Shown: positions 1 through 38,618 of the stretch, piece by piece | Numbering within the stretch: the stretch's first letter is position 1 | Layout of the letters: every line of letters starts with the position of its first letter | UHGV virus genome: UHGV-0392077 | DNA from: a virus | Length of the DNA: 38,618 bases | Strand: one strand, 5' to 3' | Notes under the pieces: model-generated | Told to the model about the DNA's origin: nothing | Databases searched by the model: none | The model's input: the letters and a program-made list of their open reading frames with translations, nothing else | Position numbers and translations under genes: made by a program

Positions 1-194
1 TGCTGGAGAATCCTGAACTGCTGGCGCAGGACGAATACGCGGCTCGTAGCGCGGCGTGGTTCTTCTCCAGCAAAGGTTGCATGAAGTATACCGACGATAT
101 TGCACGTGTAACTCTGATTATCAATGGTGGCCGGAACGGCATTAATGACCGGCGCGCGCGATACATCACTGCCAGTAAGGTGCTGACGGTATGA
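1..194 (+). CDS. endolysin, C-terminal part (GH19/chitinase-like lysozyme); N-terminal part is at 38183..38618
   Basis: Open frame from base 3 to TGA at 192-194 (LENPELLAQDEYAARSAAWFFSSKGCMKYTDDIARVTLIINGGRNGINDRRARYITASKVLTV*). Base 38618 plus bases 1-2 form an in-frame CTG codon, joining it to the ORF that starts at 38183. Confidence 0.8.
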   Translation, partial: LENPELLAQDEYAARSAAWFFSSKGCMKYTDDIARVTLIINGGRNGINDRRARYITASKVLTV

Positions 195-673
195 TCCTGA
201 CATTCGTAAAAGCATATTGGAAACAGTTGATTATCGTGTTGATGCTTGCTGTTCTGGTCATATCAGGAGTTGTTGCCTGGAATATACACGGCAGTCGTCA
301 GTACGACGCTGGGTATGCGCAGGCGAAGGAAGACCGCAAAGCTGAAGATGAGAGAGTTCGTCAGCACTACGAACAGGAGAAAGCGACCAATGAACGTGAA
401 GCTCAGCAGAGGATCGACCAGGCGCGCAATGATGCTCTTGATGCTGCCGCTCGCGCTGGCCGGTTGCAGCAACAACTCTTTGCCATCCGTGAGCAGCTCA
501 GGCAGTATAACGCCATTGTCGGCGCTGGGACGTCAGCCGCAGACACCGGAGTTTTGCTTGCCGACGTGCTCAGCAAATCTCTCGAGAGAAACAGACAACT
601 GGCAGAGTATGCTGACCGGGCAGCCGAAGCCGGAAGAGTCTGCGAAAAACAGTACGACACCCTGACCAGATAG
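191..673 (+). CDS. Rz: Rz-like i-spanin (inner-membrane spanin)
   Basis: ATG 191 overlaps the endolysin stop (ATGA). N-terminal TM helix (LIIVLMLAVLVISGVVAW) followed by a charged, coiled-coil-like periplasmic domain, with an embedded +1-frame lipoprotein gene: the classic Rz/Rz1 arrangement. Confidence 0.8.
   Translation: MILTFVKAYWKQLIIVLMLAVLVISGVVAWNIHGSRQYDAGYAQAKEDRKAEDERVRQHYEQEKATNEREAQQRIDQARNDALDAAARAGRLQQQLFAIREQLRQYNAIVGAGTSAADTGVLLADVLSKSLERNRQLAEYADRAAEAGRVCEKQYDTLTR
429..665 (+). CDS. Rz1: Rz1-like o-spanin (outer-membrane lipoprotein), embedded in the +1 frame of Rz
   Basis: ATG at 429 in the frame of ORF 246..665. Signal peptide MMLLMLPLALAGC with lipobox LAG|C, then a Pro/Ser-rich mature part. 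Only the distal part of the long ORF is taken as the gene. Confidence 0.7.
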   Translation: MMLLMLPLALAGCSNNSLPSVSSSGSITPLSALGRQPQTPEFCLPTCSANLSRETDNWQSMLTGQPKPEESAKNSTTP

Positions 674-846
674 CATGGCATTTTTCATGGTACTGATTTC
701 CGGTGACGGTATATAAAACGGTACGAGAAAAATTTATCTTTGGAAAAATGTTATCACTCAATTGGTTATGTTATCCGTAAATAATTGAGTGGGAATGATT
801 AACAGCTAACTCATAGCAAGTCATTCCTATTCAGATACTAACTCAA

Positions 847-878
847 CCCTCTGTTTTTACAGAGGGTTTTTGTTTTTA
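847..878 (+). terminator. rho-independent terminator ending the late/lysis operon
   Basis: Stem CCCTCTG (847-853), loop TTTTTA, stem CAGAGGG (860-866), then T-run TTTTTGTTTTT. Confidence 0.6.
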
Positions 879-933
879 TGTATTCATTTCTATTCACTCT
901 ACACCATATTTTTCGGCGGTACAGGTGACGGTA

Positions 934-948
934 TTACCTTAAAGGTAT
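934..948. promoter_or_regulatory. operator-like palindrome TTACC-ttaaa-GGTAT (imperfect copy)
   Basis: Matches the dispersed TTACC-N5-GGTAA motif; lies 43 bp upstream of the int start. Confidence 0.4.
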
Positions 949-990
949 ACTCTCATACCGTCATGAAAATGGTTTCTATACGGGTGAATT

Positions 991-2241
991 GTGCTTACCG
1001 ATACAAAATTAAAAAACCTCAAGCCGCAGGACAAACTGTACAAGGTCTCCGATCGTGACGGGCTGTATGTAGCTGTGCTTACGTCAGGCACGGTCTCGTT
1101 TCGCTACGACTACCGTATCAACGGTCGCCGCGAAACGCTGGTAATCGGGCAGTATGGGCGTGACGGTATCAGCCTGGCAGAAGCGCGAGAAGAACTGATT
1201 GCTGCAAAGAAGCTGCTTAAAGCAGGCCAGTCACCGGCTGCGGCTAAACGTGACGGTATCAAAAAGATTCGTGGTGCCGAGACGTTTGCGGTACATACCG
1301 ACAGTTATATGAAACACGTCATCCTGGCTGACAGTACCCGCGCAATGAAACAGGCGGTGATCGACCGTGACATACTTCCGGTTCTTGGCAATAAAATGAT
1401 GGCTGAAATTACCACATCGATGGTTCGTGATTTGTGTGACCGGATTGTCGAACGCGGTGGCCGGGCAACAGCAGTGCAGGCCAGGGAGATCATCAGTAGC
1501 GTATACCGTCACGCCAATGACCGTGGTCATGGTTTGTTTAATCCTGCGGCTGACATTAAACCTTCGTCTATCGCCATATTTAAACCACGAGAGCGAACAC
1601 TGACACCAGAAGAAATTGGCCTGTTCTTCCGCACGCTGGATGCCATTGGTGCTATGGGCACTATGAAAATGGCTTTAAAACTGGTGCTTATCACTATGGT
1701 TCGTAAGGGCGAATTCACCAATGCAACGTGGGATGAAATAGATTTTAAAAAATGGACATGGACAATTCCTTCAGACCGCATGAAAGGAAGCCGGGCGCAC
1801 GTTATTTACCTGCCTAAACAGGCACAGGATATATTGGTCGGGTTGCAGATGTGCGCTGGTGGAAGTGAATATCTGGTTCCTGGTCGTTACAACTTCCGGA
1901 AGCCATTATCTAATGCCGCGCTGAACTCTCTGATCGACAGAACGGTGAAAATAATAAATGAAGATGGTGAGCATATTCAGGACTTCACCGTACACGATAT
2001 GCGCCGTACAGCCAGTACGTTGTTGCATGAGGCTGGTTATCCTTCAGACTGGATTGAAAAGGCTCTGGCACATGAGCAGAAAGGTGTGCGCGCCGTATAT
2101 AACAAAGCGGAATACGCCAGACAGCGCGCCTACATGTTGCAGCAGTGGGCCGATATGATTGATTCCTGGATTAACGGGGAGCATACGGATCTGATTCCGT
2201 TCTCCCCGTCGAAGTTTGAGAAGTGGATGGCGGGGGAATAA
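991..2241 (+). CDS. int: tyrosine integrase (P4-type, N-terminal arm-binding domain)
   Basis: 416 aa from GTG 991. N-terminus LYKVSDRDGLYVAV...VSFRYDYRINGRRETLVIGQYG resembles the P4-type integrase N-terminal domain; C-terminus carries the catalytic signature HDMRRTASTLLHEAGY...VRAVYNKAEY (H-x-x-R ... Y). Confidence 0.9.
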   Translation: MLTDTKLKNLKPQDKLYKVSDRDGLYVAVLTSGTVSFRYDYRINGRRETLVIGQYGRDGISLAEAREELIAAKKLLKAGQSPAAAKRDGIKKIRGAETFAVHTDSYMKHVILADSTRAMKQAVIDRDILPVLGNKMMAEITTSMVRDLCDRIVERGGRATAVQAREIISSVYRHANDRGHGLFNPAADIKPSSIAIFKPRERTLTPEEIGLFFRTLDAIGAMGTMKMALKLVLITMVRKGEFTNATWDEIDFKKWTWTIPSDRMKGSRAHVIYLPKQAQDILVGLQMCAGGSEYLVPGRYNFRKPLSNAALNSLIDRTVKIINEDGEHIQDFTVHDMRRTASTLLHEAGYPSDWIEKALAHEQKGVRAVYNKAEYARQRAYMLQQWADMIDSWINGEHTDLIPFSPSKFEKWMAGE

Positions 2242-2244
2242 CGT

Positions 2245-2439
2245 TTAATTATTCTGCTGATTTTCTTCCATCTCGGCTTCTGCTGCCAGTGATTCAATTT
2301 TGTCTGCGAATATTGCTGACAGCGTTGCAAATTCAGCATCAGTGACAGCGGGAATCGGAACAAACCTGATCCCGCTGTGTGCAAGCATGTTTGCAGTTTC
2401 AAGGCATTTCCTTAAATCTGCTGGTGATGCCCTGTTCAT
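2245..2439 (-). CDS. hypothetical small protein (64 aa)
   Basis: ATG at 2439 overlaps the stop of the upstream methyltransferase gene (ATGA overlap), suggesting translational coupling; convergent with int with a 3-nt gap. No recognisable motif. Confidence 0.4.
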   Translation of the reverse strand: MNRASPADLRKCLETANMLAHSGIRFVPIPAVTDAEFATLSAIFADKIESLAAEAEMEENQQNN

Positions 2440-3086
2440 GCTGCACGCTCCCGCCCCTGGTTGTCTGTTGGTGACAGCGGAGCATTGCTGAATGCATTTG
2501 TTAATCCGCCAATATCCAACGCGTATCCGGGGTGTAGTTGCACTGCCGGGTCTTCGCACTGATTACCCCAAACATCGAAGCCATGAGACGACTGGCGGGC
2601 GAACAGTTCAATGCGAGAAACATCGCCTAACAATTGCACAAGTTTTTCACGAACGACATCTGGTTTTCTTGAATGCTCAAGCCGCGGTGCCGTAAATGAC
2701 TGAACGATCCCTGCATTAATGCGCGGAGGTAGTTTTCCCTTTACTGCAAACAGGCAATCTTCACTATTGGCGCGAGTCATGTGACCCATACCCATAACCA
2801 GTTTATCTGGTTGTCGACTACCACATTTTATCCACGTGAATCCCTTCATGGTCATCAGACGGAACCCCCAGGCTTCAACAACTTTTAGTGCTTCGAGTGG
2901 TTGTGTTGGCACCCACCACATGGCCAACAGACAGTTTTCATCGGCCAAATCCCACACAGGAAGGCGGCAGATGTCCAGCACACTCATAACCGGATATTTA
3001 AAACCGGCACCGCGATTACCATCTGCGGCTTTGTCCCGGTATACCCAGGGTGGATCTGCATAGATTAGTGTGTATTTCTTAGTCAT
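2436..3086 (-). CDS. MT-A70 family DNA N6-adenine methyltransferase
   Basis: Contains YADPPWVY (the DPPW catalytic motif of MT-A70-type adenine methyltransferases). ATG at 3086 preferred over GTG at 3098. Confidence 0.8.
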   Translation of the reverse strand: MTKKYTLIYADPPWVYRDKAADGNRGAGFKYPVMSVLDICRLPVWDLADENCLLAMWWVPTQPLEALKVVEAWGFRLMTMKGFTWIKCGSRQPDKLVMGMGHMTRANSEDCLFAVKGKLPPRINAGIVQSFTAPRLEHSRKPDVVREKLVQLLGDVSRIELFARQSSHGFDVWGNQCEDPAVQLHPGYALDIGGLTNAFSNAPLSPTDNQGRERAA

Positions 3087-3378
3087 AAACCACCCCACAA
3101 CATCCTATGCCGCTATAGTCGCCACGGCGAAGGCCGTTACCTTTTGTGATACATTGGTCCCTGCGAACCGCGATCCTCGCACGCTCAACATCACCAGAAG
3201 CAACATCCATACACTGAAGCCAAAGGTGAGCGGCAATGCGGAACTGCCCTTTTTTCTCTCTTTCAATCGCGCGTTTTTCGATCTCTATCGCCGCAGGAGT
3301 AACGGCGACAATCTTTGACGGACTGCGCATTGAAACCTTGTTCATGTGATATTTTTCAAGTCGGCTTAACTTTTTCAC
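3079..3378 (-). CDS. hypothetical protein
   Basis: ORF with GTG start at 3378 (SD-like GAGGG upstream) or ATG at 3345; its stop overlaps the methyltransferase start. No recognisable motif. Confidence 0.45.
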   Translation of the reverse strand: MKKLSRLEKYHMNKVSMRSPSKIVAVTPAAIEIEKRAIEREKKGQFRIAAHLWLQCMDVASGDVERARIAVRRDQCITKGNGLRRGDYSGIGCCGVVYD

Positions 3379-3487
3379 TTAATCCAACCCTCTCTGAAAA
3401 TTAATGCCAGCAGATAAAGCCATGCTGAAACAGAGGCCAGGAATAAGTACCATCCTGACCATTTGCTCCAGTGCCTTAGCAGCACAC

Positions 3488-3736
3488 TCATGCAGCGTTG
3501 CTCACAGGACGATATACACGTTGCTGAACAGGAGGCTTTTTACCCTGGAACTCTGCCGGGCTTGCTGCCTGACGTTCATCAAGCCAACGCTCAACTTCAT
3601 CACGGTTCCATGCGCAGCGTTTGTCAGTGATATACCAGCGTTTAGGAAATTCCCCTGCGCGCTCCATGCGGTCGATAGTGCTCCATGACAGTGGCACCAC
3701 CGCCAGGAGTTCCTTCTTACCTAATGCACCTTTCAT
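3488..3736 (-). CDS. AlpA-family excisionase / transcriptional regulator
   Basis: 82 aa; LSWSTIDRMERAGEFPKRWYI...RCAWNRDEVERWL resembles AlpA/Xis-type winged-HTH proteins that partner P4-type integrases. SD GAGG 7 nt upstream of ATG 3736. Confidence 0.7.
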   Translation of the reverse strand: MKGALGKKELLAVVPLSWSTIDRMERAGEFPKRWYITDKRCAWNRDEVERWLDERQAASPAEFQGKKPPVQQRVYRPVSNAA

Positions 3737-3785
3737 AAATACCTCTCTTGGTTGCAGTGCGGCGCGCGTGGCGCCGCGGTGGTGG

Positions 3786-4703
3786 TTACATAGATGTTTC
3801 GTTTAATTCTTCCCGACGAACGCTGTAAACGTCGGTGGCTTTTGCCAGCAGTTCGTCATCATCTGAAAGTTTTTGTGCAATGTATTTGTAAGCTTTATCC
3901 AGTTCGGAGACAGTGCTGTAATTCATCGCTGCGCTGGTAAAGGCCATCAGCATTTCTTCTGGATCACGGCTATCCGCTTTACGCGTTTGCTCATCAGGCT
4001 TTTTCACTTGTTTAGCGTTGATCAGACTGTTCATGCTGGATGCTGTGCCGTGCTTTGCCTGACTTCTTGGAGTTACGTCACGTTCAATAATGTCAGGTGA
4101 GTCGATATATTTACCTTCCATTTCCTCAGCTGTGGCTTGTTGACCAATCTCCGGCCATGCTTTACGTAATGCCTGTGCCTCTGCGCATTTTGCCAACTGC
4201 GCATAAGGGCGCTTTTTCCACATGGCATTTGGTGCCGATGTGTCACGCCCCCCAGTTGCATAGTTCTCAATCCAGTATTCTTTGGCGCTAAACTCTACGA
4301 TTTCCCCGCTTGCCATTCGCTTGCTGACGGTGTACTTACACCACTGAGGGAAGGTAACCTCCACGCCTGAAAGCGTTTGTGTTACATCTGGACCGAACTC
4401 AGGTTCATTAGCGCCTGCGTAATCGCCGGAACGGTAGGCCTGAATGCGATAAAGTCCAATGCCAGGCATGACCACGTCGCGCCATTCATTCTTTCCACTC
4501 TTCGAGTCTTTAACACTCATTGGTACCAGGTGTACCGGCTTAAGAAGAGGATCGAGTTGACGCGCACGGCAGTAATCGACTGCCATCATTACCGATTCAT
4601 CTTTTGCCCCAGGGTAAATACTGTTTTTCAGAGCGCTCCATGTAACTTCATCGATTCCCCGAATAGCCAACACATCATTGGTGATTGCAATTTCGTTGCT
4701 CAT
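3786..4703 (-). CDS. recT: RecT/Redbeta-family single-strand annealing protein
   Basis: AMWKKRPYAQLAKCAEAQALRKAWPE fits the W..M..K.A...A.R.A.P pattern of the RecT family. ATG 4703 overlaps the stop of the upstream exonuclease gene (ATGA); the ORF track start at 4730 is probably an N-terminal over-extension. Confidence 0.7.
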   Translation of the reverse strand: MSNEIAITNDVLAIRGIDEVTWSALKNSIYPGAKDESVMMAVDYCRARQLDPLLKPVHLVPMSVKDSKSGKNEWRDVVMPGIGLYRIQAYRSGDYAGANEPEFGPDVTQTLSGVEVTFPQWCKYTVSKRMASGEIVEFSAKEYWIENYATGGRDTSAPNAMWKKRPYAQLAKCAEAQALRKAWPEIGQQATAEEMEGKYIDSPDIIERDVTPRSQAKHGTASSMNSLINAKQVKKPDEQTRKADSRDPEEMLMAFTSAAMNYSTVSELDKAYKYIAQKLSDDDELLAKATDVYSVRREELNETSM

Positions 4704-5521
4704 ACGTACATATCCTGTTTGCGTGCCCACTCAGGGCGTTTAATAATTTCCACGCCGCCCCATTCATCGCTGATGCGGCATTCGTGATAGGTATTCAGAT
4801 CCCGGCGGAACAGAGCGTGCCCGGCATCGACATCCGGCGCATCCAGCTCGAACACGCGTACTGGATACCGACCACAATCAATGCTTTCGCTCACGGCAAG
4901 AAAGAAAAAACCATGCGGCTGACCAGTAACCCTCATTGCGCCTTCGCGGTACATTGCGTCCTGCACGTGGTAGCGGAATTCCTCGATGTGGCGTGCAAAA
5001 CGGTCCATATCTGCAACCTTTTTCACGTCGACGATCACGTTGTGCTCGTTCAGCCATTTGTCTGGACGAATGCGGCACAACTCACCAGTATCTTCATCGT
5101 TCCAGTACATTGATGCTTCGCAGTAACCAGGTGCTTCCAGCATCCAGCGTGCCGCCGGGTGAGCCATTGCGCTATCACGCATCAGCTCCAGTTTCCGCCA
5201 CTGCTCGGCATCAAGTACCGTAATCCCCATATCCGCCACATCACGAAGAAATGCCTCTTCGTCAGCTTTACCTTGTTTCGTCCGACGTTCGAATTTCGGT
5301 GAAACAATGAAGCGTTTGTCGAACTCTCCAGGCTCCAGAAGCAGACAGTGCAATGCGGTTCCCATATCCAGTGCAGACTTTTTCTCTTCGTCTTCTGGTG
5401 CTGCCTGAACCCATTTAAGAAGCGCCGGATTCTTGGCAACCATGTCCAGTTGCGATTTACTCACGCCGTCACCGGCGTGGTAGTCTTCGTTGCTGATGTC
5501 GAAATAAATTCCCGCTTTCAT
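4700..5521 (-). CDS. RecE-like 5'-3' exonuclease (PD-(D/E)xK superfamily), partner of the annealase
   Basis: 273 aa; N-terminus GIYFDISNEDYHAGDGVSKSQL resembles RecE/exonuclease VIII-type domains; sits directly upstream of and is translationally coupled to the RecT-like gene. Confidence 0.6.
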   Translation of the reverse strand: MKAGIYFDISNEDYHAGDGVSKSQLDMVAKNPALLKWVQAAPEDEEKKSALDMGTALHCLLLEPGEFDKRFIVSPKFERRTKQGKADEEAFLRDVADMGITVLDAEQWRKLELMRDSAMAHPAARWMLEAPGYCEASMYWNDEDTGELCRIRPDKWLNEHNVIVDVKKVADMDRFARHIEEFRYHVQDAMYREGAMRVTGQPHGFFFLAVSESIDCGRYPVRVFELDAPDVDAGHALFRRDLNTYHECRISDEWGGVEIIKRPEWARKQDMYV

Positions 5522-5817
5522 GCCGCGTCCCTCTGCCCATCAATCTGATCAGCCAGATCCCAGCGGGCGATAATTGCCATTGCCTCGCGACGGTAGGCAT
5601 CCATCAGTTCTTCGAACTCAGGGCTGTCTTTAGCAGCCTCCAGTACTTCCTGACGAACGCCTTTGCCTGTTACAACGTCGAAAGTTGAGGACAGTTGATG
5701 AAGTCGGATGCTCTCAATCAGTTCAACTTGTCGGTCATATAGCTGTTCTGACAGGCGGTAGTCCTTGTCGAATGCCAGCATGATTTTTTGAAGATTTTTC
5801 TGCTGATTAACGTTCAT
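5518..5817 (-). CDS. hypothetical protein (99 aa), in the Gam-like position upstream of the exonuclease
   Basis: ATG at 5817 preceded by GGGAGGG; stop overlaps the exonuclease start. No recognisable motif. Confidence 0.5.
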   Translation of the reverse strand: MNVNQQKNLQKIMLAFDKDYRLSEQLYDRQVELIESIRLHQLSSTFDVVTGKGVRQEVLEAAKDSPEFEELMDAYRREAMAIIARWDLADQIDGQRDAA

Positions 5818-5819
5818 TA

Positions 5820-5972
5820 TCAGCCCTCCCATATCTCGTTATCGTTGGCTACATCGCGAGCTTCTTTGCTGACGAAAGCCCACTTAATGCCTTCCTGTAA
5901 GGTGCGGAACTTCCAGCTCATGAATCCGCATGCAGTAACGCAGTACCAACCGTTGATGATTTTCCACTGCAT
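5820..5972 (-). CDS. small hypothetical protein (50 aa), first ORF of the leftward operon
   Basis: Hand-translated: MQWKIINGWYCVTACGFMSWKFRTLQEGIKWAFVSKEARDVANDNEIWEG*. GAGGT 9 nt upstream of ATG 5972. Below the ORF-track size cut-off. Confidence 0.3.
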   Translation of the reverse strand: MQWKIINGWYCVTACGFMSWKFRTLQEGIKWAFVSKEARDVANDNEIWEG

Positions 5973-5991
5973 AACTTGTTACCTCGGTCTG

Positions 5992-6006
5992 TTACCGTTG
6001 AGGTAA
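5992..6006. promoter_or_regulatory. operator-like palindrome TTACC-gttga-GGTAA
   Basis: Perfect half-sites; between the leftward promoter candidate and the first leftward ORF. Confidence 0.5.
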
Positions 6007-6034
6007 TGATTATGCGTATCTGGTTTGATGTCAA
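6007..6034 (-). promoter_or_regulatory. candidate leftward early promoter (PL-like)
   Basis: Minus strand reads TTGACA (6034..6029) followed by CATAAT-like -10 (6014..6009); spacer is only about 14-16 nt, so exact hexamers are uncertain. Flanked by two operator palindromes. Confidence 0.35.
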
Positions 6035-6053
6035 TAGATATGAGTTAAAAAAA

Positions 6054-6068
6054 TTACCCATAAGGTAA
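6054..6068. promoter_or_regulatory. operator-like palindrome ATTACC-cataa-GGTAAT
   Basis: Perfect 17-bp palindrome (6053-6069). Confidence 0.5.
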
Positions 6069-6079
6069 TCGCATAGGCA

Positions 6080-6105
6080 ATAAAAAAGCCGCCATGAGGC
6101 GGCTT
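6080..6105 (-). terminator. rho-independent terminator of the repressor gene
   Basis: Minus strand: AGCCGCC-TCAT-GGCGGCT followed by TTTTTTATT. Confidence 0.6.
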
Positions 6106-6125
6106 ACTTACTGAAAAATATGATT

Positions 6126-6710
6126 TTATTGTTTGCTTTTTTCGTTCTGGTTGATGACAAATTCAATGTAACTTTCGATCTTTGCCTTCTCTGTTTCAGG
6201 TAACAATGCGTAGCGCGAGCGATCATAGTTGATAGTCGCAGGGTCGTGCGGGTGAATCAGTAATTCATAGCCGTGACGCCCGAATGCGGATGCAACATTC
6301 TCCAGGGTGGAAATGGAAACGCTGACTTCATTGTTTAACAGGCGGCTGATTGTCACCTGGGCGACGCCGGATGCGCGGTGAAGTTTTCCCTGTGTTGAAA
6401 GGTCGCGGCTTTCGCTCATCCAGCGTTCCAGGTTGTGAGCCGCCAGCTGACCAATGTCGCTTGGGCCGACAGGCTGAAACCCCTCCTGAGAAAGCGAGCG
6501 ATCGATATCAAGCCAGTTACGGGGTTTATTGGCGGCAGCTTCAATTTTTCGCGCAACCTGGTCGCCGATAACCTTCTTGCCAAGAGCCCAGCGGTTTACC
6601 AGATTTGCCTGAGTTCCAAGTTTTTCTGCCATCCGCGTCTGAACACCATTGAATTCACGGTCGATCAAGTCGTTGAGATTTTGCCTGCGGACGTCCTGGA
6701 TACTTTTCAT
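6126..6710 (-). CDS. phage repressor (CI-like), two HTH-like segments, no S24 peptidase domain
   Basis: 194 aa; HTH-like segments GVQTRMAEKLGTQANLVNRWALGKK and GVAQVTISRLLNNE; no Ser/Lys autoprotease signature. Divergent from the Cro-like gene across an operator cluster. Confidence 0.65.
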   Translation of the reverse strand: MKSIQDVRRQNLNDLIDREFNGVQTRMAEKLGTQANLVNRWALGKKVIGDQVARKIEAAANKPRNWLDIDRSLSQEGFQPVGPSDIGQLAAHNLERWMSESRDLSTQGKLHRASGVAQVTISRLLNNEVSVSISTLENVASAFGRHGYELLIHPHDPATINYDRSRYALLPETEKAKIESYIEFVINQNEKSKQ

Positions 6711-6765
6711 TTTCTGGAAAATCGCCTCATATATGAATCAGTAGATGATTCAATTTAAAGCAATA

Positions 6766-6780
6766 TTACCCAACAGGTAA
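6766..6780. promoter_or_regulatory. operator-like palindrome TTACC-caaca-GGTAA (site 1 of the divergent-promoter cluster)
   Basis: Perfect half-sites in the repressor/cro intergenic region. Confidence 0.55.
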
Positions 6781-6782
6781 AT

Positions 6783-6797
6783 GCACCTCATAGGTAA
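6783..6797. promoter_or_regulatory. operator-like variant GCACC-tcata-GGTAA (site 2)
   Basis: Right half-site perfect, left half degenerate; a near-identical GCACC-tcaaa-GGTAA occurs at 7151-7165. Confidence 0.4.
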
Positions 6798-6803
6798 CTA
6801 TCC

Positions 6804-6835
6804 TTGATTTTTGTTACCTTATGGGTGAATATTTA
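6804..6835 (+). promoter_or_regulatory. candidate rightward early promoter (PR-like)
   Basis: TTGATT at 6804-6809, then an A/T-rich -10 candidate around 6828-6835; operator site 3 lies in the spacer. Confidence 0.35.
6814..6828. promoter_or_regulatory. operator-like palindrome TTACC-ttatg-GGTGA (site 3)
   Basis: Same TTACCTTAnnGGTGAAT variant as the site at 9115-9129. Confidence 0.5.
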
Positions 6836-6864
6836 TTATCTGAAATAAATATCAGGCAATAGCT

Positions 6865-7095
6865 ATGAGCGATAACGGACATTTCGATTTCAAAAAGCAC
6901 TGGCTTGCACTTACTCCGGATGAGCGTGAAGCCTTCGCACAGGAAGCCGGAACGACGAGTCACTATATCCAGACTCACTTAACAGGTAAGCGCAAAATGC
7001 CAGGTAAAGTATTGATGAATGGGCTTTTTAAAGCCTGTAAAACAAGACAATGGCTGCGCTCAAAAGCAGAACTGGCATACTTCTTCTACTCATGA
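6865..7095 (+). CDS. Cro-like HTH DNA-binding protein (putative)
   Basis: 76 aa, first gene of the rightward operon, divergent from the repressor; segment EREAFAQEAGTTSHYIQTHLTGKR is HTH-like. Confidence 0.5.
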   Translation: MSDNGHFDFKKHWLALTPDEREAFAQEAGTTSHYIQTHLTGKRKMPGKVLMNGLFKACKTRQWLRSKAELAYFFYS

Positions 7096-7116
7096 TATCC
7101 AGCTACAACCCTCTGT

Positions 7117-7142
7117 AGACCGCCACCTGGCGGTCTTTTCAT
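7117..7142 (+). terminator. rho-independent terminator after the Cro-like gene (tR1-like)
   Basis: AGACCGCC-ACCT-GGCGGTCT followed by TTTTC. Confidence 0.5.
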
Positions 7143-7150
7143 ATCTATTC

Positions 7151-7165
7151 GCACCTCAAAGGTAA
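7151..7165. promoter_or_regulatory. operator-like variant GCACC-tcaaa-GGTAA
   Basis: Near-identical to the variant at 6783-6797; immediately downstream of the terminator. Confidence 0.35.
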
Positions 7166-7243
7166 TAAAAAACCAAATCTGGTTGATCAAATTTTCCAAT
7201 TGTGCAAAATATCCAATATCAATAACAAAAAGGGGCGGAAAAA

Positions 7244-7456
7244 TTGAAGATAGTAACCAGAATGGAGGCCGCAAAAGCCGGGTTAAATCGCTATTTCACA
7301 GGAAAGCGGTGCCGTCACGGCCATCTCTCTGAAAGGTATGTTCTGAACGGAACATGTGTTGAATGTGCAATGAATAGCGCCAACCGCCATCGTAATGAAT
7401 TTGCTTGTGCACTAAAGAGTGCAAGAGGGGAAACCTATGGCAAGCAGCTGGATTAA
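7244..7456 (+). CDS. small Cys/His-rich (zinc-ribbon-like) protein
   Basis: 70 aa from TTG 7244 (AGGGG upstream); contains C-x-H-G-H ... C-x-E-C. Confidence 0.4.
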   Translation: MKIVTRMEAAKAGLNRYFTGKRCRHGHLSERYVLNGTCVECAMNSANRHRNEFACALKSARGETYGKQLD

Positions 7457-8267
7457 GGTTGAAGTTATCACTCCTGATAAACCTGAAATTTTTCAGATAG
7501 CAGAAATTCTGGGTATTGATCCAGATGCTGTTCTTGGAAAGCTGGTTCGTATATGGGCATGGGCTGACCAGCAAACAATAGACGGTAACGCTGGCAGCGT
7601 TACAAAAGGAGTACTTGATAGACTCGCTTTTATTACAGGATTTGCTGACGCCCTCATTAGCGTCGGATGGCTTGCTTATCATGACGGCAAACTAATTCTT
7701 CCAAACTTTGAGCGACACAATGGAGAATCATCGAAAAAACGTGCACTTACGAATAGAAGAGTGGCAGAGCATCGAAAACGAGTAACGCAAAAAGTAACGC
7801 CAACAGCGTTACAAAAGGAGTTACCAGAGGAAGAGGAAGAGGAAGATATATATAAAACCCCACACATAGCGCACGTGCGCGAGGGTGCTCCGACCAGTGA
7901 AGCGAACGGTATGCCGTTGCAGGTGGCTGAACCTGAATTTCTGGATGGCCTGAGTGAACCCATCGGGAAATTTCCGATGACCGATGGCTGGCATCCGTCG
8001 CCGGATTTTCGACGGCGTGCTGCGCTGTGGGGAACGGCCCTGCCGGAACCGGAATTTACACCTGCTGAACTTGCTGCATTCCGGGATTACTGGATGGCTG
8101 AGGGCAAAGTGTTCACGCAGGTTCAGTGGGAACAAAAATTCGCCAGGCACGTAAATCATATCAGGGGAAAATCAAAAAACGCCGGGAAAAGCGATGAGCT
8201 TGACTGGAATAACACTGACTGGATAGAAGGGGTGTGGGATGAAATCAACTCCAGAACTTCTCAATGA
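7437..8267 (+). CDS. replication initiation protein with DnaT-like C-terminal domain
   Basis: C-terminus GKFPMTDGWHPSPDFRRRAALWGTALPEPEFTPAELAAFRDYWMAEGKVFTQVQWEQKFARHV closely parallels the E. coli DnaT C-terminus as I recall it. ATG 7437 with SD-like AGAGGGG. Iteron-like repeats lie inside the gene. Confidence 0.7.
   Translation: MASSWIKVEVITPDKPEIFQIAEILGIDPDAVLGKLVRIWAWADQQTIDGNAGSVTKGVLDRLAFITGFADALISVGWLAYHDGKLILPNFERHNGESSKKRALTNRRVAEHRKRVTQKVTPTALQKELPEEEEEEDIYKTPHIAHVREGAPTSEANGMPLQVAEPEFLDGLSEPIGKFPMTDGWHPSPDFRRRAALWGTALPEPEFTPAELAAFRDYWMAEGKVFTQVQWEQKFARHVNHIRGKSKNAGKSDELDWNNTDWIEGVWDEINSRTSQ
7585..7860. repeat. iteron-like repeats plus AT-rich tract: candidate replication origin inside the initiator gene
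   Basis: GTAACGCT/AGCGTTAC inverted pair at 7585-7603; AGTAACGC at 7781 and 7793; 17-bp direct repeat AGCGTTACAAAAGGAGT at 7596-7612 and 7805-7821, read in different codon phases; then GAGGAAGAGGAAGAGGAAGA and TATATATAAAA (7845-7857). Confidence 0.35.
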
Positions 8268-9015
8268 GTACGATCGCTTACGTGAGCATGGTGTTGCTGT
8301 GCATGAAGAGCGGCGTGACAGCAATGGCAAAAAGGAGCAGGTCGCTAGAATTTTCAATGAACTATTTGTCCAGTTACAGGCTGCATTTCCTGCAAGCGTT
8401 TCGACCATAAGGGAGCAGAACAAACTTAATGAATTCCGTAAGCAATGGATGCTTGCGTTTCTGGAGAATGGGATCACTACAATGGAACAGGTTAACGCTG
8501 GTATGCGCTACGCCCGCGCCAGTGAATCTCCGTTCTGGCCGTCGCCAGGGCAATTTATCAAGTGGTGTAAAGACAGCAAGATGGTTCTTGGCGTCACCAT
8601 TGACGATGTGATGGCGGAGTTTCACCGGTACAGCAAGGAAAAAAGTTTATATCCTGGTGGTCCCGAAAGATTCCCGTGGCGGCATCCGGTTATGTACTGG
8701 GTCGTATGTGATACCCGCCGTGCAATGTATCAGCGCCAGCTTAGCGAGATTGAGGTTGAGAAACACGCGCGCAGGCTGCTCGATGATTGGGCGAAAAAGG
8801 TGGCTTCCGGGCAGCAGATACCAGATCCGGTGATCAGCATACAGGCAAAGCCAGAACCCATGAGTACGCCTCCGGACACAGGGAGAGACGTTTACCACCC
8901 GCCAGGGCGAAGTTTCGGGTGCATGCCTAACGCCGCCACCACGGGGGGAATAACACCGGCGCAGTGGCTGATGGAGGAATACAGGCGGGGAAAGGCGGCA
9001 GGATTTATCAAGTAA
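8239..9015 (+). CDS. lambda P-like replication protein (DnaB helicase loader)
   Basis: Segment QVARIFNELFVQLQAAFPASVSTIREQNKLNEFRKQWMLAFLENGITTMEQVNAGMRYARASESPFWPSPGQFIKWC is near-collinear with phage lambda P as recalled (…FPASLANRDQNEVNEIRRQWVLAFRENGITTMEQVNAGMRVARRQNRPFLPSPGQFVAWC…). Confidence 0.8.
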   Translation: MKSTPELLNEYDRLREHGVAVHEERRDSNGKKEQVARIFNELFVQLQAAFPASVSTIREQNKLNEFRKQWMLAFLENGITTMEQVNAGMRYARASESPFWPSPGQFIKWCKDSKMVLGVTIDDVMAEFHRYSKEKSLYPGGPERFPWRHPVMYWVVCDTRRAMYQRQLSEIEVEKHARRLLDDWAKKVASGQQIPDPVISIQAKPEPMSTPPDTGRDVYHPPGRSFGCMPNAATTGGITPAQWLMEEYRRGKAAGFIK

Positions 9016-9052
9016 TACCAGCGCGATAGCGCATTTTTTTACGTCTCAACAA

Positions 9053-9067
9053 TTACCTATCAGGTAA
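9053..9067. promoter_or_regulatory. operator-like palindrome ATTACC-tatca-GGTAAT
   Basis: Perfect 17-bp palindrome in the 117-bp gap after the P-like gene. Confidence 0.5.
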
Positions 9068-9114
9068 TAAAATATTCTAAACTCTATTGATTTCGTGTCT
9101 TATGTGGTTTTTAA

Positions 9115-9129
9115 TTACCTTAGAGGTGA
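9115..9129. promoter_or_regulatory. operator-like palindrome TTACC-ttaga-GGTGA
   Basis: Overlaps the SD region 4 nt upstream of ATG 9133. Confidence 0.45.
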
Positions 9130-9132
9130 ATC

Positions 9133-9477
9133 ATGAGAAAACAGATACAGGCTCTTGGTCGACTCAAAACAGGCCAGATGAACAAAACAGAATCTGCGTA
9201 TTGCCAGCACCTTGAGCTGCGTAAACGTGCAGGGGAAATCGCCTGGTATCGATTCGAGGGTATCAAGCTGCGGTTAGCTGACAACACGTTCTATACGCCA
9301 GATTTCGCAGTGATGCTCGCCACCGGAGAGATGGAACTGCACGAAGTGAAAGGTTTCTGGACCGATGACGCCAGGGTGAAAACCAAAGTCGCCGCAGATC
9401 AGTATCCGTTCCGAATCATCGGGGTAACGGTTAAACCAAAGAAAGCAGGTGGTGGCTGGAACATCGAAGAGTTCTGA
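9133..9477 (+). CDS. hypothetical protein, DUF1064-like (possible nuclease)
   Basis: 114 aa; the family assignment is from memory of the overall pattern (YTPDFAV ... HEVKG) and is unverified. Confidence 0.45.
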   Translation: MRKQIQALGRLKTGQMNKTESAYCQHLELRKRAGEIAWYRFEGIKLRLADNTFYTPDFAVMLATGEMELHEVKGFWTDDARVKTKVAADQYPFRIIGVTVKPKKAGGGWNIEEF

Positions 9478-9538
9478 ATCGACGATCTTTTTAGTTATCA
9501 ATGTAATCAATAAGTTATGTGGATAAGCGAGGGTAAAG

Positions 9539-10060
9539 ATGGAAAGTAATATCAAAGGGTTAGTTGCCGCCGGGCATGAGATGGCTTCGGAACTGAAAGC
9601 AGAATGTGGTGCCGTTGATATGCGTAGTGTGGCAAAGCTGCTCAGCGATTTTGCAACGCAACTGGAAGTGCAACTGGTGCGTGCTAATGCGCTGGCTGCG
9701 GAGAATGCGGGGCTGAAGTCGAACCTGATTTGCTGGGGCGGCGAAGATTCAGGGGCTGTCAGAAGTCCGCTTGATTACGCCCGTGCAGCCGGGCTGGAAT
9801 CTGGAGAGGAGTTTGAGATGCAAGTGGCAGCCAGAATGCCGAACCTGACTTATCGCGTTGTGTCGAATTCCCGATTCAGAACAACAATAGAACTGGTTGA
9901 CGGATCATTGCCGGAAACCCCAGCCACCAATGCTTTTCTGGCTGAAGTACGGGCGCAGGGGGTTGAGATGATGCGCGAACACCCATCAATCAAACTTTGC
10001 TCTTTGACGCACATATGTGACGAGTTCGCCGCCCAGCTTCGCAAAGGAGGCAACCAGTGA
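9539..10060 (+). CDS. hypothetical protein
   Basis: 173 aa ORF with an SD-like GAGGG upstream; no recognisable motif. Confidence 0.45.
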   Translation: MESNIKGLVAAGHEMASELKAECGAVDMRSVAKLLSDFATQLEVQLVRANALAAENAGLKSNLICWGGEDSGAVRSPLDYARAAGLESGEEFEMQVAARMPNLTYRVVSNSRFRTTIELVDGSLPETPATNAFLAEVRAQGVEMMREHPSIKLCSLTHICDEFAAQLRKGGNQ

Positions 10061-10683
10061 GCAAGATTGACTATCAGGCACTGCGTGAAAAGGCAGAGAA
10101 AGCAACGTGTGGGGTGTGGTCGCTCGAATATGGAGAGAGCCGATTTGATTGTGATGATGCGCTAATTCATCGTGACGTTGTTGGATATCTTCCCATTTGC
10201 AGAATTGAAGGAGCGCATCCAGAAAGCGGTTTCGATGAAGATTTCCAAATGGAACAGCAGGCCAATGCTGAATTCATCGCCGCAGTCAATCCAGCTACCG
10301 TCTTGGCGCTGCTGGATGAACGGGGAATCCCAAAACAAGCTATTGCAGAACTGGAGAAAAGCGAAGAGCAACTCATTAACGAGCGTGACCATGCTGAGTC
10401 TGCTTTAGATGATATGTACTTTGCAGCAACCGGTAACAGGCCGGAGTGGAGCAACTGGTTCGGCTTTTCAGATGCTGTCGATGCCGTGGTTGACAGAATT
10501 GCTGATTTAGAAGCTCAACAGCCATCGCCAGTAGTACCGGAAGGACTGGTTAAAGCAGTGCGCTTCTATGAACAGGTTAAGCGTGAAAATCCGCCAGTCG
10601 AAACCGGAGCATGGAAAGACGCTGTTGACTGGGTGCTCAAAGAGGCTTGCCAGGTTGTAAACACTGGCATCAAAGGAGAGTGA
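10057..10683 (+). CDS. Ead/Ea22-like protein (putative)
   Basis: GTG 10057 overlaps the upstream stop (GTGA) and follows AAAGGAGG. N-terminus IDYQALREKAEKATCGVW and acidic coiled-coil-like middle resemble Ead/Ea22-family prophage proteins. Confidence 0.45.
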   Translation: MSKIDYQALREKAEKATCGVWSLEYGESRFDCDDALIHRDVVGYLPICRIEGAHPESGFDEDFQMEQQANAEFIAAVNPATVLALLDERGIPKQAIAELEKSEEQLINERDHAESALDDMYFAATGNRPEWSNWFGFSDAVDAVVDRIADLEAQQPSPVVPEGLVKAVRFYEQVKRENPPVETGAWKDAVDWVLKEACQVVNTGIKGE

Positions 10684-10684
10684 T

Positions 10685-11200
10685 ATGGCGTTAACACACC
10701 GCGAACTCTGTCAGATTGCGTACAAGTTCCTTAAGCGCAACGGTTTCAAGGTTTGTTTTCATGACCGCTTTATAGCTGTAACCAGTACCGGAGAACAGCC
10801 AGATGCTATGGGATTCAGAAATTCAGCATCATGCCTGATAGAGGCGAAGTGTTCTCGTGCTGACTTGTTAGCAGATAGAAAAAAGCGTTTTCGTAAAAAT
10901 CCGTCTCTTGGAATGGGCGACTGGCGATTCTTTATTAGTGAGCCGGGAATTATTTCAATTGAGGATTTACCACCTGGCTGGGGATTACTTCACGTTGTTA
11001 ACGGAAGAGTACGGAAAGTACATGGGTGGCCCAAGGGTAATTGCTGTTGGGGTAATCCTGACGATAAGCCATTTACTGGGAATAAGCAGGTTGAATGCGA
11101 TTACATGTTATCTGCATTAAGGCGCATGGAGTTGAGAGGGCACCTTAATGAAATATATGACGGTGTAATTGTTAATAAGAAAGAAGGAAACGCGGCATGA
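10685..11200 (+). CDS. hypothetical protein with PD-(D/E)xK-like motif
   Basis: 171 aa; D...IEAK arrangement (DAMGF...CLIEAKCS) suggestive of a restriction-endonuclease-like fold; unverified. Confidence 0.4.
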   Translation: MALTHRELCQIAYKFLKRNGFKVCFHDRFIAVTSTGEQPDAMGFRNSASCLIEAKCSRADLLADRKKRFRKNPSLGMGDWRFFISEPGIISIEDLPPGWGLLHVVNGRVRKVHGWPKGNCCWGNPDDKPFTGNKQVECDYMLSALRRMELRGHLNEIYDGVIVNKKEGNAA

Positions 11201-12081
11201 TCACTATTACCAATAGCAAACTAACAGACGAATACGTTTCAAATGCAACGTTGATTCGGCTCATTCTGTGGGCTGACCAGCACAATAGCCATTATGTTGT
11301 AGCGGCTCTGCGCGAGCTACAGGAGCGCCGCAAGGCTGATAGTGTGCCTGTAGAAGTCAACGACGACATGGCTTACGCATTCCATCACGCACTGTCAGAT
11401 TCATCGCTAGGCGCTGATGAAGTAGAGGAAATTAAGGCCGGTTTGCGTGCTGCCTTTGCCAATGTCACCGTCCAGCCGGTGCTGATAGTGCCGGATGAAA
11501 TCGAGCCAGACGATAGCAATACGTTTGATTATGTTGATGGCTGGAACGCCTGCCGCGCCGCCATGCTTCAGGCTGGAAACTTTCGGGAAAATAAGGATTC
11601 GCCAACCAATAATTTTCGGGAAATCTCGGAAACGTCAACCAACTATCCGGTAATTCCTAGTGAGGTGTTGTCCGCAATCCAGAAGGTTGCCAAGATTCGT
11701 GCCGATTTCGATGATTTTGACGGTGACAGGCGAGGTATCGGTGATTGTCTGGATGAGGCTGAGCAAGAGCTTATCGTTACCATTAACAAATATGCCAGTC
11801 AGTTGGCAGCAGAACCTATAGCGCCTAATGACGTTCGAGAGCAGACAGCCATTCCGCAAGTTCCGGTAACTCCGGATAGTTGGATAAGCTGTAGTGAGCG
11901 AATGCCAGATGATGGTCAGCACGTAATTATTTTATGTGATGGCGCATTCGTTCTTTATGCGCAATATCGAGACGGTGAGTTTTTTGATGTTGTCCGCAAT
12001 GGTGAGGAGTTCTTCGAAACGCAGAGCCGCAATGTAACCCACTGGATGCCGCTACCAGAACCGCCGCAGGAGGTGAAGTGA
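11197..12081 (+). CDS. Ead/Ea22-like protein with DUF551-like C-terminus (putative)
   Basis: 294 aa; C-terminus WISCSERMPDDGQHVIIL...YAQYRDGEFF...THWMPLPEPP resembles the DUF551 module common in prophage early regions. Confidence 0.45.
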   Translation: MITITNSKLTDEYVSNATLIRLILWADQHNSHYVVAALRELQERRKADSVPVEVNDDMAYAFHHALSDSSLGADEVEEIKAGLRAAFANVTVQPVLIVPDEIEPDDSNTFDYVDGWNACRAAMLQAGNFRENKDSPTNNFREISETSTNYPVIPSEVLSAIQKVAKIRADFDDFDGDRRGIGDCLDEAEQELIVTINKYASQLAAEPIAPNDVREQTAIPQVPVTPDSWISCSERMPDDGQHVIILCDGAFVLYAQYRDGEFFDVVRNGEEFFETQSRNVTHWMPLPEPPQEVK

Positions 12082-12365
12082 TGGACTCCTTCGCGAAATA
12101 TACGATTATTGACTGGATAGCCTTCCTTCAGGTTTTGCTCATCTGGTTTTATATGGCTTACAGGAGTGGACAGTGGATTGTCAGTGTAGCCTGTAGCAAG
12201 GGATGGCGTTGGTGGAACCGAAAGAATAAAAAAGCACTGGCATTGGATTCGTTTTACGAAGCATTCAATCTTAACAGCCTTCAGCCTGGTTCTGTCATTG
12301 TAGTCACCACTCAAAGCGGCATGACGATACAAATTCACAAGCCAAAGGAGGAAGGTCGTGGCTAA
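12081..12365 (+). CDS. hypothetical membrane protein
   Basis: ATG 12081, 7 nt after AGGAGG; N-terminal hydrophobic helix (IIDWIAFLQVLLIWFYMAY). Confidence 0.45.
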   Translation: MDSFAKYTIIDWIAFLQVLLIWFYMAYRSGQWIVSVACSKGWRWWNRKNKKALALDSFYEAFNLNSLQPGSVIVVTTQSGMTIQIHKPKEEGRG

Positions 12366-12639
12366 CCTGCAACTTGCCGTTAAAGGTGAATACTTCGATG
12401 CCATGATTCGCGGGGAGAAAACGGAAGAGTATCGCCTGTGTAATGACTACTGGAATAAGCGAATTATGTTACGGGTGTATGACCGTCTGATTATCACAAA
12501 GGGATATCCGAAGCGCGACGATTCCAGTCGCAGAATTGATGTTCCGTATGGCGGATATGAAATAAAGACAATCACACATCCCCACTTCGGCGATAAACCG
12601 GTAAAGGTGTTCGCGATAAAGGTAAATATTGATGGCTAA
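12358..12639 (+). CDS. ASCH/DUF3850-like small protein (putative)
   Basis: GTG 12358 after AAGGAGGAAGG; VKGEYFDAMIRGEKTEEYRLCND pattern resembles ASCH-type domains. Confidence 0.4.
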   Translation: MANLQLAVKGEYFDAMIRGEKTEEYRLCNDYWNKRIMLRVYDRLIITKGYPKRDDSSRRIDVPYGGYEIKTITHPHFGDKPVKVFAIKVNIDG

Positions 12640-12970
12640 ATCAGCAGCAGAGCGCAAAGCCGCTCAGAGAGCCAGACAAGCTGCATCTGGTGTGCGTAAG
12701 CTGGAGATTGTGCTTGATGCTCAGGAAATTGAAATGCTGGAGCGTAACTGTGCCACGCGTCGCCCCGGGCATGCGCCTTACGAATTTGGTGAGTATATAG
12801 CGTTACTGATCCGCCAGGATGATGCACGCGTGCGCGGGCGTATAAAATCGATCAGCAGAAAACGTTGCGGTAAGTGCGGCGAGAGAGTTCCAGTTAATTC
12901 ATGCCCGTGTAATGGTGACTCGCAATGCTGGGTGACTAAAGGCTGGCATGAAACGAAATTAATAGTGTGA
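12632..12970 (+). CDS. hypothetical DNA-binding-like protein with C-terminal Cys cluster; candidate late regulator
   Basis: Basic N-terminus AKSAAERKAAQRARQAASGVRKLEIVLDAQEIEMLE and C-terminal C-G-K-C ... C-P-C-N-G; last gene before the late-operon junction. Function inferred from position only. Confidence 0.4.
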   Translation: MAKSAAERKAAQRARQAASGVRKLEIVLDAQEIEMLERNCATRRPGHAPYEFGEYIALLIRQDDARVRGRIKSISRKRCGKCGERVPVNSCPCNGDSQCWVTKGWHETKLIV

Positions 12971-12978
12971 CATGTCAC
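12967..12978. repeat. perfect 12-bp palindrome GTGACATGTCAC (copy 1 of 3)
   Basis: Exact string; contains the TGA stop of the upstream gene; followed by GAAGGTGTTAT. Confidence 0.9.
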
Positions 12979-12987
12979 GAAGGTGTT

Positions 12988-13200
12988 ATGCCAAAAATAC
13001 GCTACGACCTTGAAGATATGAGAGATAACTCAGCAAATTTTCCGAAAGAGGTTAAATTTCTCATGCATAAGTATGGTTGCGCCAGGAGGGATATAGTTAT
13101 CGACAGTCAGCACCCTTGCGGCGAGGATGTAATTTTCATTCGCGGTAAATGGGAAGGGTATCTTGACGAGAGTTTTTACGATGAATTTGATGGACTTTGA
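12988..13200 (+). CDS. hypothetical small protein (70 aa)
   Basis: ATG 12988 with AAGGTG upstream; could alternatively be part of a late-operon leader. Confidence 0.35.
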   Translation: MPKIRYDLEDMRDNSANFPKEVKFLMHKYGCARRDIVIDSQHPCGEDVIFIRGKWEGYLDESFYDEFDGL

Positions 13201-13205
13201 ATACT

Positions 13206-13231
13206 GCCGCCAACTATGGCGGCTTTATTTT
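13206..13231 (+). terminator. rho-independent terminator immediately upstream of the terminase genes
   Basis: GCCGCC-AACTAT-GGCGGC followed by TTTATTTT. Confidence 0.6.
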
Positions 13232-13242
13232 GCATGGTACTA

Positions 13243-13257
13243 TTACCACAACGGTAA
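13243..13257. promoter_or_regulatory. operator-like palindrome TTACC-acaac-GGTAA (plus imperfect TTACC-acggt-GGTTA at 13261-13275)
   Basis: Between the terminator and the terminase small-subunit start. Confidence 0.5.
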
Positions 13258-13274
13258 CAATTACCACGGTGGTT

Positions 13275-13871
13275 ATGATGCCTGCTGAACCTAAAACCTA
13301 TAAACGCAAATCAACGCAATTTAAGCCGCTCACAGCAATGCAGGAGGCTTATTGCCAGTCATACATCAAAACGCCTGAAAACCAGACTCAGGCAGCGATT
13401 AACGCAGGATTCTCCCCAAATACAGCGGCAGTTAAAGCCAGTGTCATGATGCGCGATGAACGCATTCAAAAACGGATTGCCGAGCTGATGGAAGAGCGCA
13501 ACAAACGAATGCGCGTCAGTGCCGATTACGTTCTCATGCGCCTGGTGGAGATCGACCAGATGGACGTGATTGATATCCTCAACGACGATGGGAGCCTTAA
13601 GCCAATCCGCGAGTGGCCGAAAATCTGGCGCACTACGCTTAGTGGCTTTGATCTGTCATCGACCATCATGAACATGAACGAGGATTCGATAGAGACAATC
13701 CTCAAAAAAATTAAATGGCCTGACAAGGTGAAGAACCTCGAACTGATTGGTAAGCACGTCGACGTCAACGCATTCAAAGAACGCCTGGATGTTAATGTGA
13801 ATGTGACAATTGCTGATCGCATAGCGGCAGCCAGGAAGCGACTCAAAGAACGTCAGGATGGTAATCAGTGA
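13275..13871 (+). CDS. terS: terminase small subunit
   Basis: LTAMQEAYCQSYIKTPENQTQAAINAGFSPNTAAVKASVMMRDERIQKRIAELMEER matches the HTH-containing small-terminase pattern (Terminase_2/P27-like, as recalled). Start moved to ATG 13275 because the ORF-track N-terminus translates the terminator and operator. Confidence 0.7.
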   Translation: MMPAEPKTYKRKSTQFKPLTAMQEAYCQSYIKTPENQTQAAINAGFSPNTAAVKASVMMRDERIQKRIAELMEERNKRMRVSADYVLMRLVEIDQMDVIDILNDDGSLKPIREWPKIWRTTLSGFDLSSTIMNMNEDSIETILKKIKWPDKVKNLELIGKHVDVNAFKERLDVNVNVTIADRIAAARKRLKERQDGNQ

Positions 13872-15343
13872 CAGATACAGCGTTATCTCCTGAAGAGCAG
13901 TTGATCGAGGATATTGCAGGGTTCACTCACGATCCGCTTGGCTATGCCCTCTATGCGTTCCCGTGGGGGGAAGAGGGGACTGAACTGGCACATGCCACCG
14001 GCCCACGTCAGTGGCAGGCTGATGCGTTCCGAGAGATACGTGATCACCTGCAGAATCCAGAGACGCGCTATCAGCCGCTTATGCTGGCACGCGCTTCTGG
14101 TCACGGTATTGGTAAATCCGCATTCATCTCAATGCTGATCAACTGGGGCATGTCCACTTGCGAGGATTGTAAGGTCGTGGTGACCGCCAACACCGACAAC
14201 CAGCTACGAACGAAGACCTGGCCGGAAATTATCAAGTGGTCAAACCTTGCTATCACGAAAGACTGGTTTACCTGTACCGCTACCGCGATGTACAGCAATG
14301 ACCCTGGGCACGACAAGCGGTGGCGAGCTGACGCAATCCCCTGGTCTGAGCACAACACTGAGGCATTCGCCGGACTACACAACGAGCGCAAACGCATCAT
14401 CGTGGTATTCGATGAAGCGTCGAATATTGCCGATCTTGTGTGGGAGGTAGCAGAGGGTGCGTTGACGGACGAAGACACCGAAATCATCTGGGTGGCGTTC
14501 GGGAACCCGACGCGTAACACCGGGCGTTTCCGTGAATGTTTCCGCAAGTACAAACACCGCTGGAAGTGTGCGCAGATTGACAGCCGGACGGTGGAAGGCA
14601 CTAACAAACAGCAGTTGCAGAAATGGGTTGATGACTACGGGGAAGACAGCGACTTCGTTAAAATCCGTGTGCGCGGCATATTCCCGGATGCATCTGAATT
14701 GCAGTTTATCCCTACCGGTCTTACTGATGAGGCAATGAAACGGGTGGTAACCGCTGCGCAGGTTGCACATGCTCCGGTGATAATCGGCGTTGACCCGGCA
14801 TACTCCGGTGTTGATGACGCGGTGATATACCTGCGGCAGGGGCTGCACAGTAAGGTGCTGTGGACTGGTAACAAGACCACCGACGATCTGATTATGGCGA
14901 AGCGCATCGCTGACTTTGAAGACCAGTATCAGGCTGACGCGGTATTCATCGACTTCGGTTACGGAACCGGTTTGAAGTCAATCGGTGATGGCTGGGGACG
15001 TACATGGCAACTTGTTCCGTTCGGTGGCGCGTCTACTGACCCGCAGATGCTCAACAAGCGTGGGGAGATGTTCAACTCATGTAAGACATGGCTGAGGCTG
15101 GGCGGCATGCTGGATGACCAGGAAACTGCAGACGACCTGTCGGCGGCAGAGTACAAAGTTCGAGTGGACGGTAAAATCGTTATCGAACCGAAGGAAGATA
15201 TCAAAGAGCGACTTGGGCGTTCACCTGGTAAAGGCGATGCGCTACTGCTGACGTTTGCGTTCCCTGTGTCAAAGCGTCTGCTAATTCCCGGGCAGCAGAA
15301 CCAGCAAGGCAAGGCCATCACAGATTACGATCCCTATGCTTAA
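13868..15343 (+). CDS. terL: terminase large subunit
   Basis: 491 aa; GTG 13868 overlaps the terS stop (GTGA). Walker-A-like ASGHGIGKSA and VVFDEASNI (Walker-B-like); size and position typical. Confidence 0.8.
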   Translation: MTDTALSPEEQLIEDIAGFTHDPLGYALYAFPWGEEGTELAHATGPRQWQADAFREIRDHLQNPETRYQPLMLARASGHGIGKSAFISMLINWGMSTCEDCKVVVTANTDNQLRTKTWPEIIKWSNLAITKDWFTCTATAMYSNDPGHDKRWRADAIPWSEHNTEAFAGLHNERKRIIVVFDEASNIADLVWEVAEGALTDEDTEIIWVAFGNPTRNTGRFRECFRKYKHRWKCAQIDSRTVEGTNKQQLQKWVDDYGEDSDFVKIRVRGIFPDASELQFIPTGLTDEAMKRVVTAAQVAHAPVIIGVDPAYSGVDDAVIYLRQGLHSKVLWTGNKTTDDLIMAKRIADFEDQYQADAVFIDFGYGTGLKSIGDGWGRTWQLVPFGGASTDPQMLNKRGEMFNSCKTWLRLGGMLDDQETADDLSAAEYKVRVDGKIVIEPKEDIKERLGRSPGKGDALLLTFAFPVSKRLLIPGQQNQQGKAITDYDPYA

Positions 15344-15370
15344 TCCGTTGGAGGGGATAATGCTGCTGAT

Positions 15371-15420
15371 ATCCTCTGATGAGGATAAAACAAAGCCAGC
15401 TCATCGGCTGGCTGTTTGTG
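15371..15420. terminator. bidirectional terminator region between terL (+) and the minus-strand moron gene
   Basis: Two adjacent hairpins (ATCCTC-TGAT-GAGGAT; AGCCAGC-TCATCG-GCTGGCT) with T-rich runs on both strands. Confidence 0.45.
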
Positions 15421-15429
15421 ACATGTCAC
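15418..15429. repeat. perfect 12-bp palindrome GTGACATGTCAC (copy 2 of 3)
   Basis: Exact string, followed by GGTGTTATT; abuts the terminator hairpin and lies 5 nt beyond the stop of gene 15434..15808. Confidence 0.9.
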
Positions 15430-15433
15430 GGTG

Positions 15434-15808
15434 TTATTGCTCGCTTAACTTCTGCTTCAGCAAGTAACCTTCAAGTATCCAGATTTTGTTTACAGCATTC
15501 TGCCGGGCAATCTTCCGACCAATTTCCGCATCAAAGTTTTCCGGGCTTGCACAGGCGCTCTCTCCGGTGACGGTGAAGCCATTCTTCAGTACCAATACGC
15601 AGAAAGTGAGAAGGTGCAGAGCATCAGGGGTGGCTTCAACATAAGGCTCCGGATTATAAATAAGGTCATCTTCTTTAGCCTGGTGGTCACCCTGCGCAGC
15701 AGTGAAAAAATGCTCACTGCAAATGAGGCCTTCAATTTTCTCAGGTGTTACACGCGGTGCCGTTTTGCCTTTCTCAACGATTTCTTTTTCGATTTGCTGG
15801 TCGTTCAT
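15434..15808 (-). CDS. hypothetical protein (124 aa), moron gene antisense to the late operon
   Basis: ATG 15808 preceded by AAGGTGAG; transcribed opposite to the flanking terminase and portal genes and bracketed by hairpins. No confidently recognised motif. Confidence 0.55.
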   Translation of the reverse strand: MNDQQIEKEIVEKGKTAPRVTPEKIEGLICSEHFFTAAQGDHQAKEDDLIYNPEPYVEATPDALHLLTFCVLVLKNGFTVTGESACASPENFDAEIGRKIARQNAVNKIWILEGYLLKQKLSEQ

Positions 15809-15819
15809 AATCTCACCTT

Positions 15820-15843
15820 AAAAAAATGCCCGGCGAACCGGGC
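15820..15843 (-). terminator. hairpin plus T-run immediately upstream of the moron gene (possible attenuator)
   Basis: Minus strand GCCCGG-TTCG-CCGGGC followed by ATTTTTTT, only about 12 nt before the gene's ATG. Confidence 0.35.
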
Positions 15844-15919
15844 GAACTGGAAGCAATGAGTTATGCCTTCCGTGGCTGTACTGGTTTACAGCATGAAGTC
15901 ATCGCAATGGCGTCCTGCT

Positions 15920-15963
15920 GTAAAAAGGGCGGTGATAGTCCTTCAAGGGAAACCATCACCGCC
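15920..15963 (-). terminator. candidate terminator downstream of the tRNA
   Basis: 9-bp stem GGCGGTGAT/ATCACCGCC with an 18-nt loop, followed on the minus strand by CTTTTTA. The loop is large, so confidence is low. Confidence 0.3.
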
Positions 15964-16006
15964 AAGCACCTGGAACTTCTGGCATCACGGTCCTTAGGCG
16001 TGATTC

Positions 16007-16083
16007 TGGCGTGGCATGCAGGATTCGAACCTGCGACCAACCGCTTAGAAGGCGGTTGCTCTGTCCAGCTGAGCTAATGCCAC
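16007..16083 (-). tRNA. tRNA-Arg(UCU): tRNA-Arg (anticodon UCU), argU-like, CCA encoded
   Basis: Minus strand folds by hand into a cloverleaf: acceptor GTGGCAT/ATGCCAC, D-arm GCTC...GAGC, anticodon stem ACCGC/GCGGT with loop CTTCTAA (anticodon TCT), T-arm GCAGG-TTCGAAT-CCTGC, discriminator G plus CCA. Resembles E. coli argU as recalled. Confidence 0.8.
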
Positions 16084-16405
16084 AACGCTGAGAGCACTTA
16101 GCCTGTTAAGGCACCACACTTTGTCGCGGCTCCATAAATGCTCTCATCGTTGTACCCTCGTCTCTTCCGAGGTGTCACACCGAATCGCCGGGATGGTGAA
16201 TCCCCGTGCGCGGAATAAAACCGCTCGACTTGCACATTCCGGCTACCTGGTTCGTTTGCCCGAGCAAGGGAGGGTGCCCCTTAAACGTATCCAGACCGCT
16301 ATCGGCGCATGTGCCATACGCCGTACTGCTCAAAATAAAAGCTCACTCCACCTGTTCAATTTAACGACAAGCCAGTCAGGTTAGTAACCGGAATGAACTC
16401 TTTGG

Positions 16406-16420
16406 TTACCTGAAAGGTAA
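16406..16420. promoter_or_regulatory. operator-like palindrome TTACC-tgaaa-GGTAA
   Basis: In the non-coding region upstream of the portal operon; the flanking GGTAATAATTTG is repeated again at about 16478. Confidence 0.5.
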
Positions 16421-16510
16421 TAATTTGTGCGTTAAATGTCAACTATCTAAAATAAATAAATCATATGTGGTTAAATTGGTAATAATTTGATTGCGTACGG
16501 AGTCATTGAT

Positions 16511-16717
16511 ATGTGCATGGGTAGCTCACCATCAGTGCCTGCAACACCAGAAGTTCAGGCAGCACCACAGGAGCAGGATGCCGCCGTTGTTGATGCCCGC
16601 GATGAAGAAACTCGTCGCCGTCGCGCTGCTGCTGGTCGTAGTTCTACGCTGCTTACCGGTTCTCAGGGCGACACATCAACCGCTAATACCAGCGGTAAAA
16701 CGCTGCTTGGTCAGTAA
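16511..16717 (+). CDS. small hypothetical protein (68 aa), Ala/Gln/Thr-rich
   Basis: ATG 16511 preceded by CGGAGTCATTGA, the same 12-mer that precedes the portal ATG; low-complexity sequence, so coding status is uncertain. Confidence 0.3.
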   Translation: MCMGSSPSVPATPEVQAAPQEQDAAVVDARDEETRRRRAAAGRSSTLLTGSQGDTSTANTSGKTLLGQ

Positions 16718-16731
16718 CCGGAGTCATTGAA

Positions 16732-18411
16732 ATGGCGGAAACAACTAAAGAGCGATTGAACAAACAGTTCGCACAACTTGAAAGCGAGCGTCAGTCGTTC
16801 GAGCCGCACTGGCGCGAGTTGAGTGATTACATCAACCCACGTGGTTCCCGCTTTCTGACTTCTGAGGTCAACCGTAACGATCGACGCAATACACGCATTA
16901 TTGATTCGACCGGGACTATGGCGGCGCGCACTCTCGCCAGCGGCATGATGTCAGGCATCACAAGCCCCGCGCGTCCGTGGTTTCGCCTGGCTACGCCAGA
17001 TCCTGAAATGATGGATTATGGCCCTGTTAAGTTGTGGCTTGAGGCGGTGCAGAACCGCATGAACGATATGTTCAATAAGTCGAATCTCTATCAGTCGCTG
17101 CCGCAGTTATACGGAAGCCTCGGCACATACAGCACTGGTGCAATGGCGGTACTGGAGGATGACGATGACATCATTCGCACAATGCCATTCCCGATAGGCA
17201 GTTACTACCTGGCTAACTCACCTCGTGGCAGTGTGGACACCTGTTTTCGCAAGTTCTCTATGACTGTTCGTCAGCTTGTTCAGGAGTTCGGGCTAAATAA
17301 CGTCAGCGAATCCGTAAAAAGCATGTGGGAAAGCGGCACCTACGAGAAGTGGATTGAAGTGATGCATTCGGTTTACCCGAACATTGACCGCGATACATCG
17401 AAGCTGGATAGCAAGAACAAGCCATTCAAATCGGTTTATTACGAGGTTGGTGGCGATAACGACAAGTTGTTGCGTGAGTCCGGATTCGATGAGTTTCCAA
17501 TTATGGCTCCGCGCTGGGAAGTTAACGGCGAAGATGTTTATGGATCATCATGCCCGGGTATGCTGGCGCTTGGACCTGTTAAGGCATTGCAGCTTCTCCA
17601 GAAGCGCAAGTCGCAGTTGATTGATAAAGCCACCAATCCGCCGATGGTTGCTCCGACTTCCCTCAAGAATCAGCGCGCCTCCCTTCTTCCTGGCGACATC
17701 ACGTATATCGATCAGATTACTGGTCAGGATGGCTTCAGGCCTGCTTATCTGGTTAACCCCAGTACAGCAGATTTGGTGGCAGACATTCAGGACACTCGTC
17801 AAATCATTAACAGCGCCTACTTTGTCGATCTGTTCATGATGTTGCAGAACATCAATACCCGCTCGATGCCTGTTGAAGCAGTGATCGAAATGAAAGAAGA
17901 AAAACTTCTGATGTTGGGGCCGGTTCTGGAGCGTCTGAACGACGAATGTCTTAATCCTCTCATTGACCGCGCTTTCTCGATGATGGTGCGTAAAAACATG
18001 CTGCCGCCACCGCCTGACGCGATGGAAGGTATGCCCCTGAAGGTCGAATACATTTCCGTCATGGCTCAGGCGCAGAAGTCTATCGGCCTGTCCAGTCTGG
18101 CGTCTACGGTCAACTTCATTGGTCAACTTGCGCAAGCGAAACCAGAAGCTCTCGACAAACTCAACGTTGATCAGGCGATCGATGCATTCGCTGATATGTC
18201 CGGAGTGTCTCCAACCGTCATTGTTCCGCAGGAACAGGTTGAGCAGGCTCGCCAGCAACGGGCACAGCAACAACAGCAGCAACAAATGATGGCGATGGGG
18301 ATGGCGGCGGCACAGGGTGCCAAGACGCTAAGCGAAGCTAAAACTTCGGATCCGAGTGTTTTGTCAGCTATGGCGAATGCAGTTAGTGGTCAGGGTGGGC
18401 AATCACAATGA
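16732..18411 (+). CDS. portal protein
   Basis: 559 aa directly downstream of the terminase module; N-terminus ...FEPHWRELSDYINPRGSRF...PARPWFRL; the C-terminus is Gln/Ala-rich. Size and position typical of podovirus portal proteins. Confidence 0.8.
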   Translation: MAETTKERLNKQFAQLESERQSFEPHWRELSDYINPRGSRFLTSEVNRNDRRNTRIIDSTGTMAARTLASGMMSGITSPARPWFRLATPDPEMMDYGPVKLWLEAVQNRMNDMFNKSNLYQSLPQLYGSLGTYSTGAMAVLEDDDDIIRTMPFPIGSYYLANSPRGSVDTCFRKFSMTVRQLVQEFGLNNVSESVKSMWESGTYEKWIEVMHSVYPNIDRDTSKLDSKNKPFKSVYYEVGGDNDKLLRESGFDEFPIMAPRWEVNGEDVYGSSCPGMLALGPVKALQLLQKRKSQLIDKATNPPMVAPTSLKNQRASLLPGDITYIDQITGQDGFRPAYLVNPSTADLVADIQDTRQIINSAYFVDLFMMLQNINTRSMPVEAVIEMKEEKLLMLGPVLERLNDECLNPLIDRAFSMMVRKNMLPPPPDAMEGMPLKVEYISVMAQAQKSIGLSSLASTVNFIGQLAQAKPEALDKLNVDQAIDAFADMSGVSPTVIVPQEQVEQARQQRAQQQQQQQMMAMGMAAAQGAKTLSEAKTSDPSVLSAMANAVSGQGGQSQ

Positions 18412-18704
18412 CAGATTACGAAGACGATCAACTGAAAGAAGAAAACGCCCGTAAGCAACGTGACATGGCGCAGCGTGAAATTGATGACATTCGCTTTGTC
18501 ATGAGCAGTGAACAGGGGCGTCGCGTTGTCTGGTCGGTGCTGGAGAAAGGCCGTGTGTTTTCCGCTATCTCACCGATGGACGCTATGGCAATGGCATTTA
18601 ATGAGGGGCAACGCAATCTGGCGCTGGAACTGTTTCAGCGCGTTATGGCGCATTGCCCTGAACAGTATTTGAAGATGGCCAAAGAGGCCAGTGAACAGGA
18701 GTGA
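18408..18704 (+). CDS. hypothetical head-assembly protein
   Basis: ATG 18408 overlaps the portal stop (ATGA); 98 aa, charged. Confidence 0.45.
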   Translation: MTDYEDDQLKEENARKQRDMAQREIDDIRFVMSSEQGRRVVWSVLEKGRVFSAISPMDAMAMAFNEGQRNLALELFQRVMAHCPEQYLKMAKEASEQE

Positions 18705-18706
18705 TC

Positions 18707-19402
18707 ATGAATTTATTTGAGCGTTTGCTGTATCGCCGTCTTTGCAATGAGCAACCAGTCGATGGTGGAACAGCTCCGGCTGCGTCAGAACCGTCAGCGC
18801 CTGCAGGTGATAACCCTGCTCCAGTTGGTGATCCATCACAACAGGAAGGTGATAAGCCACAACCTGTTGCTGATGGCGATAAACCTGCTGATGACAAAAA
18901 GCCTGAAAACGATAAGCAGGATGAAAAAAAGGACGGCGATAAACCAGAGGGTGCGCCTGAGAAGTACGAGTTTCAGGCTGCCGAAGGCGTAGAGCTGGAT
19001 ACAGAAGCGTTGAAGGAATTCGAGCCGGTGGCGCGAGAACTTAACCTGACCAACGAGCAAGCGCAAAAGTTGGTTGATGCTTATCCGAAGATTCTGGCAG
19101 GTGTTCAGCAGCGCCAGGCAGAAGCCTGGCAGAAAACAACCGAGCAGTGGGCTGCGGATGTAAAAGCTGACAAAGAAATCGGTGGCGACAAGTTGATTTC
19201 TAACCTTAGCACCGCACAGCGTGCGCTTGACCAGTTCGGAACACCTGAACTCAAAGAATATCTGAACACCACCGGGATGGGTAATCACCCTGATCTGGTC
19301 AAAACGTTCGTGAAAATCGGAAAGGCGATGTCTGAAGATGGCATGGTCACCGGTGATAATGAAGGCCAGCGTAGTGCGGCCGAAGTGCTCTATGGCAAAT
19401 AA
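18707..19402 (+). CDS. scaffolding protein (putative)
   Basis: ATG 18707, 6 nt after AGGAG; highly acidic, Pro/Asp/Lys-rich low-complexity N-terminus and helical C-terminus; sits between portal and capsid genes. Confidence 0.55.
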   Translation: MNLFERLLYRRLCNEQPVDGGTAPAASEPSAPAGDNPAPVGDPSQQEGDKPQPVADGDKPADDKKPENDKQDEKKDGDKPEGAPEKYEFQAAEGVELDTEALKEFEPVARELNLTNEQAQKLVDAYPKILAGVQQRQAEAWQKTTEQWAADVKADKEIGGDKLISNLSTAQRALDQFGTPELKEYLNTTGMGNHPDLVKTFVKIGKAMSEDGMVTGDNEGQRSAAEVLYGK

Positions 19403-19416
19403 GAGAGGAAATGACA

Positions 19417-20403
19417 ATGGCTGTTAAAGGCTTAACTGCGCTAACGCTGGCTGACTGGGGTAAGCGCGTCGATCCAAACGGGAAAGTCGATAAGATTATC
19501 GAGCTTCTCGGTCAAACTAACCCGATCCTTCAGGATATGCCTTTTGTCGAAGGGAACCTTCCTACCGGACACCGAACCACCATTCGTTCTGGTTTACCTT
19601 CAGCTACCTGGCGTTTGCTGAACTATGGCGTACAGCCAAGCAAATCAACCACAGTGCAGGTAACCGATTCCGTTGGCATGCTGGAAACCTATGCTGAAGT
19701 AGATAAGTCACTGGCTGATCTGAACGGTAATACCGCCGAATTCCGCCTGTCTGAAGACCGCGCATTTATTGAAGCGATGAATCAGCAGATGGCGCAGACG
19801 CTGTTTTATGGTGATTCCAGCGTTAACCCTCAGCAGTTTATGGGACTGTCCTCCCGCTATTCCAGCCTGTCTGCGGGTAATGCTCAGAACATCATTGATG
19901 CTGGTGGCACGGGTACAGATAACACCTCAATCTGGTTAGTGGTGTGGGGCGAAAACACCGTGCATGGCATCTTCCCGAAAGGGCAGAAGGCTGGCATCCA
20001 GATGGAAGATAAAGGCCAGGTGACACTGGAAGATGCTAATGGCGGCAAGTACGAAGGCTATCGCACCCATTACAAATGGGATAACGGACTTGCTCTGCGT
20101 GACTGGCGTTATGTTGTTCGCATTGCAAACATCCATGTCAGCAATCTTTCAGAACCTTCCTCTGCCGCAAATATTGCGAAGTTGATGGTTAAAGCACTGC
20201 ATCGCATTCCAAACCGTGGCATGGGCCGCCCGGTGTTCTACATGAACCGCACTGTAGGCCAGGCTCTTGATCTGCAGTCTCTGGAGAAAACATCTCTGGC
20301 GATTAGCGTAAAAGAGACTGAAGGCGAGTGGTGGACGTCATTCCGTGGTGTACCAATCCGTGAAACTGATGCGCTTCTGGAAACAGAAGCCCGCGTGGTG
20401 TAA
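19417..20403 (+). CDS. major capsid protein
   Basis: About 328 aa following the scaffold gene; ATG 19417 has better SD spacing than ATG 19411. The call rests on position and size. Confidence 0.65.
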   Translation: MAVKGLTALTLADWGKRVDPNGKVDKIIELLGQTNPILQDMPFVEGNLPTGHRTTIRSGLPSATWRLLNYGVQPSKSTTVQVTDSVGMLETYAEVDKSLADLNGNTAEFRLSEDRAFIEAMNQQMAQTLFYGDSSVNPQQFMGLSSRYSSLSAGNAQNIIDAGGTGTDNTSIWLVVWGENTVHGIFPKGQKAGIQMEDKGQVTLEDANGGKYEGYRTHYKWDNGLALRDWRYVVRIANIHVSNLSEPSSAANIAKLMVKALHRIPNRGMGRPVFYMNRTVGQALDLQSLEKTSLAISVKETEGEWWTSFRGVPIRETDALLETEARVV

Positions 20404-20454
20404 CGCCTGTTATTAACCTGTGGGTCGTAACAGACCCACTAATGGAGAAAGAAG

Positions 20455-20892
20455 ATGATCACCGACAAACTGTTGATGTTCTCCGAAGCACAGGCGGTAA
20501 CTGATACCGCGGCTTCTACTGACGTAATCGATCTCGGTCCAATTGATGGGATCCGTCGCGATATCGGCGTGGGTTATCCGCTTGAGTTTTGGGCGCTGGT
20601 TAACGAAGCCGCCACGGCAAGTGGTGAGGCAACTGTAAACATCCAGTTGCAGACGAGTGAGAATAACAGCTCATGGTCCACTATTTATGATAGTGGCGCA
20701 CTGGCAAAGGCCACCCTGACAGCAGGTAAGCGAGTTGTTTCTGCAAAGGTGCCAGCCGGTGTTCAGCGATATCTGCGTGTTAACTACTCCGTCGCAACTG
20801 GCCCACTAACGGCTGGCAAATTCACTGCTGGTATCAATCTTGATGTTGATGCCAATACGCCGTATCCGATCCGCTCAAAAGTAACTGGTTAA
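20455..20892 (+). CDS. virion structural protein (possible capsid decoration protein)
   Basis: 145 aa, immediately after the capsid gene with GGAGAAAG upstream. Confidence 0.45.
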   Translation: MITDKLLMFSEAQAVTDTAASTDVIDLGPIDGIRRDIGVGYPLEFWALVNEAATASGEATVNIQLQTSENNSSWSTIYDSGALAKATLTAGKRVVSAKVPAGVQRYLRVNYSVATGPLTAGKFTAGINLDVDANTPYPIRSKVTG

Positions 20893-20902
20893 GGTGATAT
20901 TG

Positions 20903-21238
20903 ATGTCAGGTGAGAAACCAAGATACCGCGTTCTGCGCCTCTCTCATATCCATAACACTCTGTGGCCGGAGGGGGCAGAAATCGAATACGAAGGTGAGCC
21001 TGGTAGCGCACTGGAACCTGTTAACGATGCAGCCAGACAGGCAAAAGCAAAAGTTGCAGGAAAGGTGTCAATGGCAGCAACCAGCACCAAAATCATCAAC
21101 GATGTGTCAGATGATGGTGAACTGGATAAGCTCCGTGAAGAGTACGAATTGCTCTTTAACGAGAAGCCACACCATAACGCCAAAGCCGAAACGCTCCGCG
21201 AGAAGATCGCAGATAAGCGTAAAGAACTGGGCGTGTAA
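20903..21238 (+). CDS. hypothetical virion protein
   Basis: ATG 20903 with AAGG 8 nt upstream; followed by a terminator. Confidence 0.45.
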   Translation: MSGEKPRYRVLRLSHIHNTLWPEGAEIEYEGEPGSALEPVNDAARQAKAKVAGKVSMAATSTKIINDVSDDGELDKLREEYELLFNEKPHHNAKAETLREKIADKRKELGV

Positions 21239-21255
21239 GCCTCGCGAATCAGACA

Positions 21256-21277
21256 AGGGGCTTCGGCCCCTTTATTG
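21256..21277 (+). terminator. rho-independent terminator (likely partial) within the structural operon
   Basis: AGGGGC-TTCG-GCCCCT followed by TTATT. Confidence 0.5.
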
Positions 21278-21288
21278 CAGGAGTGTAT

Positions 21289-21612
21289 ATGGAACTCGTA
21301 AACCTCAAAACCGGCACTGACAGCTACCAGGATGAGAGCGGAGAAACCAGAACTCGCGATGAATACCCGTGGGGGCTGTGCATCACTCTTAATAACGACA
21401 CATTGAATAAGCTGAAGGCGCAACCTCAGGGCGTCGGAACAGAAGTGATGATAACTGCAAAGGCTGTTATTCGAGGCCTGTCTGCCAGAGAAACTGACGA
21501 TGGTGTTAATCGCAGCGCCGATCTGCAGATCACTGATATGGCAATCGCTCCTGTTTCCGGTGATGTAGAAAAATCAGCGGCTGAAACCCTGTACGGCAAT
21601 GGGGGTGAGTAA
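21289..21612 (+). CDS. hypothetical virion protein
   Basis: ATG 21289, 5 nt after AGGAG. Confidence 0.45.
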   Translation: MELVNLKTGTDSYQDESGETRTRDEYPWGLCITLNNDTLNKLKAQPQGVGTEVMITAKAVIRGLSARETDDGVNRSADLQITDMAIAPVSGDVEKSAAETLYGNGGE

Positions 21613-22217
21613 TGGCCTCTGTAGTAGAGATCTGCAATCGTGCGCTGTCCAATATTGGCAATAGCCGCAGCATTAACAGCCTGACGGAAGCCAGCAAGGA
21701 AGCGGGGGAATGTTCGCTGCACTTTGAGGCCTGCCGTGATGCTGTGCTTTCTGATTTTGACTGGAACTTTGCTACCAAACGCGTGGCGCTTGCAGATACG
21801 AGCAATCCACCGCCTGACTGGGAATATGCGTACCAGTACCCGTCCGATTGTCTGCGCATTACTGAAATTATGCTTCCTGGTGTACGCAATCCAACAGCAG
21901 CAATGCGCGTTCAGTACGAAGTTGGTGCAGACACCGACGGAACAGGAAAGTTGATCTACACAGACCAGCCGCAGGCATGGCTCAAGTATGTCTCTCGCGT
22001 TTCAGATGTGAACATGTTTGATGCCATTTTTATGGAGGCGTTGGCCTGGCGTCTTGCGGCAGCTATTAACATGGCGCTGACTGGGAATGCAGACCTCGGT
22101 ACGTTTGCCCTCAATATGTACAATCGCGTGATTCTTAGTGCTGGCTCGCATAGCCAGAATGAATCACAGGAACCACAGCCACCGGTTGACGAGTTTACCA
22201 TTGCGAGGTTGTCCTGA
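21612..22217 (+). CDS. tail structural protein (putative adaptor/tubular protein)
   Basis: 201 aa; ATG overlaps the upstream stop; precedes the 823-aa tail protein. Confidence 0.45.
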   Translation: MASVVEICNRALSNIGNSRSINSLTEASKEAGECSLHFEACRDAVLSDFDWNFATKRVALADTSNPPPDWEYAYQYPSDCLRITEIMLPGVRNPTAAMRVQYEVGADTDGTGKLIYTDQPQAWLKYVSRVSDVNMFDAIFMEALAWRLAAAINMALTGNADLGTFALNMYNRVILSAGSHSQNESQEPQPPVDEFTIARLS

Positions 22218-24688
22218 TGGCTATCAGTTGGATCCAGCCCAGCTTTGCCGGTGGTGAGATTGGACCGTCGTTGTACGGTCGTATCGACATGGCGAAGTAC
22301 CAGGTGGCATTGCGCAAGTGCGATAACTTTATCGTGCGGCAGTATGGCGGTGTTGAGAATCGACCGGGTACGCGTTTTGTCGGTGCTGCCAAATACCCAA
22401 ATCGGAAATGCCGCCTGATCCCGTTCCAGTTCTCGACGGTTCAGACCTATGCTCTGGAGTTCGGACACCAGTACATGCGCGTTATCAAAGATGGTGCGTT
22501 GGTGCTGAACAGCAGCAATGTTATTTATGAAATTGCCACACCATATACTGAAGCCGATCTGTTCCAAATTAAATTCACGCAAAGCGCCGACGTGCTTACG
22601 CTGGTTCACCCGGCATACCCGCCGAAAGAGTTGCGTCGCTATGCGCATGACAACTGGCAACTGATTGATGTGGTAACGAAGAACGGGCCATTTGAAGATA
22701 TCAATATTGACGAGTCAGTGACGGTTTATGCCAGCGCCAGCACCGGGACAATTACGTTAACGGCAAGCGCCTCTATTTTTGGCGCGGAGCAGGTAGGCAA
22801 ATTGTTCTATCTGGAACAGCCTGCAGTGGATTCTGTGCCGGTATGGGAAACCAGTAAGAGTACGTCGATTGGCGATATTCGCCGTGCAGACAGTAACTAC
22901 TATCGCGCCGTTACAGCAGGCAAAACAGGCACTTTGCGCCCTTCGCATACAGAAGGCACATCATGGGATGGCTGGGGCGGATCCGGTGATGATGATACTG
23001 GCATTGAGTGGGAGTATCTGCACAGTGGTTTTGGCATTGCCCGTATAACTGCTGTAAATGGCACTACTGCAACTGCTGAGGTGATTTCCTATATCCCTTC
23101 GCAGGTCGTTGGCGAGGATAATGCCAGCTATAAATGGGCTAAATATGCCTGGAACAGTGTTAATGGTTATCCTGGCACTGTTGTTTATTATCAACAACGT
23201 CTTTACTTCGCCGCATCGACTGCGTTCCCTCAGACTATCTGGGCCAGCCGTACTGGGGATTATAAGGATTTTGGCAAAAGCAATCCTACGCAGGATGACG
23301 ACAGAATTATCTACACCTATGCCGGGCGTCAGGTTAATGAGATCCGCCACCTGATTGATGTTGGTTCGCTGGTGGCGCTGACTTCCGGAGGTGAGTACGT
23401 CATCACCGGCGACCAGAACAAAGTGTTAACCCCATCATCATTTGCATTCAGCTCTCAGGGATCAAATGGCTCAAGCAACGTCCCACCAATTGCCGTAGCG
23501 AATATTGCTCTGTTCGTCCAGGAGAAAGGCAGTGTTGTCCGTGATCTGGCCTACTCATTCGATGTTGACGGCTATCAGGGGAACGACCTGACCATCCTTG
23601 CCAATCATCTTTTTCAGAAGCACAGCATTGTTGACTGGTGCTTCTCTATTGTCCCTTACTCCAGCGCCTTCTGCATTCGTGATGACGGTAAATTACTGGT
23701 GATGACCTATTTGCGTGATCAGCAGGTTTTTGCATGGGCACCACAATCCAGTACCGGAAAATATGAAAGCACATGCAGTATCAGCGAAGGCAATGAAGAT
23801 GCGGTGTATTTCGTCGTTAACCGAACCGTTAACGGGCAAACAGTGAGATACATCGAGCGGCTGTCCAGCCGTTTATTTACCAGCGATGAAGATGCTTTCT
23901 TTGTTGATTCTGGCCTTAGCTATGATGGAAGAAATACGTCTGACAGAACGATGACCATCACTGGTGGTTCTGGTGAATGGGATTACCGTGCGGAATATAC
24001 AATCAGTGTTTCTGGTGGTGCGTACTTCACCAGTAGTGATGTCGGCGCGCAACTACAGTTCCCTTATACCGGAACTGATCCTGATACTGGCGATGAAGTG
24101 TCAAAAGAATTACGTTGCGACATTATTTCTGTAACCAGCAATACCGCTGTAGTGGTTCGTGCTAACAGGAACGTACCGCCATCCCTCAGGAATGCGGCCA
24201 CCACGAACTGGCAGATGGCGCGCCGGACATTTGGAGGCCTGTCTCATCTTGAAGGCCAGACCGTAAACATTCTCTCTGATGCGAACGTGGAACCACAGAA
24301 AGTAGTTTCCGGAGGTGCCGTCACGCTGGAATCTCCGGGGGCTGTAGTGCACATCGGCCTGCCAATAACTGCTGAATTCGAAACACTGGATATCAACATT
24401 AACGGACAGGAAACGCTGCTGGACAAAAAACAGGTGATCCCCTCCGTTACTCTGGTTGTGAATGCCAGTCGCGGCATCTGGGCGACTACGCCCGGCGGTA
24501 AATGGTACGAATATCCACAGCGTGAATTCGAGTTCTACGATGATCCTGTTGATGATGCTACCGGAAAAGTAGAAGTGAAACTGGACAGTAACTGGGGCAA
24601 AAACGGACGTGTAAGAATCCGTCAGCTTGACCCGTTGCCGCTGTCTGTTCTTGCCGTTATTCCTCGCCTTACTGTTGGGGGGTTCTGA
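22217..24688 (+). CDS. large tail structural protein (823 aa)
   Basis: Long ORF, translationally coupled to its upstream neighbour; the call is from position and size in a podovirus-type tail module. Confidence 0.5.
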   Translation: MAISWIQPSFAGGEIGPSLYGRIDMAKYQVALRKCDNFIVRQYGGVENRPGTRFVGAAKYPNRKCRLIPFQFSTVQTYALEFGHQYMRVIKDGALVLNSSNVIYEIATPYTEADLFQIKFTQSADVLTLVHPAYPPKELRRYAHDNWQLIDVVTKNGPFEDINIDESVTVYASASTGTITLTASASIFGAEQVGKLFYLEQPAVDSVPVWETSKSTSIGDIRRADSNYYRAVTAGKTGTLRPSHTEGTSWDGWGGSGDDDTGIEWEYLHSGFGIARITAVNGTTATAEVISYIPSQVVGEDNASYKWAKYAWNSVNGYPGTVVYYQQRLYFAASTAFPQTIWASRTGDYKDFGKSNPTQDDDRIIYTYAGRQVNEIRHLIDVGSLVALTSGGEYVITGDQNKVLTPSSFAFSSQGSNGSSNVPPIAVANIALFVQEKGSVVRDLAYSFDVDGYQGNDLTILANHLFQKHSIVDWCFSIVPYSSAFCIRDDGKLLVMTYLRDQQVFAWAPQSSTGKYESTCSISEGNEDAVYFVVNRTVNGQTVRYIERLSSRLFTSDEDAFFVDSGLSYDGRNTSDRTMTITGGSGEWDYRAEYTISVSGGAYFTSSDVGAQLQFPYTGTDPDTGDEVSKELRCDIISVTSNTAVVVRANRNVPPSLRNAATTNWQMARRTFGGLSHLEGQTVNILSDANVEPQKVVSGGAVTLESPGAVVHIGLPITAEFETLDININGQETLLDKKQVIPSVTLVVNASRGIWATTPGGKWYEYPQREFEFYDDPVDDATGKVEVKLDSNWGKNGRVRIRQLDPLPLSVLAVIPRLTVGGF

Positions 24689-25152
24689 TGATCGATGTTC
24701 GAATTATTCCCGCTACCGAAGAGCATCTTCAGATGATTTTGCCGGATGTTCGTCAGGCTGATATTGACGAACTGTATGCGGTATCGCTGATGACTACCGA
24801 AGATGCGCTGCGTGTTGGTCTGCGCACTGCGACTATGGCCTGGTCAGGGTTTGCGAACAGAGAACTGGTAACCATGTTTGGTGTATCACCGGCGTCAATG
24901 ATTGGTGGAAATGGTACGCCCTGGCTGGTCGGAACCAGCCATATTGAAAAATATCAGAAGACATTTCTTCGCCACTGCCGCCCTGTATTGCAGCAGATGC
25001 TGGCAGTTTATCCGCGCCTGGAAAACTACGTCGACGAGCGAAACCATGTTGCCAAAGCATGGCTGCACTGGCTTGGATTCAGGCTTGAAGAAGCCGCGCC
25101 TTATGGCGCTCTTGGTCTTAATTTCCACAGATTTCACATGGAGAGAAAATAA
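24688..25152 (+). CDS. hypothetical virion protein
   Basis: 154 aa, start overlaps the upstream stop. Confidence 0.4.
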   Translation: MIDVRIIPATEEHLQMILPDVRQADIDELYAVSLMTTEDALRVGLRTATMAWSGFANRELVTMFGVSPASMIGGNGTPWLVGTSHIEKYQKTFLRHCRPVLQQMLAVYPRLENYVDERNHVAKAWLHWLGFRLEEAAPYGALGLNFHRFHMERK

Positions 25153-25691
25153 TGTGTAACCCAGCCATCGCTTTGGTTGCCGTCACAGTGGCATCCACAG
25201 CCGCGTCAATGTACAGCCAGAGCAAGCAGGCAAAATACCAGTCAGCCATAGCTGATCGGAATGCTGAAATTGCTGAAGCTCAGGCACAGGATTCAATCAA
25301 TCGTGGGAATATTGAAGCGGATCAGCGTCGTCGTGAAATGCGTCAACGCTCAGGCACTGCGGCGGCCACTATGGGGGCTACCGGTGCGGAATTAAGTAGC
25401 GGAACAGCTCTTGACGTTTTTGCGGATAATGCTCAGTTCGGCACTCTTGATGCGTTAACGACAGTGAATAATGCTCAGCGTGAGGCATATGGGTATCAGG
25501 TTCAGGGAATGAATGCTCAGGCACAGGGGGCTGCTGCTCAGTCGGCTGCTAAATCATCGATGACCAGCACTTTGTTAACGGCACCACTAAAAGCATACGG
25601 TGCATACCAGATGGGCGGCGGAACGTGGAGCCCGTTCTCTCAGAAAGCTGCGCCGATTTCTGCTGCTGTTGGCACTCCAACAGGTCGATAA
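25152..25691 (+). CDS. hypothetical virion/internal protein (Ala/Gln-rich)
   Basis: 179 aa, start overlaps the upstream stop (ATGA). Confidence 0.4.
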   Translation: MCNPAIALVAVTVASTAASMYSQSKQAKYQSAIADRNAEIAEAQAQDSINRGNIEADQRRREMRQRSGTAAATMGATGAELSSGTALDVFADNAQFGTLDALTTVNNAQREAYGYQVQGMNAQAQGAAAQSAAKSSMTSTLLTAPLKAYGAYQMGGGTWSPFSQKAAPISAAVGTPTGR

Positions 25692-25703
25692 GGGGATAAT
25701 AAG

Positions 25704-28217
25704 ATGCCAGTTGTACCAACAACATCGGGCCGCCAGGTTCAAAGCAGAGGGATTTCGACGCAGGGATTCTCATCGTTTCAGACACCAAATGTCGGTGATG
25801 TACTTGGCGATGTTGCAGAGCAATATGCAGGTATTATTGCGCAGGCAAAACAGCGTGCGAATGTTGCTATGGCTCAGGATGCTTCTCTTAGCTTAAGCCA
25901 GATAAGCAGCGATCTGCTGAATAACCCTGAAACAGGTTTGCTTAACCTGAAAGGGAAAAATGCTATTGGAAAAGGTCAGGAGTATACGCAGCAGTTTGAT
26001 GCCCAGGTCGAGCAACTGGCTATGTCGCTGCCGGATGAACAGGCCCGTAATGCTTTCATGCAGCAGGCACAGCAGCAGCGCATTCAGTTCACTACGCAGG
26101 CCGGGCGGCACGAGATAGGGCAAATTAATGCCTACGAAGAAGGTCAGTTTCAGGCGACGCTGCTGAATAATGGTAAAAATGCCGCAGCATTGTATGGCGA
26201 CAATGCCGCATACGTATTGGCTAATAAGCAAACTTTCCAGCAAATTGAGGATTACGGCATTGCGCATGGCTGGAGCGACGAGCAAATCCAGGCCAAGAAA
26301 ATCGAGTTTAAAGAGAAGGTTGCTGATGCCGCATTGTCCCAGTGGTCGGCAAACAATGCGACCGCATTCATCCAAAGTAATGGCGAGTTAAGTGATACTG
26401 CTGCTGGAGCTCGCCGTGCTGTAGCAGATAGTGACTCTTCCGAGCGTGCCCGTGGCATACGCAACAATAACCCAGGAAATCTCGAATACAGCAAAACTAA
26501 TCCGTGGGTAGGCCAGACCGGTGATGATGGTCGATTTGCTAAATTCGAAACACCTGAACACGGGATTCGTGCATTAGGGCGAAACCTGATGTCGTATCAG
26601 AGGCAGGGTATTGATACCGTCAGCGAGATAATTAATCGCTGGGCACCGCCTACTGATAAAAATGATACTATGTCGTATATCAAAGCAGTGTGCGAACAAC
26701 TTGGCGTTTCTGCTGATGATCCTCTCGATGCATCTAATCCTGATACCCTGAAGGCGCTTTGTGCAGCCATTATCCATCATGAGAACGGTAACCAGCCATA
26801 CAGTGATCAGCAGTTAACTGCTGGTGTCAGTGCAGCACTTGGTTTATCAACAATTCCAACCAACACCAAACGCTATACCGGTAATGCAGCATTCGATGCG
26901 GCATCTCCTGAGGCGCAGGCAAGTTTTATGCGACAGGCGGATCAACTGCGTCGGCAGCAGCAGGCTGAATATAAAACGATGATTGACAGCCAGGTTCGCG
27001 ATGCGACGGCTGCGTATATGCGTGGCGTTGAATTTCCTAACCCACCTGGTGAGGATGATTTTATTGCAGCTTATGGAGTCAGAGAAGGAAACCTGCGATA
27101 TACCGAGTTTAAGAATACGCAGATCGCCGGACAGTATATAGGCTCTTTCCGCAACATGCCGACAAGCAGCATTACAGCATATGTTGAGCAATTACGCCCG
27201 GATACTGGTGATACAGGGGAGGGGTATGCGGCACGCGCAGATCTTTATGACAACGTTGTTTCGGCTGCAAATCAGGTGATAAAGCAGCGGCAGTCGGATC
27301 CTGTGCAGTTCTCTCTTGCCTCCGGACTGGCAAAGCCTATCGACATGAGCAATAAGGATAACTTTGGACAGAGCGTTGCCTTGCGTGCCGCTCAGGTCAG
27401 TGACCTTGCTAAGTCATATGGCACTCCACTGACGTTCTTTTCCAAAGACGAGGCCAATCAGATCGGTGTTTTCTTTCGTGATGCTCCAGTTTCCCAACAG
27501 GCAGCATATCTCGATACCATCAGGCAGAGTACTGGTGGTGGGCAGGTGTATATGTCAGCACTACAGCAGATCAGTGCCAACGCGCCATCTGCTGCCGTTG
27601 CCGGGATACTGATGGATAAGCCTGGTGGTATTTTGGCAGAAAAAAACTGGTTTAATCCGGATGTTTCCGTGTCTCCTGAAACCGCTGCGCAGACAATTCT
27701 TGCTGGCGCGGCGGCTCGTAAAGGTACTGATGATGCGAAAGGTATTCCGATGCCTAAAGATGCTGATCTTCGCCTTGAGTTTTCTGACATGGTGAAGGAT
27801 GCATTTGCTGGTGACGCTCAGGGAGCATCAATGGCATACGAGATCGCAAAGGATTATTACGCTGGTGTGATGGCGAAAAAAGGCGTGGTATCAGGCGAAA
27901 TTGACAATGATGTCTGGAAACAGGCTGTTAACGTAGCTACAGGTGGCGTGCATGACTATAACGGAATGGGGAATGTCCTTTTGCCGTGGGGAATGTCTGC
28001 AGAGCAATTCGATAAGCAGGTTAATCAGGCTTGGAATGAACAAGTTGTCGGCACCGGGATAAAAACACCGCCTGGTCAGTATGGTTTGCAAAGTTACGGC
28101 GATAGTCAGTACCTGGTGAAACTTGGTACTGGTTATCTGCTGAAAGATGATGGTTCTCCTGTTGTTCTTGATCTGACACAGAAGCGTCAGAGATTCTCCG
28201 GAGATATTCCGCAATGA
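25704..28217 (+). CDS. internal virion / ejection protein (837 aa) with an internal globular insert
   Basis: Largely Ala/Gln-rich with a distinct segment (about 26450-26800) RARGIRNNNPGNLEYS...HHENGNQPY. Role inferred from position. Confidence 0.5.
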   Translation: MPVVPTTSGRQVQSRGISTQGFSSFQTPNVGDVLGDVAEQYAGIIAQAKQRANVAMAQDASLSLSQISSDLLNNPETGLLNLKGKNAIGKGQEYTQQFDAQVEQLAMSLPDEQARNAFMQQAQQQRIQFTTQAGRHEIGQINAYEEGQFQATLLNNGKNAAALYGDNAAYVLANKQTFQQIEDYGIAHGWSDEQIQAKKIEFKEKVADAALSQWSANNATAFIQSNGELSDTAAGARRAVADSDSSERARGIRNNNPGNLEYSKTNPWVGQTGDDGRFAKFETPEHGIRALGRNLMSYQRQGIDTVSEIINRWAPPTDKNDTMSYIKAVCEQLGVSADDPLDASNPDTLKALCAAIIHHENGNQPYSDQQLTAGVSAALGLSTIPTNTKRYTGNAAFDAASPEAQASFMRQADQLRRQQQAEYKTMIDSQVRDATAAYMRGVEFPNPPGEDDFIAAYGVREGNLRYTEFKNTQIAGQYIGSFRNMPTSSITAYVEQLRPDTGDTGEGYAARADLYDNVVSAANQVIKQRQSDPVQFSLASGLAKPIDMSNKDNFGQSVALRAAQVSDLAKSYGTPLTFFSKDEANQIGVFFRDAPVSQQAAYLDTIRQSTGGGQVYMSALQQISANAPSAAVAGILMDKPGGILAEKNWFNPDVSVSPETAAQTILAGAAARKGTDDAKGIPMPKDADLRLEFSDMVKDAFAGDAQGASMAYEIAKDYYAGVMAKKGVVSGEIDNDVWKQAVNVATGGVHDYNGMGNVLLPWGMSAEQFDKQVNQAWNEQVVGTGIKTPPGQYGLQSYGDSQYLVKLGTGYLLKDDGSPVVLDLTQKRQRFSGDIPQ

Positions 28218-30016
28218 GTTACTTTGGCCTTAATCCAGTAAACCAGAATCAGCAACTTGACGAAGCAGCATCAAATCCAGCGGGCTTTAACAGCGATGTT
28301 GGTTTTTTCGACAATGCTGCAGGAGCGGCATTGTCTGGTTTGTACTCCGGGCTGGTGGCAAAGCCAGATCAGTTGCTATGGGCAGGGATGGATAAAATCG
28401 TATCCCCGATTGCTCAGTTTGTTAACGAAAACACCTCGTTCAATGACACTTCAGTTTCATACATTGCTGAGCAGAGAAAACTAGCAGAGCAGCAGGTTAA
28501 GCAGCTGACGCCTGATGCCGCGACAACCGGAACCGCCGGGCAGGTTCTTTATGGGTTGTTCGATATGGGCGGGCAGGCTGTTGTCGGTACAACGCTCGGT
28601 GGTCCTGTCGGAGGTGCAGCGGCGGTAACTTCGCTACAGGGTTTTTCTGAGTTTGAACGGCTGACAGCACAGGGTGTTGATTTCAGGACGGCGCAGGAAG
28701 CGGGATTAGTGCAGGGCATTACTGCTGGTGCCGGAACACTGATCCCTATGAGCCTCGGGTTACGTGCTGGTGGTGCGCTGGCGGAAGGTGTGGCGGCTCA
28801 GCTTGCGCGGACGGGTGAGAGTTCAGTGCGACGCGCCGCAGCAACAGCAGTACGTGCAATGCCAGATATTGCCTATGCCGCAGGTACAAATATTGCGTTC
28901 GGTATGGCACAGCGTGGGCTTACTGCAAAAACGCTTCGTGATGGTGGCTATAGCGAAATGGCTAACCAGTATGATGTGTTGGATCGACAGGCAATTGCTA
29001 TTGATGCTGTTCTTGGGGTGGCGTTTGGTGGTGTCGGCAGATTTATTAACTCTCGCGGCGAGTCTACAAACGCACCAAATTTTTCACCAGTTGATATCGA
29101 TGCTGCACTGGCGGCGAATGCCGCTCATCATGCTGAAATTGATATTGCGCCCGGCGTGCCGATCAACGTGCTTTCGCGCAATTCTCACATTCAGGCTCTG
29201 CGAAAAGCTATGTCTGATGTTAGCCAGGGGAGACCTGTAGACGTTGCCAGCATTGTTGAGTCTGCATCTTTCAGTGAAATTCCTGGGCGCAAGAGTCTGC
29301 TGTCTCAGGCAGTTAATGAGGCTCTGTCATCTGTAGATGATGGAGTAACGGCGCGCGCTATAGAAAATCGGTTGCTTGAAGAACAGGCCGCGCAGCTTTT
29401 GCCGCGTGGAGATAGACAGGTTTACCAGTCTGAAATCGCTAATAGCCAACGAATTATTGAAAATCTCACTGAACAGCGTGCACAAATTCTTGCAGAAGAG
29501 CCAACCGGTAGCGGTAAAGCTTTGTCTCGTACTCGATCAGATAAACAGGCCAGACTTCGCGATATTGACCAACGAATCCGGCAGGCACAAGAACGCCTGG
29601 AATTTTCTCGTAACGCGTTGGCACCGCATGAGCCTGGCGGTCAGTTTTTTGAAGCTCGAGCAGAACTGGCTCGGAGACAGCAGGCAGAAAGTGAACTTAA
29701 TGCTCAGGCTGTTTCATTCTATAAAACAGCAGAGGTCAGGACGCCAGGCGAAGTGGCTCCTTTTGAGCCTGATAAAATATTGCAACAGGCAGAACAAAAA
29801 ATGATGGCGGATCAGGCAGGAGATATTGATCTGCGCATAGCTGAAGACTCGCTGCTTGAATCACCTGACATGATAATCACCGTGCTGGATGATGATGGTA
29901 ATCCACAATCGCGCAGCGCGCGTGAAGTACTGGATGAAGCGAACAGGGAAAGTGAGCAGGCAATACAGGATTCCAGCCTGTTTGATGTCGCTGTGGCGTG
30001 TTTCTTGAGAGGTTAA
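28214..30016 (+). CDS. internal virion / ejection protein (600 aa)
   Basis: ATG overlaps the upstream stop; Gly/Ala-rich N-terminal half with hydrophobic stretches. Confidence 0.5.
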   Translation: MSYFGLNPVNQNQQLDEAASNPAGFNSDVGFFDNAAGAALSGLYSGLVAKPDQLLWAGMDKIVSPIAQFVNENTSFNDTSVSYIAEQRKLAEQQVKQLTPDAATTGTAGQVLYGLFDMGGQAVVGTTLGGPVGGAAAVTSLQGFSEFERLTAQGVDFRTAQEAGLVQGITAGAGTLIPMSLGLRAGGALAEGVAAQLARTGESSVRRAAATAVRAMPDIAYAAGTNIAFGMAQRGLTAKTLRDGGYSEMANQYDVLDRQAIAIDAVLGVAFGGVGRFINSRGESTNAPNFSPVDIDAALAANAAHHAEIDIAPGVPINVLSRNSHIQALRKAMSDVSQGRPVDVASIVESASFSEIPGRKSLLSQAVNEALSSVDDGVTARAIENRLLEEQAAQLLPRGDRQVYQSEIANSQRIIENLTEQRAQILAEEPTGSGKALSRTRSDKQARLRDIDQRIRQAQERLEFSRNALAPHEPGGQFFEARAELARRQQAESELNAQAVSFYKTAEVRTPGEVAPFEPDKILQQAEQKMMADQAGDIDLRIAEDSLLESPDMIITVLDDDGNPQSRSAREVLDEANRESEQAIQDSSLFDVAVACFLRG

Positions 30017-30021
30017 ATTAA

Positions 30022-32496
30022 ATGAGACAGGAATGTATACAAGCGGTCCAGCAGGCGGCGCAGCGCACGTTAACGGCGCGAGAAATACAGAACATTGAAG
30101 ACCGCATTTATCGAAATATGCGCTCCATTGCTCGTGATGACCCGATGTCGTGGAGACAACTTTCCGAATCAGAGCGGCTATATCGTGCAGCACAATTGGC
30201 ATCTGAAGAATTACAGCGAGAAGCGGCATTAAAGAAACGTCGTGTGGCCCTCACTATAGCCGCACGTCAGAGATTGGATAAATTTATCAATAGCTATCAA
30301 GGGGCTGATGGGAAACTTGGCGCTCTTAACCGTACTATTGCTTTTAATGCAGACGGTAAATCGAATTTCCTCTCTGTTGAGTCCAGAACAAAAGCCACTC
30401 GTGATTATGCATTGAGTCAATTGCAAGAGGCATTTGAAGCAGTTGATCCTCGCTTTTTTGGCCTGTTTGAAGATGAAGCTGGCGTGCGTGACTTGGTATA
30501 TGAAATGCGAGGGCAAAATACTGGCAATGCTAAAGCAAGAAAAGGTGCTAAGGCGTGGAGAGAAGTGACAGATCTACTGCGCCGCCGGTTTAATGATGCT
30601 GGTGGGGACATTGGCTATCTCGAAAACTGGGGGATCCCTCAACATCATTCTATGGAAAAGGTTGGGGCGGTATCAAAGGATAAGTGGGTTAGCGATGTTA
30701 TAGGTAAGCTGGATCGCAAATATTATATCCGAGCCGATGGACAACTGATGAACGATGCCGAGTTGTCTGCATTTCTTGGAGAGGCTTATAACACGATCGC
30801 TACTGGTGGGCTGAATAAGCTTACTGATACCGGAATGCGAATTTCCGGCGCACGTGCTAACCGTGGTAATGCATCACGACAGATACATTTCAAAGATGCA
30901 GATTCCTATCTGCAATATCAGCAACTTTATGGCGATCGCTCTCTATGGGAAATCATGGTCGGTCACCTGGAAGGTATCAGTAAAGATATTGCACTGGTGG
31001 AAACATATGGCCCAAACCCCGATCATGTTTTCCGCTCCCTTCTTGATCAGGTTAAGGCAGAAACGGCAACAGCTAACCCGAGTAAAACCGGTAAAGTCGA
31101 GCGGCTGGCGAACAACACAGAGAATCTGTACAACTTTATTTCCGGAAAGACACAGCCTGTAGCGAATCCGCACATCGCGCGATGGTCTGACAATATCCGC
31201 AACTGGCTGGTTGCCAGCAGACTCGGATCCGCGTTGCTGTCATCGTTCTCTGATCTTGGAACCATGTATCTGTCTGCGAAGGTTACCAACCTTCCAATGA
31301 ACCAGTTATTCCGCAACCAACTTGAAGCTATGGACCCAACGAACCGTACAGAACTTGCGCGGGCGCGCCGCGCTGGTCTGGCGATGGAATCTCTACTTGG
31401 CAGCGTTAACCGCTGGGCGATGGATAATATGGGGCCGTCAGTGTCTCGTTGGGCGGCGACGGCGGTAATGCGTGCCAGTGGGCTTACAGCATGGTCAGAT
31501 GCGCACAAGCGCGCCTATGGCGTAACCATGATGGGAAGCCTGGGAGAAGTAGTGTCACGGACACCAGACCTTCGTAGCCTCGATGATTCTGATTTTCGTA
31601 TCCTGAAAAGCAAAGGGATTACTGACACAGACTGGAGCGTATGGAAGCTGGCGCAACAGGAGGACTGGGGGAACGGTAATAATACGATGCTGACACCGGA
31701 AAGCATTATGCGTATCCCTGATTCAGCAGTTAAACATCTTGGTGAGCCTGAACGCGTGAAATTTGAGGCAATGCGTAAACTGCTCGGTGCCGTAACTGAA
31801 GAGGTTGATATGGCTGTTATTACACCGGGAGCACGTGAGCAACTGATAACCGGTTCTGGTATTCAGCGTGGAACATGGAAAGGTGAATTAACGAGAAGTG
31901 TTTTCCTGTTTAAATCGTTCCCTATCTCGGTGGTTATGCGTCACTGGTCACGCGCTATGGGTATGCCGTCTGCTGGTGGGCGTGCGGCATATATTGCGAC
32001 GTTTATTGCCAGTACGACCATTCTTGGCGCTTTGTCGCAGCAACTTAACGACCTTGCGTCTGGTCGTAATCCTCGCGAGATGACAGGAGAAGATGCTGCT
32101 AAATTTTGGCTTGGTGCTCTACTGAAAGGTGGTGGTCTTGGCCTTTACGGTGACTTTTTATTGTCAGATCACACTAGGTACGGAAGCGGCGCGCTGGCAT
32201 CGATGCTTGGCCCGGTAGCTGGTCTGGTTGATGACGTAGTGAAGATTGCTCAGGGCATACCGTTAAATGCTGTGGAAGGGAAGAGTGAGCAGACTGGTGG
32301 TGATCTGATTAAGCTGGGGAAAGGTCTGATGCCAGGTGCGAATCTCTGGTACTTGAAGGCGGCTCTCGATCACATGATCTTTAACCAGATGCAGGAGTAT
32401 TTTTCACCAGGCTATTTGCGTAAAATGGAGCAACGTTCGAAGAAAGAGTTTAACCAGACATACTGGTGGCGACCACAGGATGTCACTCCGCAATAA
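30022..32496 (+). CDS. internal virion / ejection protein (824 aa)
   Basis: Long ORF ending the contiguous plus-strand structural block; hydrophobic segments near residues 650-700. Confidence 0.5.
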   Translation: MRQECIQAVQQAAQRTLTAREIQNIEDRIYRNMRSIARDDPMSWRQLSESERLYRAAQLASEELQREAALKKRRVALTIAARQRLDKFINSYQGADGKLGALNRTIAFNADGKSNFLSVESRTKATRDYALSQLQEAFEAVDPRFFGLFEDEAGVRDLVYEMRGQNTGNAKARKGAKAWREVTDLLRRRFNDAGGDIGYLENWGIPQHHSMEKVGAVSKDKWVSDVIGKLDRKYYIRADGQLMNDAELSAFLGEAYNTIATGGLNKLTDTGMRISGARANRGNASRQIHFKDADSYLQYQQLYGDRSLWEIMVGHLEGISKDIALVETYGPNPDHVFRSLLDQVKAETATANPSKTGKVERLANNTENLYNFISGKTQPVANPHIARWSDNIRNWLVASRLGSALLSSFSDLGTMYLSAKVTNLPMNQLFRNQLEAMDPTNRTELARARRAGLAMESLLGSVNRWAMDNMGPSVSRWAATAVMRASGLTAWSDAHKRAYGVTMMGSLGEVVSRTPDLRSLDDSDFRILKSKGITDTDWSVWKLAQQEDWGNGNNTMLTPESIMRIPDSAVKHLGEPERVKFEAMRKLLGAVTEEVDMAVITPGAREQLITGSGIQRGTWKGELTRSVFLFKSFPISVVMRHWSRAMGMPSAGGRAAYIATFIASTTILGALSQQLNDLASGRNPREMTGEDAAKFWLGALLKGGGLGLYGDFLLSDHTRYGSGALASMLGPVAGLVDDVVKIAQGIPLNAVEGKSEQTGGDLIKLGKGLMPGANLWYLKAALDHMIFNQMQEYFSPGYLRKMEQRSKKEFNQTYWWRPQDVTPQ

Positions 32497-32504
32497 AAGG
32501 AGAT

Positions 32505-32630
32505 ATGATGGTTCAAATAACTTTTATTGTACTAATATGTGCAGCGTTTTTATGCTATTCATACATTTTGATAAAAATGGGTTTCAATTGGAACCTCTGT
32601 TGCGTGCAGCGGCATGGTTCGGCTTTGTAG
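32505..32630 (+). CDS. small hydrophobic peptide (about 40 aa), uncertain
   Basis: AAGGAG at 32497-32502 then ATGATG; hand translation MMVQITFIVLICAAFLCYSYILIKMGFNWNLCCVQRHGSAL*. An alternative frame (32480..32668) also encodes a TM segment. Confidence 0.3.
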   Translation: MMVQITFIVLICAAFLCYSYILIKMGFNWNLCCVQRHGSAL

Positions 32631-32715
32631 TATTCGGAATTGTATTGTTCGGAAGAATAATAAAATAACTAGTTAATTTGTGGATTGGTGCTGTTTTTCC
32701 ATGATAGGGGTAATT

Positions 32716-33096
32716 ATGAGAAAAGTATTTTTGATTTTTGGATTTATGCTTCTCGTTGGATGCCAGTCAGCTGCACAGTTTGAAAGAAATATGCTTACGT
32801 GGCGTGGGCAGAGTATAGACGCAATGGTTCAGCAGTGGGGGTATCCTCAGGGAGAGCTTACATCTCCAGATGGAAACAGAGTGTATGTTTACTCAAGCTC
32901 TGGTAGTTATAACGTACCACAAACCACAACGTATAATACTACGTCTAATCTAATTGGTAATACTATATATTCAAACACATATGCAACAACTGATGGCGGT
33001 TATACACTCCATTTCAGTTGCTCTGTTTACGTTGAGTTTGGTGCTGATAAGATTATTAAAAATGTTACATGGCGCGGTAATAATTGCGTTGCGTGA
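32716..33096 (+). CDS. lipoprotein (moron; possible superinfection-exclusion factor)
   Basis: Signal peptide MRKVFLIFGFMLLVGC with lipobox LVG|C; AGGGG 6 nt upstream of ATG 32716; conspicuously AT-rich compared with its flanks. Confidence 0.65.
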   Translation: MRKVFLIFGFMLLVGCQSAAQFERNMLTWRGQSIDAMVQQWGYPQGELTSPDGNRVYVYSSSGSYNVPQTTTYNTTSNLIGNTIYSNTYATTDGGYTLHFSCSVYVEFGADKIIKNVTWRGNNCVA

Positions 33097-33104
33097 CATG
33101 TCAC
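33093..33104. repeat. perfect 12-bp palindrome GTGACATGTCAC (copy 3 of 3)
   Basis: Exact string; contains the TGA stop of the lipoprotein gene and abuts the terminator hairpin. Confidence 0.9.
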
Positions 33105-33130
33105 AGGCCGCTTTCGCGGCCTTGTTTTTA
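33105..33130 (+). terminator. rho-independent terminator of the lipoprotein gene
   Basis: AGGCCGC-TTTC-GCGGCCT followed by TGTTTTT. Confidence 0.6.
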
Positions 33131-33169
33131 ACGAATGCCACCGCCGCCCGGGCGGGAATCCGCAGACAC

Positions 33170-33190
33170 AAAAAAGCCCGCGGCGCGGGC
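33170..33190 (-). terminator. terminator of the minus-strand antirepressor operon
   Basis: GC-rich hairpin GCCCG-CGGCG-CGGGC with TTTTT on the minus strand, directly after the stop at 33191. Confidence 0.5.
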
Positions 33191-33739
33191 TTACTTTTCT
33201 TCAGGTTTGTTGTCTTCAGATTTCTTCTTGATGCTTGGTTTTTGTCTAAGAACGAAAATACCAGCCACTGCAACAACTGTACCGATCACTGTGCCTGCTA
33301 GAACTTCATGACCTGTTAAACCTAATAATGTTGCACAAGCTACTGTAAAAATAGTTGCACTCAGGCCAAACCACTGCCCACGTTTATCTCTATTAATAGC
33401 CCCGTCAAGTGCCTTTTCCTCCATTTTCTGGCGGTGAGCAAACTCCTTCTCCGTCAGCTGGAAGATGCGTTCGGGGGCATCAGGTAAAATATCCTGATAC
33501 CCGCGAAGCAGATAAGGGGGAGGAAGCGGACCCTGAAACGCATGGTGAGCGACAACTATCTCCTGAATTTCAGGGCGATCAAGAACTCTTGTGAAGGCAT
33601 CTGGGTGTTGAATGATCTCGTTACTTAGCCCTTCCTCAACTTCCTCGAACTCAGTTTCTTCGTTATCACTTGGTTGCCCAATAGATTTTTGCATATTTGT
33701 CGAAGGACATTCCTTTAGCTTCTGGTTTTCCTCTTGCAT
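33191..33739 (-). CDS. hypothetical membrane protein (possible superinfection-exclusion protein)
   Basis: Acidic N-terminal region and two C-terminal TM helices (WFGLSATIFTVACATLLGL; VLAGTVIGTVVAVAGIFVL). The true start may be the internal ATG at 33694. Confidence 0.5.
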   Translation of the reverse strand: MQEENQKLKECPSTNMQKSIGQPSDNEETEFEEVEEGLSNEIIQHPDAFTRVLDRPEIQEIVVAHHAFQGPLPPPYLLRGYQDILPDAPERIFQLTEKEFAHRQKMEEKALDGAINRDKRGQWFGLSATIFTVACATLLGLTGHEVLAGTVIGTVVAVAGIFVLRQKPSIKKKSEDNKPEEK

Positions 33740-33992
33740 TTGAGTTTTTCCCTGTCACTATTGCCCATTTTCCGCCAGCAGGCGCTGCAATTTTTTTTCC
33801 GTTCTTTACTATATATTCAGCATAAACACGATTTTCTGACCGTCTGAGATCGTCTCCGACCATATTCATGTCTCTTGATATAACTTTGACGACAGAGTCT
33901 CGGTTTAAAGCCTTGGCATAGTTGGAGCCAGGAACGATACCCAAAGGGGTGCCAGACTCTATAGCCAGCTCCTTGACATATCTTCTGCTCAT
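33666..33992 (-). CDS. hypothetical protein (108 aa)
   Basis: ATG 33992 with GAGGT 5 nt upstream; overlaps the start of the downstream membrane-protein gene; operator site lies just upstream. Confidence 0.4.
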   Translation of the reverse strand: MSRRYVKELAIESGTPLGIVPGSNYAKALNRDSVVKVISRDMNMVGDDLRRSENRVYAEYIVKNGKKIAAPAGGKWAIVTGKNSNARGKPEAKGMSFDKYAKIYWATK

Positions 33993-34013
33993 ATGAACCT
34001 CAACCAATCGACT

Positions 34014-34028
34014 TTACCAATCGGGTAA
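34014..34028. promoter_or_regulatory. operator-like palindrome TTACC-aatcg-GGTAA
   Basis: Perfect half-sites between ant and the 108-aa gene. Confidence 0.5.
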
Positions 34029-34113
34029 TTTTAAACATGAGTATAATGCTTTTAACTGCAACGAGTGTAAACAATTATTGATAATTGTAGGCACATCCAT
34101 GTGCCGCCGCCCG

Positions 34114-34824
34114 TCAGAAGAACCCAGCCTTGTCGTTGATGTACTCCGCGTGTGTCTGGATATCACGCAGGCATTTGCTCACACCGACGATGTAGCAGAA
34201 CATGGTGGTCAGCTCCGCCGCCGCGCCCGATACGTCGTGCCCGTCTTCCTGTAACTGGTTCAGCAGATTCATCAGCAGTGAGTGCTCCGTCAGGCCGAGA
34301 ACACCAGACGGCGAATGAATCAGGCTACGGTAGCCGGGCTTCAGTGGGGCACTGTAGGTTTTGTTCTCTATCTTCATTGCCTGCATTACTGCTGACGCCG
34401 TGGCGTTGGCTACCTGGTCGGCAACCATCTTTATGCGTTCTTCCTGCGGTAGCGAGTTTTTAATGTAACTTCCGGTGCGGCGGATCTGAGGAAGAACCTC
34501 ACCTGTAACCCATTTGCGAAAGCGGTAGGGGATAGTGCCTGGTGTCACTGCGTCGCGGCAGCGGAGGATCAGTGTGTAGAGGCCTGACTCGGAGATGATG
34601 TTGATCTCTTTTACTCGGCTATCAAAAATTGCACGATGTTCATGCCCTATGTTGAACATAGACCTTTCATCATCATCCAGTTTTTCAAGTGCTTGGGTGA
34701 CGTTTTGGATACGCAGCGCACTACAAACGTCTTGGGCTACAAACCATGGTTGGCCATCGATAATGATGGAACGGATAGGGTTAACAGATTCAAATTTGAA
34801 GATGGCAGTTTGAGCATTAGCCAT
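34114..34824 (-). CDS. ant: antirepressor, Bro-N domain (Ant-like)
   Basis: N-terminus FKFESVNPIRSIIIDGQPWFVAQDVCSALRIQNVTQALEKLDDDE matches the Bro-N / P22 Ant-type domain. ATG 34824 with GGAG upstream. The C-terminal domain is paralogous to gene 35140..35397. Confidence 0.7.
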   Translation of the reverse strand: MANAQTAIFKFESVNPIRSIIIDGQPWFVAQDVCSALRIQNVTQALEKLDDDERSMFNIGHEHRAIFDSRVKEINIISESGLYTLILRCRDAVTPGTIPYRFRKWVTGEVLPQIRRTGSYIKNSLPQEERIKMVADQVANATASAVMQAMKIENKTYSAPLKPGYRSLIHSPSGVLGLTEHSLLMNLLNQLQEDGHDVSGAAAELTTMFCYIVGVSKCLRDIQTHAEYINDKAGFF

Positions 34825-34842
34825 GGTGGTTATCTCCACTTA

Positions 34843-34856
34843 GTGATTTTAATCAC
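34843..34856. promoter_or_regulatory. 14-bp palindrome GTGATTTTAATCAC upstream of ant (candidate operator)
   Basis: Perfect inverted repeat GTGATT/AATCAC, 19 bp upstream of the ant start codon; distinct from the TTACC-N5-GGTAA family. Confidence 0.4.
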
Positions 34857-34979
34857 CACCGCAACGCCAATTACTGGTGGTGAACTGGACAAGGTTGGCG
34901 TACCGGCCTAAGTGGTACCGGCGTCCTTTCGGACCCCTGCCCAGCCCACCATAATTCGGATATGGCTGTGCTTAACGCA

Positions 34980-35003
34980 TAAAAAAACCACGTCTGGCGT
35001 GGT
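34980..35003 (-). terminator. rho-independent terminator after the small LexA-boxed gene
   Basis: Minus strand ACCACG-CCAGA-CGTGGT followed by TTTTTTT. Confidence 0.6.
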
Positions 35004-35093
35004 ATGCGCCACTTAGTAACTCGGGACGCCAATCCCGGCACTGGATTTTGCCAGTACCCGATTACTATGGCACAAGAGGAGTGCGATGTAAAT

Positions 35094-35108
35094 TTACCGC
35101 AAAGGTAA
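35094..35108. promoter_or_regulatory. operator-like palindrome TTACC-gcaaa-GGTAA
   Basis: Between the stop of the small gene and its terminator. Confidence 0.5.
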
Positions 35109-35139
35109 ATATAAGCACTCCACTTGGTAATTGCAAACC

Positions 35140-35397
35140 TTATCTGGTTTGTTTTCGTAATTGTTCGGCACAATAGTCGAGATGTGTTTGCAGATCCTGC
35201 ATAGACATCTGTGAGCTGGTGACGTAGTTAATCAGTGCAGTCAGTTCGGCAAGTGGGCCATCGACATTAAATCCATCCTTATCGAGATCCCGGAGTAATT
35301 TCATCAAGTGCGATCCCTCCACTAGTGATCTGACGCCTCCCGGCGTGTGAATCCTTTCGGTAAATCCGTCTTCCAGTGGATAGTGATACTGCTGCAT
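35140..35397 (-). CDS. small protein (85 aa) paralogous to the Ant C-terminal domain; candidate SOS-inducible antirepressor
   Basis: Aligns by eye with the Ant C-terminus (IHTPGGVRSLVEGSHLMKLLRDLDKDGFNVDGPLAELT...DLQTHLDY versus IHSPSGVLGLTEHSLLMNLLNQLQEDGHDVSGAAAELT...DIQTHAEY). Start set at ATG 35397 because the ORF-track extension to 35520 translates the LexA box. Confidence 0.55.
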   Translation of the reverse strand: MQQYHYPLEDGFTERIHTPGGVRSLVEGSHLMKLLRDLDKDGFNVDGPLAELTALINYVTSSQMSMQDLQTHLDYCAEQLRKQTR

Positions 35398-35416
35398 CTT
35401 ATCTTCTCCATGCAAT

Positions 35417-35436
35417 AACTGTATATTTATACAGTA
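35417..35436. promoter_or_regulatory. LexA (SOS) box
   Basis: AACTGTATATTTATACAGTA is CTGT-N8-ACAG with an AT-rich core, close to the E. coli consensus TACTGTATATATATACAGTA; 22 nt upstream of the small gene's ATG. Confidence 0.7.
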
Positions 35437-35473
35437 GCAAATAATTTGTTTGCTATCCAGCACGTTTTGCAAA

Positions 35474-35488
35474 TTACCCGAAAGGTAA
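35474..35488. promoter_or_regulatory. operator-like palindrome ATTACC-cgaaa-GGTAAT
   Basis: Perfect 17-bp palindrome between the LexA-boxed promoter and the tailspike gene. Confidence 0.5.
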
Positions 35489-35592
35489 TATCTATTCGTA
35501 TTTACAGTCTTTCTATCCATATGTGGTTTTTCAGGTAATAGAATAACCAGATATGCGGCGCAACGGGTGCTGCGACTATCTGGAGATTTAAC

Positions 35593-37416
35593 ATGACGGT
35601 CTCAACCGAAGTTGACCACAACGAATACACAGGTAACGGTGTTACGACATCATTTCCGTATACCTTCCGCATTTTCAAAAAATCCGACTTAGTTGTTCAG
35701 GTGTCTGACCTTAACGGTAACGTAACAGTACTAGTACTGGATACCGGTTATACGGTAACCGGTGCGGGCACTTATAGTGGTGGTGCTGTGGTTCTTCCGT
35801 CGCCTCTTGCGGCTGGTTGGCGTATTACGATAGAGCGCGTGCTTAATGTTGTGCAGAAGACTGACCTTCGCAATCAAGGAAAATTTTTTCCAGAAGTTCA
35901 TGAGGATGCCTTTGACTACCTGACAATGTTGATTCAGAAGTGTTTTGGTTGGTTCCGACGTTCACTGATGAAGCCTTCGTTGCTTGCAAAATATTACGAT
36001 GCAAAACAAAACAGAATTTCTAATCTTGCAGATCCTGGCGTACCACAGGACGCTGTAAATAACCGGTCTATGCGCAACTATGTTGATGCTGCTATAGCTG
36101 GTGTTGTTGGTGGTTATGGATGGTTTATTCAGTATGGTTCTGGGGCTATTTACCGTACATTTCAGGACAAGATGCGTGAAGTTTTTAGTGTAAAAGATTT
36201 TGGCGCTAAGGGGGACGGAGTTACTGATGATACAGCTGCGATTCATACGGCATGTAGTGCATTAAACGATTATTTTTTGGCTGATGGTGTTCGTAGAACA
36301 TTAGTTTTTCCTGACGGTACATATCGCACATCAAGTACTGTTGTGTCTCATCCCAACATGTGCATCCATTGTATTGGTAATGTTATATTTCAGAATGCCA
36401 ATAAGGACGATAAATCATTTGCTGCCTTTGAGATACAAGGAGGTGCACATAAAACAGTATTGGGTGTGATAGATGCATATGGTGTCGGATTCATAGTTAG
36501 AGGTAATACTCATAATATAGAGTTTCAGACCATTAGTAATTGTATTGATGGGTTTGTTATTCGTGCAGATATTAATTGGACTCTTGGCACTAAAAATAGC
36601 TTAGATAATAAAATTACTGGTATCCAAATTGGTAAGTGCACCAACGGAATTGTATTTGAACAGAATGGAGATTCACTTATTCAGCAAGGTAATGAAGTGC
36701 GTGTTAACTTTGTGTCTGAAACAAATAATACTGTTCTGTTTAGAAACTACGATGGGTTTTCTCATACAAAACAATCTAACTGGGATTCTAATTTTATAGA
36801 GCTTATTGCATCAGACCCAACAAAATTACCTGGCTCCTCTATGGTAATGAATACTACAAATTATGGTGTGCCAAACCTTACATTTAATATCACAAACTGG
36901 TGCGGTGGTTGGATTGCAAACGCTGGAACCATATGTCTTATTAGGGGGGCATTTACAACATGTAGATTCATGTTTAACTTGGCTGCAGATGTTGGGGTTA
37001 ATGAGGTTGTTGATTCACGTGGAAAATCATCTTTTGGATCTTGTAAGGTAAGTCTTTGCAGGCAAGGAAACCTCGGAAGCGGCTCTTCTTTTTACACTGC
37101 TGTTACTCCAGGTGATATTTTTAATAATGGAATTGCAGTTAAAAATGATAAATTTAGGATTCGTGTAACCATTCCTGATTTAGCTGCAGGTCAAGTATAT
37201 GGCTCATCTTTCTGGCATGTTCTTGTACAACAATCAGGAACATCAAGGGTGCGACTCGAACAAGTAGCTGGTGCCGTACATTCCAGAAATGGAATTCTTA
37301 TCGAACTCACAGATGCTGGAACAGAATTAGTTGGGATGGTGCGCATATGGGTTAAAAATACAACCCAAGACACTATATCTGCAAGAAATATTGATTTTAT
37401 TGTTTCAGTATCTTAA
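35593..37416 (+). CDS. tailspike / receptor-binding protein with pectate-lyase-like beta-helix (putative depolymerase)
   Basis: GGAG 7 nt upstream of ATG. N-terminus EYTGNGVTTSFPYTF looks like a conserved particle-binding domain; middle carries FSVKDFGAKGDGVTDDTAAIHTA, the hallmark of the pectate-lyase-type right-handed beta-helix; the distal half is AT-rich. Confidence 0.75.
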   Translation: MTVSTEVDHNEYTGNGVTTSFPYTFRIFKKSDLVVQVSDLNGNVTVLVLDTGYTVTGAGTYSGGAVVLPSPLAAGWRITIERVLNVVQKTDLRNQGKFFPEVHEDAFDYLTMLIQKCFGWFRRSLMKPSLLAKYYDAKQNRISNLADPGVPQDAVNNRSMRNYVDAAIAGVVGGYGWFIQYGSGAIYRTFQDKMREVFSVKDFGAKGDGVTDDTAAIHTACSALNDYFLADGVRRTLVFPDGTYRTSSTVVSHPNMCIHCIGNVIFQNANKDDKSFAAFEIQGGAHKTVLGVIDAYGVGFIVRGNTHNIEFQTISNCIDGFVIRADINWTLGTKNSLDNKITGIQIGKCTNGIVFEQNGDSLIQQGNEVRVNFVSETNNTVLFRNYDGFSHTKQSNWDSNFIELIASDPTKLPGSSMVMNTTNYGVPNLTFNITNWCGGWIANAGTICLIRGAFTTCRFMFNLAADVGVNEVVDSRGKSSFGSCKVSLCRQGNLGSGSSFYTAVTPGDIFNNGIAVKNDKFRIRVTIPDLAAGQVYGSSFWHVLVQQSGTSRVRLEQVAGAVHSRNGILIELTDAGTELVGMVRIWVKNTTQDTISARNIDFIVSVS

Positions 37417-37481
37417 AGGGATGAATAAAAATATCTGATGTTACATTGATAATTAATTGGGAAAGATATAATGAATATTAA

Positions 37482-37898
37482 GTGGTGTTTTGTATGTCTG
37501 TAGGTATAACCAGCGAGTCTTTAAACCAATGGCTTAGCATGAGTTCTCTGGTGGCGGTGATAGTTGGAGTTCCTCCTGAGGTTGCTTTGGGGGCTTTGGC
37601 TGGGGCGGTAATTTTTGTTACCTCTGCGGTAGAGTATCCCATTCGTCGTCGTGTACTTTTGTCGATACTTAGCTTTCTCTGCGGACTTCTCTTTTACAAA
37701 CCAGCAGCATCAATTCTTATCGGCATAGCCAGCCTGATCCCTACCATCACGCAGGACTCTTTTGAAAAAGGGATTGTTTTCTCTGCTGGTGCATTCGTGT
37801 CAGCAATTGTTGCTGTGCGTATTGGTATATGGCTCTACCACCGTTCCGATAATCCACGCGAGTTAATTCCGGGGAGAAAAGACGATGGTAGCGCATGA
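37482..37898 (+). CDS. holin-like membrane protein (putative)
   Basis: Several TM helices and a charged C-terminal tail ([18 protein letters not shown]). Start ambiguous: GTG 37482 or ATG 37494. Confidence 0.45.
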   Translation: MVFCMSVGITSESLNQWLSMSSLVAVIVGVPPEVALGALAGAVIFVTSAVEYPIRRRVLLSILSFLCGLLFYKPAASILIGIASLIPTITQDSFEKGIVFSAGAFVSAIVAVRIGIWLYHRSDNPRELIPGRKDDGSA

Positions 37899-38193
37899 GT
37901 TTTTTTTGCTTATAACCAATGCATTTATTTGTACTGGCATAGCAATTCGCGTTGTCACATTCCGACGTAACGGATCTCAACATCGAAGATGGGGTGGTTG
38001 GCTTGCTTATTTCCTGATTGTTGCAGCGGCCAGTATTCCGGTTCGTGTCGCCTATGCAATCTGGTTCCGCACGCCAATGGCTGTGGATTTATCTGAGGTC
38101 ATTATTAATGCTGTCATGCTTGCTGCGGTTATTAAAACGCGCGGTAACGTCGTTCAAATTTTCAAAGTATCGAGGTCTAAACATGGAGATTAA
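37885..38193 (+). CDS. holin/antiholin-like membrane protein (putative)
   Basis: 102 aa with TM helices and a basic C-terminus; overlaps the endolysin start by 11 nt. Confidence 0.45.
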
Positions 38194-38618
38194 GCAATTC
38201 CAGCGAGCTGCTGGTATCAGCGATGCGCTGGCCGCACGCTGGTTCTCGCATATAACTTCTGCGATGAATGAGTTTGGTATCAGAAAACCCGAAGATCAGG
38301 CAATGTTTATTGCTCAGGTCGGGCATGAGTCTGGGGGCTTCACCAGGTTGCAGGAGAATTTCAACTACAGCGTCACAGGGCTGGCTAACTTTGTTCGGGC
38401 AGGACGTCTCACTCAGGGACAGGCCAACGCATTGGGGAGACGCGCAGGCGAACCACCATTGCCACTTGAGCGCCAGCGAGCGATTGCCAATCTGGTGTAC
38501 AGCAAACGCATGGGGAACAATGCCCCCGGAGATGGCTGGAATTACCGAGGTCGCGGACTTATCCAGATTACCGGTTTGAATAACTATCGTGACTGCGGAA
38601 ACGGTCTGAAAGTTGACC
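38183..38618 (+). CDS. endolysin, N-terminal part (GH19/chitinase-like lysozyme); continues at 1..194
   Basis: ATG 38183 with GAGG 6 nt upstream; [13 protein letters not shown]...[22 protein letters not shown]...[13 protein letters not shown] matches GH19-type phage endolysins. No stop before the window end, so it is absent from the ORF track; it is in frame with 3..194. Confidence 0.8.

What the first reader, a model, noticed from the sequence alone, without database searches (positions are those of the whole stretch)
1..194. Window ends join in frame inside the endolysin gene: circular or circularly permuted complete phage genome
The ORF from 38183 has no stop before the window end, and the open frame at 3..194 ends in TGA. 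Base 38618 plus bases 1-2 form an in-frame CTG, and the joined product is about 209 aa, a normal size for a GH19-type endolysin. The record is therefore a circular assembly, or a permuted linear genome, opened arbitrarily inside a gene, which also implies the whole genome including attP is in the window.
Basis: seen in the sequence. Interest (0 to 1): 0.55.

Follow-up and report, generated by a model that had tools for sequence, protein, structure and literature searches.

The report
Circular phage genome cut inside endolysin
The two ends of this sequence are neighbouring bases of one ordinary phage lysis gene, because the window is a complete, already well-known type of temperate E. coli phage genome written out as a circle and cut at an arbitrary point.

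Summary
ATG 38183..38618 plus 1..194 (TGA 192-194) make a 630-nt ORF. Codon 146 (CTG) is built from base 38618 and bases 1-2. The 209-aa product is a GH19 endolysin, aligned without gaps to the solved SPN1S endolysin (4OK7, E 2.5e-115) and 94-96% identical to the 209-aa endolysins of phiV10-like phages.

The decisive test is the prophage at the 3' end of guaA in E. coli GN02350. Circularised from one att core to the other, it is 38,618 bp long. It is base-for-base identical to the window after a rotation of 37,835 bases. Window bases 38618 and 1 are adjacent in that chromosome, inside a RefSeq GH19 gene.

attP is inside the window at 784-800, 190 bp upstream of the integrase gene. It equals the published attP of phiV10, epsilon15 and ZX5.

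The window is therefore one full unit of an epsilon15/phiV10-like (Uetakevirus-type) temperate podophage, and its ends are linearisation artefacts. Sequence alone cannot tell whether virion DNA is headful-packaged and circularly permuted; I think that likely but it is only inferred. The finding is ordinary and already known, so interest is low.

The parts
38183..38618 (+). Endolysin gene, 5' part: codons 1-145 plus the first base of codon 146. It carries Glu49 and Glu58 in the motif [17 protein letters not shown].
   Evidence: RefSeq CDS WP_020231248.1 'glycoside hydrolase family 19 protein' at the identical prophage.
1..194 (+). Endolysin gene, 3' part: the last two bases of codon 146, codons 147-209 and the stop TGA at 192-194.
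   Evidence: The Pfam PF00182 match spans residues 116-169, across the junction at residue 146.
37885..38193 (+). Holin (PF05449, 3TM holin). It overlaps the endolysin start by 11 nt.
37494..37898 (+). Putative second holin or membrane protein (PF16931). The start is taken from the RefSeq annotation of the identical prophage; the longest ORF starts at 37482.
191..673 (+). Rz-like i-spanin (DUF2514). Its ATG overlaps the endolysin stop (ATGA).
   Evidence: The epsilon15 and phiV10 records annotate the homologue as Rz-like.
390..665 (+). Rz1-like o-spanin candidate, embedded in the +1 frame of Rz, with lipobox LAGC. It starts 199 nt after the Rz start, the same offset as the annotated Rz1 of epsilon15.
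784..800 (+). attP core ATTGAGTGGGAATGATT. Bases 784-794 are the 11 bp duplicated at both ends of the GN02350 and CU532-9 prophages. The phage side rebuilds the last guaA codons (ATT GAG TGG GAA TGA = IEWE-stop).
   Evidence: The published attP is in PMC9782041.
991..2241 (+). [quoted passage not shown]
13197..13871 (+). Terminase small subunit (PF03592). Relatives such as phiV10, epsilon15 and Tyrion are conventionally opened just upstream of this gene.
13868..15343 (+). Terminase large subunit. It matches PHROG_2 but has no Pfam or PDB sequence match.

Best explanation
The window is exactly one unit (38,618 bp) of the genome of a temperate epsilon15/phiV10-like podophage of E. coli, written as a circle that was linearised at an arbitrary base inside codon 146 of its GH19 endolysin gene. 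The window ends are bookkeeping ends, not biological ones. The same DNA exists as a prophage in the 3' end of guaA. Integrase-mediated recombination between the two 11-bp att cores excises it as a circle carrying attP at 784-800, which is the form the window shows. The split gene is the endolysin of a standard lysis cassette (membrane protein/holin, holin, endolysin, Rz with embedded Rz1) that ends just before attP. Contiguity of the ends, completeness, the attP position and the identity of the gene are shown. It is inferred, not shown, that virion DNA is cut from concatemers by a headful (pac) terminase and is therefore terminally redundant and circularly permuted, which would be why such genomes assemble as circles with no fixed start.
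For: The joined ORF is 209 aa and colinear with homologues. The Pfam GH19 match scores 38.9 bits against a cutoff of 25.5 and spans the junction. Window 784..38618 equals L024 3033..40867 and window 1..794 equals L024 40868..41661, both at 100%. The att-to-att unit of the GN02350 prophage is 38,618 bp and equals the window after rotation by 37,835. The CU532-9 prophage gives the same layout with 3 mismatches. attP is identical to the experimentally proven 17-mer of phiV10, epsilon15 and ZX5 and lies 190 bp 5' of int. All modules of an epsilon15-like genome are annotated on the identical prophage: terS, terL, portal, protease, capsid, tail, tailspike, lysis, int, recombination, repressor and replication. 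The size fits relatives of 38.7-39.9 kb. Support for headful packaging is weaker. [quoted passage not shown] Deposited relatives are opened at three different places. The epsilon15 record annotates no cos, pac or terminal repeat, and its depositors note HHpred matches of TerL to Sf6 gp2 and TerS to the SF6 small terminase. TerS is PF03592.
Against: Nothing argues against contiguity or completeness. For the packaging step there are no reads and no virion-end data. TerL has no Pfam hit and no PDB sequence match at E<=1, so its class was not established here. The primary epsilon15 genome paper could not be read. An intact attP is not proof of a free phage form, because a tandem prophage array with an internal attP exists in FDAARGOS_1301.
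Confidence: 0.95

Rival explanations
1. The window ends are real physical termini of a linear genome with fixed ends that happen to lie inside the endolysin gene.
For: None beyond the fact that the record is linear.
Against: The two ends are adjacent bases in two independent chromosomes. At least 80% of the junction-spanning query lies in one place in 350 E. coli genomes and 28 phage records. There is no terminal repeat at the ends. A fixed end there would split an essential lysis gene in every infecting genome until circularisation, and no relative is opened at this point.
Confidence: 0.01
2. The window is not from excised or virion DNA. It is a unit-length stretch taken from a head-to-tail tandem prophage or concatemer, or a prophage circularised and rotated by software.
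For: A tandem pair of a related prophage with an intact lysis-attP-int junction exists in E. coli FDAARGOS_1301, with a period of 40,637 bp. The window equals the att-to-att unit of a chromosomal prophage exactly. No IMG/VR contig carries this exact attP junction.
Against: GN02350 and CU532-9 carry the prophage as a single copy, with the lysis-side and int-side pieces of the junction query at separate places and host genes on both sides. A length of exactly one unit is what circular-contig resolution yields. This rival concerns provenance only and leaves contiguity and completeness untouched.
Confidence: 0.15
3. The genome is complete and circularly closed in the assembly, but virions carry non-permuted DNA with fixed cos or short direct-terminal-repeat ends located elsewhere, for example near terS.
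For: Several relatives (phiV10, epsilon15, SPN1S, Tyrion) are deposited starting just upstream of terS. The TerL class was not established here.
Against: Starting at terS is a common depositor convention. Tyrion, which starts there, is explicitly reported as circularly permuted. Virion-derived relatives ZX5 and EC.W1-9 are opened elsewhere. No cos or repeat feature is annotated in the richly annotated epsilon15 record.
Confidence: 0.25

Closest known systems
Prophage at guaA of Escherichia coli GN02350 (NZ_CP095518.1, 3697532-3736160) and of E. coli O4:H5 CU532-9 (NZ_CP082776.1)
   Same: GN02350: identical in every base once circularised att-to-att and rotated. CU532-9: identical except for 3 substitutions at window 16489, 17662 and 19211.
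   Different: Only the topology differs. The chromosomes hold the integrated form (attL and attR, with the 11-bp core duplicated), whereas the window holds the attP form, opened in the endolysin gene.
Escherichia phages vB_EcoP_ZX5, TL-2011b, HEMP4, vB_EcoP_PAS61, phiv142-3 and phiV10 (genus Uetakevirus)
   Same: 97.6-98.1% nucleotide identity over 78-85% of window 795-25000 for ZX5, TL-2011b, HEMP4, PAS61 and phiv142-3; phiV10 aligns over 48% at 97.9%. The lysis cassette, attP and integrase are arranged the same way. The endolysin is 94-96% identical and 209 aa long. The attP 17-mer and the guaA integration site are the same.
   Different: Some early-region and accessory segments are not shared: 15-22% of the query is uncovered in the five closest records. 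The tailspike here is a 607-aa GH28-related/pectate-lyase-like protein.
Salmonella phage epsilon15 (AY150271.2), type species of Uetakevirus
   Same: The gene order is the same. The endolysin gene has the same 630-nt length, with 83% amino-acid and 77% nucleotide identity. Rz1 is embedded at the same 199-nt offset, and attP lies between Rz and int.
   Different: Overall identity is lower, 82.5% over the lysis-attP region. epsilon15 carries O-antigen polymerase and inhibitor conversion genes between tailspike and lysis, and none is annotated on the identical prophage here. It also has a different, 1070-aa tailspike.
SPN1S endolysin, PDB 4OK7 (GH19 phage endolysin)
   Same: Ungapped alignment over residues 1-207 at E 2.5e-115, with the [17 protein letters not shown] and [15 protein letters not shown] stretches identical.
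   Different: About 81% identity. No activity was tested here.

Membership tests
GH19 (chitinase class I-like) phage endolysin | Match to the Pfam family model PF00182 above the curated cutoff | tested here: met
   38.9 bits against a cutoff of 25.5, covering residues 116-169, which straddle the window junction at residue 146.
GH19 (chitinase class I-like) phage endolysin | Full-length colinearity with a structurally solved member | tested here: met
   4OK7 SPN1S endolysin: query 1-207 aligned to chain 16-222 without gaps, E 2.5e-115.
GH19 (chitinase class I-like) phage endolysin | Two catalytic glutamates in the N-terminal half | tested here: met
   E49 and E58 (VGHE49SGGFTRLQE58N) are identical in the 4OK7 alignment. 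That these are the catalytic residues comes from my own knowledge of GH19 and SPN1S, not from a tool.
GH19 (chitinase class I-like) phage endolysin | Peptidoglycan-degrading activity | not testable with these tools
   This needs an enzyme assay.
epsilon15/phiV10-like temperate podophages (genus Uetakevirus) | High nucleotide identity over most of the genome to recognised members (the genus-level convention of about 70% over full length is from my own knowledge of ICTV practice) | tested here: inconclusive
   Only window 795-25000 and the 2-kb junction were compared: 85% coverage at 98.1% identity to ZX5 and 85% at 97.6% to TL-2011b, and 90-95% identity over the junction. The remaining 13.6 kb was not compared with phage records as DNA.
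epsilon15/phiV10-like temperate podophages (genus Uetakevirus) | Shared module order: terS-terL-portal-protease-capsid-tail-tailspike-lysis-attP-int-early genes | tested here: met
   The RefSeq annotation of the identical prophage was compared with the epsilon15 record.
guaA-integrating tyrosine-integrase prophages (phiV10, epsilon15, ZX5 attP) | [quoted passage not shown] | tested here: met
   The 17-mer is at window 784-800 and int starts at 991. The prophage abuts the guaA stop in two genomes, with the 11-bp core duplicated. The published sequence is in PMC9782041.
Complete circularly closed phage genome | Ends adjacent in an independent record and total content equal to one att-to-att prophage unit | tested here: met
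   The rotated GN02350 unit equals the window, 38,618 of 38,618 bases.
Headful (pac) packaging, terminally redundant and circularly permuted virion DNA | Permuted ends and terminal redundancy in virion DNA | not testable with these tools
   No reads are available. Only indirect support exists: Tyrion is reported as permuted, relatives have heterogeneous record origins, and the epsilon15 depositors give HHpred notes.

The most novel reading that the evidence does not exclude
The least ordinary reading still allowed is this. The exact 14-mer ATTGAGTGGGAGTA at window 23003-23016 inside a virion gene equals the host attB form of the att core, and could act as a secondary integrase target. That would permit intramolecular attP x pseudo-attB recombination, splitting or rearranging the genome. 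The evidence points to coincidence: the site is in frame (IEWEY) and epsilon15 lacks it. As for the finding itself, nothing novel remains.
Probability: 0.02. Interest if true: 0.3.

Novelty: already known. Interest (0 to 1): 0.07.

Why it matters
The main value is for bookkeeping. The window can be treated as a complete, circularly closed genome, so the truncated ORFs at its two ends should be merged into one endolysin gene and not reported as two partial or novel genes. attP, integrase and the host site (guaA 3' end) are fixed, and the host is identified as E. coli, with identical prophages in a blood isolate and a stool isolate. It adds no new biology, because phiV10/epsilon15-like phages, their GH19 endolysin (whose structure is solved), their attP and their guaA integration are all published.

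Tried and rejected
1. I searched for a terminal direct repeat at the window ends (10-600 bases) and found none, so the circle is not supported by an assembler overlap left in the record.

2. I tried to find the source contig in IMG/VR using the exact 48-mer across attP. There were 0 matches, so the window is not an IMG/VR contig. No identical record exists in the phage collection either, where the best is 85% coverage.

3. I tried to establish the packaging class. TerL has no Pfam family and no PDB sequence match at E<=1, and only the very broad PHROG_2. The primary epsilon15 genome paper (PMID 17825342 / PMC2698709) is not held. The 2025 epsilon15 cryo-EM paper and the PAS61 paper say nothing on termini, and a search for Uetakevirus plus headful or PhageTerm gave nothing specific.

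4. A 223-codon antisense open frame (38180..230) also crosses the junction. I rejected it as a gene because the equivalent frame in epsilon15 is open for only 158 codons.

5. I rejected the idea that an intact attP alone proves an excised phage, because a chromosomal tandem array also contains one.

6. I did not run the large protein searches, structure prediction or the metagenome scan. The identity to a chromosomal prophage had already settled the question.

Full report
**Observation.** An ATG at 38183, with GAGG 8 nt upstream, opens a frame that runs without a stop to the last base of the window: 436 nt, or 145 codons plus one base. Base 38618 (C) and bases 1-2 (TG) make CTG. The frame then continues through 3..194 and ends in TGA at 192-194. 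The joined ORF is 630 nt, or 209 aa. The window ends share no direct repeat of 10-600 bases.

**Is the joined ORF real?** Yes.
- Pfam places it in Glyco_hydro_19 (PF00182, 38.9 bits against a cutoff of 25.5). The matched stretch, residues 116-169, straddles the junction at residue 146.
- It aligns without a single gap over residues 1-207 to the solved endolysin of Salmonella phage SPN1S (4OK7, E 2.5e-115).
- tblastn gives one unbroken piece in the top 28 listed phage records, 22 of them over residues 1-209. Identity is 94-96% to the endolysins of TL-2011b, PAS61, phiv142-3, ZX5 and phiV10, and 83% to epsilon15.
- The epsilon15 gene is also exactly 630 nt. The junction codon lies in the conserved stretch GLKVDL(L/V)(E/Q)NPELL.

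**Are the ends contiguous in real DNA?**
- A 2-kb query made of the last 1000 and first 1000 bases has at least 80% of its length in one place in 350 complete E. coli genomes and 28 phage records.
- The exact 40-mer across the junction occurs in 22 IMG/VR viral contigs.
- Two chromosomes, E. coli O4:H5 CU532-9 and E. coli GN02350, match query positions 1-1794 at 100.0%. The match then stops, which marks a prophage end.

**Completeness, the decisive test.**
- In CU532-9, window 784..38618 aligns to L001 42703..4869 with 3 mismatches and no gaps. Window 1..794 aligns to L001 4868..4075 at 100%. Window bases 38618 and 1 are therefore adjacent chromosome bases, and 784-794 is present at both prophage ends.
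- In GN02350 both pieces are 100% identical. When the prophage is cut from the first att core to the second, the unit is 38,618 bp. After rotation by 37,835 bases it equals the window in every base.
- RefSeq annotates the junction-spanning gene there as one 630-nt 'glycoside hydrolase family 19 protein', WP_020231248.1.
- The annotation of that prophage shows every module of an epsilon15-like genome: terS, terL, portal, protease, major capsid and cement proteins, tail and core proteins, tailspike, two holin-like proteins, endolysin, Rz, integrase, methylase, Bet/exonuclease, repressor and replication genes (compared with the epsilon15 record).

**attP.**
- The duplicated core is ATTGAGTGGGA at window 784-794.
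- With its next six bases it is the 17-mer attgagtgggaatgatt. A paper on phage ZX5 reports this as the proven attP of phiV10, epsilon15 and ZX5, located 190 bp 5' of the integrase gene and recombining with the 3' end of guaA (PMC9782041). Here int starts at 991.
- The phage side rebuilds the last guaA codons, ATT GAG TGG GAA TGA. The host attB form is ATT GAG TGG GAG TAG. GuaA therefore keeps its C-terminus IEWE.

**What the window is.** It is one full unit of a temperate epsilon15/phiV10-like podophage of E. coli, in the attP (excised or replicative) configuration, linearised at an arbitrary base.
- The closest isolated phages are ZX5, TL-2011b, HEMP4, PAS61 and phiv142-3, at 97.6-98.1% identity over 78-85% of window 795-25000.
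- The split gene sits in a standard lysis cassette. It comprises a PF16931 membrane/holin-like protein (37494-37898), a PF05449 holin (37885-38193), the endolysin, the DUF2514 Rz-like i-spanin (191-673, whose ATG overlaps the endolysin stop as ATGA), and an embedded Rz1-like lipoprotein candidate. That candidate lies at 390-665 with lipobox LAGC, at the same 199-nt offset as the annotated Rz1 of epsilon15.

**Circular, or permuted linear?** This is the one part that cannot be settled from sequence. The support for headful packaging is indirect.
- Deposited relatives are opened at attP (TL-2011b, PAS61, HEMP4, phiv142-3), just upstream of terS (phiV10, epsilon15, SPN1S, Tyrion) or elsewhere (ZX5, EC.W1-9). 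That looks like convention rather than physical ends.
- The richly annotated epsilon15 record has no cos, pac or terminal-repeat feature. Its depositors note HHpred matches of TerL to Sf6 gp2 and of TerS to the SF6 small terminase.
- My own attempts to class TerL failed: no Pfam family, no PDB sequence match, and only the broad PHROG_2.
- I put headful packaging at roughly 0.6-0.7 and mark it as inferred.

**A caveat on provenance.** An intact attP does not by itself prove an excised form. In E. coli FDAARGOS_1301 a related prophage is present as a head-to-tail tandem pair. The same capsid protein accession recurs 40,637 bp apart, with an intact lysis-attP-int junction between the copies. The window could in principle be a unit taken from such an array, or a prophage circularised by software. 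Neither possibility changes the conclusions on contiguity and completeness.

**Novelty and verdict.** Everything here is known: the phage group, its solved GH19 endolysin, its attP and its guaA site. The identical sequence is already in two RefSeq chromosomes. The finding is correct, useful for annotation (merge the two end fragments into one gene and treat the record as circular), and biologically ordinary. Interest is 0.07.

Noticed in passing
window 23003-23016: A second copy of the 11-bp att core lies inside the 823-aa virion gene 22217..24688. It extends to the 14-mer ATTGAGTGGGAGTA, which is the host attB form rather than the attP form. It is in frame (…IEWEY…). About 2e-4 such matches are expected by chance, but epsilon15 has ATCCAGTGGGAGTA at the equivalent place, so it is probably a coincidence.
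   Followed up: partly
L026 (NZ_CP070111.1 4854021-4896020): E. coli FDAARGOS_1301 carries a related prophage as a head-to-tail tandem pair. MCP WP_000268712.1 occurs twice, 40,637 bp apart, with an intact lysis-attP-integrase junction between the copies. This is either true tandem lysogeny at guaA or a long-read assembly of concatemeric or excised DNA into the chromosome.
   Followed up: partly
window 38180..38618 + 1..230, minus strand: A 223-codon open frame antisense to the endolysin also crosses the window junction. The equivalent frame in epsilon15 is open for only 158 codons, so it is most likely a by-product of endolysin codon usage and not a gene.
   Followed up: partly
window 16007-16083, minus strand: A tRNA-Arg (anticodon TCT) lies between terL and the portal gene. 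It is also annotated in the identical prophages and in the O157 typing phages 9 and 10.
   Followed up: no
window 16489, 17662, 19211: These are the only three differences from the CU532-9 prophage (window G/C/A against A/A/G). The second lies in the portal gene and the third in the peptidase gene, whose RefSeq protein accessions differ between CU532-9 and GN02350. GN02350 is identical to the window.
   Followed up: yes
window 11197-12081, plus strand: An uninterrupted 294-aa ORF is annotated by PGAP on the identical prophages as two partial pseudogene pieces (hypothetical or DUF551). FDAARGOS_1301 has a 374-aa DUF551 protein at the equivalent place. This may be an in-frame internal deletion or fusion.
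   Followed up: no
window 32500-37416: The accessory region between the last large virion gene and the lysis cassette differs from relatives. Here the annotated genes are BRO-N, DUF2335 and small hypothetical genes on the minus strand, plus a 607-aa GH28-related/pectate-lyase-like tailspike. epsilon15 has O-antigen conversion genes and a 1070-aa tailspike, and FDAARGOS_1301 has an endosialidase-type tailspike. This is typical tailspike and moron module exchange.
   Followed up: no

What the first reader, a model, noticed from the sequence alone, without database searches (positions are those of the whole stretch)
674..990. Candidate attP with arm-type direct repeats between lysis cassette and integrase
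GGTGACGGTAT is directly repeated 222 bp apart (702, 924). A further inverted copy (TACCGTCA, 956) and one operator-like palindrome lie close to the int start, with a strong terminator between the repeats. Arm-site repeats flanking a core are typical of attP for tyrosine integrases. I cannot identify the core or the bacterial target (often a tRNA 3' end for P4-type integrases) from this window.
Basis: partly seen in the sequence, partly recalled or inferred. Interest (0 to 1): 0.45.

Follow-up and report, generated by a model that had tools for sequence, protein, structure and literature searches.

The report
Known phage attP site targeting guaA

Summary
The window is a phiV10-like Uetakevirus, about 97% identical to phiV10 and vB_EcoP_ZX5. 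The attP core is the 17-bp ATTGAGTGGGAATGATT at 784-800. It is identical to the last four codons plus stop codon of E. coli guaA, so the target is not a tRNA.

In 569 of 5426 complete E. coli genomes the prophage junctions fall at 784 and 800, between guaA and yfgI. This core has been PCR- and Sanger-verified for ZX5, and that paper says it was already established for phiV10 and epsilon15.

The repeat is really a 9-mer, TGACGGTAT. The window holds 8 copies against 0.26 expected, and 7 of them lie in 184-1511. The copies at -80, +142 and +171(inverted) from the core start, and at +377 and +467 inside int, are conserved in diverged relatives. The epsilon15 GenBank record already annotates four of them as integrase-binding sites.

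Two things go beyond the record:
- The same 9-mer keeps fixed offsets from the core in guaA-adjacent integrase loci across alpha-, beta- and gammaproteobacteria.
- The copy inside int is under DNA-level selection.

The "operator-like" palindrome is probably a degenerate arm copy. The terminator between the repeats resembles guaA's own terminator.

The parts
191..673 (+). Rz-like i-spanin gene, the last gene of the lysis cassette. The Rz1 o-spanin is embedded at about 390-665.
   Evidence: Pfam DUF2514, E=7.6e-45. phiV10 annotation transferred from L002.
702..712 (+). P-arm arm-type site GGTGACGGTAT (9-mer core at 704-712, -80 from the core start). A weaker 6/9 copy, AAACGGTAC, follows at 716-724, 12 bp downstream.
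   Evidence: Exact repeat. The block 700-724 is invariant in 9 phages that are 76-97% identical. It sits at -80 in all 9 phage attP regions compared, window included. The epsilon15 record annotates it as 'integrase' protein_bind.
752..790 (.). Cluster of three IHF-consensus-like sites (12/13 matches): 752-764(+), 756-768(+), 778-790(-). The last two form the inverted repeat CACTCAATT/AATTGAGTG, which abuts the core.
   Evidence: One search places 3 of the window's 44 one-mismatch hits within these 40 bp, but the window as a whole is not enriched. TCAAT...TTA is invariant in the alignment. The epsilon15 record annotates IHF sites at the equivalent 752-774 and 772-794. Binding is untested.
784..800 (+). 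attP core ATTGAGTGGGAATGATT, identical to the last 4 codons plus stop of guaA plus 2 nt. The crossover (overlap) is inferred to be GAGTGGG at 787-793, flanked by the near-palindromic heptamers AATAATT (780-786) and AATGATT (794-800).
   Evidence: Four-way comparison of attP, attB (MG1655) and attL/attR (PCN033). Junction coordinates in 569 E. coli genomes. The same core was published and PCR/Sanger-verified for ZX5. GAGTGGGA was proposed as the core recombination site of the guaA-inserting island GIsul2 (its integrase was not compared with this one here). The position of the overlap is an inference.
821..833 (+). Second repeat family, copy 1 (TCATTCCTATTCA). Candidate site for an accessory, element-encoded factor.
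   Evidence: the repeat finder D2. A CTATTC/CTATYG hexamer sits at fixed +43 in 14 of 32 guaA-adjacent sequences compared (window plus 31 relatives), and it changes together with the +106 copy in other lineages.
845..878 (+). Rho-independent terminator (stem 845-854/859-868, then a T-run). It ends lysis-operon transcription in the phage. In the prophage it lies directly behind guaA and upstream of int.
   Evidence: It is annotated in phiV10 and epsilon15. Its 10-bp stem AACCCTCTGT/ACAGAGGGTT is the same as that of the native guaA terminator in MG1655 attB.
884..896 (+). Second repeat family, copy 2 (TCATTTCTATTCA).
   Evidence: CTATTCACTCTA is invariant in 9 phages. The hexamer sits at fixed +106 in 15 of 32 sequences compared.
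914..963 (.). P'-arm cluster of arm-type sites. It holds a weak copy at 914-922 (CGGCGGTAC, 6/9), a strong copy at 924-934 (GGTGACGGTAT, +142), a weak copy at 940-948 (TAAAGGTAT, 7/9) and an inverted strong copy at 955-963 (ATACCGTCA, +171). The palindrome at 935-947 arises from the junction of these copies.
   Evidence: Klebsiella relatives carry exact or 8/9 copies at +130, +142 and +156. Offsets of +130/+142 and +171 to +183(-) are kept in most guaA-adjacent loci down to 47% Int identity.
991..2241 (+). Tyrosine integrase, 416 aa, GTG start. Domains: N-terminal arm-DNA-binding, central, and catalytic.
   Evidence: Pfam PF13356 E=3.9e-20, PF22022 E=5.3e-12, PF00589 E=1.4e-19. The 2.6-kb region that contains it is 97% identical to phiV10 and ZX5.
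1160..1171 (+). Intragenic arm-type copy (TGACGGTAT at 1161-1169, int+170, +377 from the core).
   Evidence: It is one of only two invariant runs of 9 nt or more among 8 int genes that are 73-80% identical. Nineteen sequences keep T-GAC-GGT-AT exactly while the preceding codon encodes R, C, I, P, A or S, always ending in T, and flanking synonymous sites vary. Annotated as 'integrase' binding in epsilon15.
1251..1259 (+). Intragenic arm-type copy (int+260, +467 from the core).
   Evidence: Exact in 10 of 12 close relatives and in most Enterobacterales loci. Annotated in epsilon15.
1289..1302 (.). Invariant intragenic block CGGTACATACCGAC. It consists of head-to-head CGGTA/TACCG half-sites and includes a one-mismatch inverted copy at +511.
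   Evidence: It is the second of the two invariant runs of 9 nt or more in int. The one-mismatch copy at +511 recurs in relatives. Function is inferred only.
3488..3736 (-). AlpA-family small DNA-binding protein, 82 aa. Candidate excisionase (recombination directionality factor).
   Evidence: Pfam PF05930, E=3.1e-5, 24.2 bits against a cutoff of 21. The role is inferred by analogy (own knowledge: P4 Vis and AlpA-type RDFs). Not tested.

Best explanation
Window 674-990, with extensions into int, is the attP of a phiV10/epsilon15-type temperate podovirus.

What is shown:
- The 17-bp core at 784-800 is identical to the 3' end of guaA in E. coli.
- Lysogens carry the order guaA-core-int...Rz-core-yfgI.
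- Because the core contains the last four codons and the stop codon, guaA stays intact after integration.
- The phage terminator at 845-878 then lies directly behind guaA, and the native guaA terminator ends up behind Rz.

What is inferred:
- The integrase is heterobivalent. Its N-terminal arm-binding domain recognises the 9-mer TGACGGTAT at -80 (P arm) and in the +130 to +171 cluster (P' arm). Its C-terminal domains act at the core, probably exchanging strands across GAGTGGG (787-793).
- IHF-like sites at 752-790 bend the P arm.
- A second repeat (TCATTYCTATTCA, on both sides of the terminator) probably binds an accessory factor, such as the AlpA-like candidate excisionase.
- The copies immediately upstream of and inside int probably also let Int repress or modulate its own expression.
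For: - Identity of the phage: the first 2.6 kb of the window is 97% identical to phiV10, ZX5 and O157 typing phages.
- Core: the attP/attB/attL/attR comparison gives exactly 17 shared bp, with different bases on both sides.
- Junctions: attL matches begin at window 784 next to guaA in hundreds of genomes. attR matches end at window 800, next to yfgI in the genomes inspected.
- Tandem lysogen: FDAARGOS_1301 has an intact attP between its two prophage copies.
- Literature: the same core and guaA target were PCR/Sanger-verified for ZX5, and that paper states they were already established for phiV10 and epsilon15. The epsilon15 integrase cluster is described as targeting the guaA 3' flank.
- Integrase: it has the PF13356 arm-binding domain.
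- Motif enrichment: the 9-mer occurs 8 times against 0.26 expected.
- Motif conservation: position and sequence are conserved at -80, +142, +171, +377 and +467 in relatives down to 73% nucleotide identity.
- Deep conservation: in guaA-adjacent loci with 47-91% Int identity from three proteobacterial classes, the 9-mer keeps its +130/+142/+182/+207/+277 offsets from the core. Meanwhile the int start moves from +206 to +375 and, as printed for ten representative loci, the surrounding DNA shows no evident similarity.
- DNA-level selection on the intragenic copy.
Against: - No binding data exist for Int, IHF or the AlpA-like protein on these sequences. Arm-site function rests on comparative evidence and on a database annotation that was itself predicted.
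- The scan found no sigma-70-like promoter for int in 500-1200, so the autoregulation step has no defined promoter.
- The IHF consensus is not enriched in the window as a whole (44 hits against 38 expected).
- The copy at 184 is not conserved in phiV10 or epsilon15, so not every copy is functional.
- The position of the overlap is carried over from the guaA-inserting island GIsul2, whose integrase was not compared with this one. It was not mapped here.
Confidence: 0.93

Rival explanations
1. The repeats act at the RNA level. The inverted pair 926-934/955-963 would form a hairpin in the int leader that RNase III processes, as the epsilon15 record annotates, and would not be Int-binding DNA.
For: The epsilon15 GenBank record marks the equivalent of 926-964 as an 'RNaseIII' site. 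The two 9-nt arms are perfectly complementary.
Against: - Folding 915-995 as RNA is unremarkable: z = -1.08, and 31 of 200 shuffles fold as well.
- No compensatory change occurs in 9 sequences. The only changes break pairs, in Tyrion and BUCT554.
- A hairpin does not explain the direct copies at -80, +377 and +467, nor the fixed offsets of direct copies in distant loci.
- This explanation is not exclusive of Int binding.
Confidence: 0.07
2. The repeats are purely transcriptional operators for int, used for autoregulation or by a phage repressor, and play no part in the recombination complex.
For: Four copies or degenerate copies are packed into 914-963, only 28 bp before the int start, and further copies lie inside int.
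Against: - One strong, invariant copy lies 80 bp on the other side of the core. It is 290 bp and a terminator away from int.
- Across the clade the sites keep their distance to the core (+142, +182), not to the int start, which ranges from +206 to +375.
- The integrase carries a dedicated arm-binding domain.
Confidence: 0.1
3. The repeats are chance matches or by-products of coding sequence (the RDGI codons).
For: Three copies lie in coding sequence, and two of them encode the same RDGI peptide. The copy at 184 is not conserved.
Against: - None of 100 shuffles reach the observed count.
- The first T of the motif is kept through six different amino acids at that codon, while flanking synonymous sites vary.
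- Relatives that encode PDGIS or RDGIS but come from other lineages use other codons.
- The intergenic copies are conserved in DNA that is otherwise unrelated.
Confidence: 0.01

Closest known systems
attP of Uetakevirus phages phiV10, epsilon15 and vB_EcoP_ZX5 (integration at the guaA 3' end)
   Same: Identical 17-bp core attgagtgggaatgatt, 190 bp upstream of int. Same gene order (lysis cassette, attP, int). Same guaA target. 97% nucleotide identity to phiV10 and ZX5. The same 10-bp repeats are annotated as integrase-binding sites in the epsilon15 record.
   Different: Nothing of substance. This is another isolate or prophage of the same group. The site at 184 is an extra, non-conserved copy of the 9-mer.
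Lambda attP (heterobivalent Int with arm sites P1, P2, P'1-3, and IHF/Xis/Fis sites). Comparison from own knowledge.
   Same: An integrase with a separate arm-binding domain. Arm-type repeats, distinct from the core, on both sides of it. Tandem copies in the P' arm. IHF-like sites between the P arm and the core. attP adjacent to int.
   Different: - The arm motif, core sequence and target (intragenic 3' end of guaA) all differ.
- The P' sites lie further from the core (+130 to +171) and are separated from it by a terminator.
- Extra conserved copies lie inside the int ORF.
- The integrase belongs to the P4/SXT-like group, not the lambda group.
guaA-targeting genomic islands (GIsul2, CMGI-3) of the epsilon15 integrase cluster
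   Same: Insertion at the guaA 3' end within the shared GAGTGGGA, and an int-plus-alpA module. The guaA-adjacent integrase relatives I fetched share the TGACGGTAT arm layout.
   Different: Those are islands or ICE-like elements, not phages. The GIsul2 paper never uses the word 'arm' (0 occurrences in a text search). I did not examine GIsul2 or CMGI-3 themselves.
P4 attP and P4-type integrases that target tRNA 3' ends (own knowledge)
   Same: P4-type catalytic domain annotation (cd00801 in the phiV10 record). attP next to int. A small AlpA/Vis-like candidate RDF.
   Different: The core matches a protein-coding 3' end, not a tRNA. The only tRNA in the window, tRNA-Arg at 16007-16083, is unrelated to the site.

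Membership tests
Uetakevirus (phiV10/epsilon15/ZX5) attP at guaA | 17-bp core attgagtgggaatgatt shared by phage and host | tested here: met
   Window 784-800 is identical to the published core and to MG1655 attB.
Uetakevirus (phiV10/epsilon15/ZX5) attP at guaA | Core lies about 190 bp upstream of the integrase gene, downstream of the lysis cassette | tested here: met
   801-990 is 190 bp. Rz ends at 673 and int starts at 991.
Uetakevirus (phiV10/epsilon15/ZX5) attP at guaA | Prophage junctions at the 3' end of guaA in lysogens | tested here: met
   569 E. coli genomes hold junctions. attL starts at 784 beside guaA. attR ends at 800, beside yfgI where inspected.
Uetakevirus (phiV10/epsilon15/ZX5) attP at guaA | Integrase of the epsilon15 cluster | tested here: met
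   The region holding int is 97% identical to phiV10 and 84% to epsilon15. The first 330 residues of Int are 87% identical to epsilon15. The cluster is described as guaA-targeting.
Complex (lambda-type) attP of a heterobivalent tyrosine integrase | Integrase carries a separate N-terminal arm-type DNA-binding domain | tested here: met
   PF13356 at residues 2-87, E=3.9e-20.
Complex (lambda-type) attP of a heterobivalent tyrosine integrase | Repeated arm-type sequence, different from the core, on both sides of the core | tested here: met
   TGACGGTAT at -80, +142 and +171(-), enriched and conserved.
Complex (lambda-type) attP of a heterobivalent tyrosine integrase | Int physically binds the arm sites and needs them for integration | not testable with these tools
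   Needs EMSA or footprinting and mutant attP assays. Only comparative evidence is available.
Complex (lambda-type) attP of a heterobivalent tyrosine integrase | Sites for DNA-bending accessory proteins (IHF) between arm and core | tested here: inconclusive
   Three 12/13 consensus matches cluster at 752-790 with key bases invariant. The consensus is not enriched overall, and binding is untested.
Complex (lambda-type) attP of a heterobivalent tyrosine integrase | Element encodes a recombination directionality factor | tested here: inconclusive
   An AlpA-family ORF at 3488-3736(-) scores just above the Pfam cutoff. Its function is not shown.
   The core equals the guaA codons ATT GAG TGG GAA TGA. 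All inspected junctions abut guaA.

The most novel reading that the evidence does not exclude
The most novel reading not excluded is that the attP is larger and more structured than the published 17-bp core. Three parts support this:
- The P' arm, or an Int-dependent regulatory extension of it, reaches about 520 bp from the core into the int ORF. There, TGACGGTAT copies at int+170 and int+260 and the invariant CGGTACATACCGAC block are kept by DNA-level selection. They would serve Int autoregulation or a higher-order intasome.
- A second repeat family flanks the terminator and co-varies between lineages. It would mark the sites of an element-encoded factor.
- Together these would define a common attP layout for the whole guaA-targeting integrase clade, which is described as including genomic islands such as CMGI-3.
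Probability: 0.45. Interest if true: 0.35.

Novelty: already known. Interest (0 to 1): 0.15.

Why it matters
For this window it matters little. It confirms that the phage is a standard guaA-integrating Uetakevirus with a published, experimentally verified attachment site. Roughly one in ten complete E. coli genomes (569 of 5426) holds junction matches to this attP region.

The modest added value is comparative. The arm-site 9-mer and its spacing from the core are conserved across guaA-adjacent integrase loci from three proteobacterial classes. One copy is maintained inside the integrase gene by selection on the DNA itself. That gives a ready, testable map for dissecting this integrase. It could help in designing guaA-site integration vectors or in predicting the mobility of guaA-inserted islands of this integrase cluster.

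Tried and rejected
- tRNA target: rejected. The core is guaA coding sequence, and the only tRNA in the window is 15 kb away.
- RNA hairpin or RNase III reading of 924-963: no thermodynamic or covariation support.
- Operator reading of the palindrome at 935-947: its two halves change independently in relatives. In Klebsiella phages the right half becomes a better arm-site copy (TTACGGTAT).
- Mapping the crossover from a natural polymorphism: PCN033 attR reads GGGAATAATT. No intact attB carrying that base exists among 4245 genomes, so it is probably a private mutation and tells nothing.
- A 57-bp match of 784-840 beside guaA in genomes with a single hit looked like a longer attB homology. It turned out to be attL of more diverged prophages.
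- int promoter: the consensus scan found none in 500-1200, so the promoter is left undefined.
- Rfam: only a sub-threshold MicX hit (22.6 bits against 75), treated as chance.
- Literature: the full text of Kropinski 2007 is not held, so I relied on its GenBank annotation and on citing papers. A text search for the motif string returned only unrelated papers.
- The 9-mer copy at 184-192: not conserved in phiV10 or epsilon15, so treated as fortuitous.

Full report
**What is in the sequence.** Window 1-2600 reads, on the + strand, as follows:
- the 3' part of a GH19 endolysin;
- an Rz-like spanin (191-673, DUF2514) with Rz1 embedded;
- a 317-bp non-coding stretch (674-990);
- a 416-aa tyrosine integrase (991-2241, GTG start).

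- GGTGACGGTAT at 702-712 and 924-934;
- an inverted copy, actually 9 nt (ATACCGTCA), at 955-963;
- a perfect 10-bp-stem terminator at 845-868 with a T-run;
- the palindrome TACCTT-A-AAGGTA at 935-947.

The repeat is far beyond chance. The 9-mer TGACGGTAT has 8 exact copies in 38.6 kb against 0.26 expected, and none of 100 shuffles reached that count. Seven copies fall within 184-1511: 184, 704, 926, 955(-), 1161, 1251 and 1503(-).

**What phage this is.** The first 2.6 kb is 97% identical to Escherichia phages phiV10, vB_EcoP_ZX5 and O157 typing phages 9 and 10. It is about 84% identical to Salmonella phage epsilon15 (genus Uetakevirus). The phiV10 and epsilon15 records show the same gene order.

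**Where the core is.** A 901-bp probe across the region hits 569 of 5426 complete E. coli genomes, usually twice. One class of hits starts at window 784 and abuts guaA. The other ends at window 800 and abuts yfgI in the genomes inspected. I compared attP (window), attB (MG1655) and attL and attR (strain PCN033) directly. The shared block is exactly 17 bp, ATTGAGTGGGAATGATT (784-800), with different bases on each side.

The block is ATT GAG TGG GAA TGA plus TT. That is the last four codons and stop codon of guaA, so integration leaves guaA intact.

Five genomes carry the uninterrupted attP inside the chromosome. The one I inspected, FDAARGOS_1301, is a tandem double lysogen with the order guaA, prophage, attP, prophage, yfgI.

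About 4245 genomes have an unoccupied attB.

That test is passed.

[quoted passage not shown] It verified attB, attL and attR by PCR and Sanger sequencing, and it states that the same sequence was already established as attP of phiV10 and epsilon15. A survey of tyrosine recombinases describes the epsilon15 cluster, which includes CMGI-3, as targeting the guaA 3' flank. Phage TL-2011b was reported inserted in guaA.

The epsilon15 RefSeq record annotates 10-bp "integrase" binding sites that correspond to window 703-712, 925-934, 1160-1169 and 1250-1259. It also annotates three IHF sites, RNase III sites and the terminator. They have not, as far as I could find, been tested.

**Evidence that the repeats are functional arm-type sites.**

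*Close relatives.* In 11 relatives that are 73-98% identical, the copies at -80, +142, +171(-), +377 and +467 from the core start keep both sequence and position. The relatives include phiV10, epsilon15, SPN1S, 65FD, Tyrion, BUCT554, BUCT711 and Klebsiella and E. coli prophages. The copy at 184 is not conserved. An alignment of the nine phage attP regions shows invariant blocks at four places: 700-724, the core and its left flank (GTAAATAATTGAGTGGGAATGAT), the terminator, and the 917-950 cluster.

*Weak partners.* Each strong copy has a weaker partner 12 bp away: AAACGGTAC at 716 and CGGCGGTAC at 914. A further 7/9 copy (TAAAGGTAT) lies at 940. In Klebsiella relatives the copies at +130 and +156 are exact or 8/9. 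Its halves change independently in relatives, without preserving symmetry. I therefore read it as part of the arm-site cluster.

*Distant relatives.* A scan of one genome per species with the integrase returned 47 loci. Thirty-one of the 39 examined had int directly downstream of a guaA ending in (I/V)EWE*. These loci range from 91% down to 47% Int identity and span gamma-, beta- and alphaproteobacteria. In most of them TGACGGTAT, exact or with one mismatch, sits at fixed offsets from the core:
- +130/+142 (direct);
- +171 to +183 (inverted);
- +207 and +277 in the more distant lineages.

Meanwhile the int start moves between +206 and +375, and in the ten representative loci I printed the intervening DNA shows no evident similarity. 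Sites that track the core rather than the gene start argue for a role in the recombination complex, not merely in int transcription.

**Intragenic copies.** Among eight int genes that are 73-80% identical, only 19% of synonymous third positions are invariant. Only two invariant runs of 9 nt or more exist in the first 990 nt. They are GTGACGGTATCA (1160-1171) and CGGTACATACCGAC (1289-1302), the latter holding head-to-head CGGTA/TACCG half-sites.

Nineteen sequences keep T-GAC-GGT-AT exactly at int+170. In them the preceding codon is CGT, TGT, ATT, CCT, GCT or TCT, which are six different amino acids, all with codons ending in T. Flanking synonymous positions vary freely. Beta- and alphaproteobacterial relatives that encode the same PDGIS or RDGIS peptide use other codons. 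This is selection on the DNA, not on the protein.

What these copies do is not shown. The possibilities are an extended P' arm or Int autoregulation.

**Other features.**

*IHF-like sites.* Three 12/13 matches to the IHF consensus cluster at 752-790, and their key bases are invariant. The consensus is not enriched window-wide, so this stays a prediction.

*Terminator.* The terminator at 845-868 has the same 10-bp stem (AACCCTCTGT/ACAGAGGGTT) as the native guaA terminator just downstream of attB in MG1655. After integration the phage copy sits behind guaA and in front of int, and the native copy sits behind Rz. Each of the ten distant loci I printed also shows its own hairpin followed by a T-run in the same place.

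*Second repeat.* TCATTCCTATTCA at 821-833 and TCATTTCTATTCA at 884-896 flank the terminator. In the relatives a CTATYG/CTATTC hexamer sits at fixed +33/+43 and +96/+106. Where a lineage uses a different word, both locations change together. That suggests an element-encoded sequence-specific factor. The AlpA-family ORF at 3488-3736(-) is a candidate excisionase. I did not test the link.

*Crossover position.* GAGTGGGA was proposed as the core recombination site for the guaA-inserting island GIsul2. I did not compare its integrase with this one. In this window GAGTGGG (787-793) is flanked by the near-palindromic heptamers AATAATT and AATGATT. I therefore infer a 7-bp overlap there. This is inference only.

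**Rivals.**
- An RNA hairpin or RNase III site at 924-963, as annotated in epsilon15, has no support. The fold z-score is -1.08, there are no compensatory changes, and the pairs are broken in Tyrion and BUCT554.
- A purely transcriptional operator role does not explain the invariant copy at -80, beyond the terminator, nor the offsets that are locked to the core.
- Chance or a coding by-product is excluded.

**Verdict.** The feature is the already-known attP of phiV10/epsilon15-type phages, so interest is low. The incremental points may be worth a specialist's bench test. They are the clade-wide conservation of the arm-site layout, DNA-level selection on an arm-type copy inside int, and a second co-varying repeat around a replacement terminator.

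Noticed in passing
window 821-833 and 884-896; loci L016-L054 at +33/+43 and +96/+106 from the core: A second direct-repeat family (TCATTYCTATTCA) flanks the terminator. Related hexamers (CTATYG/CTATTC) sit at fixed offsets in guaA-adjacent relatives. In lineages with a different word, both locations change together. This suggests binding sites for an element-encoded factor, possibly the RDF.
   Followed up: partly
window 845-868 versus MG1655 attB (L008): The phage terminator has the same 10-bp stem as the native guaA terminator. Integration swaps the two, so guaA and Rz each still end at a terminator. The ten distant guaA-site loci printed each show a hairpin plus T-run at the same place.
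   Followed up: partly
window 1160-1171 and 1289-1302 (inside int): These are the only two invariant runs of 9 nt or more among eight diverged int genes. The first is an arm-type 9-mer whose first T survives six different amino-acid replacements of its codon. The second is a CGGTA/TACCG head-to-head block.
   Followed up: yes
NZ_CP070111.1 4,835,000-4,918,000 (L063, L064): E. coli FDAARGOS_1301 carries two tandem copies of the prophage at guaA with an intact attP between them. One copy has an IS2 insertion and the other a frameshifted peptidase gene. Four other genomes also show an intact attP plus both junctions.
   Followed up: partly
NZ_CP006632.1 attR (L004, about 1095): The PCN033 attR core reads GGGAATAATT instead of GGGAATGATT. 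No unoccupied attB with that base was found in 4245 genomes, so it is probably a private mutation.
   Followed up: yes
window 16007-16083 (-): The phage carries a tRNA-Arg(tct) gene. It is unrelated to the attachment site.
   Followed up: no
NZ_CP079771.1 and NZ_CP079768.1 (41,027-bp 'plasmid' records): Two duck E. coli assemblies list a 41-kb plasmid that matches the Rz-attP-int region at 88% identity with attP uninterrupted. These are probably circular or extrachromosomal genomes of a related phage.
   Followed up: no
window 717-874: A sub-threshold Rfam match to the Vibrio sRNA MicX (22.6 bits against a gathering score of 75, E=0.044). It is most likely driven by the terminator and treated as chance.
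   Followed up: no
window 3079-3378 (-) and 2245-2439 (-): A PerC-family transcriptional activator homologue and a DUF1382 protein lie just downstream of int on the opposite strand, as in phiV10.
   Followed up: no

What the first reader, a model, noticed from the sequence alone, without database searches (positions are those of the whole stretch)
934..35488. Genome-wide dispersed palindrome TTACC-N5-GGTAA at 12 or more intergenic sites (stoperator-like network?)
Reading the intergenic regions by eye I find the same 15-17 bp palindrome, often the full ATTACC-N5-GGTAAT, at 934, 5992, 6054, 6766, 6814, 9053, 9115, 13243, 16406, 34014, 35094 and 35474, with degenerate GCACC-TCAnA-GGTAA variants at 6783 and 7151. 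All copies I found are intergenic; I did not scan coding sequence exhaustively. By my estimate a 10-specified-base palindrome should occur well under once in 38.6 kb, so this is strongly non-random. Sites precede early units (int, PL-like, PR-like, the nin-like operon) and also late or accessory units (terminase, portal region, antirepressor block, tailspike). One regulator, most simply the dual-HTH repressor, may therefore hold down many transcription units, as described for dispersed repressor sites in mycobacteriophage L5. A late-gene activator site or a partition-like site are alternatives.
Basis: partly seen in the sequence, partly recalled or inferred. Interest (0 to 1): 0.8.

Follow-up and report, generated by a model that had tools for sequence, protein, structure and literature searches.

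The report
Prophage repressor operators scattered across genome
The repeated palindrome is real and is most likely the binding site of this epsilon15/phiV10-type phage's repressor, placed at the start of nearly every transcription unit; the same sites are already annotated as repressor sites in the GenBank record of phage epsilon15, so it is a sound but largely known finding.

Summary
TTACC-N5-GGTAA occurs 9 times exactly (0.02 expected) and 15 times with at most one mismatch (0.67 expected). All 9 exact sites and 13 of the 15 lie in the 6.7% of the window that is non-coding.

The window is a Uetakevirus (epsilon15/phiV10-like temperate podophage). Seven relatives from E. coli, Salmonella and Enterobacter carry the same palindrome at syntenic places. 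The half-sites stay fixed while the central five bases vary.

The epsilon15 GenBank record already annotates seven of these sites as 'protein_bind: repressor'. The window's 194-aa regulator is a full-length homologue of the tetrameric SPC32H Rep (PDB 5D50).

In the window, several sites abut or sit inside sigma-70-like promoters: PL, PR, the nin-like operon, terS and the Bro-antirepressor module. Many of these follow a terminator. This fits operators that occlude promoters, not L5-type stoperators.

Paired sites at PL and the nin operon are always 62 bp apart, about six helical turns. That suggests a tetramer bridging the two sites.

Direct binding was not tested here, and the primary papers could not be read. 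The site before int (934) is ambiguous, because it lies inside a stable hairpin.

Verdict: real, non-random and functional, but already known in this phage group.

The parts
934..948 (.). Variant site TTACCTTAAAGGTAT, 43 bp before the int start (991). Assignment as an operator is ambiguous.
   Evidence: One mismatch. The GGTAT variant is conserved in all 8 genomes. It lies between GTGACG (925-930) and TATACT (946-951). It is also nested in a hairpin of -16.1 kcal/mol, z = -3.75. The epsilon15 record labels that region as RNase III and integrase sites, not repressor.
5992..6006 (.). OL proximal operator, abutting the -10 of the leftward early promoter
   Evidence: Exact site. The promoter-like match TTGACA-17-AATCAT at 6034..6006 (- strand) ends on the first base of the site. 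This architecture is conserved in 8 genomes and 2 distant relatives.
6054..6068 (.). OL distal operator, 62 bp from the proximal one and just after the rep terminator
   Evidence: Exact site. Terminator at 6105..6086 on the - strand. The 62-bp spacing is found in every relative examined except the Serratia locus, where it is 75 bp.
6126..6710 (-). Rep, the prophage repressor (194 aa)
   Evidence: phmmer against PDB 5D50 (SPC32H Rep): E = 3.5e-42 over residues 1-190. Pfam HTH_3 hit. The stretch N36-L37-V38-N39-R40-W41, which I take to be the recognition helix, is invariant across the 7 aligned Uetakevirus sequences, which go down to 43% identity; only N36, R40 and W41 stay invariant once more distant homologues are added.
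6766..6828 (.). OR cluster between rep and the Cro-like gene: 6766-6780 (exact), 6783-6797 (GCACC, two mismatches), 6814-6828 (GGTGA, one mismatch)
   Evidence: The three-site layout (17 + 30-31 bp) is conserved in both phage lineages. The third site lies between the conserved -35 TTGATT (6804-6809) and -10-like hexamers.
6865..7095 (+). gp39-like 76-aa protein, a Cro-position candidate that could share the operators
   Evidence: It is transcribed divergently from rep. It is 76-100% identical across the genus, with an invariant stretch GTTSHYIQTHLT that I take to be helix-turn-helix-like. No Pfam hit. It co-occurs with Rep in the distant relatives.
7151..7165 (.). Degenerate site GCACCTCAAAGGTAA after the terminator that follows the Cro-like gene, ahead of the replication operon
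   Evidence: Two mismatches. Terminator at 7117-7136. The syntenic copy is GTACC...GGTAA in ZX5, phiV10 and Tyrion.
9053..9067 (.). Distal operator of the nin-like operon, directly after a terminator (9020-9040)
   Evidence: Exact site. Conserved block AATTACC-N5-GGTAAYAAAAT in all 8 genomes. Coordinates.
9115..9129 (.). Proximal operator of the nin-like operon, fused to the -10 and overlapping the ribosome-binding site of the DUF1064 gene (ATG 9133)
   Evidence: One mismatch. TTGATT (9087-9092)-17-TTTAAT (9110-9115) ends on the first base of the site. It lies 62 bp from 9053 in all 8 genomes.
13243..13275 (.). Tandem operators before terS (13243-13257 exact; 13261-13275 one mismatch)
   Evidence: Terminator at 13206-13223. 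The extended -10-like TGGTACTAT (13235-13243) ends on the first base of the first site, and this is conserved across genomes. The epsilon15 copy is annotated as a repressor site.
16406..16420 (.). Operator in the 433-bp gap before the portal operon
   Evidence: Exact site. The epsilon15 copy is annotated as a repressor site. An invariant TGTCAA (= TTGACA on the - strand) lies 17 bp away at 16437-16442. tRNA-Arg lies leftward at 16007-16083 (-).
34014..34028 (.). Operator fused to a leftward -10, ahead of two hypothetical genes (34007..33191)
   Evidence: Exact site. The promoter-like match TTAAAA-16-TAAAAT at 34055..34028 (- strand) ends on the site. ZX5 has the same site.
35094..35108 (.). 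Operator fused to a leftward -10, ahead of the isrK-like RNA, the C4-like RNA and the Bro-N antirepressor gene
   Evidence: Exact site. TTGCAA-17-TATATT at 35136..35108 (- strand). Rfam isrK at 34981-35057 and C4 at 34873-34956, both - strand. Bro-N domain gene at 34114-34824.
35474..35488 (.). Operator in the divergent region between the small Ant gene and the tailspike gene
   Evidence: Exact site. An invariant block in 8 genomes. Annotated as a repressor site in epsilon15. It lies upstream of both inferred core promoters.
35419..35434 (.). LexA box CTGTATATTTATACAG overlapping the inferred ant promoter -10
   Evidence: Exact CTGT-N8-ACAG match. Conserved in 8 genomes. Inferred promoter TGGATA-17-TACTGT at 35459..35431, - strand.
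35140..35397 (-). Small antirepressor Ant (85 aa)
   Evidence: 88% identical to SPC32H Ant.

Best explanation
The palindrome (consensus A-TTACC-T-n-W-n-A-GGTAA-T) is the operator of the prophage repressor Rep (6126..6710). Rep belongs to the epsilon15 gp38 / SPC32H Rep family.

Copies sit at the head of almost every transcription unit, typically just after the terminator of the preceding unit.
- In the commonest layout, the last base of a -10-like hexamer is the first T of the site (TAnAAT|TACC). This applies at PL, the nin-like operon, terS, 34014 and 35094. Bound Rep would then cover the start site and block RNA polymerase.
- At PR and possibly P_int, the site fills the -35/-10 spacer.
- At PL and the nin-like operon, a second operator lies exactly 62 bp upstream, about six helical turns. 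SPC32H Rep is reported to be a tetramer. A tetramer could hold both sites and enclose the promoter in a small loop.

In a lysogen, one protein would therefore silence the early-left, early-right, replication, nin-like, packaging, portal, tailspike and accessory units directly. Induction would follow the SPC32H scheme: SOS inactivation of LexA frees the ant promoter, and Ant removes Rep from DNA.

Shown here: the sites, their statistics, their synteny, their overlap with promoter-like sequence, and the homology of Rep and Ant.

Inferred: that Rep binds these sites, the occlusion geometry and the looping.
For: - Enrichment and intergenic bias.
- The same palindrome sits at syntenic positions in 8 Uetakevirus genomes, with variable central bases. 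In the alignments of these regions the half-sites are among the few invariant blocks outside the promoter, terminator and leader elements.
- The epsilon15 record annotates seven such sites as 'protein_bind repressor / lysogeny'.
- The densest clusters flank rep on both sides.
- Rep is a full-length homologue of SPC32H Rep (PDB 5D50, E = 3.5e-42). Its putative recognition helix is conserved at 43% overall identity.
- SPC32H Rep binds palindromic DNA as a tetramer and carries a tetramerisation domain linked to DNA looping in a related regulator (PMC9638917; PMC9986798).
- Promoter-like hexamers abut or enclose the sites.
- The 62-bp spacing recurs in 165 site pairs across all fetched loci.
- Rep homologues of 52-59% identity in Serratia and E. 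coli prophages are still flanked by TTACC-N5-GGTAA.
- The recurrent half-site variant TCACC/GGTGA is never matched by the compensating change in the other half in the 8 genomes scanned. This argues against selection for a hairpin.
- Overexpressing the identical ZX5 repressor cut holin and endolysin transcripts by more than 99.9% (PMC9782041).
- Ant is 88% identical to SPC32H Ant and sits behind a perfect LexA box.
Against: - No binding experiment was available to me. The papers that would show which DNA Rep binds (Kropinski 2007; Kim & Ryu 2013; Kim 2016) are not held.
- The Cro-position protein gp39 always co-occurs with Rep, has an invariant putative helix-turn-helix and could be the binder or a co-binder.
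- The operator does not change when the Rep recognition helix varies (NLVNRW, NLVSRW, NLISRW). There is therefore no covariation proof.
- All promoters are consensus matches only, and the window as a whole has fewer promoter-like matches than its shuffles.
- The 35474 site overlaps neither inferred core promoter.
- Site 934 may be part of an RNA hairpin.
- The window has no site before its lysis genes, although relatives do.
Confidence: 0.8

Rival explanations
1. The palindrome is mainly the site of the Cro-position protein gp39 (6865..7095). Alternatively it is shared by gp39 and Rep, as lambda CI and Cro share operators. In that case the dispersed copies would serve to turn transcription units down during lytic growth as well as in lysogeny.
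For: - gp39 is far better conserved than Rep: 76% against 43% between the two lineages.
- It has an invariant helix-turn-helix-like stretch, which would match an invariant half-site.
- It co-occurs with the motif in every relative examined, including Serratia.
Against: - In the Serratia relative, the putative gp39 recognition stretch is heavily substituted (TAKYIMVHTQ against TSHYIQTHLT), yet the operator is unchanged.
- gp39 has no Pfam DNA-binding match.
- The epsilon15 record assigns the sites to the repressor.
- A second conserved dyad motif is available as an alternative gp39 target.
Confidence: 0.3
2. The sites act as L5-type stoperators. Repressor bound inside transcribed regions would block elongating RNA polymerase rather than initiation.
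For: - Some copies lie downstream of the likely start site or close to the start codon: 13261, 9115, and epsilon15 32479.
- Many sit immediately after terminators, so they could stop read-through from the upstream unit.
- Total silencing of a prophage by one repressor is the same outcome.
Against: - The sites are symmetric, so they cannot be orientation-specific.
- Five are fused to a -10-like hexamer and two lie in a promoter spacer.
- There are only about 15 per genome.
- None lies within the long late operon from 16.7 to 32.5 kb.
- The terminators already present would make a roadblock redundant.
Confidence: 0.1
3. The palindromes are RNA or DNA hairpin elements, such as processing sites or terminator-like structures, rather than protein-binding sites.
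For: - Each palindrome can form a 5-7 bp stem of -3.6 to -6 kcal/mol.
- The 934 copy is embedded in a hairpin of -16.1 kcal/mol, and the epsilon15 record marks that region as an RNase III site.
Against: - The stems are weak.
- The half-site sequence itself is invariant, rather than only the pairing.
- The variants (TCACC, GCACC, GTACC, GGTAT, GGTTA) are never compensated in the sites examined.
- Several sites lie upstream of, or across, the predicted start and would not be fully transcribed.
Confidence: 0.05
4. The sites bind a late-gene activator or a partition (ParB-like) protein.
For: - Copies precede terS, the portal region and the tailspike gene.
- Distal copies lie roughly 57 to 70 bp upstream of inferred start sites, a distance at which activators can act.
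Against: - The densest clusters are at the immunity region and early promoters, overlapping -10/+1.
- The phage integrates through an integrase.
- The annotated relatives list no ParA or ParB genes.
- The PerC-like and AlpA-like regulators lie in the early-left operon and have no link to the sites.
Confidence: 0.04

Closest known systems
Repressor-binding sites annotated in Salmonella phage epsilon15 (GenBank AY150271.2; Kropinski et al. 2007, paper not readable here)
   Same: The same 15-17 bp palindrome at the same syntenic places: before terS, before the portal operon, before the tailspike gene, left of the repressor gene and before the nin-like operon. All are labelled 'protein_bind: repressor, lysogeny'.
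   Different: - The record annotates 7 sites and leaves several unmarked: the OR cluster, the second nin site, the pre-lysis site and the pre-int site.
- The window belongs to the phiV10/ZX5 lineage, whose records carry no operator annotation.
- Its Rep is only about 43% identical to epsilon15 gp38.
- It has two extra sites in a Bro-antirepressor module that epsilon15 lacks.
SPC32H Rep-Ant lytic switch (Kim & Ryu 2013; Kim et al. 2016; PDB 5D50/5D4Z)
   Same: - Rep is homologous over its full length.
- Ant is 88% identical.
- A LexA box lies at the ant promoter.
- SPC32H carries the same palindromes.
- Rep is reported to be a tetramer that binds palindromic sites.
   Different: - I could not establish which operators were tested experimentally.
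- Secondary sources describe the repression mechanism as not extensively characterised.
- The genome-wide distribution and the 62-bp pairing are my own observations from sequence.
Phage P1 C1 repressor and its many dispersed operators, including the immI (c4-icd-ant) operon (from my own knowledge)
   Same: One immunity repressor with operators scattered round the genome, controlling many separate operons. The window has a C4-like RNA plus an antirepressor module behind one of the sites.
   Different: P1 operators are asymmetric 17-mers, and C1 is unrelated to Rep. P1 late genes are controlled indirectly through the Lpa activator, whereas here sites sit directly at terS, portal and tailspike.
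Mycobacteriophage L5 gp71 stoperators (from my own knowledge)
   Same: Many repressor sites in short intergenic gaps across both early and late regions, giving global silencing by one protein.
   Different: L5 sites are asymmetric 13-mers, orientation-dependent, about 30 per genome, and act on elongation. The sites here are palindromes, about 15 per genome, mostly overlapping promoter-like sequence.
Streptomyces phage phiC31 conserved inverted repeats bound by the c repressor; IncP plasmid KorA/KorB operators (from my own knowledge)
   Same: A palindromic operator repeated at many promoters, bound by an oligomerising repressor, sometimes cooperatively.
   Different: The proteins and hosts are unrelated. 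The phiC31 repeats are confined to early genes.

Membership tests
Uetakevirus (epsilon15 / SPC32H-type) Rep operator set | The palindrome ATTACC-N5-GGTAAT is identical to the sites annotated as repressor-binding in epsilon15 | tested here: met
   The annotated epsilon15 sites at 12, 2932, 19896, 32479, 32555, 32617 and 35907 are all TTACC-N5-GGTAA. The logo from 155 distinct sites is A-TTACC-TnWnA-GGTAA-T.
Uetakevirus (epsilon15 / SPC32H-type) Rep operator set | A Rep homologue is encoded between the OL and OR clusters | tested here: met
   The 6126..6710 protein against PDB 5D50 gives E = 3.5e-42 over its full length. Alignment with 6 genus members.
Uetakevirus (epsilon15 / SPC32H-type) Rep operator set | Sites occupy the same syntenic intergenic positions across the genus | tested here: met
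   8 genomes scanned; alignments of the regions.
Uetakevirus (epsilon15 / SPC32H-type) Rep operator set | Rep physically binds these sites and represses the adjacent promoters | not testable with these tools
   There is only indirect support: the annotation, the reported tetramer binding to palindromic DNA and the effect of repressor overexpression on late transcripts in ZX5. The primary papers are not held.
Uetakevirus (epsilon15 / SPC32H-type) Rep operator set | A LexA-controlled small antirepressor is the induction route | tested here: met
   The Ant homologue is 88% identical. A perfect LexA box at 35419-35434 is conserved in 8 genomes. LexA control itself is inferred from SPC32H.
Mycobacteriophage L5-type stoperators | An asymmetric site whose orientation relative to transcription matters | tested here: not met
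   The site is a perfect 5-N5-5 palindrome.
Mycobacteriophage L5-type stoperators | Sites lie within transcribed regions away from promoters and act on elongation | tested here: inconclusive
   Five sites are fused to -10-like hexamers and two lie in promoter spacers. The promoters are predictions only. A few copies (13261, 9115) would lie in the 5' leader.
Mycobacteriophage L5-type stoperators | Roughly 25-30 sites spread through both genome arms, including within late operons | tested here: not met
   There are 13 intergenic sites plus 2 degenerate ones, and none lies in the 16.7-32.5 kb late operon.
P1 C1-type dispersed operator network | One immunity repressor with operators at many separate operons | tested here: met
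   Sites lie in 10 of 17 intergenic gaps. The repressor assignment is inferred.
P1 C1-type dispersed operator network | An asymmetric 17-bp operator and a C1-family repressor | tested here: not met
   The operator is a palindrome. Rep is an HTH_3 / 5D50-type protein.
Partition (parS/ParB) sites | A cognate ParA/ParB locus and an extrachromosomal prophage | tested here: not met
   No such genes appear in the annotated relatives ZX5 and phiV10. An integrase and attP are present. Not every window ORF was scanned.
Late-gene activator sites | Sites restricted to late promoters and placed upstream of the core promoter | tested here: not met
   Seven of the 15 sites cluster at the immunity and early region. 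Several overlap -10/+1.

The most novel reading that the evidence does not exclude
The Rep tetramer would work through a fixed micro-loop. The strictly conserved 62-bp operator pairs at PL and the nin-like operon, about six helical turns apart with the core promoter between them, would be bridged by one tetramer. The same protein would also directly repress sigma-70-type promoters of the packaging, portal, tailspike and lysis units. The whole lytic programme would then be released in one step, without a dedicated late activator. A second conserved dyad (CCATAT-R-TGGTT, 45-57 bp from several operators) would be the target of a second regulator, perhaps gp39, which sets timing. As far as I could read, neither the loop geometry nor the second motif is annotated or described.
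Probability: 0.3. Interest if true: 0.5.

Novelty: already known. Interest (0 to 1): 0.25.

Why it matters
The result shows that a by-eye motif call was accurate, and it gives a site-by-site regulatory map for a very common group of E. coli prophages; the first 80 loci returned for its Rep were 99-100% identical. The biological idea, one repressor with operators at nearly every transcription unit, is already recorded in the epsilon15 annotation. The repressor/antirepressor pair has solved structures. The value here is therefore confirmatory. It would gain interest if three points held up experimentally: the 62-bp pairing, direct repression of late operons, and the second dyad motif. Together they would describe a compact whole-genome silencing scheme that differs from the lambda cascade.

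Tried and rejected
- **Primary papers.** I tried to read Kropinski 2007, Kim & Ryu 2013 and Kim 2016 by PMC id and DOI. None is held. Full-text searches for the consensus string and for epsilon15/SPC32H operators found no paper describing the sites.
- **Covariation test.** I looked for Rep homologues with altered recognition helices and asked whether their operators change. The viral-contig scan returned only 99-100% identical loci. Homologues of 52-59% identity from Serratia and E. coli still carry TTACC-N5-GGTAA. The test is therefore uninformative. It also cannot separate Rep from gp39, which always co-occurs.
- **Hairpin reading.** Isolated stems are weak and the variants are uncompensated. 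I rejected this reading except as a caveat for site 934.
- **Stoperator, activator and partition readings.** Rejected on symmetry, position and gene content.
- **Second motif.** ATATRTGGTT is not significantly enriched in the window alone: 8 matches against 3.96 expected, and 7 of 100 shuffles reach 8. It is absent from the PL spacer of distant relatives. I kept it only as a side observation supported by synteny.
- **Promoter calls.** I could not assign a convincing core promoter that overlaps the 35474 or 16406 sites.

Full report
**What the window is.** The immunity region is 97-98% identical to Escherichia phages vB_EcoP_ZX5, TL-2011b, HEMP4 and phiV10. The rest of the window matches the same phages. 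These are Uetakeviruses, that is, temperate podophages of the epsilon15/phiV10 type. The gene order runs: lysis genes, int, early-left (recombination) genes, rep, a Cro-position gene, replication genes, a nin-like block, terminase, portal and structural genes, an antirepressor block, tailspike, lysis genes. The window is therefore essentially a whole genome opened inside the endolysin gene.

**Check of the observation.**
- TTACC-N5-GGTAA occurs 9 times exactly, against 0.02 expected from dinucleotide-preserving shuffles.
- It occurs 15 times with at most one mismatch, against 0.67 expected.
The two GCACC variants at 6783 and 7151 exist as two-mismatch sites.
Their number is what chance predicts.
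- I built a gene map from homology to annotated relatives and checked it for start and stop codons. It leaves 6.7% of the window non-coding.
- All 9 exact sites and 13 of the 15 sites fall in that fraction (P = 2.6e-11 and 4.8e-14). Ten of the 17 intergenic gaps of at least 30 bp carry a site.

**Evidence from relatives.**
- I fetched epsilon15, ZX5, SPC32H, phiV10, Tyrion, PAT1 and BUCT554. Each has 8-11 exact sites and 14-19 sites with at most one mismatch.
- The sites are syntenic:
  - one GGTAT variant before int;
  - a pair 62 bp apart between rep and the early-left genes;
  - a three-site cluster between rep and the Cro-position gene;
  - a pair 62 bp apart before the nin-like operon;
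  - a tandem 18-20 bp apart before terS;
  - one before the portal operon;
  - one between ant and the tailspike gene;
  - one before the lysis cassette (absent from the window and ZX5).
- Alignments of these regions show the half-sites as invariant blocks, while the central five bases differ between phages. The other conserved blocks are terminators, promoter-like hexamers and 5' leader elements.
- A logo from 155 distinct exact sites reads A-TTACC-T-n-W-n-A-GGTAA-T.
- The epsilon15 GenBank record annotates seven of these sites as 'protein_bind, repressor, lysogeny'. I checked that they are this palindrome. I recall a published consensus ATTACCWDWWNGGTAAT from the epsilon15 genome paper, but I could not retrieve that paper.

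**The likely binder.**
- The 194-aa product of 6126..6710 aligns over its full length with the SPC32H repressor of PDB 5D50 (E = 3.5e-42).
- Across seven genus members, identity falls to 43%, yet the stretch N-L-V-N-R-W, which I take to be the recognition helix, is invariant.
- Secondary sources report that SPC32H Rep binds palindromic DNA as a tetramer and that the small Ant protein removes it from DNA.
- They also report that its C-terminal tetramerisation domain resembles one that induces DNA looping in pLS20 Rco. The repression mechanism itself is described as not extensively characterised.
- The window has the matching Ant gene (88% identity). A perfect LexA box, conserved in all eight genomes, lies just upstream of it.
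- In ZX5, whose repressor the authors describe as identical in sequence to that of phiV10, overexpression cut holin and endolysin transcripts by more than 99.9%.

**Anatomy in the window.** Many sites follow a rho-independent terminator. The terminators are at 845-868, 6105-6086 (- strand), 7117-7136, 9020-9040 and 13206-13223.
- At five sites, the final base of a -10-like hexamer is the first T of the site:
  - PL: TTGACA-17-AATCAT at 6034..6006;
  - nin-like operon: TTGATT-17-TTTAAT at 9087..9115;
  - terS: the extended -10-like TGGTACTAT at 13235-13243;
  - 34014: TAAAAT;
  - 35094: TATATT.
- At PR, the third OR site fills the spacer after a conserved TTGATT.
- PL and the nin-like promoter share the context CTATTGA and a distal operator exactly 62 bp upstream. 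They look like paralogous modules.
- The 62-bp spacing recurs in 165 site pairs over all fetched loci. It also holds in two distant E. coli relatives.
- All these promoters are consensus matches, not mapped start sites.

**Most likely mechanism.** Rep binds the palindromes and occludes the promoters at the head of each unit. The upstream terminators insulate each unit from read-through. At PL and the nin-like operon, one tetramer may bridge the two in-phase sites. Because sites also sit at terS, the portal region and the tailspike gene (and at the lysis cassette in relatives), late functions appear to be repressed directly and not only through a cascade. Induction would run from LexA through Ant to Rep, as in SPC32H. 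Binding, occlusion and looping are all inferences.

**Weak points.**
- Site 934 lies inside a hairpin of -16.1 kcal/mol. The epsilon15 record marks that region as RNase III and integrase sites.
- Site 35474 lies upstream of both inferred core promoters: TGGATA-17-TACTGT for ant and TCCATA-17-TAGAAT for the tailspike gene.
- Site 16406 has only an oddly spaced TTGACA nearby.
- The window lacks the pre-lysis site.

**Rivals.**
- **gp39.** The Cro-position protein gp39 is 76-100% conserved, has an invariant helix-turn-helix-like stretch and always co-occurs with Rep. It may share the sites or be their main binder. In a Serratia relative its putative recognition stretch is heavily substituted while the operator is unchanged, which weakens but does not exclude this.
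- **Stoperators.** The sites fail the defining features of asymmetry and site number, and mostly coincide with promoters.
- **Hairpins.** This reading fails because the sequence, not the pairing, is conserved. Variants such as TCACC, GCACC and GGTAT are never compensated.
- **Activator or partition sites.** Neither fits the positions or the gene content.

**Comparison and novelty.** This is the same element as the annotated epsilon15 repressor sites, and it belongs to the SPC32H Rep-Ant system. By function it resembles the P1 C1 multi-operator network, the phiC31 conserved inverted repeats and the KorA/KorB operators more than the L5 stoperators; those comparisons rest on my own knowledge. I rate it already known. 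The parts I did not find recorded are the strict 62-bp pairing, the recurrent fusion of the -10 to the operator, the extra sites in the Bro/C4 module and a second conserved dyad.

**Dead ends.**
- The primary papers could not be read.
- The literature searches were unproductive.
- The covariation test was uninformative.
- The second motif is not enriched in the window alone.

Noticed in passing
window 16462-16472, 35518-35528, 9099-9109; weaker at 7174-7184 and 6015-6025; L005 24736-24749: A second conserved motif, CATAT(G/A)TGGTT, lies 45-57 bp from several operators: portal, tailspike, the nin-like operon and (in relatives) the lysis leader. In some phages it is a full dyad, AACCATATATGGTT. 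It lies in or next to promoter-like spacers. The epsilon15 record does not annotate it. It is not enriched in the window alone (8 against 3.96 expected), but it is syntenically conserved in 8 genomes. It could be the site of a second regulator (gp39 or the gp40-like protein) or a 5' leader element.
   Followed up: partly
window 34873-34956 (-) and 34981-35057 (-): Rfam finds a C4 antisense RNA (66 bits) and an isrK-like Hfq-binding RNA (63.5 bits). Both lie between the operator at 35094 and the Bro-N antirepressor gene (34114-34824). A terminator-like hairpin at 35003-34987 overlaps the isrK-like match (34981-35057). This resembles the P1 immI (c4-ant) arrangement. The phage would then have two antirepressor modules.
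   Followed up: partly
window 35419-35434: A perfect LexA box, CTGTATATTTATACAG, overlaps the inferred -10 (TACTGT) of the small ant gene. It is conserved in all 8 genomes. This matches the LexA-controlled Ant switch reported for SPC32H.
   Followed up: partly
window 16007-16083 (-): A tRNA-Arg(UCU) gene lies in the gap before the portal operon. It overlaps, on the opposite strand, the ORF 15826-16077 that phiV10 annotates as a protein (p04). An invariant TTGACA on the - strand next to operator 16406 could drive it, which would place the tRNA under repressor control.
   Followed up: no
window 37417-37493; compare L005 24692, L002 24704: The window and ZX5 lack the operator that precedes the lysis cassette in phiV10, epsilon15, SPC32H, Tyrion, PAT1 and BUCT554. 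In the window the tailspike gene is followed directly by the lysis genes, with no O-antigen acetylase gene between them.
   Followed up: partly
L089, L090, L091 (Serratia and E. coli prophages); alignments A2 and A4: Rep proteins only 42-59% identical, from different hosts, keep the same operator half-sites. Immunity specificity between these phages therefore may not lie in operator recognition. It may lie instead in the Rep-Ant interaction.
   Followed up: no
window 7244-7456 (+): The gp40-like 70-aa protein has a C-x-H-x-H ... C-x-x-C pattern (CRHGH...CVEC). This suggests a small zinc-binding protein. It has no Pfam hit. It is the first gene after the post-Cro terminator and degenerate operator, so it is a candidate regulator.
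   Followed up: no
window 35518-35554: ATATGTGGTT and its near reverse complement AACCAGATAT flank the inferred tailspike -10 (TAGAAT, 35539-35544). Together they form a larger inverted repeat around that promoter.
   Followed up: no

What the first reader, a model, noticed from the sequence alone, without database searches (positions are those of the whole stretch)
5992..6864. Immunity switch: dual-HTH repressor without autocleavage domain beside a three-site operator cluster
The repressor (6126..6710) has two HTH-like segments and nothing resembling an S24 (LexA/CI-type) peptidase domain, so RecA-stimulated self-cleavage is unlikely. The 154-bp divergent region to the Cro-like gene carries three operator-like sites (6766, 6783, 6814) interleaved with a TTGATT -35 element, reminiscent of lambda OR1-3. 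Two further sites (5992, 6054) bracket a TTGACA-containing leftward promoter beyond the repressor terminator, like an OL/PL equivalent. With no cleavable repressor, induction would have to go through an antirepressor, and such a gene is present under a LexA box at 35140..35436.
Basis: partly seen in the sequence, partly recalled or inferred. Interest (0 to 1): 0.6.

Follow-up and report, generated by a model that had tools for sequence, protein, structure and literature searches.

The report
Known LexA–antirepressor phage immunity switch
This is the lysogeny switch of an epsilon15/phiV10-type E. coli phage: a non-cleavable repressor is switched off by a small LexA-controlled antirepressor, a mechanism already solved in the sister Salmonella phage SPC32H, so the finding is correct but not new.

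Summary
The window is a complete Uetakevirus (epsilon15/phiV10-like) genome.

- **Repressor.** The 194-aa protein (6126..6710, minus strand) is a full-length homologue of Salmonella phage SPC32H Rep (PDB 5D50/5D4Z, E 3.5e-42). It is all-helical and has no S24 peptidase domain.
- **Antirepressor.** The 85-aa ORF at 35140..35397 is 88% identical to SPC32H Ant. A near-consensus SOS box (35417..35436) lies in front of it.
- **Operators.** They share TTACC-N5-GGTAA. Three lie between rep and the cro-like gene, and two bracket a TTGACA-17-AATCAT leftward promoter.

- The motif has 9 perfect copies genome-wide against 0.04 expected, and 8 of 9 are intergenic. Their positions are conserved in five diverged relatives. 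The epsilon15 GenBank record already labels the equivalent sites "repressor".
- The second HTH-like segment is, by homology, a dimerisation domain rather than a second DNA-binding domain.
- A second antirepressor cassette lies next to ant: isrK sRNA, C4 antisense RNA, and a Bro-N protein with an Ant-like C-terminus. It sits behind its own operator.

Interest is low to moderate. The only partly new angle is the genome-wide operator network and the two-tier antirepression.

The parts
6126..6710 (-). rep: prophage repressor, 194 aa. N-terminal HTH DNA-binding domain (~1-70), disordered linker (~63-80), middle HTH-like dimerisation domain (~89-152), C-terminal tetramerisation/Ant-binding region (~153-194)
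   Evidence: ORF. Pfam HTH_3 x2 and no S24. PDB 5D50_A E 3.5e-42 over residues 1-190. 43% identity to SPC32H Rep. AF2 model all-helical. Foldseek top hits 5D50/5D4Z. Domain names from PMC9986798.
6086..6105 (-). rho-independent terminator of rep
   Evidence: 8-bp stem with 6 GC pairs plus a T run. Same position as the terminator annotated in phiV10.
6766..6780 (.). operator OR-a, TTACCCAACAGGTAA (perfect)
   Evidence: half-sites invariant in 5 phages
6783..6797 (.). operator OR-b, GCACCTCATAGGTAA (2 mismatches), 17 bp from OR-a
   Evidence: 17-bp spacing conserved in all five phages
6814..6828 (.). operator OR-c, TTACCTTATGGGTGA (1 mismatch). It lies in the spacer of the rightward promoter and abuts its -10.
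6804..6832 (+). probable PR: -35 TTGATT (6804-6809), 17-nt spacer, -10 GAATAT (6827-6832)
   Evidence: TTGATT is invariant in 5 phages, and the -10 aligns with AATAAT of SPC32H (read by eye). The scan tool instead reports the overlapping TTGTTA-17-TATTAT at 6811-6839. The transcription start is not mapped.
6865..7095 (+). cro-like gene, 76 aa
   Evidence: phrog_35 'transcriptional repressor' E 5.6e-13. No Pfam or PDB match.
7151..7165 (.). operator behind the cro-like terminator (7117-7136), GCACCTCAAAGGTAA, upstream of TTGATC (7183-7188) and ORF 7244..7456
   Evidence: Equivalent sites in SPC32H (~34779), Tyrion (35365) and BUCT711 (6032).
5992..6006 (.). operator OL-1, abutting the -10/+1 of PL
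6006..6034 (-). PL: -35 TTGACA (6034-6029), 17 nt, -10 AATCAT (6011-6006)
   Evidence: promoter scan, 10 of 12. TGTCAATAG is invariant in 5 phages.
6054..6068 (.). operator OL-2, 19 bp upstream of the PL -35 and 62 bp from OL-1
9053..9129 (+). third early promoter module, downstream of the replication-gene terminator: operator 9053-9067, -35 TTGATT 9087-9092, -10 TTTAAT 9110-9115, operator 9115-9129 overlapping the RBS of the DUF1064 gene (ATG 9133). The operators are 62 bp apart.
   Evidence: Promoter hexamers read by eye.
13243..13275 (.). operator pair 13243-13257 (perfect) and 13261-13275 (1 mismatch), between a terminator (13207-13233) and the likely true start of the small terminase gene (ATG 13276/13279)
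   Evidence: Equivalent pairs in epsilon15 (12/30, first labelled 'repressor' in GenBank), SPC32H and Tyrion.
16406..16420 (.). operator upstream of the head/portal operon
   Evidence: Equivalent sites in all four relatives; labelled 'repressor' in the epsilon15 record.
34014..34028 (.). operator between the Bro-N gene and ORF 33666..33992
   Evidence: Overlaps the scan's TTAAAA-16-TAAAAT minus-strand promoter-like site.
34114..34824 (-). second antirepressor candidate: Bro-N domain (17-112) fused to an Ant-like C-terminal domain (~153-236)
   Evidence: Pfam Bro-N E 1e-19. phrog_130 'anti-repressor Ant' and phrog_450 shared with small Ant. 42% identity to small Ant. 81% identity to ZX5 ORF4, whose overexpression lowered lysogeny (PMC9782041).
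34873..34956 (-). C4 antisense RNA (RF01695)
   Evidence: 66 bits against a gathering score of 45, full model
34981..35057 (-). isrK Hfq-binding sRNA (RF01394) with its terminator (35003-34987)
   Evidence: 63.5 bits against a gathering score of 50, full model. Terminator.
35094..35108 (.). operator abutting the -10 of a minus-strand promoter-like site (TTGCAA-17-TATATT, 35136-35108) that would drive isrK-C4-BroN
   Evidence: Equivalent site in Tyrion (21393).
35140..35397 (-). ant: small antirepressor, 85 aa
   Evidence: 88% identity to SPC32H Ant. PDB 5D50_E E 4e-47. Divergent from the tailspike gene as in SPC32H.
35417..35436 (.). LexA (SOS) box AACTGTATATTTATACAGTA, 18 of 20 to consensus, 20 bp upstream of the ant start codon
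   Evidence: Conserved in the relatives. The SPC32N G>T mutation falls in the homologous box.
35474..35488 (.). operator in the ant/tailspike divergent region
   Evidence: Labelled 'repressor' at the equivalent epsilon15 position 19895-19911.
934..948 (.). operator-like site TTACCTTAAAGGTAT (1 mismatch) between the att core (784-800) and int. Ambiguous, because it sits inside a larger inverted repeat TGACGGTAT...ATACCGTCA.
   Evidence: (same sequence type in all five phages). An integrase site (26873-26882) annotated in the epsilon15 record abuts/overlaps the equivalent site (26882) there.

Best explanation
This is the immunity switch of a Uetakevirus (epsilon15/phiV10-type temperate podophage). 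It is orthologous to the Rep/Ant/LexA switch worked out for Salmonella phage SPC32H.

**In the lysogen.** Rep binds 15-bp palindromic operators (TTACC-N5-GGTAA) through its N-terminal HTH domain. It assembles into tetramers through its middle and C-terminal domains.
- The operators sit on PR (three sites).
- They bracket PL (two sites, 62 bp apart).
- They bracket a third early promoter with the same 62-bp geometry.
- They precede the terminase, head and tailspike operons.

Rep therefore holds down every lytic transcription unit directly. Rep has no peptidase domain and cannot be cleaved with RecA's help. Host LexA instead sits on an SOS box overlapping the promoter of a small gene, ant.

**On DNA damage.** LexA is cleaved and Ant is made. 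Ant binds the C-terminal part of Rep and takes the tetramer off the DNA.

**Reinforcing layer (inferred).** In this phage a second layer probably reinforces the decision. A Rep operator guards a promoter for an isrK-C4-BroN cassette whose protein ends in an Ant-like domain. Loss of Rep would then release more antirepressor.

**Shown here:** the homologies, motifs, positions and conservation.
**Inferred:** Rep binding to each site, looping across 62 bp, and the feed-forward role of the Bro-N protein.
For: **Rep.** It is homologous to SPC32H Rep over its full length (5D50_A, E 3.5e-42; 43% identity overall; 54% in the DNA-binding domain and 51% in the C-terminal region). No S24 domain is found. 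The AF2 model is all-helical, with two helical domains and a disordered linker. The top Foldseek hits are 5D50 and 5D4Z.

**Ant.** It is 88% identical to SPC32H Ant and matches PDB 5D50_E at E 4e-47. It is syntenic, divergent from the tailspike gene.

**SOS box.** It lies at 35419-35434 and is conserved. SPC32H and SPC32N differ at only two bases, and one of them is in this box.

**Operator motif.** There are 9 perfect copies against 0.038 expected, 8 of 9 intergenic, P = 4e-8. Positions are conserved in SPC32H, epsilon15, Tyrion and BUCT711, while the central 5 bp and the flanks have diverged. The 62-bp spacing holds in 9 of 10 promoter-bracketing pairs and is 63 bp in the tenth. The epsilon15 GenBank record labels the equivalent sites 'repressor'.

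**PL.** The scan finds it at 10 of 12, flanked by operators.

**Experiments in near-identical phage ZX5.** Overexpressing Rep (99.5% identical) cut lysin and holin transcripts by more than 99.9% and abolished free phage. Overexpressing the Bro-N protein lowered the prophage titre about 1000-fold (PMC9782041).

**Literature on SPC32H.** Rep binds palindromic sites as a tetramer, and tetrameric Ant breaks it up (PMC9638917). The domain layout is DBD-MDD-CAD (PMC9986798).

**Second cassette.** isrK and C4 both score above their gathering thresholds. The Bro-N C-terminus is 42% identical to Ant. An operator abuts a predicted promoter.
Against: - No binding, transcript-start or cleavage data exist for this phage, so all operator assignments are by motif and conservation.
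- The operators in front of the late operons lie 25-40 bp upstream of any plausible -35 rather than over the core promoter, so simple occlusion does not explain them.
- PR and the rep promoter match the sigma-70 consensus only weakly. The scan prefers a different, overlapping hexamer pair for PR.
- The cro-like protein would be expected to use the same sites, so a site being conserved does not say which protein matters there.
- Rep's Ant-binding region is only 51% identical to that of SPC32H, although Ant is 88% identical. The interaction is likely but not shown.
- The primary SPC32H papers could not be read here. Their content is cited from memory and through papers that cite them.
Confidence: 0.85

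Rival explanations
1. The Bro-N protein (34114..34824), not the small LexA-controlled Ant, is the antirepressor that matters in phiV10-type E. coli phages. The 85-aa ORF would be accessory or redundant.
For: The ZX5 study annotated and tested only the Bro-N protein (81% identical). Its overexpression reduced lysogeny. It carries an Ant-like C-terminal domain.
Against: - The small Ant is present and highly conserved (58-100% identity) in all 35 matching phage records, including those that lack the Bro-N cassette (SPC32H, BUCT711).
- Only the small ant has an SOS box.
- Overexpressing the Bro-N protein reduced lysogeny but did not abolish it.
- The cassette is accessory: it is present in the window and in Tyrion, and absent from SPC32H and BUCT711.
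Confidence: 0.1
2. The TTACC-N5-GGTAA copies outside the rep/cro region are not repressor operators that block initiation. They could be sites for another factor, such as the cro-like protein acting during lytic growth or a late-gene regulator. Alternatively they could act as roadblocks ('stoperators') that stop read-through from upstream operons in the lysogen.
For: - Several copies sit just after terminators and well upstream of any core promoter (7151, 13243, 16406, 35474).
- Both late operons carry a separate conserved motif, CATATGTGGTT-N5-GGTAATA, closer to the genes, which suggests an activator-dependent promoter.
- Cro-type proteins normally share operators with the repressor.
Against: - The motif is the same as in the rep/cro divergent region and at PL, where repressor binding is the expected function.
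- At PL, at the third early promoter and at the isrK promoter, the site abuts the -10/+1, the classic position for repression.
- The roadblock idea still requires Rep binding, so it is a variant of the main explanation rather than a true rival.
Confidence: 0.2
3. Rep is a conventional SOS-cleavable CI/LexA-type repressor, and the antirepressor is irrelevant.
For: None found beyond the general lambdoid gene order.
Against: No S24 family match. All-helical model with no beta-rich domain. Full-length homology to a repressor whose structure has no peptidase domain.
Confidence: 0.01

Closest known systems
Salmonella phage SPC32H Rep / Ant / LexA antirepression switch (Kim & Ryu, J Virol 2013; Kim et al., PNAS 2016; PDB 5D4Z, 5D50)
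   Same: - Same genus (Uetakevirus) and same gene order.
- Rep is homologous over its full length, and Ant is 88% identical.
- The SOS box is at the same place in front of ant.
- The operator half-sites (TTACC/GGTAA) are the same, with the same positions and spacings (17 bp, ~30 bp, 62 bp).
   Different: - Rep is only 43% identical (34% in the middle domain).
- The central 5 bp of the operators are mixed here and A/T-rich in SPC32H.
- PL has two operators here against three in SPC32H and epsilon15.
- This phage carries an extra isrK-C4-BroN cassette next to ant that SPC32H lacks.
Escherichia phages phiV10, TL-2011b and vB_EcoP_ZX5 (Li et al., Pathogens 2022, PMC9782041)
   Same: The switch region is 98% identical in DNA, and Rep is 99-99.5% identical. 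In ZX5, Rep and the Bro-N 'anti-repressor' were tested by overexpression.
   Different: Those records and that paper do not annotate the small Ant (listed as 'hypothetical protein'). The text searches of the ZX5 paper found no mention of LexA, binding sites or the operators. The N-terminal third of the Bro-N protein differs (81% identity overall).
Epsilon15 GenBank annotation AY150271.2 (repressor binding sites)
   Same: It labels 'protein_bind: repressor' upstream of terS, upstream of the head operon, between gp19 (the Ant homologue) and the tailspike gene, at three PL sites, and after the replication gene. These are the same relative positions as window sites 13243, 16406, 35474, 5992/6054 and 9053.
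   Different: These are predictions only, with no sites marked in the rep/gp39 intergenic region. gp19 is left as 'hypothetical'.
Gifsy-1/Gifsy-3 and Fels-2 LexA-controlled antirepressors (Lemire et al., PLoS Genet 2011, PMC3121763)
   Same: Same logic: a non-cleavable repressor, with an antirepressor gene under direct LexA control located far from the immunity region.
   Different: The phage types differ (Sipho-/Myoviridae in the 2013 abstract, as I recall it). No sequence relationship was tested here, so the resemblance is functional.
Phage P1/P7 immI (c4-icd-ant) and the Gifsy-1 isrK-orf45-anrP locus (Hershko-Shalev et al. 2016, PMC4825925)
   Same: A C4-type antisense RNA and an IsrK sRNA precede an antirepressor-like gene. 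In P1 the operon also has an operator for the primary repressor (own knowledge).
   Different: - Here the cassette sits beside a LexA-controlled Ant.
- Its protein carries an SPC32H-Ant-like C-terminus.
- A translationally coupled upstream ORF like orf45/icd is not evident. Only a 20-codon TTG ORF (34830..34892) is present.
Repressors with operators scattered over the genome: P1 C1, mycobacteriophage L5 gp71 'stoperators' (own knowledge)
   Same: One repressor with many sites in short intergenic regions across early and late operons.
   Different: The proteins are unrelated. The sites here are palindromic, whereas those of L5 and P1 are asymmetric. About 15 sites occur here, against 17 or more in P1 and about 30 in L5.

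Membership tests
SPC32H-type Rep/Ant/LexA switch (Uetakevirus) | Repressor homologous to SPC32H Rep over all three domains (N-terminal DBD, middle dimerisation domain, C-terminal tetramerisation/Ant-binding domain) | tested here: met
   phmmer against PDB 5D50_A: E 3.5e-42, residues 1-190. BLASTP 43% identity over 199 columns. Foldseek top hits 5D50/5D4Z.
SPC32H-type Rep/Ant/LexA switch (Uetakevirus) | No autocleavage (S24) module in the repressor | tested here: met
   No S24 hit in Pfam at E <= 1. The model has helices only.
SPC32H-type Rep/Ant/LexA switch (Uetakevirus) | Small (~86 aa) Ant protein | tested here: met
   85 aa, 88% identical to SPC32H Ant. 5D50_E E 4e-47.
SPC32H-type Rep/Ant/LexA switch (Uetakevirus) | LexA box overlapping the ant promoter | tested here: met
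   At sequence level: CTGTATATTTATACAG at 35419-35434, 20 bp upstream of the ant ATG. Conserved. The homologous box carries the SPC32N mutation. The promoter itself is not mapped.
SPC32H-type Rep/Ant/LexA switch (Uetakevirus) | Palindromic operators at the rep/cro and PL regions | tested here: met
   TTACC-N5-GGTAA at 6766, 6783, 6814, 5992 and 6054. The same half-sites occur in SPC32H.
SPC32H-type Rep/Ant/LexA switch (Uetakevirus) | Rep stays intact during the SOS response; Ant binds Rep and releases it from DNA | not testable with these tools
   Needs a western blot, pull-down and EMSA.
Lambda CI / LexA-type autocleavable repressors | C-terminal S24 peptidase domain with a Ser-Lys dyad and a cleavage site in the linker | tested here: not met
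P1 immI / Gifsy-1 isrK-anrP type RNA-controlled antirepressor cassette | C4-type antisense RNA and/or IsrK sRNA directly upstream of an antirepressor gene on the same strand | tested here: met
   isrK 63.5 bits (gathering score 50) and C4 66 bits (gathering score 45), both full-length, minus strand, upstream of the Bro-N gene.
P1 immI / Gifsy-1 isrK-anrP type RNA-controlled antirepressor cassette | Small upstream ORF (icd / orf45) translationally coupled to the antirepressor gene | tested here: inconclusive
   Only a 20-codon TTG ORF at 34830..34892 ends 5 nt before the Bro-N ATG. ZX5 annotates a 37-aa 'ash family' ORF at the equivalent place.
P1 immI / Gifsy-1 isrK-anrP type RNA-controlled antirepressor cassette | Operator of the primary repressor at the cassette's promoter (P1 Op51) | tested here: inconclusive
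   Operator 35094-35108 abuts a predicted TTGCAA-17-TATATT promoter (9 of 12). No transcript data.

The most novel reading that the evidence does not exclude
Rep may be a genome-wide regulator rather than a lambda-style two-operator repressor. About 15 operators at about 9 loci would silence every lytic transcription unit directly.
- Rep tetramers would clamp promoters between two operators set exactly 62 bp apart. This geometry is conserved across the genus at two different promoters.
- The switch would be latched by a second, Rep-repressed and sRNA-gated antirepressor, a Bro-N protein with an Ant-like C-terminal domain.
- Induction would then be a two-step feed-forward process: LexA loss gives Ant, Rep loss then releases Bro-N-Ant, and the commitment becomes irreversible.

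As far as I could check, none of this has been tested experimentally.
Probability: 0.35. Interest if true: 0.5.

Novelty: already known. Interest (0 to 1): 0.25.

Why it matters
This is a textbook-quality example of SOS induction without repressor cleavage. It is common: 561 of 5426 complete E. coli genomes carry this switch region, and 469 viral contigs encode a relative of Rep.

The practical value is better annotation. In phiV10-type records the small Ant is still listed as 'hypothetical', and the Bro-N protein is taken for the only antirepressor.

The genome-wide operator layout with its fixed 62-bp clamp, and the two-tier antirepression, would give a compact system for studying repression by tetramer-mediated looping and how the decision to induce becomes irreversible. 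These are extensions of a known mechanism, not a new one.

Tried and rejected
- **Primary papers.** I tried to read the SPC32H papers (PNAS 2016, J Virol 2013) and the epsilon15 genome paper. None is held. I used citing papers, PDB entry names and GenBank annotation instead.
- **Covariation test.** I planned to test whether operators change with repressor specificity in relatives with diverged repressors. This was not possible, because all five phages (Rep identity down to 43%) keep the same TTACC/GGTAA half-sites and a conserved recognition-helix region. I used conservation of position and spacing instead.
- **Viral contig scan.** The scan for diverse Rep loci returned only copies that are 99-100% identical, which is uninformative.
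- **Cro-like protein.** Pfam and PDB sequence searches gave nothing. Only a PHROG 'transcriptional repressor' family matched.
- **rep promoter.** The scan finds nothing on the minus strand between 6711 and 6800. By eye there are only weak candidates, so I left it unassigned.
- **Other exact CTGT-N8-ACAG matches.**
  - 15876 is intergenic, upstream of a Gp49-family gene, but it is not conserved in relatives.
  - 20418 has a GC-rich spacer and is probably chance.
- **Site 934 upstream of int.** It is conserved in all five phages, but it always carries the same mismatch and sits inside a larger inverted repeat. An integrase site annotated in the epsilon15 record abuts/overlaps the equivalent site there. 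I did not count it as an operator.
- **Origin of the window.** I first assumed it was a prophage at guaA. In fact bases 1-783 are phage lysis genes, and the window is a circularly permuted attP-form genome.
Full report
**What the window is**

The switch region (5500-7500) is 98% identical to Escherichia phages vB_EcoP_ZX5, TL-2011b and phiV10, all of genus Uetakevirus, the epsilon15-like temperate podophages. It occurs in 561 of 5426 complete E. coli genomes.

From base 784 onward the window is identical to a prophage integrated at the 3' end of guaA in E. coli GN02350. Bases 1-783 are the phage's own endolysin 3' end and Rz gene. The att core ATTGAGTGGGAATGATT lies at 784-800. The window is therefore a complete, circularly permuted phage genome in attP form, cut inside the endolysin gene. 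All copies of any motif in the genome are in view.

**Checking the observation**

The ORF 6126..6710 (minus strand, 194 aa) is present.
- Pfam finds HTH_3 twice (best stretch 106-147), a Cro/YdaS-type HTH at 21-61, and no S24 peptidase.
- The rep/cro-like intergenic region is 154 bp.
Sites 5992, 6054 and 6766 are perfect, 6814 has one mismatch and 6783 has two.

The motif is far from chance.
- At up to two mismatches there are 43 matches against 10.5 +/- 3.0 in shuffles.
- There are nine perfect copies against 0.038 expected from base composition.
- Eight of the nine perfect copies lie in the 9% of the genome that is intergenic (P = 4e-8).
- The ninth (13243) lies between a terminator and what is almost certainly the true start of the small terminase gene. 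The PGAP start at 13197 runs through that terminator.

The promoter scan finds TTGACA-17-AATCAT on the minus strand at 6034-6006 (10 of 12). Operator 5992 abuts its -10, and operator 6054 lies 19 bp upstream of its -35. The scan also finds the rep terminator at 6105-6086. TTGATT at 6804-6809 is invariant in five diverged relatives. An exact CTGT-N8-ACAG with an A/T-rich spacer lies at 35419-35434.

One correction concerns the antirepressor ORF. It starts at 35397 (good RBS, PGAP start), not at 35436.

**What the proteins are**

Rep matches 'Repressor' of PDB 5D50 over residues 1-190 (E 3.5e-42), and its C-terminal half matches 5D4Z. These entries are named 'Rep-Ant complex' and 'Repressor from Salmonella-temperate phage', and the GenBank record of phage SPC32H names the genes rep and ant.
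- Identity to SPC32H Rep is 43% overall. It is 54% in the N-terminal domain, 34% in the middle domain and 51% in the C-terminal 40 residues.
- An AlphaFold2 model from 33 homologues has mean pLDDT 72. It contains only helices, in two helical domains separated by a disordered linker (63-80).
- Its best PDB matches are 5D50 and 5D4Z, followed by small HTH proteins. No peptidase fold appears.

The 85-aa ORF 35140..35397 is 88% identical to SPC32H Ant and matches chain E, 'Anti-repressor protein', of 5D50 at E 4e-47. As in SPC32H, it is transcribed divergently from the tailspike gene.

The SOS box is conserved in SPC32H, epsilon15 and Tyrion, and with one mismatch in BUCT711. SPC32H and SPC32N differ at only two bases. 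One of them is G>T in the CTGT arm of this box. This agrees with my recollection of Kim & Ryu (J Virol 2013): that mutation makes Ant constitutive and the phage lytic.

According to papers I could read:
- SPC32H Rep binds palindromic sites as a tetramer, and tetrameric Ant disrupts it (PMC9638917).
- Rep is built from an N-terminal DNA-binding domain, a middle dimerisation domain and a C-terminal tetramerisation/Ant-binding domain (PMC9986798).

In the near-identical phage ZX5 (Rep 99.5% identical), overexpressed Rep abolished free phage and reduced lysin and holin transcripts by more than 99.9% (PMC9782041).

**The operators are a genome-wide set**

Besides the rep/cro trio and the PL pair, the motif occurs at these places:

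| Site(s) | Location |
|---|---|
| 7151 | behind the cro-like terminator |
| 9053 and 9115 | after the replication-gene terminator, bracketing TTGATT-17-TTTAAT and overlapping the RBS of the next gene |
| 13243 and 13261 | before the small terminase gene |
| 16406 | before the head operon |
| 34014 | downstream of the Bro-N gene |
| 35094 | downstream of ant |
| 35474 | between ant and the tailspike gene |

I scanned four relatives whose Rep is 43-78% identical: SPC32H, epsilon15, Enterobacter phage Tyrion and Klebsiella phage BUCT711.
- The same loci carry the motif in nearly every case (only the terS-upstream site could not be located in BUCT711), although the central 5 bp and the flanking DNA have diverged.
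- Spacings are fixed. OR-a to OR-b is 17 bp in all five. OR-b to OR-c is 30-31 bp. The terS pair is 18 bp apart.
- The two promoter-bracketing pairs are 62 bp apart in nine of ten cases and 63 bp in the tenth.
- 62 bp is close to six helical turns. That would place both sites on one face of the DNA for a tetramer carrying two DNA-binding dimers. This is my inference. PMC9986798 likens Rep's C-terminal domain to DNA-looping tetramerisation domains and notes that Rep's repression mechanism 'has not been extensively characterized'.

The distributed sites are not a new observation. The current epsilon15 GenBank record marks 'protein_bind: repressor' at the equivalent positions upstream of terS, upstream of the head operon, between gp19 (the Ant homologue) and the tailspike gene, at three PL sites, and after the replication gene.

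**A second antirepressor layer next to ant**

Rfam places two RNAs on the minus strand between ant and the next gene. One is isrK (34981-35057, 63.5 bits, gathering score 50). The other is C4 antisense RNA (34873-34956, 66 bits, gathering score 45). Both match the full model.

They are followed by a 236-aa protein (34114..34824). It has a Bro-N domain and a C-terminal 82 residues that are 42% identical to the small Ant, in the same PHROG. It is 81% identical to ZX5 ORF4, and nearly identical from residue ~76 on. ORF4 is the 'anti-repressor' whose overexpression lowered the prophage titre about 1000-fold.

The layout is that of P1 immI (c4-icd-ant, own knowledge) and of the Gifsy-1 isrK-orf45-anrP locus. 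In Gifsy-1, IsrK acting in trans unlocks translation of the antirepressor-like AnrP (PMC4825925).

Operator 35094 abuts the -10 of a predicted TTGCAA-17-TATATT promoter that points into isrK. This suggests the cassette is itself under Rep control. If so, Ant-mediated loss of Rep would release a second antirepressor and form a feed-forward latch. This is inference only.

The cassette is accessory. It is present in the window and in Tyrion, and absent from SPC32H and BUCT711. The small Ant, in contrast, is present in all 35 matching phage records.

**How it most likely works**

1. In the lysogen, Rep tetramers occupy the operators.
   - At PR, one site sits in the promoter spacer and abuts the -10.
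   - At PL and the third early promoter, two sites clamp the promoter.
   - At the isrK promoter, one site abuts the -10.
   - At the late operons, one or two sites lie upstream.
2. LexA occupies the SOS box over the ant promoter.
3. DNA damage removes LexA and Ant accumulates.
4. Ant binds Rep's C-terminal region and strips it from the DNA, so all units are released together.

The homologies, motifs, positions and conservation are shown here. The binding events and looping are inferred from SPC32H and from geometry.

Open points:
- The rep promoter could not be located.
- The late-operon sites lie too far upstream for simple occlusion.
- Both late operons also share a separate conserved element, CATATGTGGTT-N5-GGTAATA. 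The Rep sites there may therefore act through looping, by blocking an activator, or as roadblocks to read-through.

**Verdict**

However, it describes a mechanism already established for a phage of the same genus. That work includes crystal structures of both proteins. The identical repressor has already been tested by overexpression in ZX5.

Novelty is 'already known'. The residual interest lies in two extensions, neither experimentally tested as far as I could check: the genome-wide operator set with its conserved 62-bp clamp, and the two-tier antirepression.

Noticed in passing
window 34873-35057 (minus strand): Two Rfam RNAs above their gathering scores, isrK (34981-35057) and C4 antisense RNA (34873-34956), sit between ant and the Bro-N gene. 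The layout is like P1 immI or the Gifsy-1 isrK-anrP locus. The same pair is present in Enterobacter phage Tyrion (L005 21171-21356) and absent from SPC32H and BUCT711.
   Followed up: partly
window 34114-34824 (minus strand): The Bro-N 'antirepressor' ends in an ~82-aa domain that is 42% identical to the small SPC32H-type Ant (shared phrog_450). This suggests that this subfamily of Bro-N antirepressors acts through an Ant-like Rep-binding module.
   Followed up: partly
window 16462-16484 and 35518-35540: A shared motif, CATATGTGGTT-N5-GGTAATA, lies upstream of the head operon and of the tailspike gene. It is conserved at the tailspike locus in all four relatives scanned and at the head locus in three of them (not matched in BUCT711). 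It is probably a late-promoter or activator site, and it is distinct from the operator although it contains a GGTAA half-site.
   Followed up: partly
window 13197-13279: The RefSeq (PGAP) start of the small terminase gene (13197) runs through a rho-independent terminator (13207-13233) and two operator copies. The true start is probably the ATG at 13276 or 13279, as in epsilon15, where terS starts after the sites.
   Followed up: partly
window 1-800 and 38183-38618: The window is a whole circularly permuted phage genome in attP form, opened inside the GH19 endolysin gene. The att core ATTGAGTGGGAATGATT is at 784-800. From 784 on, the sequence is identical to a guaA-integrated prophage of E. coli GN02350.
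   Followed up: yes
window 15876-15891: A second exact CTGT-N8-ACAG (CTGTACTGGTTTACAG) lies in the intergenic region upstream of the Gp49-family gene 15434..15808 (minus strand). It is not conserved in the four relatives, so it may be chance or a lineage-specific LexA site.
   Followed up: partly
window 925-965: The operator-like TTACCTTAAAGGTAT (934-948) upstream of int sits inside a larger inverted repeat, TGACGGTAT...ATACCGTCA. The same arrangement occurs in all five phages. An integrase site (26873-26882) annotated in the epsilon15 record abuts/overlaps the equivalent site there. Its role (Int arm site or Rep control of int) is unresolved.
   Followed up: partly
window 35140-35397 compared with 6126-6710: Ant is far more conserved across the genus (58-100% identity across the 35 phage records, 88% to SPC32H) than Rep (43% to SPC32H). 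Antirepressors of these phages may therefore cross-act on each other's repressors, as described for Gifsy prophages.
   Followed up: no
window 9932-12081: Several ead/ea22-region genes are annotated as frameshifted or truncated pseudogenes in the matching RefSeq prophage (locus L002).
   Followed up: no

What the first reader, a model, noticed from the sequence alone, without database searches (positions are those of the whole stretch)
7437..9015. Replication module pairs a DnaT-like initiator with a lambda-P-like helicase loader
The initiator's C-terminal about 70 residues match the E. coli DnaT C-terminal domain as I recall it, while the next gene is clearly lambda-P-like. The phage may therefore recruit DnaB through P but connect to the host restart primosome through a DnaT-mimicking domain instead of a lambda-O-type C-terminus. 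Both alignments are to sequences recalled from memory.
Basis: partly seen in the sequence, partly recalled or inferred. Interest (0 to 1): 0.5.

Follow-up and report, generated by a model that had tools for sequence, protein, structure and literature searches.

The report
Phage initiator with DnaT-like domain
This is an ordinary, already annotated lambda-style replication gene pair of a phiV10/epsilon15-like E. coli phage, whose initiator carries the DNA-binding domain also found in the host restart protein DnaT but keeps the lambda O tail that probably docks its own lambda-P-like helicase loader.

Summary
ORF 7437-8267 (276 aa) carries a DnaT C-terminal domain: 53% identity to E. coli DnaT residues 82-157, E=3e-23. 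The overlapping ORF 8239-9015 is a lambda-P homologue (39% identity, E=1e-49).

It is not new. The window is 97-98% identical to phages ZX5 and TL-2011b, and in phiV10 the equivalent genes are annotated as DnaT family plus lambda P family. At least 576 viral contigs encode the domain, and DopC/DopE (2017) has the same architecture.

The initiator is a three-part mosaic:
- An N-terminal domain with cognate GTAACGC-N5-GCGTTAC palindromes inside its own gene, which I predict to be the origin.
- The DnaT-type ssDNA-binding domain, with all six known ssDNA-contact residues conserved, sitting where lambda O has an unrelated domain.
- A lambda-O-type extreme tail (LDWNNTDWIEGV against lambda LDLTNTDWIYGV).

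The N-terminal part of P covaries with this tail, not with the middle domain.

The protein lacks DnaT's N-terminal domain and its universal IPxGFRG tail, so a link to the restart primosome is unsupported, though not excluded.

By-product: across 163 distinct initiator C-termini, IPxGF tails go only with DnaC-like loaders or with no phage loader, and the other tail types only with P.

The parts
7437..8267 (+). Replication initiator gene (276 aa), a three-part mosaic: N-terminal origin-binding domain, DnaT-type ssDNA-binding domain, lambda-O-type tail
   Evidence: PHROG 2509 over its full length, E=1.5e-129. PF17948. Close homologues are named 'DnaT-like ssDNA-binding domain-containing protein'. 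It sits upstream of and overlaps the P gene, in an early-right operon after cro-like and repressor genes.
7437..7811 (+). N-terminal domain (aa 1-125), the presumed sequence-specific origin-binding domain. No Pfam family matches. The model shows helices plus a beta-hairpin.
7585..7612 (.). Palindromic repeat 1, GTAACGC-TGGCA-GCGTTAC followed by AAAAGGAGT. Predicted initiator-binding site.
   Evidence: The 28-nt repeat occurs exactly twice in the window, against 0 expected. It is conserved at the same gene offset (149) in all five relatives with this N-terminal domain.
7782..7824 (.). Repeat cluster 2: half-site GTAACGC (7782-7788), palindrome GTAACGC-CAACA-GCGTTAC+AAAAGGAGT (7794-7821), and GTTAC (7820-7824). 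Half-sites are spaced 12 bp apart.
   Evidence: Five of the nine GTAACGC heptamers in the 38.6-kb window lie within 7585-7812. Cluster 2 is read in a different frame from repeat 1. In L006 and L007 it is in yet another frame, with invariant arms and variable spacers. The two 60-nt bins that hold the repeats are the best conserved of the module.
7827..7880 (.). Purine run GAGGAAGAGGAAGAGGAAGA (7827-7846), short AT-rich stretch TATATATAAAA (7847-7857) and perfect 12-bp palindrome GCGCACGTGCGC (7869-7880). Predicted unwinding region of the origin. The mosaic junction lies at about 7857.
   Evidence: Sequence read. AT content peaks at 75% at 7840-7859. DNA identity to L093, L094 and the Klebsiella phage is 71-91% up to 7856 and falls to 33-43% in the next 60-nt bin. 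The layout (repeats, then AT-rich stretch, then palindrome, in the middle of the initiator gene) resembles ori-lambda, whose iterons lie at 39-48% of gene O.
7950..8186 (+). DnaT C-terminal-type three-helix ssDNA-binding domain (aa 172-250)
   Evidence: 53% identical to E. coli DnaT 82-157, E=3e-23. PF17948. PDB 6aep, 4ou6, 9zbt. The ssDNA-contact residues Y127, W128, K133, F135, K143 and R146 (PMC4132743) are all identical. G-K-F-x-M, which lies inside the null deletion dnaT822, is invariant.
8199..8234 (+). Lambda-O-type extreme C-terminal tail motif LDWNNTDWIEGV (aa 255-266), the predicted docking site for the N-terminal part of P
   Evidence: 9 of 12 residues are identical to lambda O 286-297, LDLTNTDWIYGV. 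The same two tail types (NTDWI and HWNSxEAW) occur on lambda-O-family proteins. The type of the P N-terminal part follows the tail type. Lambda Oam205 removes only YGVDL.
8239..9015 (+). Lambda-P-like helicase loader gene (258 aa)
   Evidence: PF06992 E=4.5e-55. Lambda P 39% identity, E=1e-49. PDB 8v9t E=6e-43. PHROG 109.
8239..8484 (+). N-terminal part of P (aa 1-82, corresponding to lambda P domain I and part of domain II), lambda-type. Exchanged together with the initiator's C-terminal half.
   Evidence: Against phiV10 P, aa 1-80 are diverged (22/79 identical) while aa 83-258 match at 173/176. DNA identity to phiV10 is 25-63% up to about 8456 and 94-100% from 8517. Lambda P domain limits come from PMC12661323.
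8485..9012 (+). C-terminal part of P (rest of domain II, domains III and IV), the presumed DnaB-binding part
   Evidence: It aligns to lambda P domain III, which contacts the DnaB C-terminal domains. It is nearly identical in phiV10.
7117..7146 (+). Intrinsic terminator-like hairpin upstream of the replication cassette (context only)
   Evidence: Found in the scan. phiV10 annotates a terminator at the equivalent place.

Best explanation
This is the lambda-style 'initiator plus P loader' replication module of a temperate phiV10/epsilon15-like podovirus (Uetakevirus group).

Shown by sequence:
- Gene 1 is a modular initiator.
- Gene 2 is a lambda-P homologue.

Inferred from comparative evidence:
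1. The N-terminal domain binds the GTAACGC-N5-GCGTTAC palindromes that lie in two clusters about 200 bp apart inside its own gene. This clusters many initiator copies next to the purine/AT-rich stretch at 7827-7858, which serves as the origin.
2. The DnaT-type domains, now at high local concentration, bind and coat the exposed single strand cooperatively. DnaT's C-terminal domain does this on lagging-strand ssDNA. The effect is to stabilise the bubble and mark the helicase loading site.
3. The lambda-O-type extreme tail (LDWNNTDWIEGV) docks the N-terminal part of P. The C-terminal domains of P hold and open host DnaB, which is then delivered onto the ssDNA.

On this model the DnaT-like domain is a non-homologous replacement of lambda O's own C-terminal domain. 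It is not a bridge to PriA/PriB.
For: Gene identities.

Prior annotation: the same module is already annotated in phiV10, epsilon15, ZX5 and TL-2011b.

Origin:
- The 28-nt repeat occurs twice against 0 expected, and 5 of 9 GTAACGC heptamers lie within 228 bp.
- The arms are invariant, the spacers vary and the reading frame changes across five relatives that share the N-terminal domain. The motif is absent from the initiator genes of epsilon15 and pAEv1818.
- phiV10, which has a different N-terminal domain (HTH_36), has a different classical iteron array at the same place in its gene.

ssDNA function:
- All six residues whose mutation impairs DnaT ssDNA binding are identical.
- GKFxM, which lies inside the null deletion dnaT822, is invariant.
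- The DnaT C-terminal domain forms ssDNA filaments.

Generic role: the domain occurs with P-like loaders, with DnaC-like loaders, and with no phage loader.

Tail as P dock:
- The motif is shared with lambda O.
- L093 combines the window's N-terminal domain with a phiV10-type tail. Its P N-terminal part is 71% identical to that of phiV10 and 31% to that of the window.
- In six modules, the P N-terminal part groups by tail type (46-65% within the HWNS group, 23-35% across groups), regardless of whether the middle domain is DnaT-type or lambda-O-type. The C-terminal part of P groups differently.
- Genetics cited in PMC6022878 place P binding in the C-terminus of O and O binding in the N-terminus of P. 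Oam205 truncates only the last five residues of O.
Against: - Nothing here is experimental for this phage.
- The AT-rich stretch is short, about 12-20 bp.
- The palindromes also resemble weak hairpins on the minus strand.
- Repeat 1 lies in a conserved protein motif (DGNAGSVTK), so its conservation is confounded.
- Covariation of the tail with the P N-terminal part is confounded by physical adjacency, since both lie within one mosaic block at about 7857-8480.
- The isolated DnaT C-terminal domain binds ssDNA weakly (Kd about 13-27 uM).
- PriA docking of the domain was not tested.
- Epsilon15 has the domain but neither tail nor loader. The domain itself may therefore contribute to recruiting host DnaB/DnaC.
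Confidence: 0.55

Rival explanations
1. The DnaT-like domain mimics DnaT and docks onto host PriA (and PriB). The phage origin is then handled as a restart substrate, and the primosome cooperates with P-DnaB.
For: The domain is 53% identical to the DnaT C-terminal domain. That domain docks on PriA HD2/CTD through a hydrophobic surface in the preprimosome structures. An acidic run (EEEEEED, aa about 139-145) precedes the domain, loosely recalling DnaT's acidic PriB-binding linker.
Against: - DnaT's N-terminal domain and linker are absent.
- DnaT's universal IPxGFRG tail is replaced by a lambda O tail.
- The acidic run belongs to the N-terminal/origin module. It is also present in the Klebsiella protein that lacks the DnaT domain, and it is encoded by the purine run of the predicted origin.
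- The residues known to be conserved are the ssDNA contacts. The PriA-contact residues are not listed in the paper's text and could not be checked.
- From established knowledge, lambda O/P replication itself needs no PriA or DnaT.
Confidence: 0.12
2. The DnaT-like domain is itself the receptor for P, making it the functional equivalent of lambda O's P-binding C-terminal domain. ssDNA binding would be incidental.
For: It occupies the position of the region of lambda O assigned to P binding. The domain diverges together with the P N-terminal part between module types (46-57% identity between classes).
Against: - The same domain is found with DnaC-like loaders and with no loader at all.
- Lambda-O-family proteins with an unrelated middle domain carry the same two tail types and pair with the matching P N-terminal types.
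- The ssDNA-contact residues are strictly kept.
Confidence: 0.15
3. The DnaT-type domain, as an ssDNA filament, directly attracts host DnaB or DnaB-DnaC, as once proposed for DnaT. P would be an add-on that merely outcompetes DnaC for DnaB.
For: Epsilon15 has an initiator ending right after this domain and has no loader, helicase or primase gene anywhere in its genome. [quoted passage not shown]
Against: No DnaT-DnaB or DnaT-DnaC contact has been documented. [quoted passage not shown] P-partnered initiators always carry a P-type tail.
Confidence: 0.1

Closest known systems
Phage lambda O/P replication module (ori-lambda inside gene O)
   Same: - Adjacent, overlapping initiator and loader genes downstream of cro/cII-like genes.
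- P is homologous: 39% identity, with PF06992 matched over its full length.
- Repeated binding sites and an AT-rich stretch lie in the middle of the initiator gene.
- The initiator ends in the same tail motif, LDxxNTDWIxGV.
   Different: - The N-terminal domain is not Phage_rep_O/HTH_36.
- The binding sites are two separated clusters of 7-bp inverted half-sites rather than four contiguous 18-bp iterons.
- Lambda O's C-terminal domain is replaced by a DnaT-type domain with no detectable homology to it.
E. coli DnaT (primosomal protein I, replication restart)
   Same: The three-helix ssDNA-binding C-terminal domain is shared: 53% identity, with all six ssDNA-contact residues and the GKFxM segment conserved.
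   Different: - No DnaT N-terminal oligomerisation/PriB-binding domain and no DnaT linker.
- No [IV]PxGF[RK]G tail.
- 276 aa instead of about 179.
- Followed by a P-like gene, not dnaC.
- Fails the NCBIfam equivalog cut-off, 93 against 201 bits.
phiV10 p43/p44, and the near-identical genes of phages vB_EcoP_ZX5, HEMP4 and TL-2011b
   Same: ZX5, HEMP4 and TL-2011b are 97.6-98.4% identical over 6800-9500. phiV10 has the same architecture and annotation: DnaT family by HAMAP MF_01061, followed by lambda P family. Its P C-terminal part is about 98% identical.
   Different: phiV10's initiator has an HTH_36 N-terminal domain, CCCAAAAACGGGA iterons, an HWNS-type tail and a different P N-terminal part.
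DopC/DopE of Cellvibrionales and Oceanospirillales (Brezellec et al. 2017, PMC5509034)
   Same: An O-like protein carrying a DnaT C-terminal motif sits immediately upstream of a P-like protein.
   Different: DopCE is chromosomal and domesticated. It has an HTH_36 N-terminus and no iterons, and it is proposed to serve oriC. The window's pair is phage-borne, has a different N-terminal domain and carries candidate origin repeats.
Rac prophage YdaU/YdaV and the epsilon15 initiator
   Same: The DnaT-type domain is 89% (Rac-SA53 YdaU) and 45% (epsilon15) identical to the window's. The position in the early-right operon is the same.
   Different: - YdaU has DUF1376 at the N-terminus, an extra tail of about 85 aa, and a short P (153 aa) that lacks the N-terminal part of P.
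- Epsilon15 has a related N-terminal domain but no tail and no loader.

Membership tests
DnaT (primosomal protein I; NCBIfam NF002770, HAMAP MF_01061) | C-terminal three-helix ssDNA-binding domain (PF17948) | tested here: met
   PF17948 E=6.5e-19. 53% identity to DnaT 82-157, E=3e-23. PDB hits.
DnaT (primosomal protein I; NCBIfam NF002770, HAMAP MF_01061) | ssDNA-contact residues Y127, W128, K133, F135, K143, R146, and the GKFAMY segment | tested here: met
   All six are identical in the alignment. The residue list comes from PMC4132743. G-K-F-x-M is invariant in phage and cellular sequences.
DnaT (primosomal protein I; NCBIfam NF002770, HAMAP MF_01061) | N-terminal oligomerisation/PriB-binding domain and acidic linker (residues 1 to about 83) | tested here: not met
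   There is no similarity outside DnaT 82-157. The whole-protein equivalog score is 93.4 bits against a cut-off of 201.
DnaT (primosomal protein I; NCBIfam NF002770, HAMAP MF_01061) | Extreme C-terminal [IV]PxGF[RK][GD] tail | tested here: not met
   15 of 15 cell-sized cluster representatives carry it. The window protein ends ...LDWNNTDWIEGVWDEINSRTSQ.
DnaT (primosomal protein I; NCBIfam NF002770, HAMAP MF_01061) | Binds PriA/PriB and functions in restart; gene lies upstream of dnaC | not testable with these tools
   The genomic context is a phage early operon followed by a P-like gene, not dnaC. Binding would need experiments or complex modelling.
Lambda O-type initiator | N-terminal Phage_rep_O / HTH_36 iteron-binding domain | tested here: not met
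   There is no Pfam hit on aa 1-128. Lambda O gives PF04492 at E=5.7e-36. phiV10's initiator gives HTH_36.
Lambda O-type initiator | Origin (repeated binding sites plus an AT-rich stretch) inside the initiator gene | tested here: met
   This is a prediction only. It rests on the repeat statistics, cross-phage conservation independent of reading frame and the layout. No binding data exist.
Lambda O-type initiator | Lambda O C-terminal domain (aa about 160-275) | tested here: not met
   hhalign of the DnaT-domain alignment against the lambda O C-terminal alignment gives probability 0.4%.
Lambda O-type initiator | Extreme C-terminal tail LDxxNTDWIxGV, with the gene overlapping the start of P | tested here: met
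   9 of 12 residues are identical. The overlap with P is 29 nt.
Lambda P helicase loader (PF06992) | Full-length match above Pfam gathering score, with similarity to lambda P domains I-III | tested here: met
   186 bits against a cut-off of 26, model positions 2-162 of 162. 39% identity over lambda P 1-199. PDB 8v9t.
Lambda P helicase loader (PF06992) | C-terminal lasso (domain IV) and binding to or opening of DnaB | tested here: inconclusive
   The C-terminal 60 aa align only loosely with lambda P 193-233 (TPAQWLMEEYRRGKAAGFIK against AKIAEIKAKFGLKGASV). DnaB binding cannot be tested here.
DopC/DopE domesticated pair | Chromosomal, non-prophage context; HTH_36 plus DnaT_C; no iterons | tested here: not met
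   The context is a phage genome, 97-98% identical to sequenced phages. The N-terminal domain is different. Repeats are present.

The most novel reading that the evidence does not exclude
The last 10-20 residues of DnaT-domain proteins act as a swappable address label for the helicase loader.
- [IV]PxGF[RK]G would address DnaC-DnaB. It is universal in cellular DnaT. It is also present in phage initiators that are followed by a DnaC-like loader, or that have no loader and must use the host's.
- The lambda-O-type tails (NTDWIxGV, HWNSxEAW, or a long acidic/aromatic tail) would address the N-terminal part of P.

The window's protein would be the P-addressed version. The cellular dnaT-dnaC operon would be the chromosomal counterpart of a phage initiator-loader cassette. 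If this is true, it names a concrete candidate for the still unknown contact by which DnaT recruits DnaB/DnaC in replication restart.
Probability: 0.35. Interest if true: 0.7.

Novelty: already known. Interest (0 to 1): 0.33.

Why it matters
The pairing itself matters little. It is a common, already annotated module of enterobacterial temperate phages.

It is useful as a clean natural domain-swap series. The same DnaT-type ssDNA-binding domain is combined with at least seven N-terminal origin-binding domains, four tail types and three loader situations. That series supports two points:
- The DnaT domain is a generic 'hold the unwound strand' module of initiators.
- Loader choice is encoded in the extreme tail.

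For lambda biology, this points to NTDWIYGVDL as the candidate P-docking element of O. For E. coli replication restart, it offers a testable candidate (IPPGFRG) for the undocumented DnaT to DnaC/DnaB link.

Tried and rejected
2. Remote homology between the DnaT domain and lambda O's C-terminal domain. hhalign gave probability 0.4%, so I rejected it.
3. The idea that the extra tail of about 85 aa on Rac-type initiators is the missing P N-terminal part moved to the other gene. hhalign of 74 tails against six P N-termini gave probability 0.2%, so I rejected it. PHROG 15931 does match both proteins, which hints that fused forms exist. I did not pursue this.
4. The acidic run EEEEEED as a mimic of the PriB-binding linker. 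I rejected it as evidence because it travels with the N-terminal/origin module and is encoded by the purine run of the predicted origin.
5. Literature search for 'DnaT-like' together with phage found nothing. Only Brezellec 2017 notes the domain in an O-like protein.
6. PriA-contact residues of DnaT could not be extracted from the text of PMC13377028, since they appear in figures only. Conservation of that surface was therefore not assessed.
7. The neighbour of P0137 lay on too short a contig to classify.
8. Five long-tailed initiators showed no P within 2.5 kb by my ORF filter. This is probably an ORF-calling or start-codon artefact, because a sister locus, L006, has the gene.
Full report
**1. 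What is there**

They are 7437-8267 (276 aa) and 8239-9015 (258 aa).

The first protein:
- It matches PHROG 2509 'replication initiation protein' end to end, E=1.5e-129.
- It carries Pfam PF17948 'DnaT DNA-binding domain' at aa 179-249, E=6.5e-19.
- Against a real E. coli DnaT, picked up as host flank in locus L216, BLASTP gives 53% identity over 79 residues, E=3e-23. The match is confined to DnaT 82-157.
- Solved DnaT C-terminal domains match at E of about 1e-19 to 1e-21.

The second protein:
- It is a full-length Pfam Phage_lambda_P match, E=4.5e-55.
- It is 39% identical to lambda P over 201 residues, E=1e-49.
- It matches the solved DnaB-lambda P structures, 8v9t at E=6e-43.

The only correction is that the DnaT-like stretch is followed by a 26-residue tail.

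**2. Context and prior knowledge**

The genes lie in an early-right operon. A two-HTH repressor gene sits at 6126-6710 (-) and a cro-like gene at 6865-7095 (+). A terminator-like hairpin follows at 7117-7136, then a small conserved ORF at 7244-7456, the two replication genes, and a DUF1064 gene.

The 2.7 kb around the finding is 97.6-98.4% identical to phages vB_EcoP_ZX5, HEMP4 and TL-2011b. In ZX5 the genes are annotated 'primosomal protein I' and 'DNA replication protein'. The phiV10 RefSeq record notes 'DnaT family (HAMAP MF_01061)' and 'Phage lambda P family (PF06992)' for the equivalent genes. The epsilon15 record cites HHpred 2ru8 (DnaT) for its initiator.

NCBI names the close homologues 'DnaT-like ssDNA-binding domain-containing protein'. 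The domain is encoded on at least 576 IMG/VR contigs and in 54 GenBank phage records. Brezellec et al. 2017 described an O-like protein with a DnaT C-terminal motif next to a P-like protein, DopC/DopE. The pairing is therefore already known, though only as annotation. I found no experimental work on it.

**3. The initiator is a three-part mosaic**

DNA identity to relatives with the same N-terminal domain (L093, L094, Klebsiella phage ST11-OXA245phi3.2) is 71-91% from 7437 to 7856, then collapses. Identity to phiV10 is at background level until about 8456 and is 94-100% from 8517 onwards.

The exchange units are therefore:
- (a) The N-terminal domain plus the repeats and the purine/AT-rich run, 7437-7856.
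- (b) The linker, the DnaT domain, the tail and the N-terminal part of P, about 7857-8480.
- (c) The C-terminal part of P.

Across 240-odd fetched loci the DnaT domain is joined to at least seven different N-terminal domains. These are the window type, the epsilon15 type, the pAEv1818 type, DUF1376/YdaU, 'MARIRTIKPEFW', the Chris1 type and HTH_36.

**4. Predicted origin**

A 28-nt repeat, GTAACGC-N5-GCGTTAC-AAAAGGAGT, occurs at 7585 and 7794 and nowhere else in the window, against 0 expected. Five of the nine GTAACGC heptamers in the 38.6-kb window fall within 7585-7812.

The two copies are read in different frames. In all five relatives that share this N-terminal domain, the half-sites recur at the same offsets. 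The arms are invariant, the spacers vary, the spacing is 12 bp, and in L006 and L007 the second cluster sits in yet another frame. The motif is absent from the epsilon15 and pAEv1818 initiator genes. phiV10, with an HTH_36 N-terminal domain, has instead six CCCAAAAACGGGA iterons at the same place.

After the second cluster come a purine run at 7827-7846, TATATATAAAA at 7847-7857, and a perfect GCGCACGTGCGC palindrome at 7869-7880. This resembles ori-lambda inside gene O.

**5. What the DnaT-like domain probably does**

The six DnaT residues whose mutation cripples ssDNA binding are Y127, W128, K133, F135, K143 and R146 (PMC4132743). All six are identical in the phage protein. The GKFxM segment, deleted in the null allele dnaT822, is invariant across phage and cellular sequences.

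In the 2026 preprimosome structures, the DnaT C-terminal domain forms a helical filament on lagging-strand ssDNA. PriB is contacted by the acidic linker, and oligomerisation and possible DnaB/DnaC recruitment are assigned to the N-terminal domain (PMC13377028). The phage protein has none of those N-terminal elements and fails the DnaT equivalog cut-off.

The same domain occurs in initiators followed by any of three loader situations:
- A P-like loader.
- A DnaC/IstB-like loader, as in Aeromonas phage pAEv1818, L096-L101 and L174.
- Nothing. Epsilon15 has no loader, helicase or primase gene anywhere in its genome, and 27 further distinct initiators have no loader nearby (tblastn found none in 33 such loci).

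A domain kept across all three situations is best read as a loader-independent module. It would bind cooperatively to the unwound origin strand once the N-terminal domains have concentrated the protein at the repeats. This is an inference, not a demonstration.

**6. How P is probably recruited**

Lambda O ends ...KPKLDLTNTDWIYGVDL. The window's initiator ends ...DELDWNNTDWIEGVWDEINSRTSQ, with 9 of 12 residues identical. This is the only similarity between the two proteins. The middle domains are unrelated.

Lambda-O-family proteins carry either this tail or an HWNSxEAW tail. The latter is also the tail of phiV10 and L093.

Covariation evidence:
- L093 has the window's N-terminal domain but a phiV10-type tail. 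Its P N-terminal part is 71% identical to phiV10's and 31% to the window's.
- Over six modules, the first 78 residues of P group by tail type. The HWNS group shares 46-65% identity, window and lambda share 38%, and cross-group values are 23-35%. This holds irrespective of the middle domain.
- The rest of P groups by lineage instead: window, phiV10 and L093 at 70-96%, and lambda, L177 and L179 at 45-54%.

Classical genetics places P binding in the C-terminus of O and O binding in the N-terminus of P. The amber mutant Oam205 (TAC to TAG at 39570, leaving 294 of 299 residues) removes only YGVDL (PMC6022878).

Physical adjacency of the tail and the start of P is a confounder. Even so, the pattern across different middle domains argues that the tail is the P dock.

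**7. By-product: tail type tracks loader type**

Among 163 distinct initiator C-termini:

| Tail type | DnaC-like loader downstream | No loader within 2.5 kb | P-like loader downstream |
|---|---|---|---|
| [IV]PxGF, phage-type initiator | 7 | 27 | 0 |
| [IV]PxGF, cellular dnaT-dnaC | 2 | 0 | 0 |
| NTDW | 0 | 0 | 10 |
| HWNS | 0 | 0 | 15 |
| Long acidic/aromatic | 0 | 5 | 86 |

A further 10 sequences lay on loci too short to classify. One sequence, epsilon15, had no tail and no loader.

Other points:
- All 15 cell-sized DnaT cluster representatives, some highly diverged, end in P.GF[RKQN].
- The loader-less epsilon15-like phages copy the E. coli tail almost exactly: RDVNAVPEPDSEIPPGFRG against RDVNTVSEPDSQIPPGFRG.
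- A Klebsiella phage initiator has the window's N-terminal domain, no DnaT domain, the DnaT tail, and no loader.

This suggests the tail is a loader address, with IPxGFRG perhaps the missing link from DnaT to DnaC/DnaB. Reviews and the 2026 structure paper say this contact is still undefined. It is correlative evidence, it goes beyond the finding, and it needs experiments.

**8. Verdict**

It is an ordinary, already annotated member of a widespread phage replication module.

My best model is as follows. The N-terminal domain binds the palindromes in its own gene. The DnaT-type domain holds the unwound strand. The lambda-O-type tail docks the N-terminal part of P, and P delivers DnaB. I hold this at about 0.55 confidence.

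The overall interest score is modest. The comparative series around the module is the more valuable result.

Noticed in passing
Related loci L091, L096-L101, L174 (DnaC-like loader); L180-L209, L172, L173, L004 (no loader); L216-L217 (host dnaT-dnaC); proteins P0145-P0189: The extreme C-terminal tail of DnaT-domain proteins tracks the loader perfectly. [IV]PxGF tails go with a DnaC-like loader or with no phage loader, never with P. NTDW, HWNS and long acidic tails go with P, never with DnaC. All 15 cell-sized DnaT representatives end in P.GF[RKQN]. Loader-less epsilon15-like phages nearly copy E. coli DnaT's last 19 residues.
   Followed up: yes
window 6765-6830, 7152-7165, 9052-9067, 9115-9128, 16406-16420, 5992-6005, 934-947 and others: Operator-like sites (CACCTCWNAGGTAA / TTACC-N-GGTAA) are scattered over the genome: 15 matches at up to 2 mismatches, against about 1 expected. 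They cluster between the repressor and cro-like genes and flank the replication cassette. Epsilon15's record annotates dispersed 'repressor (lysogeny)' binding sites in equivalent places.
   Followed up: partly
window 7152-7178 and 9102-9128: A 27-nt inverted repeat, 89% complementary, brackets the cassette of small ORF, initiator and P. Each arm contains an operator-like site next to a terminator-like or promoter-like sequence. It may mark separate regulation or a mosaic boundary of the replication cassette.
   Followed up: no
window 7244-7456 (+): A small conserved ORF (70 aa, PHROG 1081, no known function) carries a CxH...CxxC motif (CRHGH...CVEC). It sits immediately upstream of, and overlaps, the initiator gene. 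ORFs of the same size and position are called in L093, L094 and the Klebsiella phage (L004), and phiV10 p42 is annotated as similar to epsilon15 gp40.
   Followed up: partly
L004 3001-3771 (Klebsiella phage ST11-OXA245phi3.2); proteins P0077-P0120: A large Klebsiella group has an N-terminal domain about 90% identical to the window's, together with the GTAACGC palindromes and the acidic run. The middle domain is unrelated and unannotated, the tail is the DnaT tail RDVNTISRPDTEIPPGFRG, and no loader gene follows. The tail evidently moves independently of the DnaT domain.
   Followed up: partly
L089 (Rac-SA53 ydaU/ydaV), L092, L094, L006-L008, L023-L088: Initiator tail length and P length are complementary. 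Initiators with an extra tail of about 85 aa ending in an acidic/aromatic motif (e.g. LDCTDWRDD) pair with short P proteins of 129-153 aa that lack the N-terminal ~80-100 residues present in the long P proteins (lambda P domain I and much of domain II). Short-tailed initiators pair with full-length P. The long tail is not homologous to the missing part of P (hhalign probability 0.2%).
   Followed up: partly
Proteins P0198, P0205, P0210, P0227, P0228, P0231, P0232, P0234 and others: Some proteins of 300-450 aa show three or four separate matches to the DnaT-domain profile, which could mean tandem DnaT-type domains in one chain. I did not examine them.
   Followed up: no
L173 3001-4080 (protein P0165): An initiator with a pAEv-type N-terminus has a T5orf172/MUG113 (GIY-YIG-like) domain inserted before the DnaT domain. 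It carries an IPNGFNGS tail, and no loader lies within 1 kb downstream.
   Followed up: no
window 7827-7860, and the linkers of relatives: The acidic or Lys/Asp-rich linker peptides before the DnaT domain are encoded by purine/AT-rich DNA next to the repeats. Examples are EEEEEEDIYK in the window, TTDKDKDKDLKDK in pAEv and DTKDTITKEKRKD in lambda O. Linker composition seems to be dictated by the origin's unwinding element rather than by protein function.
   Followed up: partly
window 9133-9477 (+): The slot downstream of the replication genes holds a DUF1064 / PHROG 190 'Holliday junction resolvase'-like gene here. In epsilon15 the same slot holds a RuvC-type resolvase. This is a non-homologous replacement at a fixed position.
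   Followed up: no

What the first reader, a model, noticed from the sequence alone, without database searches (positions are those of the whole stretch)
7585..7860. Iteron-like repeats inside the replication-initiator gene: candidate origin
GTAACGC-type 8-mers occur five times in both orientations (7585, 7596, 7781, 7793, 7805) within the initiator coding sequence. A 17-bp direct repeat AGCGTTACAAAAGGAGT (7596 and 7805) is read in two different codon phases (GSVTKGV versus ALQKEL), which argues for DNA-level rather than protein-level conservation. A GAGGAA triplet run and TATATATAAAA follow. This mirrors lambda, where ori lies inside gene O.
Basis: seen in the sequence. Interest (0 to 1): 0.55.

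Follow-up and report, generated by a model that had tools for sequence, protein, structure and literature searches.

The report
Lambda-style replication origin inside initiator gene
The short repeats inside this phage's replication-initiator gene are real, are conserved as DNA rather than as protein, and are laid out like the phage lambda origin, so they most likely mark where the phage starts copying its genome; this is an expected kind of element, seen here in an initiator family whose origin I did not find described.

Summary
GTAACGC occurs five times in 7585-7812. This is the largest 7-mer cluster in the window, and 1 of 300 random sequences matched it.

The real layout has two clusters. 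Cluster A is a 19-bp palindrome at 7585-7603. Cluster B (7782-7824) has four half-sites, two forward then two reverse, 12 bp apart. An (AGAGGA)3.5 purine run, TATATATAAAA and a homology breakpoint follow.

Selection acts on the DNA. In 62 distinct relatives, third-codon-position diversity is 0.019 in half-sites against 0.310 elsewhere (p=1e-6). Half-sites are read in two frames, and spacers vary freely. The palindrome survives in a relative with 52% protein identity, read in another frame.

Relatives with diverged N-terminal domains keep the layout but use other half-sites: GTCCGC in epsilon15 and phiPSA1, GTCAC in Aeromonas and Vibrio phages. The epsilon15 class repeats the synonymous-site result (p=1.5e-7).

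Cluster B sits at +345..+388, matching lambda (+348..+432) and phi80 (+364..+440). A lambda-P-family gene follows.

The origin reading is supported by comparison but has no experimental proof. It is a new member of a known kind, of moderate interest.

The parts
7437..8267 (+). Replication initiator gene (276 aa). It has an N-terminal domain (aa 1-115) with no Pfam family, a low-complexity linker, and a C-terminal DnaT-like domain (aa 179-249, about 7971-8183).
   Evidence: ORF. Pfam PF17948 at E=6.5e-19. PHROG 2509 'replication initiation protein' at E=1.5e-129. Nucleotide homology of relatives starts exactly at ATG 7437.
7585..7612 (.). Cluster A: the palindromic site GTAACGC-tggca-GCGTTAC (7585-7603) plus the shared flank AAAAGGAGT. 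It encodes a predicted loop (aa 50-56) of the N-terminal domain.
   Evidence: Invariant in 62 relatives, including third codon positions. Rac-type genes carry an extra 12-bp half-site here. Read in another frame in a Xanthomonadales MAG. The loop comes from the AF2 model.
7782..7824 (.). Cluster B: four half-sites at 12-bp spacing. They are GTAACGC (7782), GTAACGC (7794), GCGTTAC (7806) and GAGTTAC (7818, one mismatch), arranged as two forward then two reverse.
   Evidence: Half-sites are conserved and spacers hypervariable. The outer left half-site is the least conserved. The offset of +345..+388 from the ATG matches lambda and phi80 iterons.
7825..7857 (+). Purine-rich tandem repeat (AGAGGA)3.5 followed by the AT tract GATATATATAAAA. 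This is the candidate DNA-unwinding region.
   Evidence: TRF. 7817-7846 is the most purine-skewed 30-mer in the window, and 7828-7857 is in the 98.7th percentile for low duplex stability. Synonymous sites are conserved. Equivalent purine repeats follow the half-sites in every relative examined.
7846..7879 (.). Module junction. Homology with relatives that share only the N-terminal and origin cassette ends here. It includes the GC palindrome GCGCACGTGCGC (7868-7879), which travels with the C-terminal module.
   Evidence: In the listed blastn patterns for loci below about 97% identity, the N-terminal block ends between 7846 and 7879. GC palindrome. The lambda record marks recombination junctions at the same relative place.
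8239..9015 (+). Lambda-P-family helicase-loader gene. It overlaps the initiator stop codon by 29 nt.
   Evidence: PF06992 at E=4.5e-55. ORF.

Best explanation
This is the phage's origin of replication, built on the lambda plan and embedded in the gene for its own initiator.

**Shown here**
- There are two clusters of GTAACGC half-sites: one palindrome at 7585-7603 and four half-sites at 7782-7824.
- Cluster B is followed by a purine-skewed, easily melted tract at 7825-7857.
- All of these are under purifying selection as DNA, independent of the reading frame.
- The half-site sequence co-varies with the N-terminal domain of the initiator across relatives.

**Inferred**
- Dimers of the N-terminal domain bind the palindromic half-site pairs. 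The 12-bp spacing puts all four cluster-B half-sites on one face of the helix.
- The bound initiator distorts the DNA and opens the adjacent (AGAGGA)n/AT tract.
- The C-terminal DnaT-like domain recruits the lambda-P-family protein, which delivers host DnaB helicase to the opened DNA.
- Cluster A, 209 bp upstream, is probably an auxiliary site that is looped or wrapped into the same complex. It may also let the initiator interfere with transcription of its own gene.

The cassette of N-terminal domain plus origin (7437 to about 7850) behaves as one exchangeable unit. It is joined in different phages to different C-terminal domains and helicase loaders.
For: 1. **Non-random clustering.** Five of nine copies fall in 228 bp. 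It is the largest 7-mer cluster in the window, and 1 of 300 random sequences matched it.
2. **DNA-level selection.** Third-codon-position diversity is 0.019 in half-sites and 0.030 in the purine repeat, against 0.310 elsewhere, in 62 distinct relatives (p=1e-6 and p=2e-4). Spacers between half-sites are hypervariable.
3. **Replication of that result.** In 73 epsilon15-class sequences the figures are 0.015 against 0.214 (p=1.5e-7).
4. **Frame independence.** Of 49 half-sites in 9 loci, 24 are read in frame 0 and 25 in frame 1. The cluster-A palindrome is 18/19 identical in a Xanthomonadales MAG with 52% protein identity, but is read in another frame.
5. **Same layout with switched half-sites.**
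   - GTAACGC in Escherichia, Klebsiella, Samsonia, Xanthomonas, Ralstonia, Pusillimonas and Akkermansia loci.
   - GTCCGC in epsilon15 and phiPSA1.
   - GTCAC in Aeromonas pAEv1818 and a Vibrio phage.
   - All copies change together, and each array is followed by a purine repeat and an AT patch.
6. **Match to lambda and phi80.** Iteron offsets are +348..+432 in lambda and +364..+440 in phi80. Both have a purine-rich AT tract, a P-family gene downstream and a hybrid junction just past the AT tract.
7. **Genomic context.** In most relatives examined the gene sits next to a helicase loader of the P family or the DnaC/IstB family. The Klebsiella and epsilon15 loci have none adjacent.
8. **Functional origin in a related prophage region.** Rac-type prophages are reported to have a functional origin, oriJ, in this gene region (PMC3945230, Fig. 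S3 legend). Some Rac variants carry exactly this cassette.
Against: - There is no experimental evidence for origin firing or for initiator binding in this family.
- The motif and the domain lie on the same DNA. Their co-inheritance is therefore automatic, and co-variation is suggestive rather than proof of binding.
- The AT tract is short, about 13 bp, and is only in the 98.7th percentile of instability. Intergenic operator regions nearby are less stable.
- The distance between clusters A and B is not a constant number of helical turns across relatives.
- The published oriJ primers map about 650 bp downstream, in ydaV. That origin is therefore not finely mapped in the material I could read.
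Confidence: 0.78

Rival explanations
1. The sites are operators rather than an origin. The initiator, or another phage protein, binds inside the gene only to control expression, for example as a transcriptional roadblock or autorepressor, and replication starts elsewhere.
For: Rac-type relatives carry an extra palindromic GTAACGC-N-GCGTTAC site at -33/-20, just upstream of the initiator start codon. That is where an autoregulatory operator would sit. Cluster A lies early in the coding sequence.
Against: The array is always coupled to a purine-skewed repeat and an AT tract, which an operator does not need. Its position and neighbours match mapped lambda and phi80 origins. No other candidate origin with repeats was seen in the window. 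The two functions are not mutually exclusive.
Confidence: 0.1
2. The palindromes act as single-strand or RNA hairpins. They could be primosome-assembly-type hairpins recognised through the DnaT-like domain, or antisense-strand intrinsic terminators.
For: 7580-7608 and 7778-7828 fold as ssDNA hairpins of -7.6 and -8.8 kcal/mol, with z-scores of about -4. The terminator scan flags both on the minus strand, one with a T-run. The initiator carries a DnaT-like domain.
Against: Sequence, not pairing, is conserved. Every half-site keeps the same 7-mer, and the loops vary. Many relatives have runs of direct repeats that cannot pair: four in a row in the Xanthomonadales MAG and three in pAEv1818. The same sites occur in relatives whose C-terminal domain is not DnaT-like.
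Confidence: 0.05
3. The conservation reflects coding or recombination constraints only. Either a repeated peptide motif is needed in the protein, or the conserved tract is a 'linker' that promotes exchange of modules between phages, with no binding function.
For: The (GAGGAA)n/AT tract is shared at 93% identity even with loci otherwise too diverged for megablast. In the listed blastn patterns for loci below about 97% identity, the N-terminal block ends between 7846 and 7879. The tract encodes an acidic EEEEEE run.
Against: Half-sites are read in two frames as different peptides: VT. or AL., and .NA or .VT. Synonymous positions are frozen while neighbouring codons vary. An Asn-to-His change in the loop follows the AAC-to-CAC change of the DNA motif in the Vibrio relative, so the DNA dictates the protein there. 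A recombination linker would not explain the half-site arrays upstream of it.
Confidence: 0.04

Closest known systems
Phage lambda ori (inside gene O) and phi80 ori (inside gene 15)
   Same: - The origin lies inside the initiator gene, in the segment between the N-terminal and C-terminal domains.
- Binding-site offsets from the start codon are +348..+432 in lambda, +364..+440 in phi80 and +345..+388 here.
- Each lambda iteron is itself an 18-19-bp inverted repeat, like GTAACGC-N5-GCGTTAC.
- An AT-rich tract with a purine-rich top strand follows the sites.
- A palindrome lies just beyond that tract.
- A P-family gene is next.
- The hybrid junction lies just past the AT tract.
   Different: - The initiator is not homologous to lambda O. 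There is no PF04492 hit, and hhalign probability is 0.1%.
- Its C-terminal domain is DnaT-like.
- The sites are 7-bp half-sites in a nested arrangement of two forward and two reverse, not four tandem 19-mers.
- A second cluster lies 209 bp upstream, inside the sequence coding for the N-terminal domain.
- The AT tract is much shorter, and is preceded by a perfect hexamer repeat.
oriJ of the Rac prophage (ydaU-ydaV region of E. coli K-12)
   Same: The gene order is the same: repressor, cro/cII-like genes, initiator, helicase loader. oriJ is reported as an active origin (PMC3945230, Fig. S3 legend; reference to Potrykus et al. 2000 in PMC11014345). K-12 ydaU shows the same internal layout: GTTCAAAC twice, then GTTTGAAC, then GATAAA-type purine repeats, an AT tract and a C-rich tract. 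Rac variants from strain 442/2 and phage 673R7 carry the window's own GTAACGC cassette.
   Different: The K-12 YdaU N-terminal domain is DUF1376 and is unrelated to the window's. Its repeat sequence differs, and its loader is DnaC-like rather than P. I could not read a fine map of oriJ.
Origin cassettes of other Uetakevirus phages (epsilon15, phiV10)
   Same: Same virus group and the same replication-gene position. epsilon15 has the same domain family and a two-cluster layout of two forward and two reverse half-sites, followed by (AGAGA)n and ATATTAAA. phiV10 shares the DnaT-like C-terminal domain and a nearly identical C-terminal half of the P gene.
   Different: epsilon15 uses GTCCGC half-sites, and its cluster A lies at +54..+105. 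phiV10 has an unrelated HTH_36 N-terminal domain and 6-7 direct AAAACGGG repeats. Neither record annotates an origin.
Iteron origins of theta-replicating plasmids (Rep protein, direct iterons, DnaA boxes, AT-rich region)
   Same: Both have repeated initiator-binding sites next to an AT-rich region. The initiator is encoded in cis.
   Different: The sites here are inside the coding sequence, are short, and are partly inverted. There is no DnaA box nearby. The helicase loader is phage-encoded.

Membership tests
Lambdoid origin inside the initiator gene (lambda/phi80 type) | The repeated sites lie within the initiator ORF, in the inter-domain segment about 350-440 nt from the start codon. | tested here: met
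   Cluster B lies at +345..+388. Lambda sites are at +348..+432 and phi80 sites at +364..+440.
Lambdoid origin inside the initiator gene (lambda/phi80 type) | There are multiple copies of one binding motif, conserved as DNA. | tested here: met
   Six half-sites are present. Synonymous sites are frozen. Half-sites are read in two frames.
Lambdoid origin inside the initiator gene (lambda/phi80 type) | An AT-rich, strand-asymmetric tract lies immediately downstream of the repeats. | tested here: met
   The tract is (AGAGGA)3.5 plus TATATATAAAA. It includes the most purine-skewed 30-mer in the window and is in the 98.7th percentile for low stability. It is shorter than lambda's 40-bp tract.
Lambdoid origin inside the initiator gene (lambda/phi80 type) | A helicase-loader gene of the lambda P family lies directly downstream. 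| tested here: met
   PF06992 at E=4.5e-55 for 8239-9015.
Lambdoid origin inside the initiator gene (lambda/phi80 type) | The initiator is homologous to lambda O. | tested here: not met
   No lambda O family hit in Pfam. hhalign probability against lambda O is 0.1%. This element works like lambda ori, but its initiator belongs to another family.
Lambdoid origin inside the initiator gene (lambda/phi80 type) | The initiator binds the repeats, and replication starts there. | not testable with these tools
   This needs EMSA or footprinting, origin cloning, or marker-frequency mapping.
Rac oriJ (E. coli K-12 type) | The initiator is of the YdaU/DUF1376 type with its own repeats. | tested here: not met
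   The N-terminal domains are unrelated and the repeats differ, GTTCAAAC rather than GTAACGC. Only the layout is shared.
Plasmid iteron origin | Direct 17-22-bp iterons outside the rep gene, with DnaA boxes. | tested here: not met
   The sites are inside the ORF and partly inverted. The nearest DnaA-box-like match is 1.7 kb away.

The most novel reading that the evidence does not exclude
This large initiator family has more than 3000 protein clusters at 90% identity and reaches from Enterobacteria to Xanthomonas, Ralstonia, Vibrio and Akkermansia. It may use a two-part origin in which the initiator binds both the linker-coding DNA and the DNA that encodes its own DNA-binding domain, bridging the two clusters into a loop.

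The family shows at least three clean switches of half-site sequence: GTAACGC, GTCAC and GTCCGC. It would therefore be a natural data set for the recognition code of an uncharacterised DNA-binding fold. It would also be a clear case of a binding site dictating the amino-acid sequence of the protein that reads it.
Probability: 0.3. Interest if true: 0.6.

Novelty: new member of a known kind. Interest (0 to 1): 0.42.

Why it matters
- **Annotation.** It gives a concrete, testable origin for a temperate phage group (TL-2011b, ZX5, HEMP4 and related Uetakevirus-like phages) whose records and the ZX5 paper describe none. It extends the same annotation rule to thousands of related initiator genes, including Rac-like prophages of E. 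coli.
- **Replicon design and compatibility.** It defines a portable cassette of about 420 bp, comprising the N-terminal domain and the origin. This is useful for building phage-derived replicons and for predicting replication compatibility between co-resident prophages.
- **Dual coding.** It is a clean example of overlapping protein and DNA-site constraints.
- **What it does not do.** It does not overturn anything. An origin inside the initiator gene is what a lambdoid-phage specialist would expect.

Tried and rejected
**Literature**
- Searches for oriJ, ydaU, epsilon15 with iterons, and lambdoid with DnaT with iterons gave no description of this origin. One search was wasted on the author name 'Orij'.
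- Potrykus et al. 2000 and the epsilon15 genome paper are not held.
- The ZX5 paper does not discuss an origin.
- The published 'oriJ' PCR primers map inside ydaV and do not frame the repeats, so they give no fine mapping.

**Fold of the N-terminal domain**
- The PDB sequence profile search found nothing.
- Foldseek against viral structures returned only uncharacterised family members.
- The afdb50 library was unavailable.
- The full-length AF2 model was poor (pLDDT 49.6). Only the DnaT-like domain was confident, so it cannot show that the linker is specifically disordered.

**Other tests**
- The genome-contig scan with a single protein gave only 5 loci, though these were the most informative distant ones.
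- The first synonymous-site test on 6 sequences was underpowered (p=0.025) and was replaced by the test on 62 sequences.
- The GC-skew minimum lies near 5-7 kb but follows the switch in gene orientation, so I did not use it.
- There is no cluster of DnaA boxes.
- A-to-B spacing as a whole number of helical turns holds in the window (209 bp) but not across relatives.
- I rejected the idea that the purine repeat is tied to the DnaT-like domain. The same repeat occurs with non-DnaT C-terminal domains.
- The small Cys/His ORF upstream is not the binding partner. It is absent from Rac-type loci that keep the sites.

Full report

Yes. GTAACGC lies at 7585(+), 7597(-), 7782(+), 7794(+) and 7806(-). 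These are five of the nine copies in 38.6 kb, against about 3.8 expected for the whole window.

It is the largest cluster of any 7-mer in the window. Only 1 of 300 first-order Markov sequences reached five copies of any 7-mer within 240 bp.

That repeat runs 7585-7612 and 7794-7821 at 89% identity, and its mismatches all lie in the 5-bp spacer. The two copies are read in different frames, as GSVTKGV and ALQKEL.

A sixth, degenerate half-site, GAGTTAC, lies at 7818. It is a perfect GCGTTAC in several relatives.

The anatomy is therefore:
- **Cluster A:** one 19-bp palindrome, GTAACGC-N5-GCGTTAC, at 7585-7603.
- **Cluster B:** four half-sites at exact 12-bp spacing, two forward then two reverse, at 7782-7824.
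- **Purine repeat:** (AGAGGA)3.5 at 7826-7846.
- **AT tract:** TATATATAAAA, directly after the purine repeat.
- **Further downstream:** a C-rich stretch and the palindrome GCGCACGTGCGC at 7868-7879.

**2. Context**

The window resembles Uetakevirus-like temperate phages. TL-2011b, vB_EcoP_ZX5 and HEMP4 are about 98% identical over this region.

The repeats lie in ORF 7437-8267. This ORF matches PHROG 2509 'replication initiation protein' and has a C-terminal DnaT-like domain (PF17948). The first 115 residues have no Pfam family.

The next gene, 8239-9015, belongs to the lambda P family. A repressor, a cro-like gene and a terminator lie upstream.

**3. Is the conservation in the DNA or in the protein?**

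It is in the DNA. Four lines of evidence agree.

- *Synonymous sites.* I compared 62 distinct relatives with a median 76% nucleotide identity. Third-codon-position diversity is 0.019 in the half-sites and 0.030 in the purine repeat, against 0.310 in the rest of the segment. The Mann-Whitney p-values are 1e-6 and 2e-4, and Fisher's test gives 6e-8.
- *Spacers.* The spacers between half-sites are among the most variable positions.
- *Reading frames.* Across nine loci, 49 half-sites are read about equally in two frames, as VT./AL. or as .NA/.VT. The third frame would create a TAA stop codon.
- *Distant relatives.* In a Xanthomonadales MAG with 52% protein identity, the cluster-A palindrome is 18/19 identical but is read in a different frame. 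An Akkermansia MAG at 37% identity still has GTAACGC, GTAACAC and GCGTTAC, followed by a purine run and an AT-rich tract.

**4. Co-variation with the N-terminal domain**

Relatives of the N-terminal domain (alignment) keep the layout but use different half-sites.

| Half-site | Loci |
|---|---|
| GTAACGC | Escherichia, Klebsiella, Enterobacter, Samsonia, Xanthomonas CP2, Ralstonia YL1, a Pusillimonas circular element |
| GTCCGC | epsilon15, Pseudomonas phiPSA1 |
| GTCAC(G) | Aeromonas pAEv1818, a Vibrio phage |

In each case all copies in both clusters carry the same variant. A purine-rich short tandem repeat and an AT patch follow the array.

The Vibrio protein is 48% identical to the window's. 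Its loop reads GHA instead of GNA, exactly as the change from AAC to CAC in the DNA motif requires.

The synonymous-site result repeats independently in 73 epsilon15-class sequences. Diversity is 0.015 against 0.214, with p=1.5e-7.

Concerted change of five to ten sites points to a single trans-acting reader. The protein encoded by the same cassette is the simplest candidate. This step is inference, because the motif and the domain are physically the same DNA.

**5. Comparison with mapped origins**

In lambda, the four annotated iterons lie at +348..+432 of gene O. They are followed by a purine-rich AT tract and a palindrome. Hybrid junctions are annotated just beyond. In phi80, the gp15-binding sites lie at +364..+440 of gene 15. 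Here, cluster B lies at +345..+388.

In the listed blastn patterns for loci below about 97% identity, the N-terminal homology block ends between 7846 and 7879. In most of them it starts exactly at the ATG, 7437; some extend upstream to about 7105. The N-terminal domain and the origin therefore form one exchangeable cassette of about 420 bp.

That cassette is found joined to several different partners:
- DnaT-like or other C-terminal domains.
- P-family loaders, DnaC/IstB-family loaders, or no adjacent loader.

Conversely, the window's C-terminal module occurs behind unrelated N-terminal domains that have their own repeats. Rac-SA53 has a DUF1376 domain with GTTCAAAC repeats. phiV10 has an HTH_36 domain with direct AAAACGGG repeats.

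**6. Mechanism**

*Shown:* the site architecture, DNA-level selection, co-variation, the purine skew and low stability of 7825-7857, and the adjacent P-family gene.

*Inferred:* N-terminal-domain dimers bind the palindromic pairs. The 12-bp spacing places cluster-B sites on one face of the helix. The complex opens the purine/AT tract. The C-terminal domain brings in the P protein with host DnaB. Cluster A is an auxiliary site, either looped into the complex or acting on transcription of the gene.

The AF2 model of the N-terminal domain has pLDDT 80.9. It consists of four helices, a beta-hairpin and a long basic helix, and cluster A encodes a loop. This is compatible with a winged-helix-like fold, but fold searches gave no confident assignment.

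**7. Rivals**

- *Pure operator role.* This is possible as an additional function, since Rac-type loci have an extra site at -33/-20. It does not explain the obligatory purine/AT tract.
- *Hairpin-based function.* The palindromes fold at -7.6 and -8.8 kcal/mol. However, the sequence rather than the pairing is conserved, and many relatives have unpairable direct runs.
- *Purely coding or recombination-linker explanation.* This is contradicted by the frame and synonymous-site data.

**8. Novelty**

The principle is textbook for lambdoid phages. For this initiator family I found no annotated or published origin:
- The epsilon15, phiV10 and TL-2011b records carry none.
- The ZX5 paper is silent on it.
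- Literature searches found nothing.

oriJ of Rac is reported as functional (PMC3945230). The K-12 version has an unrelated N-terminal domain, and the published primers do not finely map it.

The family is large, with 3153 clusters at E<=1e-5.

**Verdict.** This is a new member of a known kind, with a distinctive two-cluster, half-site design. Interest is moderate.

Noticed in passing
L017:3512-3650 (E. coli K-12 Rac ydaU, offsets +392..+530): K-12 ydaU has an unrelated DUF1376 N-terminal domain but the same internal layout. It has GTTCAAAC twice and then GTTTGAAC, followed by GATAAAGATACAGATAAAGATCTAAAAACAGAT and CCCCCCCTAAATCCCCCC. This is a candidate core of the classical oriJ.
   Followed up: partly
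L020:1214-1420 (phiV10 initiator, offsets +265..+470): phiV10 belongs to the same virus group and has a similar DnaT-like C-terminal domain and P gene. Its N-terminal domain is HTH_36, and it has 6-7 direct AAAACGGG repeats instead. Origin cassettes are therefore swapped within the genus.
   Followed up: partly
window 7117-7136 (+): A strong intrinsic-terminator-like hairpin, AGACCGCCACCTGGCGGTCT followed by Ts, lies between the cro-like ORF (6865-7095) and the replication genes, like tR1. The phiV10 record annotates a terminator at the same place.
   Followed up: no
window 7244-7456 (+): A 70-aa ORF with Cys/His pairs (CRHGH...CVEC) matches PHROG 1081, of unknown function. It ends 20 nt inside the initiator gene. 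It is present in BUCT554, Klebsiella phi3.2, epsilon15 (gp40) and phiV10 (p42), but absent from Rac-type loci that keep the GTAACGC sites.
   Followed up: partly
window 7868-7879: The perfect 12-bp GC palindrome GCGCACGTGCGC lies just past the AT tract. It travels with the C-terminal DnaT-like module: GCGCGCGCGTGCGCG in Rac-SA53, GCGCGCGCG in epsilon15 and GCGCGCG in BUCT554. It may be protein-coding (A-H/R-V-R-E) or the counterpart of lambda's palindrome.
   Followed up: partly
window 8239-9020: The P gene overlaps the initiator stop codon by 29 nt and is itself mosaic. Only 8485-9020 is about 97% identical to the phiV10-type P gene. The initiator C-terminal region and the first ~82 codons of P differ together, which would be expected if they contact each other.
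   Followed up: no
window 6826-6855: The least stable 30-mer of the region contains a 9/10 inverted repeat, AATATTTATT-N6-AATAAATAT, in the repressor/cro intergenic region. It is a candidate operator.
   Followed up: no
L001:1195-1214 and L004:1469-1488 (Rac-type loci, offsets -33..-14): An extra GTAACG...CGTTAC palindromic site lies just upstream of the initiator start codon in Rac 442/2 and phage 673R7. It is a possible autoregulatory operator and is absent from the window.
   Followed up: no
window 25430-25541 and 26187-26359: Two other small 7-mer clusters were seen. CTGAGCA occurs at 25430, 25472, 25514 and 25535, with spacings of 42, 42 and 21. ACAATGC occurs four times in 26187-26359. 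They are probably coding repeats in a structural gene.
   Followed up: no
window 9518-9526 (-): There is a single perfect DnaA box, TTATCCACA, 1.7 kb downstream of the repeats. It is isolated, and the count of near-matches is not above chance.
   Followed up: no
L102 (Pusillimonas sp. T7-7, NC_015459.1) and L103 (E. coli pE16EC1016-8, CP088505.1): Two circular 'plasmid' records of 41 and 52 kb are phage-like genomes. They carry this initiator family with the GTAACGC layout, next to phage regulatory genes. They may be extrachromosomal prophages or assembled phage DNA.
   Followed up: partly
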